In this document: in pieces, positions 1 to 32,000 of the stretch
How the letters are laid out: each line of letters starts with the position of its first letter
Numbering within the stretch: the stretch's first letter is position 1
Assembly: GCF_000021865.1 (NCBI RefSeq)
Contig: NC_014034.1
Span: 2,370,001 to 2,402,000, forward strand
DNA length: 32,000 nt
Reading direction: 5' to 3'
Origin: Rhodobacter capsulatus SB 1003
GTDB taxonomy: Bacteria > Pseudomonadota > Alphaproteobacteria > Rhodobacterales > Rhodobacteraceae
The notes under the pieces: generated by a model
The model's input: the letters and a program-made list of their open reading frames with translations, nothing else
Told to the model about the DNA's origin: nothing
The model's database searches: none
Position numbers and translations under genes: made by a program

Positions 1-1848
1 GAGGCGATGTGGCTGCTCGAATGGGTGGCGTTCCAGCATGCGGCGGGGTTCGACCGGGTCTTTGTCGTCTCGAACGATTGCAGCGACGGCTCGGACCGGA
101 TGCTGGACCGGCTGGCCGAGATGGGCGAGGTCGTGCATCTGCGCCAGGACGCGCAGCCCGGCGAAGCCCCGCAGGTGAGCGGCTGCGCGCTGGCTCTGGC
201 GCATCCGCAGATGGCCGATGTCGCCTGGGCGTTTCACTGCGACATCGACGAATTTCTCAATGTGAGCTGCGGCGAGGGCCGGGTTGCCGATCTGATCGCG
301 GCGGTCCTGCGTGCCGGTCCCACCGATTGCATCACCGTCAACTGGCGCATGTTCGGCTCGGGCGGGCGGCGCAGCTGGGACGGCGGCGCGGTCCTGCCAA
401 GCTTCACCCTGACCGAGGCGCAGCTGCGCAAGGGCCGCGCGATGCAGAAATGCCTGTTCCGCCCCGAGGTTTTCGCGGCGGTGCATTGCCACATGCCCAA
501 GCATCCGCGCAAGGCGGACCCGGTTCTGCGCAGCAGCGCCGGTGTGGAAATGCCCAATGCGCCGCTGTTCGCGCCGCAGCAGATGCGGCATCAGACCGCC
601 ACCCATGCGATGGTCAGCTGGGAGAATGCGGCGCTCAATCACTATGCGATCCGGTCGCAGGATGTGTTCCTGCTGAAGAACCTGCGCGGCGACGGCATGG
701 CTCTGACGCATCAGAAATACCGTCTGGGCTCGCCGTTCTGGGCCTTTGCCGAACGGACCGAGATCGAGGACCGCACGATCTTGCGGCATTGGCCCGCGGT
801 GGCGGCGCGGCTTGAGCGCTATCGCGCCGACCCCGAGATCCGCGCGCTCGAGGCCGAGGCGCTCGCCGGGCATGCGCGGCTGCGCGCAGAGATCCTCGAC
901 CGGCAGGGCCGGTTCGGCTGGCACGATCCCGCCCCGAAACAGCCGCTGCAGGAGGTGCCCAAGGCGCATCTGCCCGACACGGCCGGGGCGGTGCGCTTCT
1001 TGCTGTCGCAGCTGCCGCGCGAGCGCCGCACCGTGGTGCTTGATGTCGGCGCCAATCCGATCACCCCGACGCCCTACAAGACGCTTCTGGCGCTGCAAAG
1101 CTGCGAGGTGATCGGCTTCGAGCCGCAGCCCGAGGCCTTTGCCGCGCTGCAATCGGCGCGCTCGCCGCGGGAGCGGTATTTCCCCCATGCGGTGGGCGAC
1201 GGGACGGTGCAGGAGCTGAAGATCTTCCGGTTCAGCGGCATGACATCGGTGTTCGAACCCTGTCTGCCCTCGATCGCGCTCTTGGGCAAGCCGCGGATGG
1301 GCCGGGTGATCGAGCGGGTCGCGCTGCCGACGGTGGCGCTGGACACCCTGCCCGAAATCGGCCGGATCGATCTGCTCAAGATCGACATTCAGGGCGGCGA
1401 GCTGGCGGTGTTTCAGGGCGCGCGCCAGACGCTTGCGCAGGCGGTCGCGGTGATCGTCGAGCTGCGTCACCTGCGGCTTTACGAGGGCGAGCCGATGGCG
1501 GCCGGGGTCGATCAGGAGCTGCGCGCGCAGGGCTTCGCGCTGCACAAGTTCCTGTTCAACAAGTCGATGCCGATCGCCAATTCGCAGCTGGCCCGGCTTT
1601 CGCGCGAGGCCAACAGCGATCAGCTGGTCGATGGCGACGCGGTCTATCTGCGCGACCTGACGAGGCTTGACGCGATCGACGACGAGGGGCTGGTGCAGCT
1701 TGCCATCCTGGCCGCATCGACCTTTGACAGCCATACCGTCGCGCTGGCCTGTCTGGATGCGCTGGCCGCAAGGGGGCGGATCCCGGCAAGCCTGGCGCGC
1801 GACTATGTCGACGCCCTGCCCGCCCGGCTGCGCAGCGATCCGGCCTAG
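1..1848 (+). CDS. Glycosyltransferase (GT2/GT92-like) fused to an FkbM-family SAM methyltransferase; 5' end runs off the window
   Basis: The frame is open from nt 1 (track ORF 7..1848, stop TAG 1846-1848). The N-terminal LLEWVAFQHAAGFDRVFVVSNDCSDGSD resembles the start of GT2/GT92-type domains. The C-terminal half has FkbM-like motifs (VLDVGANP..., DLLKIDIQGGEL). GC3-rich codons. Confidence 0.6.
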   Translation, partial: EAMWLLEWVAFQHAAGFDRVFVVSNDCSDGSDRMLDRLAEMGEVVHLRQDAQPGEAPQVSGCALALAHPQMADVAWAFHCDIDEFLNVSCGEGRVADLIAAVLRAGPTDCITVNWRMFGSGGRRSWDGGAVLPSFTLTEAQLRKGRAMQKCLFRPEVFAAVHCHMPKHPRKADPVLRSSAGVEMPNAPLFAPQQMRHQTATHAMVSWENAALNHYAIRSQDVFLLKNLRGDGMALTHQKYRLGSPFWAFAERTEIEDRTILRHWPAVAARLERYRADPEIRALEAEALAGHARLRAEILDRQGRFGWHDPAPKQPLQEVPKAHLPDTAGAVRFLLSQLPRERRTVVLDVGANPITPTPYKTLLALQSCEVIGFEPQPEAFAALQSARSPRERYFPHAVGDGTVQELKIFRFSGMTSVFEPCLPSIALLGKPRMGRVIERVALPTVALDTLPEIGRIDLLKIDIQGGELAVFQGARQTLAQAVAVIVELRHLRLYEGEPMAAGVDQELRAQGFALHKFLFNKSMPIANSQLARLSREANSDQLVDGDAVYLRDLTRLDAIDDEGLVQLAILAASTFDSHTVALACLDALAARGRIPASLARDYVDALPARLRSDPA

Positions 1849-1852
1849 GCCC

Positions 1853-1904
1853 CCCGGTCTCAGGGCCCGGTCTCAAGGCCCGGTTTCTGGGCCCGGCCTC
1901 AGGG
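1853..1904. repeat. Four tandem copies of a 13-nt unit (CCCGGTCTCAGGG and variants) filling the convergent gap
   Basis: Read directly: cccggtctcaggg / cccggtctcaagg / cccggtttctggg / cccggcctcaggg at 1853, 1866, 1879 and 1892. The last unit contains the response-regulator stop codon (1899-1901). Confidence 0.85.
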
Positions 1905-2951
1905 GCGGCTGGCGCGGCGGAATTCCGAGGGCGAGACGCCGACCTCTTTCTTGAACGCCTTGCAGAAATAATTCGCGTCCTGATAGGCCAGATCCAGCGC
2001 CACGTTCAGGATCGGCAGGCTCGATCCCGCCAGCAGATCCTTGGCCCGGGACATCCGGCGTTCCTTCACATAGGCGATGAAGGTCATGTCCATCTGCCGG
2101 TGAAACAGCCGGCTCAGATAGCAGGCGCTGACATGGGCCTGTTCGGCCGCCTCCTCCAGCGTCACCGTCTTGTGCAGGTTGCGCTCGATATAGTTGCGCA
2201 CCGTCTCGATCCGGGCCGCCGCCCCCGCGCCGGTCTCCTCGCCCGGATCGAAAAGCAGGTCGGTGATGTCGCCGAAGAGTTCCTGCAGCTTGTAGCTGTC
2301 GCGCGGATCAAGCCGCTGCGTCGCCAGCGCCTCGATCCGGCGGGCAAGCGGCGCGGGCAGGCTGCGGCCGCTGCGCGCGATCAGATCGGTCAGCAGCTGC
2401 GCCAGATCCAGCACCGCCTGCCGGGCGGGCCGGTCGCGCTGGCCGTGCAGCGTCTCGATCTGCCGCCGCACCAGCGCCAGACCGTCGCGATAGGCATGGG
2501 CGGCGACCATCCGGCCCAGCTCGGTGCGCAGATCGGGGGCGGCTTCGGGCAACGGAGGCTGTGGCACGGCCGCGACGGGCGCCGCGCTGCGCAGGCAATC
2601 GGTGACGGATTTCAGCAGCGCCTCGGTCCGCACCGGCTTGAGCAGAAAGCCGTCCGCGCGCAGCTGGATCGCCGCCTGCATGATCTCGAAATGATCATAG
2701 GCGGTGATGATCAGCACCTTGGTCGCCGCCGCGCGGTTGCGCAGAAACTCCAGGATTTCCAGCCCGTCCGGCCGCGGGATCCGGATGTCGAGCAGCATCA
2801 GGTCGATCTTGCGGCTTTCGATCAGACGCAAAGCCTCGGCGCCGTTCTTCGCCTCTCCGACCACGCTCACCTCGGGCAGGTTGCGCTCCAGGATCGTGCG
2901 CAGCGCCCGGCGTTCCAGTTCTTCATCCTCGACGATGGCAATATCGAACAT
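1899..2951 (-). CDS. Two-component response regulator, REC domain plus AraC-type HTH (YesN-like)
   Basis: ATG at 2949-2951 gives MFDIAIVEDEELERRAL...DLMLLDIRIPRPDG (receiver domain). The C-terminus is AraC HTH (VTLEEAAEQAHVSACYLSRLFHRQ...YQDANYFCKAFKKEVGVSPSEFR). The upstream extension of track ORF 1899..3311 is Arg/Pro-rich junk that overlaps the kinase gene. Confidence 0.9.
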   Translation of the reverse strand: MFDIAIVEDEELERRALRTILERNLPEVSVVGEAKNGAEALRLIESRKIDLMLLDIRIPRPDGLEILEFLRNRAAATKVLIITAYDHFEIMQAAIQLRADGFLLKPVRTEALLKSVTDCLRSAAPVAAVPQPPLPEAAPDLRTELGRMVAAHAYRDGLALVRRQIETLHGQRDRPARQAVLDLAQLLTDLIARSGRSLPAPLARRIEALATQRLDPRDSYKLQELFGDITDLLFDPGEETGAGAAARIETVRNYIERNLHKTVTLEEAAEQAHVSACYLSRLFHRQMDMTFIAYVKERRMSRAKDLLAGSSLPILNVALDLAYQDANYFCKAFKKEVGVSPSEFRRASRP

Positions 2952-2959
2952 CGGCGGCC

Positions 2960-4300
2960 TCAGAACGCGCAGGGGTCGAAATCGATCGGCAGCCGCAGCC
3001 GGACAAGGGTGCCGCGGCCCTGCCGGAACGGGCTGACGATCTCCAGCCCGTGGCTGTCGCCGAAATATTGCCGCATCCGGCTGTGGATGTTGTGCAGCCC
3101 GATGCTTTTGCGCCCGCCATGATCGGCCTCGCCGCGCAGCACGTCGTGACGGCGTTCGGCATTGATCCCGGGGCCGTTGTCGAGCACGTCGATGATCACG
3201 TCGCCCCCGTCGCGATAGAGCGAAATCTCGATCAGCCCGCCGCTTTCCATCGGCTCGATCGCATAGTTGATGCAGTTTTCCACTAGCGGATGCAGCACCA
3301 TGAAGGGGCACAGGACGCGGTCGAATTCCTCGGGCGCGTCAAGCGTGAAATCGAAGCGATCCCCCATCCGCAGCTTGAGCAGGTAAAGATAGTTGCGCAC
3401 GTGATCGATCTCGGTGCGCAGCGGCACGGATTGCGAGCCCGAGCGCTTGAGCAGATAGCGCATCATGTCGGCAAAGGCATGCACCGTGGTTTCCGTCTCG
3501 GGCGCGCCCTCGACCAGCGCCAGACGGCCGATGGTGTTGAGCACGTTGAACAGGAAATGCGGATTGACCTGATAGGAGAGCGCCTGCAGTTCCGCTTCGC
3601 GCAACAGCCGTTCCAGTTCGGCGCGGCGCTGCGATTCCTCGGCCAGACGCAGGTTTTTCGCGTAAAGCTCCTGCGTCACGCCCTGCGAATAGCTTTCCTC
3701 GACGATATGCGAGGCGATGGTGAAAAGCGAAAACGCCGCCGAGCGCAGCCGGTCGAAGCTGATCTCGCCGATCTGCGCATGCAGCGCCAAAAGCGCGGGA
3801 TCCTCGCTCCACGACCCCTCGGCGGGGAAGATGTTCGACAGATCGACGATGCGCGGATGCCCGCCCGGGGCGAGCTTCACCTGACCGCAGATCACCGCGC
3901 CCAGATATTCGCCGCGCAGATTGATCGGGGCGGCGAAATCGACCAGCTGGCAGTGACATTTGTAGATCGCGGGTTCCCCGGTGGAAAGCGCCGTGCGCCC
4001 GCCCACCGCATCGCAGTGAAAGCAGCGCTCGCGCCAGTCGGGGCGCGAGCGCACCGCCTGACAGAAGGGCGAGAACCCCGAGGGTTTCGTCACCGGCGCC
4101 CCCTCGGGATCGACGATGACCATCGCAACGCCGACGGCGGCGCTGAAATTGTCCTGCACCTTCTGCAGCATCTCGGTGCTCATCAGATCGACAAGCTTGC
4201 GCCGCCGCGCGGCCTTGAATTCCGTCGTCTCCGGCAGCGGACGAAAGCCCGGACCGGCCAGAACCTCCACGGACTGCCCGAAAGGCGTATTACTTCCCAT
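2960..4300 (-). CDS. Soluble sensor histidine kinase with N-terminal PocR-type ligand domain and YesM/LytS-type His_kinase + HATPase core
   Basis: Start chosen at ATG 4298-4300, preceded by GAGGGG. PocR-like segment: LQKVQDNFSAAVGVAMVIVDPEGAPVTKPSGFSPFCQ...CFHCD...YKCHCQLVDFAAPI. H-box region: YQVNPHFLFNVLNTI. ATPase motifs: DNGPGI, GLHNI. No hydrophobic TM segment seen. Its stop lies 8 nt before the regulator start. Confidence 0.85.
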   Translation of the reverse strand: MGSNTPFGQSVEVLAGPGFRPLPETTEFKAARRRKLVDLMSTEMLQKVQDNFSAAVGVAMVIVDPEGAPVTKPSGFSPFCQAVRSRPDWRERCFHCDAVGGRTALSTGEPAIYKCHCQLVDFAAPINLRGEYLGAVICGQVKLAPGGHPRIVDLSNIFPAEGSWSEDPALLALHAQIGEISFDRLRSAAFSLFTIASHIVEESYSQGVTQELYAKNLRLAEESQRRAELERLLREAELQALSYQVNPHFLFNVLNTIGRLALVEGAPETETTVHAFADMMRYLLKRSGSQSVPLRTEIDHVRNYLYLLKLRMGDRFDFTLDAPEEFDRVLCPFMVLHPLVENCINYAIEPMESGGLIEISLYRDGGDVIIDVLDNGPGINAERRHDVLRGEADHGGRKSIGLHNIHSRMRQYFGDSHGLEIVSPFRQGRGTLVRLRLPIDFDPCAF

Positions 4301-4383
4301 GCCAACCCCTCTGCATCGCGTGCGACGAAGACGGGCGGCCCTCCCCCGCGCCAATGAGAGCCCAGCCCGACGCTGGTCTCTGC

Positions 4384-4418
4384 CCGGGGGCCTTGGCGGA
4401 AATTGCCAAAGCCCCCGG
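4384..4418 (-). terminator. GC-rich hairpin between the activase gene and the kinase gene (possible operon terminator or processing stem)
   Basis: ccgggggccttggc (4384-4397) pairs with gccaaagcccccgg (4405-4418): 14 bp with 1 mismatch and a 7-nt loop. There is no U-tract on either strand. Confidence 0.3.
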
Positions 4419-4570
4419 CGGGCGGGGAAATGCCGACTCGCTCGTCGTTGCTGCCGAGCCTTAACGCAGTCGGGCGGGGGAAAACCTGATCTGGCGCAAA
4501 TCCCCCCGCCCTTCCCGGCATCGTGACAAGTTACCGCACCACAAGGATTTTTTCGCCTTTCGGTTGCATC

Positions 4571-5488
4571 TCAGCCACCGATCACGCAGCGCAGCCCCTC
4601 GGCTTCGACCAGCGTTTTCAAGGGCATCACCGCCTCGGGTTTCAGATCGGGCAGCGCCCCCATCGGACAGGTCCGGCCCAGCAGGCGATACTTGTTCTCG
4701 CCAAAGCTGTGATAGGGCAGCAGATGCACCGTATCGACGCCCGGCATCAGCTTGGCAAAGCGGGCAATCGCGGTGATCGCGGCGGGGCTGTCGTTCACCC
4801 CGGGCACCACCGGCACCCGCACCACCGCATGCGTCAGCGACGCCGCAATCAGCGCATTTTCCAGGATCAGCCGGTTGTCGACGCCGGTGTTTTGCTGATG
4901 CACCGCCGGGTCGATCGACTTCAGATCCATCAGCAGGTGATCGACATGCGGGATCACCTCGCGGATCACTTCGCGCGGGGCACAGCCCGTGGTTTCCATC
5001 GCGGTGTTCCAGCCCTGTTCGTGGCAGGCCATCAGCAGCTGTTTCGCAAAGGCCGCCTGCAACAGCGGCTCGCCGCCCGACAGCGTCACCCCCCCGCCCG
5101 AGCGGCGGTAGTGGATCGCATCCTTGCGCAGCTCCTGCATCACCTCGGCCACGCTCATCCTGCGGCCCGCGCGCTTGAGCGCCTCGGTCGGGCAAACCTT
5201 GGTGCAGTCGCCGCAGCGGATGCATTTTGCCCGGTCGACAAAGCCCGGATTGTCACGCGACAGCGCCCCCACCGGGCAGACCGGAATGCATTTGCCGCAG
5301 CCGATGCAGGCCGAGGCGCGGAAGAACAGATCCGGTTCGGTCGATTGCGATTCCGGGTTCGAACACCAGCGGCACGCCAGCGGGCAGCCCTTGAGGAAGA
5401 CGATGGTCCGCACCCCCGGCCCGTCATGGATCGAATAACGCTGGATGTCGAAGACCGTGCCTTCGGCGGTGAAATCGAGCTCGGACAT
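4571..5488 (-). CDS. Glycyl-radical-enzyme activating enzyme (radical SAM, with two ferredoxin-type cluster motifs)
   Basis: ATG 5486-5488 preceded by AAGGA. MSELDFTAEGTVFDIQRYSIHDGPGVRTIVFLKGCPLACRWCSNPE carries the CX3CX2C radical-SAM motif. CIGCGKCIPVCP and CIRCGDCTKVCP are the two ferredoxin-type motifs. The longer track ORF (to 5887) overlaps the upstream shell gene. Confidence 0.9.
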   Translation of the reverse strand: MSELDFTAEGTVFDIQRYSIHDGPGVRTIVFLKGCPLACRWCSNPESQSTEPDLFFRASACIGCGKCIPVCPVGALSRDNPGFVDRAKCIRCGDCTKVCPTEALKRAGRRMSVAEVMQELRKDAIHYRRSGGGVTLSGGEPLLQAAFAKQLLMACHEQGWNTAMETTGCAPREVIREVIPHVDHLLMDLKSIDPAVHQQNTGVDNRLILENALIAASLTHAVVRVPVVPGVNDSPAAITAIARFAKLMPGVDTVHLLPYHSFGENKYRLLGRTCPMGALPDLKPEAVMPLKTLVEAEGLRCVIGG

Positions 5489-5532
5489 GAGGGTATTCCT
5501 TTCGTGGCTCTGGCCGGGGCCGGGGCTGCGGC

Positions 5533-5832
5533 TCAGAAGGCGGGGGCCTGCGCGGCAATCGCATCCATCGCGGCGCGGACCGAGGCGGTCTCGCCCAGCA
5601 CGGCCAGCGTCGTCGTCGTTTGCGGGCAGGTGCCGGACAGCTCGACCGTCAGCACATGGGCGGATTTGCCGGCGATATCGGCGAAATAGAACAGGTCGGG
5701 GACACTTGCCTGCACGAAGCCGATCGCCGAGACCCGGTTTTCCTCGATCCATTTGCGCACCCCCGGCGCGACGCGGCGGGCGAGCATCTCCAGAAGATCG
5801 GGGGCGGGGGCGTTGATGATGCGGATTTGCAT
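5533..5832 (-). CDS. pduU: Circularly permuted BMC shell protein, PduU/EutS-like
   Basis: The 99-aa product aligns by eye with PduU: [14 protein letters not shown] ~ [41 protein letters not shown] ~ [28 protein letters not shown], and [16 protein letters not shown] ~ VVLTGDVSAVEYALKQV. AAGGA RBS upstream of ATG 5830-5832. Confidence 0.7.
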   Translation of the reverse strand: [99 protein letters not shown]

Positions 5833-5853
5833 GGCAAGTGTCCTTTTCGGGTC

Positions 5854-7455
5854 TCAGCGCACGTTCAGCGCTTCGACCATCACGCATTTGCGGCGGCGGG
5901 CGAAGGAGCGGGCAGAGGTCAGCCCCTCGCCTGTCGGCCCGGCGATGGTGAAGGTGGCATAGCCCTCGCCGCCGACGCCAAGCCCGGCATAAGAGGGGCC
6001 GTTCTTCACGAAGATCGTGGTCTGGATGAGCTTCGCCATCTTCGTCAGCTTGCGCACATTGGTCGAATGCATGATCGCGGTATGGCGGTTGCCGTGTTCA
6101 AGAACGACCGCCAGATCAATGGCTTCGTCGACGCATGCCACGCGCACCAAAGGCAGGATCGGCATCATCAGCTCTTCGACGACAAAGGGGTGATCCTTGC
6201 CCGTCTCGATCAGGATGATCCGGGTTTCGGGCGCGGCTTTGACACCGATCTTGTCGAGCAACCAAACCGCCGATTTGCCGACGCAGCCCGTCTGCGGCCC
6301 GCCCTTTTCGGTCAGCACCAGTTTTTCCAGCGCGGCGATCTGCGCCGGATCGGTCAGCCGATGCGCGCCGTTGCGGACCAGCTCCGCGGTCAGGAAATCG
6401 GCGATTTCCGCCACCGCGATCAGCTCCTTTTCCGCCACGCAGGGCATGTTGTTGTCGAACGAACAGCCGTTGACGATATCCAGCGCCGCTTTCGGAATGT
6501 CGGCGGTTTCGTCAACCACCACCGGCGGATTGCCCGCCCCTGCCCCGATCGCCTTCTTGCCCGAGGACAGCACCGTCTTCACGATCGCCGGGCCGCCCGT
6601 CGCCACCAGCATCCGCACCTTGGGATGCGCCATCATCGCATTCGTGTTCTCGATCGAGGGCGCCTGCACGGTGACGACAAGGTTCGCCGGTGCCCCCAGC
6701 GCCGCCAGCTTGCGGTTGATCAGCTTGATCGCCAGCAGGCTGACGCCGCGCGCGCGCGGATGGGGGCTGAAGACCACCGCATTGCCCGCGGCCAACATCC
6801 CGATCGCGTTGCAGATGATGGTTTCGGTCGGGTTCGTCGTCGGCGTGATCGCCCCGATGACGCCATAGGCGGACAGCTCGACCAGCGTCAGCCCGTCATC
6901 GCCGCTTTGCGCTTCGGTGGTCAGGTCTTCGATGCCCGGGGTCTTTTCCGCCGCCAGCCGGTTCTTGATGATCTTGTGCGCGACATTGCCCATGCCGGTC
7001 TGTTCGACCGCCAGCCGCGAGATCCGCTCCAGCAGCGCGGGGTTCAGAAAGACCTCGCGGAGGCCGTCGATGAAGCGCTTGCGCGCCGACATCGAACAGA
7101 ACAGATATTGCCGCTGCGCCTCGGCGGCGGCCTCCACGGCCGCATCCATCGTGGCAAAGATGCCGTCGCCCACGGTTTCGGCCTGATCGTCGGGGATCGA
7201 CAGGCAATTTGCGGGCGCGGTGCAGCTGCCCGCCTTGCAGCAGGAACAGTTCTTCTCGCCCAACTCGCGCGTCAGGATGCCGCCGATGATGTCATCGATC
7301 GGATCGGCGGGCTTCGGGGCTTCCCGGACACAGCCCTGCGTGCCGGGTTTTGCCAGATCCGTCAGGGCCTTGGTCACCGTCGCCTCAAGGCTTTTCGGGG
7401 CGGTGTAGCCGCTCAAGACCCGGGCCACGGCGTCTTCGATATCGCTGTCTTTCAT
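5854..7455 (-). CDS. pduP: CoA-acylating aldehyde dehydrogenase (PduP/EutE family) with a ~95-aa N-terminal extension
   Basis: ATG 7453-7455 preceded by AAGGACAAGGA. The catalytic domain begins near GDGIFATMDAAVEAAAEAQRQY. It contains ...FDNNMPCVAEKE (catalytic Cys) and the GxGxG-like GAGAGNPP. The start overlaps the stop of the upstream gene (ATGA at 7452-7455). Confidence 0.88.
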   Translation of the reverse strand: MKDSDIEDAVARVLSGYTAPKSLEATVTKALTDLAKPGTQGCVREAPKPADPIDDIIGGILTRELGEKNCSCCKAGSCTAPANCLSIPDDQAETVGDGIFATMDAAVEAAAEAQRQYLFCSMSARKRFIDGLREVFLNPALLERISRLAVEQTGMGNVAHKIIKNRLAAEKTPGIEDLTTEAQSGDDGLTLVELSAYGVIGAITPTTNPTETIICNAIGMLAAGNAVVFSPHPRARGVSLLAIKLINRKLAALGAPANLVVTVQAPSIENTNAMMAHPKVRMLVATGGPAIVKTVLSSGKKAIGAGAGNPPVVVDETADIPKAALDIVNGCSFDNNMPCVAEKELIAVAEIADFLTAELVRNGAHRLTDPAQIAALEKLVLTEKGGPQTGCVGKSAVWLLDKIGVKAAPETRIILIETGKDHPFVVEELMMPILPLVRVACVDEAIDLAVVLEHGNRHTAIMHSTNVRKLTKMAKLIQTTIFVKNGPSYAGLGVGGEGYATFTIAGPTGEGLTSARSFARRRKCVMVEALNVR

Positions 7456-7925
7456 TGTCCTTGTCCTTCGCTCGGGGTCGCGCCCCAATGTGCCGCAATC
7501 GCCTTTCGCGCGATCTGCATGTCTTCTTCGACCGTGCCGCCGCTGATGCCGATGGCGCCCAGCACCGCCGCCCCCGCCCGGATCGGCAGCCCGCCGCCAA
7601 AGGGGACGACCGGCCCGCCCGCGGGGCCAAGCCCCGCCAGCATGCCGCCCGCGGCGGTCAGGGCCCCCAGCGCATCGGTGCCCATCCGGTAGGCCGCCGC
7701 CGTCCAGGCCTTGGAGGGCGCGAGCGTGACCGAAGCGGGCAGCGCCCCCTCCATCCGGTGAAACAGCAGCGCCGTGCCCGCCGCGTCACAAAAGGCGATG
7801 CAGACCGGAACGCCCAGCCGCCGCGCCTCAAGCTCGGCCACGGCCGCCATCCGGGTGACGTCGCACAGCCGCAGCGGGCGGCGGGCGGCCAATTCGGTCC
7901 AAAGGATCGTGTCGATCAGCGCCAT
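7452..7925 (-). CDS. GlcG / DUF336 (PduO C-terminal-domain-like) putative heme-binding protein
   Basis: The 157-aa product has the family signature ...GGGLPIRAGAAVLGAIGISGGTVEEDMQIARKAI. GGAGGG RBS lies inside the end of the upstream BMC-P gene. A 4-nt ATGA overlap joins it to the aldehyde dehydrogenase. Confidence 0.8.
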   Translation of the reverse strand: MALIDTILWTELAARRPLRLCDVTRMAAVAELEARRLGVPVCIAFCDAAGTALLFHRMEGALPASVTLAPSKAWTAAAYRMGTDALGALTAAGGMLAGLGPAGGPVVPFGGGLPIRAGAAVLGAIGISGGTVEEDMQIARKAIAAHWGATPSEGQGQ

Positions 7926-7928
7926 GGC

Positions 7929-8210
7929 TCAGCCCTCCGTCCGGTCGTGGCATTCGACGGTATCGACGATGCCGACGATACCGGCATCGACCACCGACTG
8001 GCCCAGCATTCCCGCCAGCCGTCCGGCGCTGCCGGTGGTGACGATGACGGTCTCGCCATCGCCCGCGCTGACGGTATCGACGGCGATCTGCGTCTCGCCT
8101 TCGGCATTCAGCCGGGCGTCAAGGCGGATGACGATCAGCAGTTTCGCCCCCGACAGGCTTTGGTCCTTGGTGGTGGCGACGACGCGGCCGATGACTTTTG
8201 CCAGATACAT
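7929..8210 (-). CDS. pduN: BMC-P pentameric vertex protein (EutN/PduN/CcmL family)
   Basis: MYLAKVIGRVVATTKDQSLSGAKLLIV...DTVSAGDGETVIVTTGSAGR is the classic EutN/CcmL pattern. AGGAG RBS upstream. Confidence 0.9.
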   Translation of the reverse strand: MYLAKVIGRVVATTKDQSLSGAKLLIVIRLDARLNAEGETQIAVDTVSAGDGETVIVTTGSAGRLAGMLGQSVVDAGIVGIVDTVECHDRTEG

Positions 8211-8218
8211 GATCGCTC

Positions 8219-8917
8219 CTAACCTCTTGAAATCGCGATGCCGCGGGCGGCAAGGATGTCCTGCGCAGCGGGCGTCAGCAGGACGGCCCGGCCCAGATGG
8301 ACCGAAGGGCCGGGGATGGCGCGGGCTTGCTGGGCACCGAAGAGGCCACTTTCCTGCATCGGGGCCGCGGCCGCCCCTGCGCCCTCGACCATCCGCGCCA
8401 GCGTCGCGGCCCAGCCCAGTTCCACCCCCTGCGCCGCCAGCGCCTGCAGATGCTCGCGCATCAGCGCGCGCCGCGCCTCGGTCGCGGGCACAAGGCCGCG
8501 GGCCAGACGGTCGCGCGCCGCGGGGCAGACGCCATCGCGGGCGGCGACGATGCGGCGACCACGATCAAGCGCCTCGGTCAAGATCTGCGAGAGCGGATCA
8601 TCGGCAATCCCCAGCGCCAGTTTCGCGGCGAGCGAGAGGCTGAGCGCAGGCACCAGCACCAGCGCCGCGCGGGAGAGGGTCACCGGCGCCGCCGCCTCGG
8701 GCCAGTCAAGCCGCGCGGCCAGGTCCTCGCGCAGCGCGGCCTCGGCGGTCCATTCGAAACGCCAGCCCGCCCGGGCCAGGGTGGCAAGGCTCGCCAGCGC
8801 CGCGTCAAGCCCCAGATCGGTCGCGGCAAAGACCAAAAGCCCGCGGCGGCGCCGCGCCGCCAGCTCGGCCACGATCCGGTCGGACAGCAGGTCGATCAGG
8901 ATGCGGTCAAGGTCCAT
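8219..8917 (-). CDS. BMC-associated protein with divergent flavoprotein (HFCD/Dfp-like) fold and an N-terminal encapsulation-peptide-like helix
   Basis: The ATG at 8915-8917 shares one nt with the eutJ stop (TGATG); an alternative GTG lies at 8920. LLVFAATDLGLDAALASLATLARAG...AALVLVPALSLSLAAKLALGIADDPLSQ parallels the Dfp/flavoprotein pattern (IVLGVSGGIAAYK...LVILAPATADLIARVAAGMANDLV). The C-terminal GRAVLLTPAAQDILAARGIAI resembles the short domain found at the N-terminus of some BMC adenosyltransferases. Confidence 0.55.
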   Translation of the reverse strand: MDLDRILIDLLSDRIVAELAARRRRGLLVFAATDLGLDAALASLATLARAGWRFEWTAEAALREDLAARLDWPEAAAPVTLSRAALVLVPALSLSLAAKLALGIADDPLSQILTEALDRGRRIVAARDGVCPAARDRLARGLVPATEARRALMREHLQALAAQGVELGWAATLARMVEGAGAAAAPMQESGLFGAQQARAIPGPSVHLGRAVLLTPAAQDILAARGIAISRG

Positions 8918-9753
8918 CACAGGCCCCGTTCGGGATAAAGCGCGATGCCAAGCGGCGTCACCAGAAGCGGCTCGGCCGGTTTCAGCACCCGCCGCCCCAG
9001 ATGCGCGGCAAAGACCGGGGCGAAATCGGCAAAGGAACAGGCGCCGCCGACGACATGCACGGTGGCCACCTCGGGGAAGCGGGTCAGCACCCCCGCGACG
9101 ATGGACGCCATCTTGTCCACCACCGGGCGGACCAGCGAAAACACCTCGCGCGCCTGCGCGGGATCCAGCTTCATCGCCTCGGCATCGGCCAGCGAGAGCC
9201 GCAGCGCCCCGGCCAGAACCAGCGTCATGTGGGTGCCCCCCGTCGCCTCATCGACCGAGGCCAGCACCTTGCCGCCTTTGAGCACCGAAATCCCGGTGGT
9301 GCCGCCGCCGACATCGACCACGGCGCCCTCGGTCACGCGCAGCAGCCGCGCGGCGGCCAGCGGTTCGTCGAGGATCTCGACCAGCTCGAACTCGGCCGCC
9401 TCGATCACATTGCCGATGGCTTTCGCATTGCCGGGCAGGATGCCGGGGGGGATGGCCGTCGCGGCCCGGGTCAGGCGCTGGCCCAGCCGCGCCTCAAGTT
9501 CGGCCTTCATCGCCCGCACGCTGCGCACCGTCGCCGGGTAATCGACCACGATGCCGTCGCGGATCCCGCCCGAGCGTTGCGACATCCCCGCCACCGGACG
9601 GCCCGCCGCATCGACGACGGCCAGCACCAAATTCGCCGTGCCCAGATCGACACCGACGCGCAGCGGGCCCTGTGCCCGTGCCTCGGGCGGCAGGCAATCG
9701 CCTTGCCGCACCAGGGCGGCGAAGTCGTGCAGGATGGCGTCGATGCCGGACAT
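8917..9753 (-). CDS. eutJ: EutJ-like actin/Hsp70-fold putative chaperone
   Basis: LRVGVDLGTANLVLAVVD...VVDVGGGTTGISVL...THMTLVLAG are ASKHA-fold phosphate motifs in the typical EutJ arrangement, and the protein has typical EutJ length. GAGGGG RBS before ATG 9751-9753. Confidence 0.85.
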   Translation of the reverse strand: MSGIDAILHDFAALVRQGDCLPPEARAQGPLRVGVDLGTANLVLAVVDAAGRPVAGMSQRSGGIRDGIVVDYPATVRSVRAMKAELEARLGQRLTRAATAIPPGILPGNAKAIGNVIEAAEFELVEILDEPLAAARLLRVTEGAVVDVGGGTTGISVLKGGKVLASVDEATGGTHMTLVLAGALRLSLADAEAMKLDPAQAREVFSLVRPVVDKMASIVAGVLTRFPEVATVHVVGGACSFADFAPVFAAHLGRRVLKPAEPLLVTPLGIALYPERGL

Positions 9754-9762
9754 GATAACCCC

Positions 9763-10410
9763 TCAGACCTTCCGCACCCGCACAAGCGCGTCGTTTTGCA
9801 GCCCGAAGGCATTCGCCTCTTCGACGTCGATGTGCATTTCCGTGGCCGACACCTCGTCCGAGCGGATCGTGACATTGTGCATGACCCCGCCGCGCGGGCC
9901 GGAGACGACAACATCGACGCTGTCGCCGGTCTTCACCCCCAGCCGCACCGCATCTTCGGGGCGCATGTGGATGTGGCGCAGCGCGACGATCACGCCCGCC
10001 TCCTTCGTCACCGATCCGGCGGGGCCGATGACGGTCAGGCCGGCCGAGCCGTCAAGCTTGCCCGACATCCGCATCGGCGGCTTGATGCCCAAAGTGAAAC
10101 CGTCGGCGACCGAGATCTCGATCTGCGTTTCCTTGCGCAAGGGCCCCAGCACCCGGACCTTGCCGATATCGCCTTTCGGGCCGCGCAGGGTGACGGTTTC
10201 GGCGGCGGCATATTGGCCGGGCTGTTTCATCGCCTTCATCCGGGTCAGGCTTGCGCCGGGGCCGAACAGCGCGTCCATGTCGGGCCGCGACAGGTGAACA
10301 TGCCGGTTCGAGACGCCGACGGGGACAAGCGCGGGGTCGGTGTCGGTTGCGGCGACGTCTTGCGCCAGAAGCTCGGCGAGGATGCGATCGATCAGCGATT
10401 GCGGGAACAT
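9763..10410 (-). CDS. pduL: Phosphate propanoyl/acyl-transferase PduL with N-terminal encapsulation peptide
   Basis: VPVGVSNRHVHLS...VALRHIHM is the duplicated PduL signature. The N-terminal SLIDRILAELLAQ is an amphipathic helix. Confidence 0.9.
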   Translation of the reverse strand: MFPQSLIDRILAELLAQDVAATDTDPALVPVGVSNRHVHLSRPDMDALFGPGASLTRMKAMKQPGQYAAAETVTLRGPKGDIGKVRVLGPLRKETQIEISVADGFTLGIKPPMRMSGKLDGSAGLTVIGPAGSVTKEAGVIVALRHIHMRPEDAVRLGVKTGDSVDVVVSGPRGGVMHNVTIRSDEVSATEMHIDVEEANAFGLQNDALVRVRKV

Positions 10411-10428
10411 GGTCGGGGTCTTTCGCTC

Positions 10429-10986
10429 TTAGCGGCCCTTCGGCCCTTTGGGACGGGTCAGCCGATAGGGCACGGGCGGCGGTTCGGGGGTGGGATCGGG
10501 CTCCGGCCCGGGCTCCGGCTCGGCGGCGGGCGCCGGTTCGGGCGCCGCTTCCGGCACGGTCTCGGGCGTCGCTTCGGGGGCCGGTTCGGCGCCGGACGCC
10601 TCGGAGGGTGAGGCATCCGGCGGGGTCGGCACCGGCTTCGCCGGGGCCTCCTCCTGTGGCGGCACGGGGACGGGACCCTGTGCCCCGGTCCGTCCGCAGC
10701 CGACGGTCTCGGCGCTGTCGATCAGCCGGGTCAGTCCGGCGGCGGGACGTGCGATGACCCGGGTCGCAACGACCCGTCCGACGCGCCCCGCCGCCATCTC
10801 CGCGGCGGCAACGGCGGCCTTGACGGCCCCCACGTCGCCGCGAAGCTTGACCACCGTCATGCCGTCGCCCTTGGCAAATTCGTAGCCCACCAGCGTGACA
10901 TTGGCCGATTTCACCGCGGCATCCGCGGCCGTGACCGCCGCCGCCAGACCGAGCGTCTCGATCAGCCCAAGGCTTTGTTCCGACAT
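10429..10986 (-). CDS. BMC-H shell protein with a ~95-aa Pro/Glu/Ala-rich C-terminal tail ending in a basic patch
   Basis: The N-terminal 90 aa, [54 protein letters not shown], form a canonical BMC domain. The tail is [25 protein letters not shown]...[37 protein letters not shown] upstream. Confidence 0.88.
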
Positions 10987-11006
10987 GACGATGTGTCCTT
11001 TTCGTC

Positions 11007-11816
11007 TCAGATGTAGGGTTTCGTGGAGGAGACGATTTCCGCGCCATCCAGCGTCGAAAGCACCTGTTTGCCGACCTCGCGCGCCGCGATGATCGCCTGC
11101 CGCACCGCCCCCGAGTCGCCGGTGAACATGAAGATCACCTCGTTCGAGTGGCTGGTGCCGCCATTGCCGGGCGAGGCATAGCCCACCGGCACCACGGTCG
11201 CGGCCTTGGCGGCGGTATCGGCCATCAGGACGCCGATGGCGGCGGGCGCCCCCACGGTGATCCCGAAGGCCTGGCCCAGCGGCGCCCCGAAGGCCTTGTG
11301 CAAAGCATGGCTGGCGCGGGCGGTGTATTGGAACTCGAGATGCCCCGCGGGCGTGCCATAGACATCGCCGAAGGTGCGGTTGAGTTCCGACAGCGTCACT
11401 TCCACCGCGCGGCGGGCGTCGGACACGTCCTCGGCCCCGAACAGGATCAGCGAGCCATGCCCGCCACCGCCCTCGGTGTCGCGCGGCAGTTCGATCAGCA
11501 CCACTTCGCTGTTCGTCGCCTTCACCGCCTCGTCGGCCGCGAAGATATGCGGACCGGCCCCGGTGCGGGCGCCGACGATGCCGATCGAGCGGTATTTCCG
11601 GTCGATGTTCATCTTTTCATGCAGCAGCGGATCGACATTCGCGATGACAAGACCCACCGTGTGGCCGATCGCCGTGCCGACGAATTCGGTCAGGTTGCAG
11701 GCCTTCGGCGCGGCTTTCGCAGCGGGCTTTTCGGCGGCGGCGGCGGCGGGGGCCTCGGTCGAGCCCATCTTCCGCATCACCTCGTCCATCAGTTTTTCGA
11801 CAAGATCGTCTTTCAT
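11007..11816 (-). CDS. pduB: Tandem-domain BMC-T shell protein, PduB-like
   Basis: [30 protein letters not shown] is the PduB signature. The product is 269 aa. The N-terminal helix is [14 protein letters not shown]. Strong AAGGAGA RBS. Confidence 0.88.
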
Positions 11817-11838
11817 CGTCTGGTCTCCTTCCTAAGGC

Positions 11839-12123
11839 TCAGACGGCTTTCGGCGTCGGCAGGATTTTTTCGACTTCGGTGTGCGGGCGCGGGATCACAT
11901 GGACCGAGACGACCGAGCCGACCTTTTCGGCGGCCACGGCCCCGGCATCGGTGGCGGCCTTGACCGCGCCGACGTCGCCGCGCACCATCACGGTCACGAG
12001 GCCCGAGCCGATTTTTTCATAGCCGACCATCGCGACATTGGCCGATTTGACCATCGCATCCGCAGCTTCGATCGCGGCGACCAGACCCTTGGTCTCGACC
12101 ATTCCGAGAGCTTCCTGTTGCAT
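11839..12123 (-). CDS. pduA: BMC-H hexameric shell protein, PduA/PduJ-like
   Basis: [61 protein letters not shown]; 94 aa. AAGGAGA RBS upstream. Confidence 0.92.
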
Positions 12124-12212
12124 GACTTTCTCCTTGCCTTCCGGCGTTCAAGATGTTGGTTCGATTGAGGAAACGGGTATCTTCGTGCTGATCTGCCAGT
12201 GTGCCCCCCTCC

Positions 12213-13352
12213 TCATCCCCCGGCCCGATCGAGCAGCATTTCAAGATCTGCCAGCGCGGGACGGCGCGGATTGCCCGCGGTGCAGGCATCCGCAAAGGCG
12301 GCTGCCGCAAGGTCGGGGATCGCCCGACGATACTCCTCGATCGCGACGCCAAGGCCGCGCAGCGAGGAAGGGATGCCGAAGCGCGCATTCAGCGCCTCGA
12401 TCGCCCGGATCAGCGCAACGACACCCGCCCGCGTGCCCGGCACGTCAAGCCCCACCCGGGCGGCGATGCGGGCGTAGCGGCTGGCGGTCTCGCGGCAGCC
12501 GGGCGCGTCGTCCGACAGACCGGCGTTCCAGGCGATGACATGGGGCAAGAGCACCGCGTTGATGCGGCCATGCACCAGATGCAGCCGGCCGCCGATCGCA
12601 TGGGCCAGCCCGTGGTTGAGGCCCAGCCCCGCCTCGGTAAAGGCCATGCCCGCCAGGCACGAGGCCTGATGCATCGCATCGCGGGCGGCCAGATCGTTGC
12701 CGTTGTCGTAAGCCCGGGGCAGCGCCGCAAAGGCCAGTTCCAGCGCCTTTTCGGCAAAAGCGTCGGTGAAGTTCGAGGCGCCGCGCGCCACCACCGCCTC
12801 GATCGCATGGGTGATCACATCCATGCCGGTATCGGCGGTGACCCTGGGCGGTGCGGTGCGCACGAATTCCGGGTCAAGGATCGCCACATCGGGGATCAGG
12901 TCGTTGGAAATCAGCGGGAATTTCCGGTTGTTGGCAGGGTCCGAGATCACCGCGAAGGCGGTGACCTCGGAGCCGGTGCCGCTGGTCGTCGGGATCGCAA
13001 CCAGACGGATCGGATGGCTGGGGTCGATGCCGCGCACCACCGCCAGGATGGCTTTCGCCGCATCGATGGGCGAGCCGCCGCCCAGCGCCAGCACCACATC
13101 GGGGCGGAAGTCGGCGAACAGGCGGGCGCCTGCGGAAACGGTGGCGAGCGGCGGCTCGGGGATGGCTTCGGCGAAGATCTTGACGGTGCAGCCGTCCAGA
13201 TGCGCCAGAACGCGATCAAGCGGACCCGAGCGGGCCATGAATTCATCGGTCACGATGCCGACGCGCTGGCCGCGATAGGCCTGCAAGCGTTCCAGCAGCC
13301 CTTCGCCGAAGACGATTTCGGTCCGCGGAGAGAAACTATGATAGCGGGTCAT
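12213..13352 (-). CDS. pduQ: Iron-containing (group III) alcohol dehydrogenase, PduQ/EutG-like
   Basis: ATG 13350-13352. Family motifs seen: ALGGGSPIDAAKAI, PTTSGTGSEVT, and HAIEA...HGLAHAIGG metal-ligand histidines. The longer track ORF (to 13565) overlaps the GRE gene. Confidence 0.85.
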   Translation of the reverse strand: MTRYHSFSPRTEIVFGEGLLERLQAYRGQRVGIVTDEFMARSGPLDRVLAHLDGCTVKIFAEAIPEPPLATVSAGARLFADFRPDVVLALGGGSPIDAAKAILAVVRGIDPSHPIRLVAIPTTSGTGSEVTAFAVISDPANNRKFPLISNDLIPDVAILDPEFVRTAPPRVTADTGMDVITHAIEAVVARGASNFTDAFAEKALELAFAALPRAYDNGNDLAARDAMHQASCLAGMAFTEAGLGLNHGLAHAIGGRLHLVHGRINAVLLPHVIAWNAGLSDDAPGCRETASRYARIAARVGLDVPGTRAGVVALIRAIEALNARFGIPSSLRGLGVAIEEYRRAIPDLAAAAFADACTAGNPRRPALADLEMLLDRAGG

Positions 13353-13382
13353 CGGAACACCTGTCCGTGAGGGGTGAAAGGG

Positions 13383-13430
13383 CCCGGTCGGGCTGACGCG
13401 AGGCGGGAGGAGACGGCCCGCCCGACCGGG
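13383..13430 (-). other. Intercistronic stem-loop between the GRE and ADH genes
   Basis: cccggtcgggc (13383-13393) is the exact reverse complement of gcccgaccggg (13420-13430): an 11-bp stem with a 26-nt loop, in the 112-nt gap. No U-tract. Confidence 0.4.
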
Positions 13431-13464
13431 AGGCTGGCCCCGCGTTGCCGCGGGACCGGCGGTG

Positions 13465-15987
13465 TCAGAAGGCCTGTTCGGTCCGGCTGATGATGTCGTC
13501 CTGCACCTCTTTCGCGAGGACGACGAACTGCGCCGAATAGCCCGCCACCCGCACCACGAGGTCACGATAGTCCTCGGGGTTTTTCTGTGCTTTCAGAAGG
13601 GTTTCGCGGTCGATCACGTTGAACTGCACATGCATGCCCTTGTGATCGAAGTAAGACCGCACCAGCGCGGCGAAGTTCTGCAACCCGGCGTCCCCTGCCA
13701 GAGCGGAGGGCAGGAATTTCTGGTTGTAGAGCGTGCCGTTCGAGGCGATGAAGTGGTCGAGTTTCGCCACCGAATTCGCCGCGGCGGTCGGGCCGAGCCG
13801 GTCCTTGCCCTGCCGCGGCGAGACGCCATCGGCCAGCGGCAGTTTCGCCGGGCGGCCGTCGGGCAGCGCGCCCACGTCCTTGCCGAAAAGCACGTTCGCC
13901 GAGACCGGATAGATCCCTGCCTGGAACTGGCCCCCGCGCGGGTTGGTGTATTTCTCCACTTCCTTGCAGTAGATCTGCGCGCATTTCCGGGCGATCAGGT
14001 CGACGTCGTCATTGTCGTTCCCGAAGGCTTCGGCGCTGTCGAGCAGGCGGCGGATGCCGTCATATTTCGACGAGGCGGCAGGCGCGGAGCCGGTCGAAAG
14101 CGTGCGATAGACCTCGTCCTTGAGCGCGGCGACATCCAGGCTGGCATTCGAGGCCAGCACTTTCTTGACCGCTTCGTAGATCTGGCTTTCGCTCATCTCG
14201 GCGGGCGCATTCGCCCCGGTGACCATCCCGAAGTTCGCGTCGAGCGCTTCCTTCAGTTCGGCCATCGTCAGCTTCTTGTCGTCCCAGACGAATTTCTTCA
14301 TCGCATAGACCGAGTCGCCGGTGTCGGCGACGCCGAAGGCCTGCGGGCCGGTGAAGTTGTAGATCGCGCCCCCTTCCTGCACCGACTTGCCGCGGCCCAT
14401 GCAGTCATCGACCATCGCCGAGAGGAACGGCAGCGGCGCCCGTTCGGCATGGGCGATGTCGACACAATTGTCGGCCTCGGCCAGGTATTTGACGAAGAAC
14501 GACATCTGCCCGGTGAAGGCGGCGTAGAAATCCTCAAGCGAGGTCCAGTCCTTGGCATCGCCGGTGACCGGGCCAAGCTGGGTATCGCCGACCTTGCCGT
14601 TGTTGAGCGTGATTTCCAGCACCTTCGCCACGTTGAAGAAGGCCGCGTCGTGCCAGCCCTCGGTGCGGTGGATCGCCTGCGGTTCGACGCAGCCGACGAT
14701 GCCGTAATCGCGGGCATCGGCCAGCGAAACACCGCGGTTTTGCAGCGAGGGGATGATCACCTCGTCGTTGTAGACGGCCGGAACCCCCAGCCCCAGACGC
14801 ACGACCTCGGCGGCACGGTGCAGGAATTCATCCGGCGTGCCCTGCCAGACCCGGATCGAGAAGGACGGCGCGGGCAGACGCACATGGGCCACGGCTTCCA
14901 TGCACATGTAGGACACGTCGTTCGTCGCATCGAGCCCGTCTTCGGTCTGACCGCCGACGCAGAGGTTCTGGAACACCGCATAGCCGGCAAAGGCTTGCGC
15001 CGAGACCTCGTCGCGGGTCTTGTTGACGTCGTTCAGCTTGATCCAGATGCAGTCGATCAGTTCCTGGGCAAATTCGCGGCTGATCGCGGTATCGGCTTTC
15101 AGGAACGGATACATGTATTGGTCGAAGCGGCCGGGCGAGATCGAATGGCCCGAGGATTCGATCTGCAGCATGCATTGTACGAACCACATCGTCTGGCAGG
15201 CTTCCCAGAAGGTCGTGGCGCCATGTTCGGGCACGCGGCGGCAGTTCTTGGCGATCTGCTCGAGTTCCGCCTTGCGGGTCGGGTTGGGGCAGGCCCGCGC
15301 CAGCTCCTCGGCCTTGTCGGCATAGCGGTTGGCAAAGCCGATCGCGGCGGTATAGGCGATGATGACGGCGGTGTAGAACTGCTGTTTCTTGATCGTGTCG
15401 GGGTCGCGTTCATCCAGCACTTCGCGGCGCTTGATCGCCTCGATGATGACACCGCGGAAGCCGGTTTTCAGGATCTTGCCATAGTCGACGCAGACATGGC
15501 CGACGCCGCCATAGAAATAGTTGCCCACCGTGAAGACGCCGTTGGCGATGCAATCCTTCGCCTTTTTCGACATGTAGGAGGCGGCAAGATCGGCGGTGGT
15601 GCGGCCGGGCCAGTATTTGAACGCCTCATGCAGGGCGGCGGCGGTTTCCTTGGGGATTTCGAACGGGTCGGCGACGCGGGTCGCCATGGTGTCGAATTCC
15701 TTTTCCACCCAGTCGAAGCTGAATTCGGGGCAGATCTCGGTCGAGCGCGGGTTGACGGTGATCGAGCCGACCACAAGTTCATCGTCGCGGATGGTGACCG
15801 GCAGTTCGGCGAAGATCTTTTCCACCACCCTGGCGCGGCGCAGGATCGGCGACAGGCCCTCGGTCACCTTGTAGGCCTCGGTGGCCAGCACGGCGCGCTC
15901 GGCCTCGACATGGGGCCGGGCATTCAGGATCTGGTTCTTCAGCCGCGTGATGCGGTCGGTCGGTTTGGTGAAGCCCTTCTCAATCAT
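13465..15987 (-). CDS. Glycyl radical enzyme of the dehydratase/lyase clade; probable B12-independent 1,2-propanediol dehydratase
   Basis: ATG 15985-15987 preceded by GGAGGA. Thiyl loop: IVGCVEPQ (single Cys followed by Glu). The C-terminal glycyl motif is VVRVAGYSAQF, with the Gly codon at 13540-13542. 840 aa. Confidence 0.9.
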   Translation of the reverse strand: MIEKGFTKPTDRITRLKNQILNARPHVEAERAVLATEAYKVTEGLSPILRRARVVEKIFAELPVTIRDDELVVGSITVNPRSTEICPEFSFDWVEKEFDTMATRVADPFEIPKETAAALHEAFKYWPGRTTADLAASYMSKKAKDCIANGVFTVGNYFYGGVGHVCVDYGKILKTGFRGVIIEAIKRREVLDERDPDTIKKQQFYTAVIIAYTAAIGFANRYADKAEELARACPNPTRKAELEQIAKNCRRVPEHGATTFWEACQTMWFVQCMLQIESSGHSISPGRFDQYMYPFLKADTAISREFAQELIDCIWIKLNDVNKTRDEVSAQAFAGYAVFQNLCVGGQTEDGLDATNDVSYMCMEAVAHVRLPAPSFSIRVWQGTPDEFLHRAAEVVRLGLGVPAVYNDEVIIPSLQNRGVSLADARDYGIVGCVEPQAIHRTEGWHDAAFFNVAKVLEITLNNGKVGDTQLGPVTGDAKDWTSLEDFYAAFTGQMSFFVKYLAEADNCVDIAHAERAPLPFLSAMVDDCMGRGKSVQEGGAIYNFTGPQAFGVADTGDSVYAMKKFVWDDKKLTMAELKEALDANFGMVTGANAPAEMSESQIYEAVKKVLASNASLDVAALKDEVYRTLSTGSAPAASSKYDGIRRLLDSAEAFGNDNDDVDLIARKCAQIYCKEVEKYTNPRGGQFQAGIYPVSANVLFGKDVGALPDGRPAKLPLADGVSPRQGKDRLGPTAAANSVAKLDHFIASNGTLYNQKFLPSALAGDAGLQNFAALVRSYFDHKGMHVQFNVIDRETLLKAQKNPEDYRDLVVRVAGYSAQFVVLAKEVQDDIISRTEQAF

Positions 15988-16045
15988 TCTATCCTCCAGG
16001 CGGTGGAGGCGTCCCGGCGGGGTCTGGTCCCGCCGGAAAGCCATG

Positions 16046-16636
16046 TCAGTTCAGGATGTCGGGGTCGATGAGCGAAACGAACGCGCGCATCAGTGTCGGA
16101 TGCCCGGGCCAGGCCGGTGCGGTCGCAAGATTGCCGTCGATCACGGTTTGCTCCGGCGCGGTTGCGACGAAGTGGGCCCCTGCCGCCGTCACTTCCGGTT
16201 CGACGGCCGGATAGGCCGTCAACCGACGTCCGCGCACCACGTCGGCGGCGGTCAGGAGCTGCGCGCCATGGCAGATCGCGGCCACAGGCCGGTTCTCCGT
16301 CATGAAGGCCCGCACGATGGCCAGGACCTGCGCATCCAGTCGCAGGTATTCGCAGGCACGGCCACCGGCGAGATAGAGACCGGCATGATCCTCGGGGCTG
16401 ACACTGGCAAAGCTTGCCGTCAGACCGAACAGATGGCCGGGTTTTTCCGAATAGGTCTGATCGCCCTCGAAATCATGGATCGCGGTGCGGATCGTTTCGC
16501 CCTTGCGCTTGCCCGGGCAGACGGTCTCGACGGTGAAACCCAGCATGCTCAGCGCCTGAAACGGCACCATCACTTCATAATCTTCAGAGTAATCTCCAAC
16601 GATCATCAGGATTTTGTTTTGGCGGGGGCGTTTCAT
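16046..16636 (-). CDS. DJ-1/PfpI-family protein (class-I glutamine-amidotransferase-like fold); first gene of the BMC operon
   Basis: ATG 16634-16636 preceded by AGGAAA. KILMIVGDYSEDYEVMVPFQAL...AAICHGAQLL is the nucleophile-elbow Cys-His signature of PfpI/YhbO-type proteins. 196 aa. Confidence 0.85.
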   Translation of the reverse strand: MKRPRQNKILMIVGDYSEDYEVMVPFQALSMLGFTVETVCPGKRKGETIRTAIHDFEGDQTYSEKPGHLFGLTASFASVSPEDHAGLYLAGGRACEYLRLDAQVLAIVRAFMTENRPVAAICHGAQLLTAADVVRGRRLTAYPAVEPEVTAAGAHFVATAPEQTVIDGNLATAPAWPGHPTLMRAFVSLIDPDILN

Positions 16637-16698
16637 CTGATTTTCCTGGGCTGCCGTTTTCGGCGTCTGGCAAAGGAATAGTCCCGGAAAGCCAAAAG

Positions 16699-16720
16699 GG
16701 TCAACGCGAGCCCCTTGACC
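16699..16720. promoter_or_regulatory. Everted-repeat element GGTCAA-N10-TTGACC (copy A), proximal to the BMC operon
   Basis: Read directly. Its reverse complement matches copy B (17020-17041) at 19/22 positions, including a perfect 14-mer (16698-16711 versus 17029-17042). On the minus strand, TTGACC-N18-TATTCC would place a start site about 30 nt upstream of the DJ-1 ATG. Confidence 0.45.
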
Positions 16721-16788
16721 ACAAAGGGGAATATCTTGCCCTGCGCTTTTGCGCCGTGGTTTTTCCCTGAAAATACGGGGATTTTGCC

Positions 16789-16802
16789 GATCCGGCCGGA
16801 TC
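16789..16802. promoter_or_regulatory. Perfect 14-bp palindrome GATCCGGCCGGATC
   Basis: Read directly in the divergent intergenic region. Confidence 0.3.
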
Positions 16803-16814
16803 TTGCAAAGCGGA

Positions 16815-16868
16815 CCCGGGACAAGAAAAGACAGATGCCGGGTGTTTTCTTGTCCTTGCCCGGACAAG
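16815..16868. promoter_or_regulatory. Three-arm GGACAAG / CTTGTCC repeat cluster (operator, or alternative-pairing leader RNA)
   Basis: ggacaagaaaa (16819-16829) pairs with ttttcttgtcc (16845-16855). cttgtcc (16849-16855) also pairs with ggacaag (16862-16868) across a 6-nt spacer. The middle arm can therefore pair with either neighbour. Confidence 0.4.
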
Positions 16869-17019
16869 TCCCGACTGCCGCCCGCGCGGCCCTGACAGGC
16901 GGAAACCGCGCAAAAGTGCCGTCCCGGCCCGCAGGCAAATCATTTTTCCATTTTAATACAGACACTTGCACAGGAAAGCGACTCGGCCGCACGGCGCATC
17001 GCAAGAAACTACCCGCGAA

Positions 17020-17041
17020 GGCCAAGCCGCTCGCGTTGACC
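17020..17041. promoter_or_regulatory. Everted-repeat element GGCCAA-N10-TTGACC (copy B) overlapping a candidate -35 for the membrane-protein/ackA unit
   Basis: TTGACC (17036-17041), then an 18-nt spacer, then TAATTT (17060-17065) is a plausible sigma-70-type promoter on the + strand. The element is the inverted copy of 16699-16720. Confidence 0.4.
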
Positions 17042-17125
17042 CGAAAGCCCCCGCAGCGGTAATTTCAGCACCAATCGACCGCCCGCGTCGGAAGGAAACC
17101 CGCGCCACTCCAAAGGGAATTCGCG

Positions 17126-17148
17126 CATCGGAAAGGGATTTTCCGATG
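17126..17148. promoter_or_regulatory. Perfect 9-5-9 palindrome CATCGGAAA-gggat-TTTCCGATG
   Basis: Read directly, 130 nt upstream of the membrane-protein ATG. It contains one of four AAAGGGAAT-like boxes (16672, 16723, 17112, 17132). Confidence 0.4.
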
Positions 17149-17277
17149 CCCTGTTTTCGCACGCGCCTTTTCCGCGCCCGGTCGTTTTCGCGGTCCTCCG
17201 GCCGCGCCCTTTCAAACCGCATCAAGACCCCGGACATACTCCAGTCGGATCCGCCCGGAATATACAAGGAGACCAGA

Positions 17278-18189
17278 ATGACACTGCTTGGTTTGCTCGT
17301 CGCTTTTGGCGGCGGAATATTCGGGGCCGCGATCGGCGCGCTGCCCGCCTTCGCCTTTGTCGGCTTCCTGACGATGATCGGCGTCGCGATCCAGCTTGCG
17401 CTTGGCGCGGGCACGACCGATTTCTTCGGCATCCCCTTTGGCGCCTTTGGCCCGCATGCGGGCGGCTTTGCGGCGGGGGTCGCCGCGGCGGCCTATGCGG
17501 CGAAAAAGGGCAAGCTTGACTCGGGGCGCAACATCGTCACCGCGGGCATGGGGCTGAACGCGCCCGACGTGCTTTTGGTGGGCGGCATCTTCGGGCTGAT
17601 CGGCTATCTGATCTTCTGGGCGCTGCAGCTGGTGCCGTCCTTCGGCCCGGGCCTGGCCTTTTCCGACCTGCCCGCCGTCGGCGTGGTGATCTCGGCCTTC
17701 CTCGCACGCTTCCTGTGGGGCACCTGCGGCTTTTGCGGCAAGGCCGATCCGGGCCGCGGCTTCTTTCACCCGACCGATGCGACGAAATGGCTGGTGTTCC
17801 AGTCAAGCCCGGCGCAGATCGCGGTGATCGGTCTGGGCGGCGGCTTGCTTGGCGCCTGGCTGGGCGTGACCCATGGCGTGCCGGGCGCGCTGCTGGCCTT
17901 CGGCATCGCGGCCTCCTCGCTCTTCTTCCTGACGCTGGGCGTGCTGATCCCGGTCACCCACCACATCATGCTGCCGGCCGCGCTGGCCGGTGTGGCTTCG
18001 GGCTCGGTGATCTGGGGCGCGGTGGTCGGCATCCTCTCGGCCTTCCTCGGCGAGTTCTTTGCCCGCGCCTTCCTGTGCCACGGCGACACCCATGTCGATC
18101 CGCCCGCCTGCGCCATCGCCGTGATGACCTTTGCCATCAACCTTCTGACCGCGGTGGGCTTCTGGACACTCGCTCCTCTGCCGGTCTGA
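17278..18189 (+). CDS. Uncharacterised polytopic membrane protein (303 aa, Gly/Ala-rich TM helices, internal repeat)
   Basis: ATG 17278 preceded by AAGGAGA at a 7-nt spacing. The sequence is hydrophobic throughout, with about 8-9 predicted helices by eye. No MIP NPA motifs. The track ORF start at 16966 lies in the intergenic region. Confidence 0.8.
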   Translation: MTLLGLLVAFGGGIFGAAIGALPAFAFVGFLTMIGVAIQLALGAGTTDFFGIPFGAFGPHAGGFAAGVAAAAYAAKKGKLDSGRNIVTAGMGLNAPDVLLVGGIFGLIGYLIFWALQLVPSFGPGLAFSDLPAVGVVISAFLARFLWGTCGFCGKADPGRGFFHPTDATKWLVFQSSPAQIAVIGLGGGLLGAWLGVTHGVPGALLAFGIAASSLFFLTLGVLIPVTHHIMLPAALAGVASGSVIWGAVVGILSAFLGEFFARAFLCHGDTHVDPPACAIAVMTFAINLLTAVGFWTLAPLPV

Positions 18190-18222
18190 TCCGGGGGCGG
18201 CCCCTTTCCCCTCCCCCGCAGC

Positions 18223-18252
18223 GGCGGTGCGACATCCCCCCGTCGCACCGCC
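18223..18252 (+). terminator. Perfect 11-bp hairpin followed by GATTT, between the membrane-protein gene and ackA (attenuator or partial terminator)
   Basis: ggcggtgcgac (18223-18233) / gtcgcaccgcc (18242-18252), with loop atcccccc. A second GC hairpin, ggcagcccc/ggggctgcc, lies at 18261-18280. Confidence 0.4.
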
Positions 18253-18303
18253 GATTTCCCGGCAGCCCCCCGGGGCTGCCCTTGCATCCAAGGACAACCG
18301 ACC

Positions 18304-19548
18304 ATGATCCTGACCATCAATTGCGGCAGCTCCAGCCTGAAATATCAACTCCATGCCCCCGATCTGAGCCATGTGATCGCCTCGGGCCTGATCGCCCGCA
18401 TCGGCGAGCCCGAGGGCACGACCGATCACTGGGTCGGCCACCGCGGCGAGCATCACCGCCGCGCCATCCCCGATCACCGCGCCGCCTTCGCGCTGATGAT
18501 GGAGAACCTGACGAACCCCGAATATGACGTGATCGAATGCCCGGGCGCGATCACCGCCATCGGACACCGCGCGGTGCATGGCGGGGCGATCTTCTTCGGC
18601 TCGGTGCTGGTCGATGACGCGGTGATGGCGGCGCTGCGCGCCTGCGCGACCTTTGCGCCGCTGCACAATCCCTGCAACATCATCGGCATCGAGGAAGCGC
18701 AGCGGATGTTCCCCGGCGTGCCGAATGTCGTCGTCTTCGACACCGCCTTTCACCAGACCATTCCCGAACGCGCCCATGCCTATGCCCTGCCCTATGAGCT
18801 GACGCAGAAACACGGCATCCGCCGCTACGGTTTTCACGGCACCTCCTGCCGCTATGTCTCGCGCAGCGCGGCCGAGCTGCTGAACCGCCCGCTGGACAGC
18901 CTGTCGATGGTGGTCTGCCATCTGGGCAACGGCGTCACGCTCGACGCGGTCAAGGGCGGGCAGTCGATCGACACCTCGATCGGGTTCGGCACTTTTGGCG
19001 GCGTGCCGATGGGCACCCGCAGCGGCGATTTCGACCCGGCGATCATCTTCCATCTGGTGCGCGAGGCCGGGCTGAGCCTGACCGAGATCGAGGATATCTG
19101 CTACACCAAAAGCGGCCTGCTGGGCCTGTCGGGGCTGTCGAACGACATGCGCGAAGTGATGGCGGCGGCCGATGCGGGCAATGACCGCTGCCAGCTGGCG
19201 ATTGACGTCTTCGTCTATCAGATCCGCAAGACGATCGGCGCCTATGCGGCGGCGATGGGCGGGATCGACGCGCTCGTCTTCACCGCGGGCATCGGCGAGA
19301 ACAGCGCCCGGGTGCGCGCGATGATCTGCGAGGATCTGGGCTTTCTGGGCATCTCGATCGACGCGCGGGCGAATGCGATCGCGCGCGGCGGCCATCCGAA
19401 CATCAGCGCGGCGGGCGCAAGGGTGGCGACGCTTGTGGTGCCGACGGACGAGGAACGGATGATCGCGATCGACACCGCGGCTTTGACGGCCGCCGCCTCG
19501 GCGAGGCAGCCGGGGCAAGACCTGGCCTTCGCGCTGGCCGCCCAATGA
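18304..19548 (+). CDS. ackA: Acetate/propionate kinase
   Basis: MILTINCGSSSLKYQL..., GHRAVHGG, RYGFHGTS and FTAGIGEN are canonical AckA motifs. 414 aa. AAGGA RBS. Confidence 0.92.
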   Translation: MILTINCGSSSLKYQLHAPDLSHVIASGLIARIGEPEGTTDHWVGHRGEHHRRAIPDHRAAFALMMENLTNPEYDVIECPGAITAIGHRAVHGGAIFFGSVLVDDAVMAALRACATFAPLHNPCNIIGIEEAQRMFPGVPNVVVFDTAFHQTIPERAHAYALPYELTQKHGIRRYGFHGTSCRYVSRSAAELLNRPLDSLSMVVCHLGNGVTLDAVKGGQSIDTSIGFGTFGGVPMGTRSGDFDPAIIFHLVREAGLSLTEIEDICYTKSGLLGLSGLSNDMREVMAAADAGNDRCQLAIDVFVYQIRKTIGAYAAAMGGIDALVFTAGIGENSARVRAMICEDLGFLGISIDARANAIARGGHPNISAAGARVATLVVPTDEERMIAIDTAALTAAASARQPGQDLAFALAAQ

Positions 19549-19552
19549 GACC

Positions 19553-19588
19553 GGGCAAGGGGGGCCGCGCAGCGCGCCCCTCTTGCCC
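19553..19588 (+). terminator. Hairpin directly after the ackA stop codon
   Basis: gggcaagggggg (19553-19564) pairs with cccctcttgccc (19577-19588): 12 bp, 1 mismatch, 12-nt loop. No U-tract, as is common in high-GC genomes. Confidence 0.45.
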
Positions 19589-19816
19589 GCCGATGCGACG
19601 CCGGGGCCCGGAGCGCGGAACTTTCGGGCCATCGGGCCGATCACGGGATCTTTCGCCCTGCGGAAACATTCGCGGGGTTGAAGTTTGCGGCGGGCTTTGC
19701 CACGCTCGGGCGGCCGACTGATACGGCATCCCCGACATGCGGCGGCCTGGGGCCGACCGATCCGGAAAGGCGCATCTGGATTGACTGACCCGAAAGATCC
19801 GCAAGATCGCAGGCCG

Positions 19817-20602
19817 ATGCCGCCCGGGGACACGCCGCGCGTCGATTTCTTCATCGCGGGCGTGCAGAAGGGCGGCACGACGGCGCTTGACGCCATGCTG
19901 CGGCGTCATCCCTCCGTGCAGATGGCCAGCCGCAAGGAAGCGCATTTCTTCGACGACGAAAGCCTTGACTGGACCCGGCCGGATCCTGCGGGCCTGCATG
20001 ATCTGTTCGACTGGTCGGCCGACACGGTCCTGCGCGGCGAGGCGACGCCGGTCTACATCTTCTGGCCGAATGCGATCGAGCGGCTGGCCGCCTACAATCC
20101 GCGCGCCCGGCTGGTGATCTGCCTGCGCCATCCGGTCTTTCGCGCCCATTCGCACTGGCGGATGGAGATCGCGCAGAACTACGACACCCTGCCCTTTTCC
20201 CGGGCGATCCGCGAGGGCCGCGACCGGATCGCCCCGGCGCCGCACCACAGCCTGCGGATTTTTTCCTATGTCGAACGCGGCTTCTATGCGGCGCAGATCG
20301 CCCGGCTGCTGAGGCATTTCCCGCGCGCGCAGCTGCTGTTCTTGCGCACCGACCGGCTTTGGTCGCAGCCCGAGACCGAACTGGCGCGGCTGCTTGATTT
20401 CCTGCAGCTGCCCCCGGCGCAGATCGCGCTGAGGGATTACATCCTCCCCGTCGTCCCGACCGAAACCGCGCCGATGACGGCCGAGGATCACGCCCATCTG
20501 TGCCGTCTTTACGAAAGCGACATCCGGCAGACCGGCCAGATCACCGGTCTTGACCTTCAGGACTGGCTGGACGCCGGGTATTGCGAACCGATGGGCGGCT
20601 GA
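19817..20602 (+). CDS. Sulfotransferase-family protein
   Basis: ATG 19817 gives MPPGDTPRVDFFIAGVQKGGTTALDAML. The KGGTT loop is the PAPS 5'-phosphosulfate-binding motif. RHPVFRAHSHW is the 3'-phosphate-binding-region type. The upstream part of the track ORF starts at a TTG in intergenic sequence. Confidence 0.75.
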   Translation: MPPGDTPRVDFFIAGVQKGGTTALDAMLRRHPSVQMASRKEAHFFDDESLDWTRPDPAGLHDLFDWSADTVLRGEATPVYIFWPNAIERLAAYNPRARLVICLRHPVFRAHSHWRMEIAQNYDTLPFSRAIREGRDRIAPAPHHSLRIFSYVERGFYAAQIARLLRHFPRAQLLFLRTDRLWSQPETELARLLDFLQLPPAQIALRDYILPVVPTETAPMTAEDHAHLCRLYESDIRQTGQITGLDLQDWLDAGYCEPMGG

Positions 20603-21399
20603 TCCGCAGTCAGCAGCGCCTCGACTTCGGCGCGGTCATAAAATGACCAGCAGGGCGAGTCGCGCTCCAGCAGCCGCGCGGCAATGTCGCGCGCGGCGGG
20701 ATCGGCGCGCAGGCCCAGCAGGTTGCGCGACTGCAGCGGCTCGGAGAGCTGCGCCGCCGCGGGCGCCAGCACCGAAAGCGCCGCGCCGCCGGTGCGGATG
20801 ATCTCCTCGTAACGGATCGTCCGCCCGGGCAGGAAGCGGCGATACTGCCCAAAGCAGAAGTCAAGCAGCAGGAACTGCCGCTGCAGAAGGTCCGGCTCGG
20901 CCGCGATCGCCGCCGCAAGCCCCGCATCGACCCATTCGGCGGCGGGCAGGCGCCCCTCGGTCACCGGCATCTGCGCCGTGCGCCAGGACAGCAGAACCGC
21001 CAGCGGATTGCGCAGGATGCCAAAGCAGCGAAACGACGGCGTCAGCATCGGCAAGGCGGCGGTGAAAAAGGCGTTCTGCTTGACGAACAGGCGGAAATCG
21101 GCGCGATCGACATTCCGGACGATGAGTTCCATGCCGTTCAGCACGCGCTTGCGGCGGCCCTGCGCATCGGCATCGGCCATCGGATTGCTGGGCACCGCCC
21201 CGTGCCAGGCCTTGCTGGTCGCGGTGCCGCGGGTCAGGACCAGGTCGCGCTGCGCGGCGCAGAACTGCCGCAGCGCCGCCCCCAGCGCCTCGGGCGGCAA
21301 CCCGGCCAGCGTCGCCGGGTCGATCGGCTCGTGCAGCGCGACGCAATTCGCCAGCTTGTTCAGCAGATGGCAGGTCAGCGTCGTGCCCGAGCGCGGCAC
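20557..21399 (-). CDS. Sulfotransferase-family protein; the N-terminus appears displaced by a 1-nt frameshift (true start probably ATG 21435-21437)
   Basis: The track ORF starts at a GTG codon read as (M)PRSGTTLTCHLLNKL, which is a PAPS-binding loop. Another frame immediately upstream encodes MTTDAAQDILITGC, the expected beta-strand preceding that loop. Confidence 0.65.
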   Translation of the reverse strand: MPRSGTTLTCHLLNKLANCVALHEPIDPATLAGLPPEALGAALRQFCAAQRDLVLTRGTATSKAWHGAVPSNPMADADAQGRRKRVLNGMELIVRNVDRADFRLFVKQNAFFTAALPMLTPSFRCFGILRNPLAVLLSWRTAQMPVTEGRLPAAEWVDAGLAAAIAAEPDLLQRQFLLLDFCFGQYRRFLPGRTIRYEEIIRTGGAALSVLAPAAAQLSEPLQSRNLLGLRADPAARDIAARLLERDSPCWSFYDRAEVEALLTADQPPIGSQYPASSQS

Positions 21400-21436
21400 C
21401 CGGTGATCAGGATATCTTGTGCGGCATCAGTCGTCA

Positions 21437-22354
21437 TCAGGGTCCGATATGTCGAAGAAGGTCGAGAAAGGCCGCCCGTTCGGAGCGGATATCATGCATC
21501 TTGCTGATCTCTTTTGCGCTCTGGCGCAGGGCTTGCGCAAGCCCCGGATTGCGGCTGGCCTCTGCCACCGCCTGCGCCAGCGGCGCAACCGCGGCAGGCG
21601 GCATCAGCGCCGTCACCCCGTCGATGCAGAACGACCGGTTGCCGCCGCAATCGGGGCAGATCACCACCCGGCCCAGCGCCATGGCTTCAAGCGCAGGCAG
21701 ATAGAACCCCTCCTCGGCACAGGGCAGCAGCACCGCGATCGGCGCCCCGGCCATCCGCGCCAGATAGTCCTGTCGCGGCAGCGGGTCGATCTGCAGATCG
21801 ACCCGGTAGCCCTCGGCCTGCAGCCGCGCCGCCAGCGCCCGGGCCAGCGGCGGCTGTTTCGCACCGCCCAGGAAGACATCGGCACCGGTGGCCGCGCCGC
21901 CCCCGGGCAGCAGGTCGAAATCGATGCCGTTCGGAATGACATGGATCGGACCGTTGCAGATCCCGGTCGCCCGCAGCGCCTCGGCCACGGCGGGGCTGAC
22001 GCAAATCCGCGTGGCCCGGCGCGACAGAAAGCCGAACAGCGGCGTTTCCGGCCGGGCATGGCGCAGCCCCTGTACCAGATTGACCACCGGGATCCGCTCT
22101 TCGATGCCCGGATGCCCGGCCAGCGCCGTCCAGTCGGTCCCGGCCAGAAACAGGATATCCGCGCGCTCGGGATCGTAGCGATCAACAAGGCCCGGATCGC
22201 CCTGCCAGGGCGAGGCGGGGGCCGAAGCCGGGTCCAGACATATCTCGGCGCGATGGCGATCCGAGGATCGGACGTGCTGGAAATAGTCCCAAACCTTCAG
22301 ATGCCCCCCAGAGAAGGCCTTGTAATTGCGATAGAAAAGCACACGCAGCGGCAT
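21437..22354 (-). CDS. Glycosyltransferase, GT4 / group-1 family
   Basis: The C-terminal EEGFYLPALEAMALGRVVICPDCGGNRSF matches the E-x7-E type GT4 motif. 305 aa. The stop TGA shares one nt with the downstream ATG (TGATG at 21435-21439). Confidence 0.78.
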   Translation of the reverse strand: MPLRVLFYRNYKAFSGGHLKVWDYFQHVRSSDRHRAEICLDPASAPASPWQGDPGLVDRYDPERADILFLAGTDWTALAGHPGIEERIPVVNLVQGLRHARPETPLFGFLSRRATRICVSPAVAEALRATGICNGPIHVIPNGIDFDLLPGGGAATGADVFLGGAKQPPLARALAARLQAEGYRVDLQIDPLPRQDYLARMAGAPIAVLLPCAEEGFYLPALEAMALGRVVICPDCGGNRSFCIDGVTALMPPAAVAPLAQAVAEASRNPGLAQALRQSAKEISKMHDIRSERAAFLDLLRHIGP

Positions 22355-22436
22355 GAGGACAACCTGGGCGGGGGAACGGTTTCCGGGGGTCCTGCTGTCG
22401 TCGCATGGACGGCGGGCCGCGTCAATCGCGCCCGGG

Positions 22437-23120
22437 TCACGGCGCGGGGGCGCGGCGGCGCAGCACGATCAGCACCAGCGTCGAAAACAGCCCCAGCGCC
22501 GCCGACAGCACCAGCGCACGGCGAAACTCTCCCACCGTCACCGCATTGTAGATCTCGAGCGAGATCGTGTTGGTGCGGCCCAGGATGTTGCCGCCCAGCA
22601 TCAGCGTCACGCCGACCTCGCCCAGCGACCGCGCCGTCGCCATCAAGAGCCCCGCGCCAAGCGCCCCCGCGACATTGGGCAGGATCACCCGCGCGAAGAT
22701 CGGGATCTCGCCATGGCCAAGGGTGCGCGCCGCCTCGGCCAGATTGGCGGGCAAGGCGGCAATCGCCGCCTCGACCGGCTTGACGACCAGCGGCAGCCCG
22801 ACAAGGACCGAGGCAAGCAGCACCCCGGCCTCGGAAAAGATCAGCCCCGCGCCGAAGCCGGTCTCGATCCAGCCGCCAAGGCCGTGGCGGCCCAGAAGCA
22901 TCAGCAGCCCGAAGCCCAGCACGATCGGCGGAAACACCATCGGCAGCGTCACCGCGATATCCAGCAGGCTGCGCCCGGGCCAGCGCCGTTTCGACAGCGC
23001 CCAGCCCAAAGCCACCCCCAGCGTCGCATGCAGGCAAAGCGTCGCCACCGCAATCCGCAGGCTCAGCCGCAGCGGAAAGGCCAGCGCCGGATCGCCCAGA
23101 ACCGCGGCCAGCGCCTCCAC
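22437..23120 (-). CDS. modB: Molybdate-type ABC transporter permease (ModB family)
   Basis: GTG start at 23118-23120. EAA-loop region: AEAARTLGHGEIPIFARVILPNV. About 5 TM segments. 227 aa, typical ModB/CysT-type length. Confidence 0.82.
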   Translation of the reverse strand: MEALAAVLGDPALAFPLRLSLRIAVATLCLHATLGVALGWALSKRRWPGRSLLDIAVTLPMVFPPIVLGFGLLMLLGRHGLGGWIETGFGAGLIFSEAGVLLASVLVGLPLVVKPVEAAIAALPANLAEAARTLGHGEIPIFARVILPNVAGALGAGLLMATARSLGEVGVTLMLGGNILGRTNTISLEIYNAVTVGEFRRALVLSAALGLFSTLVLIVLRRRAPAP

Positions 23121-23123
23121 CCG

Positions 23124-23831
23124 TCACAGCCCGTAATGCTGCAGGATCTTTTGCGCCGCGGGCGTGGTCAGGAAGGCGGCAAAACCCTCGGCCGAGGCGT
23201 CGAGCACCCCGCAGCTGATCTCGATCGGCGGATAAAGGCCCGGATCGACCGCGACCCAGCCGCCCAGATCGGCCCCGGCGCCGATCGCATCGGTGATGTT
23301 GAGAAACCCCGCATCGACATCGCCCGAGATCAGATAGGCCGTCACCTGCGGCACCGTCGCCACAGTCACCAGCTTCGGATCGACCTTGGCCGCGAGCCCG
23401 GACCGGTCCAGATACTGCCGCCCCGCCTTGCCGTAAATCGCCGATTTCGCGTCGGGAATCCCGACTTTCGCGATCCGCTCCGCGGCCAGCTCGGCGGGAT
23501 CTTGCAGGCTTTCCCCCTTGCGGAAGGCCACGACCAGCTTGCCCGTGCCCAGCGGCAGGAAACGGTCGAACCGCAACCCCTCGGCCTTGGCCAGCACCGC
23601 CCTGTCGCCGCAGACCATCGCCATCTTGCCGCTTTCGCGCGCCTGCCCCAGCACCTGCCCCATGTTTCCATAGACCTCGCCGACGCTGTCGCCGCTTTGC
23701 GCCTTCCAGGCCGCCACCGCCTCGGCCATCGGGCGGCGATAGCCCGCCCCGGCGCCGATCACCAGATCCTCGGCCAGGCCGGCAGAGGCGGAAAGGAGAA
23801 GAACGGAAAGGATGGCAAGGCTTTTGCGCAT
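23124..23831 (-). CDS. modA: Molybdate-type periplasmic binding protein (ModA family)
   Basis: ATG 23829-23831 preceded by AGGAG. Signal peptide: MRKSLAILSVLLLSASAGLA. ModA-like segments: ...YGNMGQV..., IYGKAGRQYL, VTAYLISGDVDAGF. Confidence 0.78.
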   Translation of the reverse strand: MRKSLAILSVLLLSASAGLAEDLVIGAGAGYRRPMAEAVAAWKAQSGDSVGEVYGNMGQVLGQARESGKMAMVCGDRAVLAKAEGLRFDRFLPLGTGKLVVAFRKGESLQDPAELAAERIAKVGIPDAKSAIYGKAGRQYLDRSGLAAKVDPKLVTVATVPQVTAYLISGDVDAGFLNITDAIGAGADLGGWVAVDPGLYPPIEISCGVLDASAEGFAAFLTTPAAQKILQHYGL

Positions 23832-23874
23832 GGGAAACTCCTGTCGGTTTTGCGGGCTGGACAAGCGCCGCCTG

Positions 23875-23901
23875 TCGCTATGTAGTCCAACCTTATAGCG
23901 A
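23875..23901. promoter_or_regulatory. Mo-box-like palindrome TCGCTATGTA-N7-TTATAGCGA (candidate ModE/MopA-MopB operator)
   Basis: TCGCTAT (23875-23881) is the exact inverse of ATAGCGA (23895-23901). It is centred in the 108-bp divergent gap between the modA-like and ATPase genes and resembles CGCTATATA-type ModE half-sites. Confidence 0.5.
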
Positions 23902-23939
23902 ACAGGTCAACTCCCCCCGGCCGATGCAGGACAAACACC

Positions 23940-24647
23940 GTGCCAACCGCCGCCCCCCTTGATGTCACGCTTGAAACCCGGCTTTCGGGGCCCGAGGGTC
24001 CGTTCACGCTCGATGTCGGGCTGAAGGCGATGGCGGGGGAATTTCTGGTGCTGACGGGGCCTTCGGGGGCGGGCAAGACGACGCTGTTGCGGCTGATCGC
24101 GGGGCTGGCGCGGCCCGGACGCGGGCGGGTTGCGATGGCCGGGCAGGTCTGGTGCGACACGGCGCGCGGGATCGACCTGCCGGTCCGGGCGCGGTCGCTG
24201 GGCTTTGTCTTTCAGGACTATGCGCTGTTTCCGAACATGACGGCGGCGGGGCAGATCGGCTTTGCGCTGCACGATCTGCCCCGCCGCGCGCGGCGCGACC
24301 GGGTGGCCGAGCTTCTGGATCTGGCGGGGCTTTCGGGCCTTGCGACGGCCTTTCCGGCGCAGCTTTCGGGCGGGCAGAGGCAACGCCTGGCGCTGGTGCG
24401 GGCGCTGGCGCGGCAGCCGAAACTGCTGCTGCTTGACGAGCCGCTTTCGGCGCTTGATCCCGACACCCGGGCCCGGCTGCAAGATCAGCTGCGCCGCCTG
24501 CACGATCTCTTTGGCGCCACGACGCTGATGACAAGCCACGAGACCGCCGAGGCGCGGCGCCTGGCCGACCGCGTGCTGCGGCTGGAGGCCGGGCGGCTGG
24601 GCGCCGCGCCGCCGCCGCCGCCATCCCTGCGCCTCGTGCGTGTCTGA
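23940..24647 (+). CDS. ABC transporter ATP-binding protein, ModC-like but lacking a C-terminal TOBE/Mop domain
   Basis: GTG start at 23940. Walker A GPSGAGKTT, signature LSGGQRQRLALVRAL, Walker B LLLLDEP. The protein ends soon after the H-loop (235 aa). Confidence 0.85.
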   Translation: MPTAAPLDVTLETRLSGPEGPFTLDVGLKAMAGEFLVLTGPSGAGKTTLLRLIAGLARPGRGRVAMAGQVWCDTARGIDLPVRARSLGFVFQDYALFPNMTAAGQIGFALHDLPRRARRDRVAELLDLAGLSGLATAFPAQLSGGQRQRLALVRALARQPKLLLLDEPLSALDPDTRARLQDQLRRLHDLFGATTLMTSHETAEARRLADRVLRLEAGRLGAAPPPPPSLRLVRV

Positions 24648-24662
24648 CCCCCCGGAGACCCG

Positions 24663-25379
24663 ATGAACATCCTTGTTTTCCAGCATCTTGCCGTTGAACA
24701 CCCCGGAACCCTGCGCGATCTTTGGGCGGCGGCGGGGCACCGTCTGACCACCGTCGAGCTGGACGCCGGGGCGCCGATCCCGCCGCTGGACGGCTTCGAT
24801 CTGATGGTGGCGATGGGCGGGCCGCAGGATCTGTGGCAAAAGGACGAGTTGCCCTGGATGCGCGCCGAGCTGGCGGCGATCCGGGCCTGGGTGGCCGATC
24901 TGGGGCGGCCCTATCTGGGGATCTGTCTGGGCCATCAGCTGCTGGCCGAGGCTCTGGGCGGCCGGGTCGGGCCGATGGCCGCGCCCGAGGTCGGCCTGTG
25001 CGAGGTCCGCCGCAGCGCGGCCGGGGCGGCGGATCCGATCTTTGGCGCCTTGCCCGAACGGCTGCAGACCTTTCAATGGCACGGCGCCGAGATCACGACC
25101 CTGCCCGAGGGGGCGGTGGTGCTGGCGGAAAATGCGGCCTGCGGCGCGCAGGCGATCCGCTGGGGGCGTCACGCCTGGGGGATGCAGTTCCACATCGAGA
25201 TCACCGAAACGACGGTCGCCGACTGGCAGGAGATCCCGGCCTATGCCGAAAGCCTGCGCCGCGCCCTGGGCGAGGCCCGCGCGGCGGGGCTTGCCGCCGA
25301 GGTCGCGCCGCATCTGGACGCCTTCCGCGCCACCGCCACGCGGATGAACGCGGCCCTTGCGCGCGCGATGGCGGGCTGA
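24663..25379 (+). CDS. Class-I glutamine amidotransferase-domain protein (GuaA-N-terminal-like)
   Basis: MNILVFQH...; nucleophile elbow GICLGHQLL; His-Glu pair in GMQFHIE. 238 aa. Confidence 0.78.
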   Translation: MNILVFQHLAVEHPGTLRDLWAAAGHRLTTVELDAGAPIPPLDGFDLMVAMGGPQDLWQKDELPWMRAELAAIRAWVADLGRPYLGICLGHQLLAEALGGRVGPMAAPEVGLCEVRRSAAGAADPIFGALPERLQTFQWHGAEITTLPEGAVVLAENAACGAQAIRWGRHAWGMQFHIEITETTVADWQEIPAYAESLRRALGEARAAGLAAEVAPHLDAFRATATRMNAALARAMAG

Positions 25380-25457
25380 GGCCGCGCCGCTTCGGGCGCC
25401 GTCAGGAAGGAACTTCCGCCCCGACGCCCTGACAAAGAAAGCCGCAATCGTCGTGGC

Positions 25458-25530
25458 CCAAATATTTGGAATGGCTCCAAAACAGCGGAGATGCCAGATT
25501 ACACGACAAGACATATCGTGTTTTGGAGCC
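25458..25530. promoter_or_regulatory. Cluster of palindromes upstream of the monooxygenase operon
   Basis: CCAAATATTTGG is a perfect 12-bp palindrome (25458-25469). ggctccaaaaca (25473-25484) is the exact inverse of tgttttggagcc (25519-25530). A TTTGGA(G/A) motif occurs three times. This is the most AT-rich patch of the gap. Confidence 0.4.
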
Positions 25531-25682
25531 CCCATGCCCGCGCCTCTTTCCCCCGCGCTTCCCCGTTGGCCCTGTCGCTGCGGCGCTGACCGCCGCGCCT
25601 GACCCCCCTTCCCGTTCCGACGCTTCCCCCCCTCGTCGCCGCAAGCGACGGGCCCCCGTCTTGCCCCCTCAGGAGACCCCCC

Positions 25683-27053
25683 GTGACCACATCCCTCAGC
25701 CCGACCCGCAAGCTGCGCCTTGGCGCCTTCCTGCCCGGCGGCGGCCAGCACATCGCCGCCTGGCGCCAGCCCGACCAGCCCTCGGATGGCGCGACCAGTC
25801 TCGCCTTTCACATCCAGCTCGCCAAGGAGGCCGAGCGCGGCCTTTTCGACGCCTATTTCCTCGCCGACGGCCTCTCGGTCAGCTTTGGCGGCGGCATCGA
25901 GGGCGGCAATGCCAAGGTCGCGGGCTTCGAGCCGGTGACGCTGTTCGCCGCGCTCTCGCAGCACACGAAAACCCTCGGCTTCATCGCCACCGCCTCGACC
26001 ACCTACGAGGAACCCTATAATCTTGCACGCAAATTCGCCTCGCTTGATCTGATCACCGCGGGCCGCAGCGGCTGGAACGTCGTCACCACCACGGGGGACG
26101 CCGCCGCGCAGAATTTCAACCGCGACAGCCAGCCGCCGCATGCCGCCCGCTATGCCCGGGCGCATGAACATGTCGCGGTGGTGAAGGCGCTTTGGGACAG
26201 TTTCGAGGAGGACGCCTTTGTCCGCGACAAGGCGACGGGGCAGTTCTTCGACGCGGGCAAGCTGCATGCGGCCAACCACAAGGGCGCGCATTTTCAGGTC
26301 AAGGGGCCGCTCAATGTCTCGCGCAGCCCGCAGGGCCATCCGGTGATCGTGCAGGCGGGCCAGTCCGAGGACGGCCGCGGCTTTGCCGCCGCCCATGCCG
26401 AGGTCATCTTCACCGCGCATCAACACCTTGAAACGGCGCAGGAATTTTATCGCGACATCAAATCCCGCGCGCGCGGCCTGGGGCGCAACCCGGACCATCT
26501 GCTGATCATGCCGGGCGTTTCGCCCTTTGTCGGGCGCACGCTTGACGAGGCGCAGGAGAAATACAACCGGCTGACCGCGCTGATCCTGCCCGAAGACGGC
26601 GTCGCGCTGCTCAACGGGCTCACCGGCGGCACGCTCGATCTGAGCGGCCACGATCTCGACGGGCCGCTGCCGCCCGCGCCGCCGACCGAGGGGATGAAAT
26701 CGCGCCAGGCCCTGATCCGCGCCATCGCCGATGAACATGGCTTCACCATCCGGCAGCTTTATCAATGGGTTGCCTCGGCGCGCGGGCATCTGACGCTGGT
26801 CGGCACGCCCCAAGGCATCGCCGACACGCTGCAGGCGTGGTTCGAGACCGGGGGCGCCGACGGCTTCAACATCCTGCCGCCCTGGTTGCCGAAGGGACTG
26901 ACAGATTTCGTCGATCTGGTGATCCCCGAATTGCAGCGCCGCGGCCTTTTCCGCACCGCATACGAGGGCCGCACCCTGCGCGAGAACCTGGGCCTGCCCT
27001 TCCCCGAAACCCGCTGGGCGCTGGCCCGGCGCAGCACACAGGCGGCAGAATAG
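25683..27053 (+). CDS. FMN-dependent LLM-class monooxygenase, NtaA/SnaA/DszA family
   Basis: GTG 25683 preceded by AGGAGA. KLRLGAFLPGGGQHIAAWR..., LAKEAERGLFDAYFLADG and GWNVVTT are the characteristic N-terminal pattern. 456 aa. Confidence 0.85.
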   Translation: MTTSLSPTRKLRLGAFLPGGGQHIAAWRQPDQPSDGATSLAFHIQLAKEAERGLFDAYFLADGLSVSFGGGIEGGNAKVAGFEPVTLFAALSQHTKTLGFIATASTTYEEPYNLARKFASLDLITAGRSGWNVVTTTGDAAAQNFNRDSQPPHAARYARAHEHVAVVKALWDSFEEDAFVRDKATGQFFDAGKLHAANHKGAHFQVKGPLNVSRSPQGHPVIVQAGQSEDGRGFAAAHAEVIFTAHQHLETAQEFYRDIKSRARGLGRNPDHLLIMPGVSPFVGRTLDEAQEKYNRLTALILPEDGVALLNGLTGGTLDLSGHDLDGPLPPAPPTEGMKSRQALIRAIADEHGFTIRQLYQWVASARGHLTLVGTPQGIADTLQAWFETGGADGFNILPPWLPKGLTDFVDLVIPELQRRGLFRTAYEGRTLRENLGLPFPETRWALARRSTQAAE

Positions 27054-27905
27054 ATGGCTTTTCAAGGACTTGAAATCTCGGTTCCGCCGATTGAAACCCC
27101 GGCACGGCCGCTGCCGCCGCTTTCTGGCGCCAATCTGCGCCGGGGGGTCGAGGCGGGCGCGCGGGTCTTGTCCCGCTACGGGCTGCTGCTGGGCTTTCTG
27201 GCGCTCTGGCAGATCGCGGCAAGCGCGGGGTGGCTGAACCCCTCGGTCTTCCCGCCGCTTGACCGGATCGCGGCGACGCTGTGGCAGGGGATCGTCTCGG
27301 GGGCGCTGCTCGATGACATCGCGATCAGCCTGCAGCGGGCGGGGATCGCCTTTGCCGCCTCGGTCGCGGTGGGGGTGCCGCTTGGCCTTGCGATGGGGCA
27401 GATGCCCGTGGTCGAGCGCGCGCTGGACCCGATCCTGCAGCTCTTTCGCCAGACCTCGGCGCTGGCGCTTTATCCGGTCTTCATCCTGCTGCTGGGGCTG
27501 GGCGAGACTTCGAAGATCTTCGTGATCTTCTGGGCAAGCCTGTTTCCGATCCTGCTTGCCACCATTGGCGGGGTCCAGCAGGTCGATGGCAAACTGCTTG
27601 AAATGGCCCGCAGTTTCGGCGCCGGGCGGTTGACGCTGTTTGCCCGGGTGATCCTGCCCGCCGCGGTGCCCGCGATCTTTGTCGGGCTCAGGCTCTCGGG
27701 CACCACCGCGCTTTTGCTCTTGATCGCGGCCGAGATGATCGGCGCGAACAAGGGGCTCGGCTTTCAGGTGATGAACGCGCAGTTCAACTTTCGCACCGAT
27801 CTGATGTTCGCCGCGATCTTCCTTCTGGCCTTCCTGGGCCTTGCGCTGAACGCCGCCCTTGTCGCCGCCCAGGCCCGGTTCTGCCGCTGGTCCGAGCCGC
27901 GCTGA
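27054..27905 (+). CDS. ABC transporter permease, SsuC/TauC/NitT family
   Basis: The ATG follows directly after the upstream stop. EAA loop: LEMARSFGAGRLTLFARVILPAAVP. About 6 TM segments. Confidence 0.85.
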   Translation: MAFQGLEISVPPIETPARPLPPLSGANLRRGVEAGARVLSRYGLLLGFLALWQIAASAGWLNPSVFPPLDRIAATLWQGIVSGALLDDIAISLQRAGIAFAASVAVGVPLGLAMGQMPVVERALDPILQLFRQTSALALYPVFILLLGLGETSKIFVIFWASLFPILLATIGGVQQVDGKLLEMARSFGAGRLTLFARVILPAAVPAIFVGLRLSGTTALLLLIAAEMIGANKGLGFQVMNAQFNFRTDLMFAAIFLLAFLGLALNAALVAAQARFCRWSEPR

Positions 27906-27948
27906 CCCCCTTCCCTCTCAATCGCCCTCGCAATCGAAAGACAGACCC

Positions 27949-28929
27949 ATGACCCTTCTTCGCTCTCTCGCCCTTGCCGCGCTGCTTTCGGGCACCGCGC
28001 TTTCGGCCGCGGCCGATCCGGTGACGCTGCGCTATCTGCCCAATCACGGCGGGCTTGCCGCCTTCGAGCTGGCCGCCGAACTGGGCTATTACGACGCCGC
28101 CGGGATCACGCTGGAAAACCTCGGCTATGCCACGGGCGGGCCGGAAACGCTGATCGCGCTGGCGGGGGGCAGTGCCGATATCGGCTCGGCCGCGACGCCC
28201 GCGGTGCTGAACGCGATCGCGGGCGGCAATGATTTCGTCGCGGTCTTTCCGACGAACGGCATCAACGACAGCGCGCAATCGATCTTTTACGTGCGCGACG
28301 ACAGCCCGATCCGGACCATCGCCGATCTGCCCGGCCATACGATCGCGGTGAACACGCTGGGCGCGCATCTGGATTATGTCGTGCGCGAGGCCTTGCACCA
28401 AAAGGGCCTGCCCGAGGATGCCGCAAACCTGGTCGTCGTGCCCGGGCCGCAGCTGGACCAGGTGCTGCGCGCGGGGCAGGTCGATGTCTCGGCCTTCGGC
28501 TACTGGCAGACCACCTTCGAGGGCGCGGCGCGGCAAAAGGGCGGGCTGCGCGCGGTCTTTGACGATACCGACGTGCTGGGCGAGATCGCGGGCGGCTTTG
28601 CCGTGCTGCGCCGCGACTGGATCGACGCCCATCCGGCCGAGGCCCGCGCCTTTGTCGATGGCGCGACGAAGGCGCTCGATTACGCGCGCAGCCACCCCGC
28701 GGAGACGAAGGCGATCTTTGCCCGGGTGCTGCAGGAGCGCGGCGAAAATCCCGAGGTGGCGCAGTATTTTGCGGGCTATGGCGTGCGCGAGGGCGGCCTT
28801 GCCACGACCCGCGACGTGCAGTTCTGGATCGACATCCTGACGCGCGAGGGCAAGATCGCCCCGGGCAAGATCGCCGCCGCCGACATCCTTTATCAATCGG
28901 CCGAAGCCCCGGCCCCGGCCACGAACTGA
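27949..28929 (+). CDS. Periplasmic substrate-binding protein, SsuA/NMT1-like (aliphatic sulfonate/nitrate/taurine type)
   Basis: ATG 27949 gives the signal peptide MTLLRSLALAALLSGTALSAAADP. The PBP type-2 pattern follows (LRYLPNHGGLAAFELAAELGYY...). Confidence 0.78.
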   Translation: MTLLRSLALAALLSGTALSAAADPVTLRYLPNHGGLAAFELAAELGYYDAAGITLENLGYATGGPETLIALAGGSADIGSAATPAVLNAIAGGNDFVAVFPTNGINDSAQSIFYVRDDSPIRTIADLPGHTIAVNTLGAHLDYVVREALHQKGLPEDAANLVVVPGPQLDQVLRAGQVDVSAFGYWQTTFEGAARQKGGLRAVFDDTDVLGEIAGGFAVLRRDWIDAHPAEARAFVDGATKALDYARSHPAETKAIFARVLQERGENPEVAQYFAGYGVREGGLATTRDVQFWIDILTREGKIAPGKIAAADILYQSAEAPAPATN

Positions 28930-28936
28930 GGCGCAG

Positions 28937-29749
28937 ATGGCCCCGATCGCGCCGCCCTCCTCCCCTGCGGGGACCGATCTGCCCCCGACCCTCGCCGCAT
29001 CGCGCGGCGAGGTTTCGGTGCAGGAGCTTTACAAATCCTTCACCCTCAACCGCGCGGCGCTGGCGGTGCTGCGCGGGCTGAGCCTGACCGTCGCGGGCGG
29101 CGAGAGCCTTGCCATCGTCGGCCCCTCGGGCTGCGGCAAGACCACGCTTCTGCGGGTGCTGGCGGGGCTTGAAACCCCCGATCGCGGCCGCGTGCTGATC
29201 GACGGCCACCCGGTCGCGGGCGTCGGGCGCGAGCGCGCGATCATCTATCAGGAACCGCGACTGCTGCCCTGGGCCAGCGTGCTTGACAACGTCGCCTTCG
29301 GGCTTGAGGTCCGGGGCACCCCCCGCGCCGAAGCCCGCGACCGGGCCCGGCATTATCTGCGCCTTGTCGGTCTGCAGGCCTTCGAGACCGCGCTGCCGCG
29401 GCAGCTGTCGGGCGGCATGGCGCAGCGCGTGGGCATTGCCCGGGCGCTGACCGTGCAACCGGAAATCCTGCTTCTGGATGAACCGCTTGCGGCGCTTGAC
29501 GCGATGACGAAACTGACCGTGCAGGAAGAGCTTGCCCGGATCTGGGCCGAGGAACGGATGACGATGATCCTGGTCACCCATGATCTGGAAGAGGCGATCT
29601 ATCTGGCCGACCGGGTGCTGGTGCTCTCGCGCGAGACCGAGACGCCGCCGCGGCTGCTCGAGGTGCCCCTGCCGCGGCCGCGGGATCGGAACGCCCCCGG
29701 TTTCGTGGCGCTGCGGCGCGATCTGATGCGCAGCTTCGGGCTGCAATAA
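28937..29749 (+). CDS. ABC transporter ATP-binding protein, SsuB/TauB-like
   Basis: Walker [11 protein letters not shown]-loop YQEPRLLPW, signature [15 protein letters not shown], Walker B ILLLDEP. GAGG RBS. Confidence 0.9.
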
Positions 29750-29757
29750 GCGTGATA

Positions 29758-29782
29758 CCCCCGCGGGCAAAACCTGCGGGGG
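29758..29782. terminator. Hairpin in the convergent gap (candidate bidirectional terminator)
   Basis: cccccgc (29758-29764) / gcggggg (29776-29782) with an 11-nt loop, lying between stop codons at 29747-29749 (+) and 29798-29800 (-). Confidence 0.35.
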
Positions 29783-29797
29783 AATGGGAACGGAAGG

Positions 29798-30121
29798 TCA
29801 GATCGTGGCCGGGGTCCGATGCCGCAGACGCTGGGCGACCAGCGTGCGCCATTGCCACCCCGCGCGCAGCGGCGGCAGGCCGTGGTTCGCCCAACGCGCA
29901 TCGGCCCAGCCGCCCTGCCCCGGATCGGGCAGGACCAGAACGCTGCTTTCATGCGGCACCCGCCATTCCCGGGTCCAGACCAGATCCCAGCGCGGCCCGG
30001 CAAAGCGGACGCGCCAGCCCTGGCGGGCAAGATCGGCGGCAAGGATGTCCAGACCGGTCTCGGTCAGTTCCCAATATCTTGGGCGGCGGGTTGTCAGATA
30101 CAACAGCAGCTTGGCAATCAT
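29798..30121 (-). CDS. Hypothetical Trp/Arg-rich protein (107 aa)
   Basis: ATG 30119-30121 preceded by GGGGAG. GC3-rich codons. No family recognised (MIAKLLLYLTTRRPRYWELTETGLDILAADLARQGWRVRF...). Confidence 0.5.
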   Translation of the reverse strand: MIAKLLLYLTTRRPRYWELTETGLDILAADLARQGWRVRFAGPRWDLVWTREWRVPHESSVLVLPDPGQGGWADARWANHGLPPLRAGWQWRTLVAQRLRHRTPATI

Positions 30122-30217
30122 GGGCTCCCCCGGAAGGATCAACGGGATGTCGCAGGCGCTGCCCCGCGCCGGAACCGAGGCGGGAACGGATCCCCGAACG
30201 GGCGTCCCCGCGCCGGA

Positions 30218-30406
30218 TCAGCCTTGCGGGGGCAGCGATTTCACTACGATCCGCCACAGCCGCGGATCGCGGTTTTGCAGGAAATGGCGGCGGGCTTCCT
30301 CGGGATCATGGGTGAACCGGGTCTGCACCCGACCGCCGACGCGATGCGGCTGATCGGTGCGGGTGTCCACCATGGTCACGACGTAAAGCGGGGCGGCGGC
30401 CGTCAT
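30218..30406 (-). CDS. Hypothetical small protein (62 aa)
   Basis: ATG 30404-30406 overlaps the upstream stop (ATGA at 30403-30406). GC3-rich. MTAAAPLYVVTMVDTRTDQPHRVGGRVQTRFTHDPEEARRHFLQN... Confidence 0.5.
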   Translation of the reverse strand: MTAAAPLYVVTMVDTRTDQPHRVGGRVQTRFTHDPEEARRHFLQNRDPRLWRIVVKSLPPQG

Positions 30407-30657
30407 GCGAGGCCCCACAGCGCCAGACCGCCCCCGGCAAGGATCACGCCCGCCGCCGCCAGCCGCCACGCAAGCGGATCAGACCGGCCGGGCGCCCTTG
30501 TCAGTTCCCGCTCCGACCGCGCCGCCCGGCAATGCATCGCGGCCTCCTCGAACGGGTCGATACCCCAGGATTCGGCGGTGCGCAGCGGCGCGGCGAACTG
30601 CATCGGCAGCAGCCTGACCGGCTGGCGACGGGAGGGGATCGGCAGGGCATGTGTCAT
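30403..30657 (-). CDS. Hypothetical small protein with a C-terminal hydrophobic helix (tail-anchored type)
   Basis: ATG 30655-30657 preceded by AAGGA at about 7 nt. The C-terminal LAWRLAAAGVILAGGGLALWGLA looks like a TM segment. Confidence 0.5.
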   Translation of the reverse strand: MTHALPIPSRRQPVRLLPMQFAAPLRTAESWGIDPFEEAAMHCRAARSERELTRAPGRSDPLAWRLAAAGVILAGGGLALWGLA

Positions 30658-31033
30658 GACGGATCCTTTCGGGTGCAGGCGTCGGAACAGGATAAATACT
30701 CTATCGGAACGGTCGTCTTTACAAGGGAATAATCTCGTCCAATTCAGTCGTTATTTAGCAGATTGTTCCCCGACCGCACCGGAACGGCCCGCCAGGACAG
30801 GCGAAGATCTGCGTGCAAGCTATTGTTTTTAAATCACGATCAGAGATCGCATTGCACGGCCCCGCGATCCGCGACGGGCGGGCCGGGCGGCGGCATCGGC
30901 GCCACCGGGAACAGCTTCCTGCCCCGGCGCCGCAAAAGGGCAGGATCTTCTCTTTCCGCGCCGGTCTTTGGAACCACCAATCACGACAGATGTGATAGAC
31001 ATTAATCAACGCAACCCGACCGCAGAGGTTCCC

Positions 31034-31582
31034 ATGATCAAGACGCTGCTCGTTCCGGGCCTTGACGGCTCGCCCGCACCGCATTGGCAGGACTGGTGGG
31101 CCGCCACCGACCCGACCGCGCTGATGGTCGACCTGCCCTGCCCCGACCGGCCGATGCCCGATCTGTGGGAGGCGGAACTGGCGGGCATGGTGCTGCAACA
31201 CCCGAATGCGGTGCTGGTCGGCCACAGCCTGGGCGCGGTTCTGGTGGCGCGTCTGTTGTCGAAATGGCCGCAGATCGAGGTCCGGGCGGCGATGTTCGTC
31301 GCCCCCGCCGACACCCGCGGCGCCCGCCGGATCGGCCATTTCGGCTCGCCCTCGCGCCGGGCGCTGCCGGTGCCCAGCCTGCTCGTCGCCTCGCGCAACG
31401 ACCCCTGGATGAGCTTTGCCCGCGCCAGCGAACTGGCCACGGCCTGGGGCTCGGAACTGGTCGATCTGGGCGCGGCCGGTCACATCAATGTCGCCGCCGG
31501 TTTCGGCCCCTGGCCCGCGGGCAAGGCGCTGCGCGACCGGCTGCTTGGCCGCCTGACCCGCCCGGTGGAGAAAAGCGCATGA
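31034..31582 (+). CDS. Alpha/beta serine hydrolase of the YdeN/RBBP9 (Ser_hydrolase) family
   Basis: ATG 31034. LLVPGLDGSPAPHWQDWW, nucleophile elbow VGHSLGA, LVASRNDPW and GHIN match the family layout. 182 aa. Confidence 0.8.
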   Translation: MIKTLLVPGLDGSPAPHWQDWWAATDPTALMVDLPCPDRPMPDLWEAELAGMVLQHPNAVLVGHSLGAVLVARLLSKWPQIEVRAAMFVAPADTRGARRIGHFGSPSRRALPVPSLLVASRNDPWMSFARASELATAWGSELVDLGAAGHINVAAGFGPWPAGKALRDRLLGRLTRPVEKSA

Positions 31583-31683
31583 GACAGCTGTTCTGGCGCC
31601 CGCCCACCCTGCGCGACCGGCTGCTGCTTGGCCTGCTTCTGGCGGGCTGGGCGGGGCTGATCGTCGCCATCTTCCTGCAGTGA
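31579..31683 (+). CDS. Candidate 34-aa single-TM micropeptide
   Basis: The ATG overlaps the hydrolase stop (ATGA at 31579-31582). MRQLFWRPPTLRDRLLLGLLLAGWAGLIVAIFLQ has one clear hydrophobic helix. Confidence 0.4.
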   Translation: MRQLFWRPPTLRDRLLLGLLLAGWAGLIVAIFLQ

Positions 31684-31699
31684 CCCGAAGGAGACCGAC

Positions 31700-31816
31700 A
31701 TGCTCGACGGACGCCTCGACCCCGACCTGATCCGTCTTCTGGCCCCGCGCGCCGGGGACTTCCGCCCGCTGCCGCGCTGGCTGGCCCGGCTGCTGACCGG
31801 CCGGGGGCGGGCATGA
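31700..31816 (+). CDS. Candidate 38-aa small protein
   Basis: A strong GAAGGAGA RBS lies 6 nt upstream of ATG 31700. Its stop overlaps the next ATG (ATGA at 31813-31816). MLDGRLDPDLIRLLAPRAGDFRPLPRWLARLLTGRGRA. Confidence 0.4.
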   Translation: MLDGRLDPDLIRLLAPRAGDFRPLPRWLARLLTGRGRA

Positions 31817-32000
31817 CCGCCGCGCCCCCGCTTCGTCGGCATGTGCTGGTCATCGGCGGCGGCGCCTCGGGCGTGCTGATGGCCTGTCACCTGCTGCGCG
31901 CCGCCCCCGAAACCCGCGTCACCCTGATCGAGCGCGGCCCCCGCATCGGCCTTGGACTGGCCTATGCGACCGAGGACCCGGATCATCTGCTGAACACAAG
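31813..32000 (+). CDS. FAD/NAD(P)-binding oxidoreductase, 5' fragment (continues beyond the window)
   Basis: Own translation: MTAAPPLRRHVLVIGGGASGVLMACHLLRAAPETRVTLIERGPRIGLGLAYATEDPDHLLNT. This is a Rossmann GxGxxG dinucleotide-binding start. Confidence 0.7.
   Translation, partial: MTAAPPLRRHVLVIGGGASGVLMACHLLRAAPETRVTLIERGPRIGLGLAYATEDPDHLLNT

Follow-up and report, generated by a model that had tools for sequence, protein, structure and literature searches.

A probable GRM3-type glycyl-radical microcompartment locus for B12-independent 1,2-propanediol utilization in Rhodobacter capsulatus SB 1003

GRM3-type microcompartments occur in R. capsulatus and in Rhodopseudomonas palustris BisB18, and the GRM3 enzymes use 1,2-propanediol but do not act on glycerol. 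The R. capsulatus cluster rcc02199–rcc02214 has previously been published as a GRM3 1,2-propanediol microcompartment and is therefore not new, as a first-pass annotation made from the DNA alone had suspected of its core. R. capsulatus converts 1,2-propanediol to propanol and propionate, a result that a review attributes to Schindel et al. (2019).

The window analysed here is a 32,000-nucleotide stretch of the SB 1003 chromosome (NC_014034.1, positions 2,370,001–2,402,000). The chromosomal locus that it contains, rcc02197–rcc02214, is almost certainly a GRM3-type glycyl-radical microcompartment locus for B12-independent 1,2-propanediol utilization. The first-pass annotation had proposed such a diol-catabolizing system by comparison with R. 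capsulatus and BisB18; the active-site pocket of the glycyl radical enzyme (GRE) and the matches to BisB18 enzymes agree with it, and no contradicting evidence was met. The content of the locus agrees with the GRM3 ancillary list. Gene order is the same in six other alphaproteobacteria. In Enterobacterales the same genes are present but arranged differently; in Firmicutes much of the gene set recurs, without GrpU and, in most cases, without PduL, EutJ and the flavoprotein-like gene. The order from EutJ to the activase in BisB18 is that of R. capsulatus; the BisB18 locus includes an S-adenosylmethionine (SAM) synthetase gene that the R. capsulatus locus lacks. The features, with positions in the window, are as follows.

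1899..2951, minus: response regulator, receiver plus AraC-type HTH, GrpQ-like (Pfam Response_reg E 2.7e-26, HTH_18 E 2.3e-22)
2960..4300, minus: PocR-domain sensor histidine kinase, GrpP-like, 446 aa (Pfam PocR E 6e-47, His_kinase E 4.9e-26, HATPase_c)
4571..5488, minus: rcc02199, GRE-activating enzyme, radical SAM with two-ferredoxin-motif insert (TIGR02494 367 bits, cut-off 174)
5533..5832, minus: rcc02200, GrpU, permuted BMC-H, 99 aa (PDB 4olp E 1.3e-22, residues 1–97; Pfam BMC E 2.8e-7)
5854..7455, minus: rcc02201, CoA-acylating propionaldehyde dehydrogenase (AldDH), PduP type (NCBIfam PRK15398 711 bits, cut-off 403)
7452..7925, minus: rcc02202, DUF336/HbpS-like, resembling the PduO C-terminal domain (Pfam PF03928 E 6.8e-33)
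7929..8210, minus: rcc02203, BMC-P vertex protein EutN/PduN (Pfam EutN_CcmL E 6e-26, full length; exact match ADE85933.1, SB 1003)
8219..8917, minus: rcc02204, diverged flavoprotein-like protein (Foldseek on AlphaFold2 model)
8917..9753, minus: rcc02205, EutJ-family actin/Hsp70-fold ATPase, putative chaperone (NCBIfam EutJ PRK15080 346 bits, cut-off 182, E 1.2e-103; exact match ADE85935.1, SB 1003)
9763..10410, minus: rcc02206, PduL phosphate propanoyltransferase (Pfam PTAC E 1.9e-73)
10429..10986, minus: rcc02207, tailed BMC-H (Pfam BMC E 2.1e-23, residues 5–81)
11007..11816, minus: rcc02208, PduB-type tandem-domain BMC-T (NCBIfam PduB PRK15415 430.6 bits, cut-off 173, E 2e-129, full length)
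11839..12123, minus: rcc02209, PduA-type BMC-H major shell protein (Pfam BMC E 8.8e-29; NCBI name PduA)
12213..13352, minus: Fe-ADH, propionaldehyde to 1-propanol with NAD+ recycling (Pfam Fe-ADH E 8.6e-44, ADH_Fe_C E 2.2e-52)
13465..15987, minus: rcc02211, glycyl radical 1,2-propanediol dehydratase, predicted, 840 aa (Pfam PFL-like E 3e-242, Gly_radical E 1.4e-37)
16046..16636, minus: rcc02212, DJ-1/PfpI protein, first operon gene (Pfam E 1.9e-40; TIGR01382 162.6 bits, cut-off 139)
16637..17277, no strand: divergent intergenic control region, 641 bp, with inverted repeats
17278..18189, plus: rcc02213, DUF7973 (PF25928) polytopic membrane protein, NCBI 'permease' (PF25928 in all 120 listed homologues)
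18304..19548, plus: rcc02214, acetate/propionate kinase, forming propionate and ATP from propionyl-phosphate (Pfam Acetate_kinase E 7.4e-139; TIGR00016 455 bits, cut-off 293)

Fourteen closely packed minus-strand genes run from 16636 down to 4571 with a measured spacing of −4 to 112 nt, in keeping with the short gaps and overlaps first described, and the membrane protein and kinase genes do diverge from them on the plus strand. Independent calls in other R. capsulatus genomes gave identical protein lengths (840, 379, 94, 269, 185, 215, 278, 232, 93, 157, 533, 99, 305 and 446 residues). The AldDH gene starts at ATG 7455 and not TTG 7488, and the flavoprotein-like gene was set to the independently called ATG 8917, giving a 1 nt overlap with the EutJ gene. 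A gap of 270 nt separates the sensor kinase gene from the activase gene; the regulator starts at ATG 2951, 8 nt past the kinase stop. DNA identity to R. capsulatus chromosomes is 99.9% over 22.5 kb. Nine of ten queried proteins match R. capsulatus entries exactly, two of them in SB 1003 only, and the tenth was an 859-residue alternative start of the GRE, whose reading frame has a possible start 19 codons upstream of the 840-residue form on record.

Every element of the parts list in the first-pass annotation was found in its place. Its description of the locus as self-contained goes too far: the locus encodes no SAM synthetase, PduS/PduT or flavodoxin and no evident electron donor for the activase. 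No methylmalonyl-CoA pathway genes occur among the window's ORFs; propionyl-CoA assimilation has been attributed to such genes, presumably encoded in another part of the chromosome or genome.

Five shell proteins are present (PduA-like BMC-H, tailed BMC-H, PduB BMC-T, EutN BMC-P and a permuted BMC-H), and BMC-domain searches of their genes gave matches to Pfam BMC, EutN_CcmL or NCBIfam PduB. The permuted protein, however, had been taken as PduU/EutS-like and is instead GrpU, an Fe–S pore BMC-H: it matches PDB entry 4olp, entitled 'GrpU microcompartment shell protein', and has a Cys-lined pore motif, GTCPQT, that is conserved in orthologues. The tailed BMC-H ends in a Pro/Ala/Glu-rich stretch of ∼95 residues, as read from its sequence.

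Domain searches also recovered the whole of the aldehyde branch as annotated (PduP-type AldDH, PduL and Fe-ADH). AldDH is 68% identical to the BisB18 enzyme, has the GRM3 AldDH of that strain as its best PDB match (5jfl/5jfn, E 6e-228), keeps the catalytic NNxPCVAEKE and NRHTAIMHS segments and carries an N-terminal extension of ∼95 residues (putative encapsulation region). The best PDB match of PduL (5cuo, BisB18 PduL, E 1.5e-84) begins at residue 24, and a short amphipathic extension forms its N-terminus. Fe-ADH reached no NCBIfam equivalog cut-off. The activase is 66% identical to that of BisB18; TIGR02494 confirms the family, and direct reading shows its CPLACRWC motif and the two ferredoxin-type motifs, CIGCGKCIPVCP and CIRCGDCTKVCP, which are of the CxxCxxCxxxCP form.

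The GCVEP loop of the signature enzyme, with Cys433, and its RVAGYS motif were read directly, as first annotated, and sequence together with pocket residues supports a 1,2-propanediol dehydratase rather than a glycerol dehydratase or choline lyase (CutC). The best solved match is the Raoultella planticola GRM3 propanediol dehydratase (9rco, 1401 bits). The B12-independent glycerol dehydratase 1r8w comes second (1049 bits, colinear over residues 1–586), ahead of the Roseburia inulinivorans diol dehydratase 5i2a (931 bits). One paper's introduction loosely places R. capsulatus with Clostridium butyricum under 'B12-independent glycerol dehydratase', and the BisB18 AldDH can use 3-hydroxypropionyl-CoA. 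A compartment that handles glycerol through 3-hydroxypropionaldehyde is nevertheless very improbable. Alignment places Cys433, Glu435, His164, Phe339 and Val695 in the pocket comparison; Phe339 and Val695 are common to this GRE and both crystallized propanediol dehydratases, whereas the glycerol dehydratase has Tyr339 and Ser642. According to the literature, glycerol yielded no product with the GRM3 core of BisB18, and in crystals of the R. planticola enzyme propanediol and ethylene glycol were bound and glycerol was not. The glycerol dehydratase, which is not microcompartment-associated, also lacks the internal insertion of ∼53 residues (587–643) found here, where the published intramolecular encapsulation peptide lies. 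That the enzyme might be a choline trimethylamine-lyase, or a different 1,2-eliminase acting on hydroxyproline, sulfopropanediol or isethionate, in a GRM1/GRM2-like or novel-substrate compartment, is scarcely credible: the fold and CxE loop are common to all of these families, each of which matches the GRE at E < 1e-120, but the scores fall far below the equivalog cut-offs (CutC 582 versus 1050, HypD 621 versus 1100, sulfopropanediol dehydratase HpfG 682 versus 1000), CutC structures score ∼497 bits, there is no GRM1/GRM2-type N-terminal extension and the ancillary content fits GRM3.

A broader doubt concerns natural role. The locus might mainly serve another small diol or aldehyde, such as ethylene glycol, which GRM3 and GRM5 dehydratases also bind, or might have been gained by horizontal transfer, bring a phototroph little benefit and be silenced by RegA. 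Consistent with this are the strong repression of the cluster reported in the wild type, a GC content of 0.61–0.64 in the GRE and DJ-1 segment against 0.68–0.70 in the flanks, a homologous locus on a plasmid in Cereibacter sphaeroides WS8N and the accessory genes that are split or shortened in some R. capsulatus genomes. Against it, the locus is intact and near-invariant among R. capsulatus strains, and 1,2-propanediol-dependent expression and metabolism are reported for SB 1003. We regard it as unlikely, though less so than the enzymatic alternatives; it would alter the ecology and leave the mechanism unchanged.

The annotated PocR-kinase/AraC pair is present on one strand, but the second member, rather than being a plain AraC protein, is the response regulator of a two-component system and has an AraC-type output domain; it is 46% identical to the regulator of the BisB18 locus. 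No membrane segment was evident on reading the kinase sequence. A homologous system, GrpP/GrpQ, is required for propanediol induction in Escherichia coli CFT073. The control region matches no Rfam family; it has inverted repeats at 16819–16855 and 17125–17149, the former being kept in R. lacus together with the element GGTCAA-N10-TTGACC at 16699–16720. Published data bear out co-expression: in a regA mutant rcc02199–rcc02214 are jointly derepressed 76–251-fold, most strongly beside the divergent intergenic region (207-fold for rcc02213), and the cluster is likewise derepressed in a long-AerR mutant.

Among the accessory proteins, the DJ-1/PfpI protein is the 'peptidase' of the GRM3 catalogue, and its gene lies immediately upstream of the GRE gene in alphaproteobacterial, gammaproteobacterial and Firmicute loci. 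The DUF336 family is listed as GRM3 ancillary (Axen 2014). rcc02204 gave no significant match (E ≤ 0.001) in Pfam or NCBIfam (PF02441 at E 0.017); its AlphaFold2 model (pLDDT 86.4) resembles UbiX/HFCD flavoproteins as Foldseek top hits (E 5.6e-6, TM 0.45–0.55), suggesting a diverged flavoprotein-like accessory protein. Its N-terminal helix is encapsulation-peptide-like, and homologues were found in alphaproteobacterial relatives only. rcc02213, also without significant matches (E ≤ 0.001) in local Pfam or NCBIfam copies, has 1047 homologues at E ≤ 1e-5, with PF25928 in all 120 listed; DUF7973 genes adjoin GRM3 loci in several phyla, and the protein is a candidate carrier of propanediol or propionate.

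For R. capsulatus, we infer as follows how the shell assembles, what targets cargo to it, which ligand is sensed and what DUF7973 does. 1,2-Propanediol would enter the cell, possibly through the DUF7973 protein, and be sensed by the soluble PocR kinase, which would phosphorylate the receiver/AraC regulator and switch on the divergent promoters in 16637–17277, as shown for GrpP/GrpQ of CFT073; under photosynthetic conditions the cluster is reportedly repressed by RegA. By homology, the shell would comprise PduA-type and tailed BMC-H, PduB BMC-T, GrpU and EutN pentamers. The internal two-helix insertion of the GRE, the long N-terminal extension of AldDH and the short N-terminal helix of PduL may act as cargo signals, with the activase carried on the GRE, as shown in vitro for BisB18; in a hydrophobic-moment scan, however, these putative encapsulation helices did not stand out. 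From work on homologues, the activase would generate the radical at the RVAGYS glycine, Cys433 would take a hydrogen from propanediol C1 and the conserved Glu435 and His164 would aid loss of water, freeing propionaldehyde within the shell. In the standard metabolosome scheme, AldDH would then yield propionyl-CoA and NADH, Fe-ADH would reduce a second propionaldehyde to 1-propanol and regenerate NAD+, PduL would form propionyl-phosphate and regenerate CoA, and the cytoplasmic kinase would release propionate and ATP.

Physiological work on R. capsulatus by Schindel and coworkers reportedly measured propionaldehyde as an intermediate, and the compartment is said not to have protected cells from propionaldehyde toxicity under the conditions used. 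Such a lack of protection would conflict with the textbook rationale for these compartments and not with the pathway.

The ORF map, the translations and profile searches of the window proteins together give the following map of the locus.

Genes of the GRM3 locus (window coordinates, strand, product and how it was placed)
16636-16046, minus, DJ-1/PfpI protein (profile search)
15987-13465, minus, glycyl radical enzyme (GRE), 840 aa (profile search)
13352-12213, minus, Fe-alcohol dehydrogenase (profile search)
12123-11839, minus, PduA-type BMC-H (profile search)
11816-11007, minus, PduB BMC-T (profile search)
10986-10429, minus, BMC-H with a Pro/Ala/Glu-rich tail (profile search)
10410-9763, minus, PduL (profile search)
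9753-8917, minus, EutJ (profile search)
8917-8219, minus, unnamed protein rcc02204, 232 aa (ORF map)
8210-7929, minus, EutN BMC-P (profile search)
7925-7452, minus, DUF336/HbpS-like protein (profile search)
7455-5854, minus, acylating aldehyde dehydrogenase, AldDH (profile search)
5832-5533, minus, 99-aa BMC protein (profile search)
5488-4571, minus, GRE activase (profile search)
4300-2960, minus, PocR-histidine kinase (270-nt gap after the activase)
2951-1899, minus, receiver/AraC regulator (after the kinase)
17278-18189, plus, membrane protein rcc02213 (divergent from the operon)
18304-19548, plus, acetate/propionate kinase (divergent from the operon)

Intergenic spacing within the 14-gene operon is -4 to 112 nt, and EutJ and rcc02204 overlap by 1 nt, with the rcc02204 start at 8917. 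The protein lengths agree with independent gene calls on other R. capsulatus genomes, which were reached through an exact match to the GRE; an exact look-up of EutJ among contigs gave none. Nine of ten queried proteins are exact R. capsulatus entries (ADE85930-ADE85944), the tenth query being an 859-aa alternative start of the GRE, and SB 1003 is the sole source listed in an exact-sequence look-up for EutN and EutJ. The DNA of the window is 99.88-99.98% identical to R. capsulatus genomes over 16-22.5 kb; its identity falls to 94% with strain SP108 and to about 80-85% with R. lacus.

Clustered with enzymes inside 7 kb are four proteins of PF00936 and one of PF03319, as in a BMC locus. The GRE (E values of 3e-242 for PF02901 and 1.4e-37 for PF01228) is accompanied by a cognate PF04055 radical-SAM activase (367 bits against TIGR02494, cut-off 174), which is the combination that defines a glycyl-radical microcompartment; the motifs GCVEP, RVAGYS and CPLACRWC and two copies of CxxCxxCxxxCP were read in the translations. 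Item by item, the parts listed in the first-pass annotation are all present in the ORF map, the translations and the Pfam/NCBIfam profile searches. Its description of the locus as self-contained goes too far: neither SAM synthetase, PduS/PduT nor flavodoxin is encoded there.

Searches of PDB sequences with the GRE gave 1401 bits to the R. planticola GRM3 propanediol dehydratase (PDB code 9rco), 1049 bits to C. butyricum glycerol dehydratase (1r8w), 931 bits to R. inulinivorans propanediol dehydratase (5i2a) and about 497 bits to several CutC structures. Residues 1-586 and glycerol dehydratase can be aligned with no net gap, so that the numbering of the latter applies directly. Cys433, Glu435, His164, His281, Ser282 and Asp447 are conserved in this alignment, and catalytic roles of the first three have been described in the literature for homologous enzymes. 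At position 339 the GRE shares Phe with both propanediol dehydratases, in contrast to the Tyr of glycerol dehydratase. Val695 of the GRE aligns with Ser642 of glycerol dehydratase, and both propanediol dehydratases have Val there as well. LaMattina et al. (2016) reportedly described these two positions as the methyl pocket. The alignment to propanediol dehydratase, glycerol dehydratase and CutC, which had been proposed as a check on specificity, thus returns the propanediol pattern at both positions and, with 9rco as the best match, places the enzyme in the propanediol dehydratase clade, whose hydrophobic pocket takes up the C3 methyl group, as in GRM3. Identification as a glycerol dehydratase or a choline lyase is rejected on the basis of these pocket residues and of the NCBIfam equivalog models, the GRE lying far below the cut-offs for CutC, HypD and sulfopropanediol dehydratase.

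Residues 587-643 of the GRE form an insertion without a counterpart in glycerol dehydratase. Aligning the R. planticola PDB chain leaves a gap at residues 592-638, with which the insertion coincides. The insertion lies where an intramolecular encapsulation peptide has been published, as described for the GRM3 locus of Rhodopseudomonas palustris BisB18 (PMC5311937). The insertion reads as two stretches of ~15 residues, SESQIYEAVKKVLAS and LDVAALKDEVYRTLS, between Ala/Ser/Gly-rich linkers. An internal insertion of ~60 residues with two helices, and not an N-terminal encapsulation peptide, is what is expected of a GRM3 enzyme; the GRE carries no N-terminal peptide of this kind, and the two stretches are candidates for the helices. 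A hydrophobic-moment scan was uninformative, the proposed encapsulation helices not being outliers relative to the rest of each protein.

The aldehyde branch has the GRM3 core composition: an acylating AldDH (rcc02201) with an N-terminal extension, a PduL phosphotransacylase and an alcohol dehydrogenase. The best solved relatives of AldDH (PDB code 5jfl, E value of 6e-228) and PduL (5cuo, 1.5e-84) are both from BisB18 GRM3. The catalytic domain of AldDH begins near residue 97, behind the extension, and its catalytic Cys and His-Thr stretches are intact. The linker of the extension contains a Cys-rich stretch, NCSCCKAGSCTAPANC (residues 69-84, window 7204-7251, minus strand), which is common to R. 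lacus and Neorhizobium and missing in BisB18, Enterobacterales and other alphaproteobacterial orthologues, where only a C-C-W or C-x-W remnant is found. This stretch may be a metal or disulfide site.

The ancillary set compiled for GRM3 by Axen 2014 comprises acetate kinase, a DJ-1/PfpI peptidase, a flavoprotein, EutJ, a two-component pair, DUF336 and SAM synthetase. Comparison with this published catalogue, which had also been suggested, gave six of the seven families (AckA, DJ-1, EutJ, DUF336, the two-component pair and a flavoprotein recognized by fold only), the catalogue being one of common and not obligatory families; SAM synthetase, which the BisB18 locus has, was absent from the window ORFs. 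According to Ferlez 2019, GRM3 loci mostly occur with PduS/PduT and GRM3b loci almost always with GrpU; the presence of GrpU and absence of PduS/PduT here equal the profile given there for GRM3b. Subtypes GRM3A, GRM3B and GRM3C are from Sutter 2021, GRM3C being the label of a published synthetic-shell system.

Four genes annotated as 'hypothetical' in published annotations (rcc02200, GrpU; rcc02202, DUF336; rcc02204, flavoprotein-like; and rcc02213, DUF7973) are assigned to families here. The 99-aa shell protein, rcc02200, had been labelled PduU/EutS-like; it is a permuted BMC-H protein, as stated, but its full-length match to the GrpU structure (PDB code 4olp, E value of 1.3e-22) points by sequence to GrpU and not to a generic PduU/EutS. 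The published GrpU pore motif, G-X-C-P-Q-N/H, appears as GTCPQT (residues 67-72, window 5617-5634, minus strand), with Cys-Pro-Gln kept and a final Thr that is shared by Rhodobacter and Aliiruegeria, the other orthologues having His. No significant match to rcc02204 was found in Pfam, NCBIfam or PDB sequences; its canonical flavin-binding signature is weak, with a Pfam score under threshold, and the homologues found by sequence are fast-diverging and alphaproteobacterial. The BisB18 copy is only 35% identical, and few genes of the locus are less conserved. It has an invariant stretch, ARDGxCP...R.R..RG, and an almost invariant N-terminal helix, LDRILIDLLSDRI, that resembles an encapsulation peptide. 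A structure prediction (pLDDT 86.4) matched UbiX/HFCD flavoproteins in Foldseek (E value of 5.6e-6, TM score of 0.45-0.55), with an additional C-terminal β-α-β unit. This predicted match identifies rcc02204 as the 'flavoprotein' of the GRM3 catalogue, recognizable by predicted fold only.

The DJ-1/PfpI protein (rcc02212), a 'peptidase' of unclear role in Axen 2014, retains a Cys-His nucleophile elbow, AAICHGAQ. Its start is placed at TTG 16867 (273 aa) in newer annotations and at ATG 16636 (196 aa) in older ones. The gene adjoins the GRE directly upstream in alphaproteobacterial, gammaproteobacterial and Firmicute GRM3 loci, despite an otherwise shuffled order. The divergent membrane protein rcc02213 had no match in local copies of Pfam or NCBIfam; it is a member of PF25928 (DUF7973), with the NCBI name 'permease', and may stand in for PduF as a carrier of propanediol or propionate. 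Homologues of rcc02213 adjoin GRM3 loci in Alphaproteobacteria, Enterobacterales and some Firmicutes.

Among species-representative genomes, at least 595 GRE relatives were detected, and the 18 locus proteins were mapped onto 45 of the 80 loci retained. The order of the divergent DUF7973 gene and of the genes from DJ-1 to the activase is the same in R. lacus, Breoghania, Aliiruegeria and Cohaesibacter and, as far as the contig extends, in Neorhizobium; three of these loci were found to have AckA upstream as well. In Roseospira the genes from DJ-1 to the activase follow the same order, apart from one additional PduA copy, and neither upstream gene (DUF7973 or AckA) was detected there. Enterobacterales loci have the same families in another order, and Firmicutes loci have a shorter gene set. 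In the alphaproteobacterial loci the activase ends the operon, with eleven genes between it and the GRE, whereas in those examined from Enterobacterales and Firmicutes it comes directly after the GRE.

The locus is identical to the published R. capsulatus 'GRP' cluster, rcc02199-rcc02214, with exact proteins and the same gene list and annotation order. A known counterpart is the locus of BisB18 (Zarzycki et al., 2017; PMC5311937), termed GRM3C in later work, which shares the order EutJ, flavoprotein-like gene, EutN, DUF336, AldDH, GrpU and activase, followed by the PocR kinase and receiver/AraC regulator, with identities of 68% for AldDH, 66% for the activase, 66% for DUF7973 and 61% for AckA. 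The BisB18 locus differs in having a SAM synthetase gene that separates the activase from the kinase, AckA and DUF7973 at the regulator end instead of upstream and divergent, and an AldDH without the Cys-rich linker. The GRM3C synthetic-shell system is reportedly derived from this BisB18 locus, which is syntenic with that of R. capsulatus. Four BMC-H proteins were expressed in that system, whereas the R. capsulatus locus has three.

The grp locus of E. coli CFT073 and other Enterobacterales (Lundin et al., 2020) contains the same families, including GrpU, DUF336, EutJ, PduL and AckA, as well as DJ-1 directly upstream of the GRE, DUF7973 and the PocR kinase/AraC pair, and its GRE is ~75% identical to that of R. 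capsulatus. However, the activase adjoins the GRE, the regulators are divergent and the flavoprotein-like gene is barely recognizable (27-29% identity or undetected). In E. coli CFT073 the GrpP/GrpQ two-component system is needed for induction by propanediol (PMC11724981). The Salmonella Pdu system shares the substrate, the PduP/PduL/alcohol dehydrogenase/kinase logic, a PduA/PduB/PduN-type shell and PocR-domain sensing, but it uses PduCDE, a reactivase and B12 recycling where R. capsulatus uses the GRE and its radical-SAM activase, and a one-component PocR where R. capsulatus has a PocR-histidine kinase and a separate regulator; Salmonella-type PduF, PduS and PduT are absent from the R. capsulatus locus. 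A genome with a GRM3 locus is expected to have no B12-dependent PDU locus. The GRE of GRM5 (Roseburia inulinivorans) agrees in chemistry and pocket, its two discriminating residues being Phe and Val as well; the reported identity of the R. inulinivorans dehydratase to those of GRM3 type is 52%. Fuculose-phosphate aldolase, lactaldehyde reductase and PduS/PduT are additional in GRM5, which has no GrpU.

The divergent control region (16637-17277, 641 bp) has a GC content below that of its surroundings. It contains inverted repeats at 16819-16855 (GGACAAGAAAAGAC N9 GTGTTTTCTTGTCC) and 16699-16720 (GGTCAA N10 TTGACC), both conserved in R. lacus, and a hairpin at 17125-17149 with perfect 10-bp arms that is conserved within R. 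capsulatus only; these are candidate operators for the AraC-type regulator or RegA. An Rfam scan of the whole window, including this region, found no riboswitch or RNA family. A scan for σ70 promoters and terminators over 1700-19800 gave matches not above shuffles and is uninformative for a high-GC alphaproteobacterium.

The locus is flanked by genes for polysaccharide modification, with a glycosyltransferase/FkbM methyltransferase fusion (7-1848, plus) on one side and sulfotransferases (19685-20602, plus) on the other; an NMT1-type ABC transporter and a luciferase-like monooxygenase lie farther along (25683-29749, plus). Neither the fusion nor the genes of 19.6-32 kb show an evident link to propanediol use. 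The GC content is 0.61-0.64 in the GRE and DJ-1 segment versus 0.68-0.70 in the flanks, and the annotation of Cereibacter sphaeroides WS8N places homologues of rcc02204 and of the PduA shell protein on a plasmid, which together hint at horizontal mobility of the locus. Some recent R. capsulatus deposits have damaged-looking accessory genes: DUF7973 is split (203 + 80 aa) in CP198954.1 (surveyed locus L081, 7797-8710), and in CP198942.1 (L083, 15002-15532, 17073-17717 and 18063-18536) the tailed BMC-H has 176 aa, the flavoprotein-like protein has 214 aa and the DUF336 gene is not called. One deposited R. capsulatus GRE has only 527 aa. The damage could be strain decay or sequencing error.

Schindel & Bauer 2016 (PMC5359404) described rcc02199-rcc02213 as a glycyl-radical, B12-independent 1,2-propanediol microcompartment cluster that is repressed by RegA, with the largest expression changes of their data set. 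The gene list of their supplementary table matches our locus map one for one.

Increase in expression in the regA mutant, selected genes (PMC5359404)
rcc02199, pflA1, activase: 89-fold
rcc02200, hypothetical (GrpU): 76-fold
rcc02205, eutJ: 130-fold
rcc02206, pduL: 141-fold
rcc02208, pduB: 196-fold
rcc02211, pflD (GRE): 251-fold
rcc02212, ThiJ/PfpI: 248-fold
rcc02213, hypothetical (membrane): 207-fold
rcc02214, ackA2: 96-fold

This joint derepression answers the question of co-expression raised in the first-pass annotation, and the operon is also derepressed on loss of the long AerR isoform. Few genes of the operon are less derepressed than the activase (89-fold versus 251-fold for the GRE). 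The gradient of fold changes fits promoters in the divergent intergenic region. Expression in dark anaerobic conditions with propanediol has reportedly been observed, the products are said to be propionaldehyde, propanol and propionate, and the compartment reportedly gave no protection from propionaldehyde toxicity. Citing papers credit the in vivo study, Schindel et al. 2019 (J Bacteriol 201:e00343-18), with the finding that GRM3 converts 1,2-propanediol into propanol and propionate, and with RNA-seq on propanediol. Publication of the locus of this same strain as a GRM3 1,2-propanediol cluster bears out the first-pass reading of a GRM3-class diol organelle and its guess that the core was not new. 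The locus, class, substrate and RegA regulation are thus already known for SB 1003 itself, and for this reason their identification has no discovery value.

The best-supported account is a standard metabolosome scheme that opens with radical-SAM and glycyl-radical chemistry. For R. capsulatus we infer the ligand that is sensed, the transporter, the signals for encapsulation and the electron route to the activase. Propionyl-CoA assimilation has been attributed to the methylmalonyl-CoA pathway, whose genes are absent from the window ORFs. An 'electron shuttle' was floated in Axen 2014, and GrpU was floated as a docking site in Ferlez 2019. A specific version, which we consider improbable, is that the locus encodes its own trans-shell electron path, from a putative Fe-S cluster in the GrpU pore through rcc02204 to the three-cluster activase, so that the glycyl radical could be made or remade within the closed compartment. 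In the Rhodobacter AldDH, the Cys-rich linker might then be a further metal site. If true, this relay would stand in for PduS/PduT or for the cytosolic flavodoxin of other systems.

The enzymes of the locus have close homologues that have been crystallized and kinetically characterized. The residual value of the locus is as a genetically tractable model for issues common to all glycyl-radical microcompartments: electron delivery to the encapsulated activase (GrpU and rcc02204), the function of the GRE-adjacent DJ-1/PfpI protein, DUF7973 as a propanediol or propionate carrier and the ligand of the PocR kinase.

What the first reader, a model, noticed from the sequence alone, without database searches (positions are those of the whole stretch)
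16698..17042. A 22-bp everted-repeat element (GGTCAA-N10-TTGACC) occurs twice, in opposite orientation, facing each divergent transcription unit
- Copy A is at 16699-16720 (GGTCAACGCGAGCCCCTTGACC).
- Copy B is at 17020-17041 (GGCCAAGCCGCTCGCGTTGACC).
- The two are reverse-complement copies matching at 19/22 positions, including a perfect 14-mer (GGGTCAACGCGAGC / GCTCGCGTTGACCC).
- In each copy the outward-facing TTGACC sits 18 nt from a TA-rich hexamer. These hexamers are TATTCC toward the DJ-1/GRE operon and TAATTT toward the membrane-protein/ackA unit.
- The element therefore overlaps the candidate -35 of both promoters.

This looks like a shared cis element that co-regulates the organelle operon and its transport/ATP-harvesting arm. 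It could be the site of the adjacent AraC-type response regulator, since class II activators overlap -35, or the site of another dimeric regulator.
Basis: seen in the sequence. Interest (0 to 1): 0.65.

Follow-up and report, generated by a model that had tools for sequence, protein, structure and literature searches.

The report
Shared activator site at two microcompartment promoters
The repeated 22-base element is real and is the promoter-side half of a roughly 44-base regulatory site, conserved across many bacteria, that probably lets one propanediol-sensing regulator switch on a bacterial microcompartment operon and its divergent transporter/acetate-kinase unit together; this is a well-supported but ordinary kind of gene switch.

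Summary
**Observation:** confirmed. Copies at 16699-16720 and 17020-17041 match 19/22 as reverse complements and share an exact 14-mer. None of 300 shuffles of the intergenic region reached either value.

**What it is:** each 22-mer is the proximal half of a ~44-bp bipartite site (A 16697-16740 minus strand, B 17000-17043 plus strand).
- Two G.CAAG boxes lie exactly 21 bp apart as direct repeats.
- The second box abuts TTGACC, and a TA...T hexamer follows 18 nt later.
- The "everted" look comes from box-2 GTCAA plus the -35 TTGAC.

**Conservation:**
- Both sites hold the same positions in 11 GRM3 loci of Rhodobacterales, Hyphomicrobiales and metagenomes. Rhodospirillum rubrum, Cohaesibacter and, weakly, Roseospira carry it on the DJ-1 side.
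- A leave-one-out matrix ranks them first and second in each two-armed locus (24-57 bits; next best 13 or less).
- In Rhodopseudomonas palustris BisB18 the motif follows the relocated DUF7973 and ackA genes.

**Likely binder (inferred):** the locus's REC-AraC response regulator, partner of the PocR-domain kinase, acting as a class II activator. Its orthologues sit on the same contigs, and in one metagenomic locus directly upstream of the motif. No binding or start-site data exist.

**Verdict:** a new, well-defined member of a known kind, of moderate interest.

The parts
16697..16740 (-). Site A. This is the full bipartite site facing the DJ-1/GRE microcompartment operon: GGCAAGATATTCCCC-TTTGT-GGTCAAGGGGCTCGCG-TTGACC. 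Box A1 is 16740-16726, box A2 is 16720-16705, and the -35-like TTGACC is 16704-16699.
   Evidence: A matrix built only from other species scores it 52.1 bits, the best hit in the 32-kb window. It holds the same position (box 1 lies 100-126 nt before the DJ-1 ATG) in 14 loci.
17000..17043 (+). Site B. This is the full bipartite site facing the DUF7973 membrane protein/ackA unit: CGCAAGAAACTACCC-GCGAA-GGCCAAGCCGCTCGCG-TTGACC. Box B1 is 17000-17014, box B2 is 17020-17035, and the -35-like TTGACC is 17036-17041.
   Evidence: It scores 49.3 bits, the second-best hit in the window, against 12.8 for the third. It is conserved in 11 loci, with box 1 269-318 nt before the DUF7973 ATG in ten of them; the R. 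aestuarii figure (386) was taken from an over-long extract and is not comparable. In four metagenomic loci it was found independently of the pattern used to fetch them.
16675..16680 (-). -10-like hexamer TATTCC of the inferred DJ-1/GRE promoter, 18 nt after TTGACC. The inferred start is near 16668, giving a leader of about 32 nt.
   Evidence: A TA...T hexamer sits at the same 18-nt spacing in 12 of the 14 loci; Aliiruegeria and Cohaesibacter are offset. The simple sigma-70 scan did not call it. The start site is not mapped.
17060..17065 (+). -10-like hexamer TAATTT of the inferred DUF7973/ackA promoter, 18 nt after TTGACC. The inferred start is near 17072, giving a leader of about 206 nt.
   Evidence: It is invariant as TAATTT among the four Rhodobacter sequences. 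TA is at the same spacing in 10 of 11 loci. The start site is not mapped.
16819..16855 (.). Central element. It is an inverted pair of box-1-like half-sites, GGACAAGAAAAGAC...GTGTTTTCTTGTCC (GACAAG-N22/23-CTTGTC). It lies about 100 bp from site A and about 150 bp from site B, and is a candidate auxiliary operator.
   Evidence: The inverted repeat has 14-nt arms at 93%. It is conserved in sequence and position in all 11 loci with the divergent arrangement and is absent in R. rubrum, which lacks the divergent arm. In the window its half-site scores only 7.3 bits.
1902..2951 (-). Candidate binder. This is a response regulator of 350 aa with a receiver domain and an AraC-type double helix-turn-helix.
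   Evidence: Pfam finds Response_reg, HTH_18 and HTH_AraC. The start was set from the translation. Orthologues lie on the same contigs as the motif-bearing loci. The HTH regions are the most conserved part of the protein.
2960..4354 (-). Partner sensor kinase with a PocR sensory domain. The coordinates give the maximal ORF; the true start is probably about 40 codons later.
   Evidence: Pfam finds PocR, His_kinase and HATPase_c.
16046..16636 (-). DJ-1/PfpI gene, the first gene of the microcompartment operon controlled from site A. It is followed by the glycyl radical enzyme at 13465-16044.
   Evidence: Pfam. The gene order is the same in all orthologous loci.
17278..19548 (+). DUF7973 membrane protein (17278-18189) and acetate/propionate kinase (18304-19548), the unit controlled from site B.
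   Evidence: Pfam and precomputed family marks. In R. palustris BisB18 both genes are relocated and each has its own copy of the motif.

Best explanation
**What it is.** The two 22-mers are the promoter-proximal halves of two copies of a ~44-bp activator site. One copy sits at each of two divergent sigma-70-type promoters of a GRM3 glycyl-radical microcompartment locus.

**Anatomy of each copy.**
- Two half-sites of the form G-N-CAAG-N4-T-N2-C are arranged as direct repeats exactly 21 bp (two helical turns) apart.
- The distal box reads G.CAAG..(A/T)TTACCC.
- The proximal box reads G(T/C)CAAG....TC.CG and runs straight into TTGACC (-35).
- A TA...T -10 hexamer follows 18 nt later.

**Proposed mechanism (inferred, not shown).**
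- The PocR-domain histidine kinase senses 1,2-propanediol or a related small alcohol and phosphorylates the REC-AraC response regulator.
- A regulator dimer occupies the two boxes, one double-HTH domain per box.
- From the box that abuts -35 it recruits RNA polymerase as a class II activator.
- This switches on the organelle operon (DJ-1, GRE, shell and other genes) and the DUF7973/acetate-kinase unit together.
- The central inverted pair of box-1-like half-sites (16819-16855) is probably an auxiliary operator that couples or tunes the two promoters.

**The everted symmetry.** GGTCAA-N10-TTGACC is a by-product of box-2 GTCAA lying next to the -35 TTGAC.
For: **Shown.**
- The locus is GRM3-type and carries a PocR kinase and a REC-AraC regulator.
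- Both sites are conserved in sequence, orientation and distance to the start codons in 11 loci from Rhodobacter (4), Rhodovulum, Aliiruegeria, Rhodobium, Breoghania and 3 metagenomic relatives. The DJ-1-side site is also present in R. rubrum and Cohaesibacter, and weakly in Roseospira. The rest of the intergenic DNA is not alignable between orders.
- The CAA-to-CAA spacing is 21 bp in every site.
- The -35 to -10 spacer is 18 nt in 12 of 14 DJ-1-side sites and 10 of 11 DUF7973-side sites.
- Leave-one-out matrix scans of whole loci put the two sites first and second in each of the ten training loci and the window that carry both arms and a strong DJ-1-side site (24-57 bits; third hit 13 or less). 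DJ-1 loci without a microcompartment give nothing above 0 bits.
- In the window the scores are 52.1 and 49.3 bits, against 12.8 for the next hit.
- A metagenome scan with a strict pattern returned 19 hits. Four are GRM3 loci, and their second site was then found independently. One is a locus where the motif lies directly downstream of a PocR kinase and a REC-AraC regulator 47% identical to the window's.
- Regulator orthologues lie on the same contigs as the motif-bearing DJ-1 genes.
- The regulator's two HTH regions are its most conserved parts.
- In R. palustris BisB18 ackA and DUF7973 have moved. The two best matrix hits in 21 kb lie upstream of exactly those two genes, at 33.8 and 19.1 bits, with the next at -3.7.
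- In Budvicia (regulator 34% identical) two near-identical segments upstream of the two shell-gene operons keep the G.CAA-N18-G.CAA phasing with a different second recognition element.

**From the literature.**
- A homologous regulator of Acetobacterium woodii binds its pdu promoter in gel shifts (PMC7593272).
- Salmonella PocR needs two boxes upstream of -35, the proximal one 9 bp from it (PMC11264322).
- GRM3 loci typically carry a two-component pair (PMC4207490).

**From my own memory, paper not held.** Schindel et al. 2019 (J Bacteriol 201:e00343-18) reported that the R. capsulatus cluster is induced by 1,2-propanediol and depends on the downstream two-component system.
Against: - No binding, footprint or start-site data were available. 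The link to the response regulator rests on co-occurrence and architecture only.
- The simple sigma-70 scan calls no promoter here. The window's TATTCC lacks the usual final T, and TAATTT is a weak -10.
- A near-consensus, highly conserved TTGACC is unusual for an activator-dependent promoter. It could mean that TTGAC is read by the regulator rather than by sigma, or that the promoters have basal activity.
- The two boxes share only about 8 positions, so the direct-repeat reading depends mainly on G.CAAG and the fixed 21-bp phasing.
- The central element scores poorly in the window itself, at 7.3 bits.
- The Cohaesibacter and Roseospira DJ-1-side sites score low, at 3.3 and 1.8 bits.
- RegA strongly represses the orthologous cluster in R. 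capsulatus (PMC5359404), so at least one other regulator acts on it, directly or not.
Confidence: 0.7

Rival explanations
1. The conserved site is bound by a different transcription factor, not the locus's response regulator. One version is a symmetric dimer reading the everted GTCAA-N10-TTGAC. Another is a global regulator such as IHF, RegA or an FNR/CRP-type protein.
For: - Box 2 plus the -35 is quasi-palindromic in most species.
- Box 1 (TCAA-N4-TTA) resembles the IHF core WATCAANNNNTTR. This comparison rests on my own knowledge of that consensus.
- RegA represses the orthologous cluster 76- to 250-fold in R. capsulatus (PMC5359404).
Against: - Box 1 has no mirror half, so symmetry does not explain the conserved distal 20 bp.
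- The most conserved box-1 bases (ACCC) lie outside the IHF core.
- No FNR, CRP or sigma-54 boxes are conserved in these regions.
- In the text passages I searched, the RegA paper mentions this cluster only in its RNA-seq results and not among the ChIP-seq passages; Table 2 was not read in full.
- In every locus scanned the motif occurs only in front of GRM3 genes, and it travels with the two-component system.
Confidence: 0.17
2. The elements are just strong core promoter parts (-35 TTGACC plus upstream UP-like sequence) that are similar because both promoters need to be strong. No dedicated regulator site is involved.
For: TTGACC-N18-TA...T is close to the alphaproteobacterial sigma-70 consensus (CTTGAC-N17-CTATAT; my own knowledge). 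It is the most conserved part of the site.
Against: - Conservation extends 40 bp upstream of -35, with G/C-rich specific positions (G.CAAG, TTACCC) in 21-bp phase. This is unlike A/T-rich UP elements.
- The same half-site recurs in a central inverted pair.
- The matrix finds no other such promoter in 32 kb of the window or in 8-21 kb of each related locus.
Confidence: 0.08
3. The pair is a chance or recently duplicated repeat, such as a small mobile or REP-like element, with no regulatory role.
For: The perfect 14-mer shared by the two copies is specific to this lineage. In relatives the two copies differ at those positions, so some of the within-window identity may be chance or gene conversion.
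Against: - None of 300 shuffles reach the observed similarity.
- The sites are conserved at fixed positions across three orders of Alphaproteobacteria.
- There are no further copies in the window.
Confidence: 0.02

Closest known systems
Class II promoters of AraC/XylS-family activators (AraC I1-I2 at araBAD, XylS at Pm, RhaS, MelR)
   Same: - Two half-sites of about 17 bp are arranged as direct repeats about 21 bp apart.
- The proximal half-site abuts or overlaps the -35 hexamer.
- Each half-site is long enough for one double-HTH domain.
- An additional upstream site lies about 100 bp away, reminiscent of the AraC O sites.

The architecture of those systems is from my own knowledge.
   Different: - The DNA-binding domain here is fused to a phosphorylatable receiver domain, not to a ligand-binding or dimerisation domain.
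- The signal therefore arrives by phosphotransfer from a separate PocR-domain kinase.
- One regulator appears to serve two divergent promoters about 320 bp apart.
- The -35 here is near consensus.
Salmonella PocR boxes at Pcob and Ppdu (1,2-propanediol regulon)
   Same: - The physiological signal and pathway type are the same: 1,2-propanediol and a microcompartment.
- The sensor has a PocR sensory domain and the output is an AraC-type DNA-binding domain.
- Two binding boxes upstream of -35 are both required. The long proximal box (48 bp) lies 9 bp from -35, and a distal box lies 52-215 bp upstream (PMC11264322).
   Different: - PocR is a single polypeptide. Here the PocR domain sits on a kinase and the AraC domain on a response regulator.
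Acetobacterium woodii pdu two-component system (Awo_c25930 kinase and Awo_c25920 regulator)
   Same: - It is the same kind of kinase/regulator pair next to a 1,2-propanediol microcompartment cluster.
- The purified regulator shifts the pduA upstream fragment and its own promoter fragment (PMC7593272).
   Different: - It is a B12-dependent Pdu locus in a Firmicute.
- No binding motif was defined there.
- No autoregulatory site is evident upstream of the kinase gene in this window. The best half-site in 4354-4571 scores 7.9 bits.
GRM3 locus of Rhodobacter capsulatus SB1003 (rcc_02199-rcc_02213)
   Same: - The locus is orthologous; the regulator is 84% identical.
- The cluster is strongly regulated (PMC5359404).
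- It was reported to depend on the downstream two-component system (Schindel et al. 2019; from memory, paper not held).
   Different: As far as I could check, no operator sequence or start sites have been published for it. The window is a related but distinct organism.

Membership tests
Class II AraC/XylS-type activator site | Two half-sites as direct repeats about 21 bp (two helical turns) apart | tested here: met
   The CAA-to-CAA distance is exactly 21 bp in all 25 aligned sites from 14 loci. It is also 21 bp in the BisB18 and Budvicia sites.
Class II AraC/XylS-type activator site | Promoter-proximal half-site abuts or overlaps the -35 hexamer of a sigma-70 promoter | tested here: inconclusive
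   Box 2 runs directly into a conserved TTGACC, with a TA...T hexamer 18 nt downstream in most loci. The start sites are not mapped, and the consensus scan calls no promoter.
Class II AraC/XylS-type activator site | A cognate AraC-family protein with two HTH motifs is present | tested here: met
   HTH_18 and HTH_AraC are found in the 350-aa regulator at 1902-2951. Orthologues are on the same contigs as the sites. The HTH regions are highly conserved.
Class II AraC/XylS-type activator site | The protein binds the site and activation depends on it | not testable with these tools
   This needs EMSA or footprinting and promoter mutagenesis. The only indirect support is gel-shift data for a homologue (PMC7593272).
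Symmetric (everted or inverted) repeat operator for a homodimeric regulator | Two-fold symmetry accounts for the conserved positions | tested here: not met
   Symmetry is limited to GTCAA/TTGAC of the proximal half. The equally conserved distal box (G.CAAG..TTACCC) has no mirror partner.
FNR/FixK or CRP boxes; sigma-54 promoter | TTGAT-N4-ATCAA, TGTGA-N6-TCACA or TGGCAC-N5-TTGC at a conserved position | tested here: not met
   No positionally conserved matches with up to 2 mismatches were found in the intergenic regions of the 14 GRM3 loci or of the Telmatospirillum control.
GRM3 glycyl-radical-enzyme microcompartment locus | GRE and activase, BMC shell genes, PduL, aldehyde and alcohol dehydrogenases, DJ-1-type peptidase, acetate kinase, PocR-type two-component pair | tested here: met
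   All were found by Pfam in the window. The composition matches the GRM3 description in PMC4207490.
Known structured RNA (riboswitch or leader) in the intergenic region | Match to an Rfam family, or folding better than shuffles | tested here: not met
   There is no Rfam match below E = 0.1. The leader 17072-17290 has a z-score of +0.44.

The most novel reading that the evidence does not exclude
The three operators (site A, the central inverted pair, site B) could form a phosphorylation-controlled DNA loop or switch. In it, one AraC-type response regulator bridges two divergent class II promoters, as in AraC looping but driven by a kinase. The invariant TTGAC would then be read by the regulator's second HTH rather than by sigma region 4. 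That would make this a distinct way of coupling an organelle operon to its transport and ATP-harvesting arm.
Probability: 0.15. Interest if true: 0.55.

Novelty: new member of a known kind. Interest (0 to 1): 0.38.

Why it matters
- Regulation of glycyl-radical microcompartments is poorly defined. For the PocR-kinase/AraC-regulator pairs found next to many Pdu, GRM and Eut loci, no DNA motif had been described in any source I could read.
- A precise, conserved 44-bp site with assigned boxes, -35 and -10 gives an immediately testable operator for footprinting and mutagenesis.
- It also gives a matrix for finding regulon members in genomes. That matrix already shows that DUF7973 and acetate kinase belong to the regulon even when they are unlinked.
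- It offers a compact propanediol-responsive promoter part for engineering synthetic microcompartments.
- It does not change any concept of how bacterial activators work.

Tried and rejected
- **Plasmid collection.** There was no GRM3-type DJ-1 (all hits under 60% identity).
- **Papers not held.** These were Schindel 2019 (PMC6379579), Zarzycki 2015 (PMC4644659) and Rondon & Escalante-Semerena 1996 (PMC177925). I therefore could not check whether start sites or PocR box sequences are published.
- **Riboswitch or attenuator in the ~206-nt DUF7973 leader.** There is no Rfam hit and no excess folding. Only a local terminator-like hairpin remains.
- **FNR, CRP and sigma-54 boxes.** None is conserved.
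- **Autoregulatory site upstream of the kinase gene.** No convincing site was found.
- **Third matrix hit inside the aldehyde dehydrogenase gene (6158-6201, 12.8 bits).** It is not conserved in R. aestuarii and is treated as chance.
- **The repeat finder.** It did not list the A/B pair among its 25 longest inverted repeats, so the pair was verified by script instead.
Full report
**1. Setting**

The window is 67% G+C and carries a GRM3-type glycyl-radical-enzyme microcompartment locus.

Genes on the minus strand:
- DJ-1/PfpI (16636-16046)
- the glycyl radical enzyme (16044-13465)
- an iron alcohol dehydrogenase
- three BMC shell genes
- PduL
- a EutJ-like protein
- a DUF336/HbpS-like protein
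- an aldehyde dehydrogenase
- the GRE activase (5887-4571)
- a histidine kinase with a PocR sensory domain (4354-2960)
- a response regulator with a receiver domain and an AraC-type double HTH (2951-1902)

Two genes lie divergently on the plus strand: a DUF7973 membrane protein (17278-18189) and an acetate kinase (18304-19548).

The finding lies in the 641-bp region between the two transcription units.

The closest named relatives are Rhodobacter species. The DJ-1 protein is 87% identical to those of R. maris and TJ_12, and the regulator is 84% identical to that of R. capsulatus.

**2. The observation**

As reverse complements they match 19/22 and share an exact 14-mer.

In 300 dinucleotide-preserving shuffles of the intergenic region, the best inverted 22-mer reached 17/22 and the longest exact inverted word was 13. 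The pair is therefore not a chance match.

Each outward TTGACC is followed after exactly 18 nt by TATTCC (minus strand, 16680-16675) or TAATTT (plus strand, 17060-17065).

The similarity between the two copies continues upstream of the 22-mer, to 31/44, or 35/49 with five further bases.

**3. What comparison with other genomes shows**

I fetched orthologous loci through the DJ-1 protein. The set comprises:
- R. maris, Rhodobacter sp. TJ_12 and R. aestuarii
- Rhodovulum kholense and Aliiruegeria haliotis
- Rhodobium orientis and Breoghania
- three unnamed metagenomic relatives
- Rhodospirillum rubrum, Cohaesibacter and Roseospira

Eleven of these share the divergent DUF7973 <- 640-730 bp -> DJ-1 arrangement.

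Among the four Rhodobacter sequences the intergenic region aligns, and both copies stand out as conserved islands together with TATTCC and TAATTT. Between orders the region is not alignable.

A trivial search for two CAA triplets 21 bp apart nevertheless picks out one site on each strand in every locus. Aligned, the 25 sites give this consensus:

g.CAAg..atTaCCc-N6-G.CAAg.c..TC.cgTTGacc-N18-TA..tT

Three points follow.
- The two halves share G-N-CAAG-N4-T-N2-C and are direct repeats two helical turns apart.
- The distal half has no mirror partner. The everted look of the 22-mer is therefore explained by box-2 GTCAA lying next to the TTGAC of the -35.

Positions are also conserved. On the DJ-1 side, box 1 lies 100-126 nt before the ATG. 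On the DUF7973 side it lies 269-318 nt before the ATG in ten of the eleven loci; the R. aestuarii value (386) comes from an extract that ran past the start codon and is not comparable. This implies leaders of about 30 nt and about 200-260 nt.

**4. Specificity**

A position weight matrix built from the other species' sites scores the window's two sites at 52.1 and 49.3 bits. The next best of about 64,000 positions scores 12.8.

The same leave-one-out test was run on each locus.
- In each of the ten training loci and the window that carry both arms and a strong DJ-1-side site, the two intergenic sites rank first and second (24-57 bits). The third hit never exceeds 13 bits.
- Cohaesibacter scores 22.3 bits on the DUF7973 side but only 3.3 on the DJ-1 side.
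- The Roseospira DJ-1-side site scores 1.8 bits and ranks second in its locus.
- DJ-1 loci without a microcompartment give nothing above 0 bits.

A strict pattern was scanned over the metagenome collection and gave 19 hits.
- Fourteen hits (nine distinct sequences) carry none of the four GRM3 marker genes tested on the retrieved DNA. That number is about what my rough estimate of chance matches for this pattern predicts.
- Four are GRM3 loci. Their DUF7973-side site, which the pattern did not require, was then found by the matrix at 48-49 bits.
- One (L109) has the motif plus TTGACC-N18-TATTTC immediately downstream of a PocR kinase and a REC-AraC regulator that is 47% identical to the window's.

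**5. Natural rearrangements**

In Rhodopseudomonas palustris BisB18 the arm is rearranged. The ackA gene follows the regulator gene, and DUF7973 lies further on, on the other strand.

The two best matrix hits in that 21-kb locus are upstream of DUF7973 (33.8 bits) and upstream of ackA (19.1 bits). The next hit scores -3.7. The motif therefore follows the genes when they move.

R. rubrum lacks the adjacent arm. It keeps the DJ-1-side site and has no central element.

In Budvicia aquatica (a gammaproteobacterium, regulator 34% identical) two near-identical segments sit upstream of the two shell-gene-led operons. They keep G.CAA-N18-G.CAA but have TCTCC in place of TTACCC, and no TTGACC. This is what a diverged orthologous regulator/operator pair would look like.

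**6. The candidate binder**

Regulator orthologues at 45-92% identity occur in the same species as the motif-bearing loci. This holds for R. maris, TJ_12, R. aestuarii, Rhodobium, Aliiruegeria, Roseospira and two metagenomic contigs.

The two HTH regions (ISPCYLSRLF and QDANYFCKAFKKEVG) are the most conserved parts of the protein. This fits a conserved DNA target.

An AraC-type domain contacts two adjacent major grooves over about 17-20 bp (my own knowledge of MarA and Rob structures). Each box offers two conserved patches about 10 bp apart: G.CAAG with TTACCC, and G.CAAG with TC.CG.

From the literature:
- A homologous regulator of A. woodii binds its pdu promoter in gel shifts (PMC7593272).
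- Salmonella PocR needs a long box next to -35 plus a distal box (PMC11264322).
- GRM3 loci typically carry a two-component pair (PMC4207490).

I recall that Schindel et al. 2019 showed dependence of the R. capsulatus cluster on this two-component system. That paper is not held, so this rests on memory.

**7. The central element**

The inverted repeat at 16819-16855 consists of two box-1-like half-sites pointing toward each other (GACAAG-N22/23-CTTGTC).

It is conserved in sequence and position in all 11 divergent loci, about 105-114 bp upstream of box A1. In Rhodobium and Breoghania it contains two or three strong box-1 copies.

In the window its half-site is weak, at 7.3 bits. I read it as an auxiliary operator for the same protein. 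This is an inference.

**8. Alternatives examined**

- No FNR/FixK, CRP or sigma-54 boxes are conserved.
- There is no Rfam family, and no excess RNA folding in the long DUF7973 leader.
- In the passages I searched, the RegA paper mentions this cluster only in its RNA-seq results, although RegA represses the R. capsulatus cluster strongly. The effect may be indirect.
- A resemblance of box 1 to the IHF core exists but does not cover the most conserved bases.
- A pure core-promoter reading does not explain 40 bp of phased, G/C-containing conservation upstream of -35, nor the central copies.

**9. Weak points**

- Nothing here shows binding or start sites.
- The simple sigma-70 scan calls no promoter.
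- The near-consensus, invariant TTGACC is atypical for activator-dependent promoters.
- The two boxes share few bases beyond G.CAAG.

I put 0.7 on the full statement (site plus this regulator plus class II activation). I put about 0.9 on the narrower claim that this is a conserved, GRM3-specific regulatory site at both promoters.

**10. Verdict**

It is a new, well-defined member of a known kind, the class II AraC-type operator. It is useful for microcompartment biology and engineering, but not conceptually surprising.

Noticed in passing
window 17072-17277 (hairpin 17125-17149): The DUF7973/ackA unit has an inferred leader of about 206 nt, and the length is similar (about 200-260 nt) in all 11 loci. 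It begins with a conserved GATCGA(C/A) at about +2 to +8. It contains a terminator-like hairpin, GCATCGGAAA-N5-TTTCCGATGC, followed by TTTT. This hairpin is conserved as CGGAAA-N5-TTTCCG in 3 of 4 Rhodobacter sequences. The leader has no Rfam match and does not fold better than shuffles.
   Followed up: partly
L111 (R. palustris BisB18, CP000301.1) 11149-11192 (+) and 14191-14234 (-): The ackA and DUF7973 genes are relocated relative to the window, and each has its own copy of the bipartite motif upstream. An extra inverted box-1-like half-site lies at 14280-14296.
   Followed up: yes
L110 (Budvicia aquatica) 976-1019 and 12407-12450: Two near-identical ~55-bp segments lie upstream of two BMC-H-led operons in a gammaproteobacterial GRM3 locus. 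They keep the 21-bp G.CAA phasing but have a different second recognition element and no TTGACC.
   Followed up: partly
L109 152-190 (-): In this metagenomic locus the motif and promoter lie directly downstream of the PocR kinase and REC-AraC regulator genes. The downstream target gene is cut off by the end of the retrieved stretch.
   Followed up: partly
window 6158-6201 (-): This is the third-best match to the full-site matrix (12.8 bits, with a good box 1, GGCAAGGATCACCCC). It lies inside the aldehyde dehydrogenase gene, about 270 bp upstream of the GRE activase start. It is not conserved in R. aestuarii and is probably chance.
   Followed up: partly
window 13462-16071 (+) and other long antisense ORFs: Many long ORFs run antisense to real genes, for example 869 aa opposite the GRE. 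They have high first-position and lower third-position G+C, which is the usual high-GC artefact, so they are not genes.
   Followed up: yes
window 4354-4571: The 216-bp gap between the GRE activase and the PocR kinase gene has no convincing copy of the motif. The best half-site scores 7.9 bits. Autoregulation from a dedicated site, as reported for A. woodii, is therefore not evident here.
   Followed up: partly
L090 (Rhodospirillum rubrum) 3462-4000: The R. rubrum GRM3 operon keeps the DJ-1-side site (24.6 bits). It lacks the divergent DUF7973/ackA arm and the central inverted element, and unrelated genes lie upstream.
   Followed up: partly
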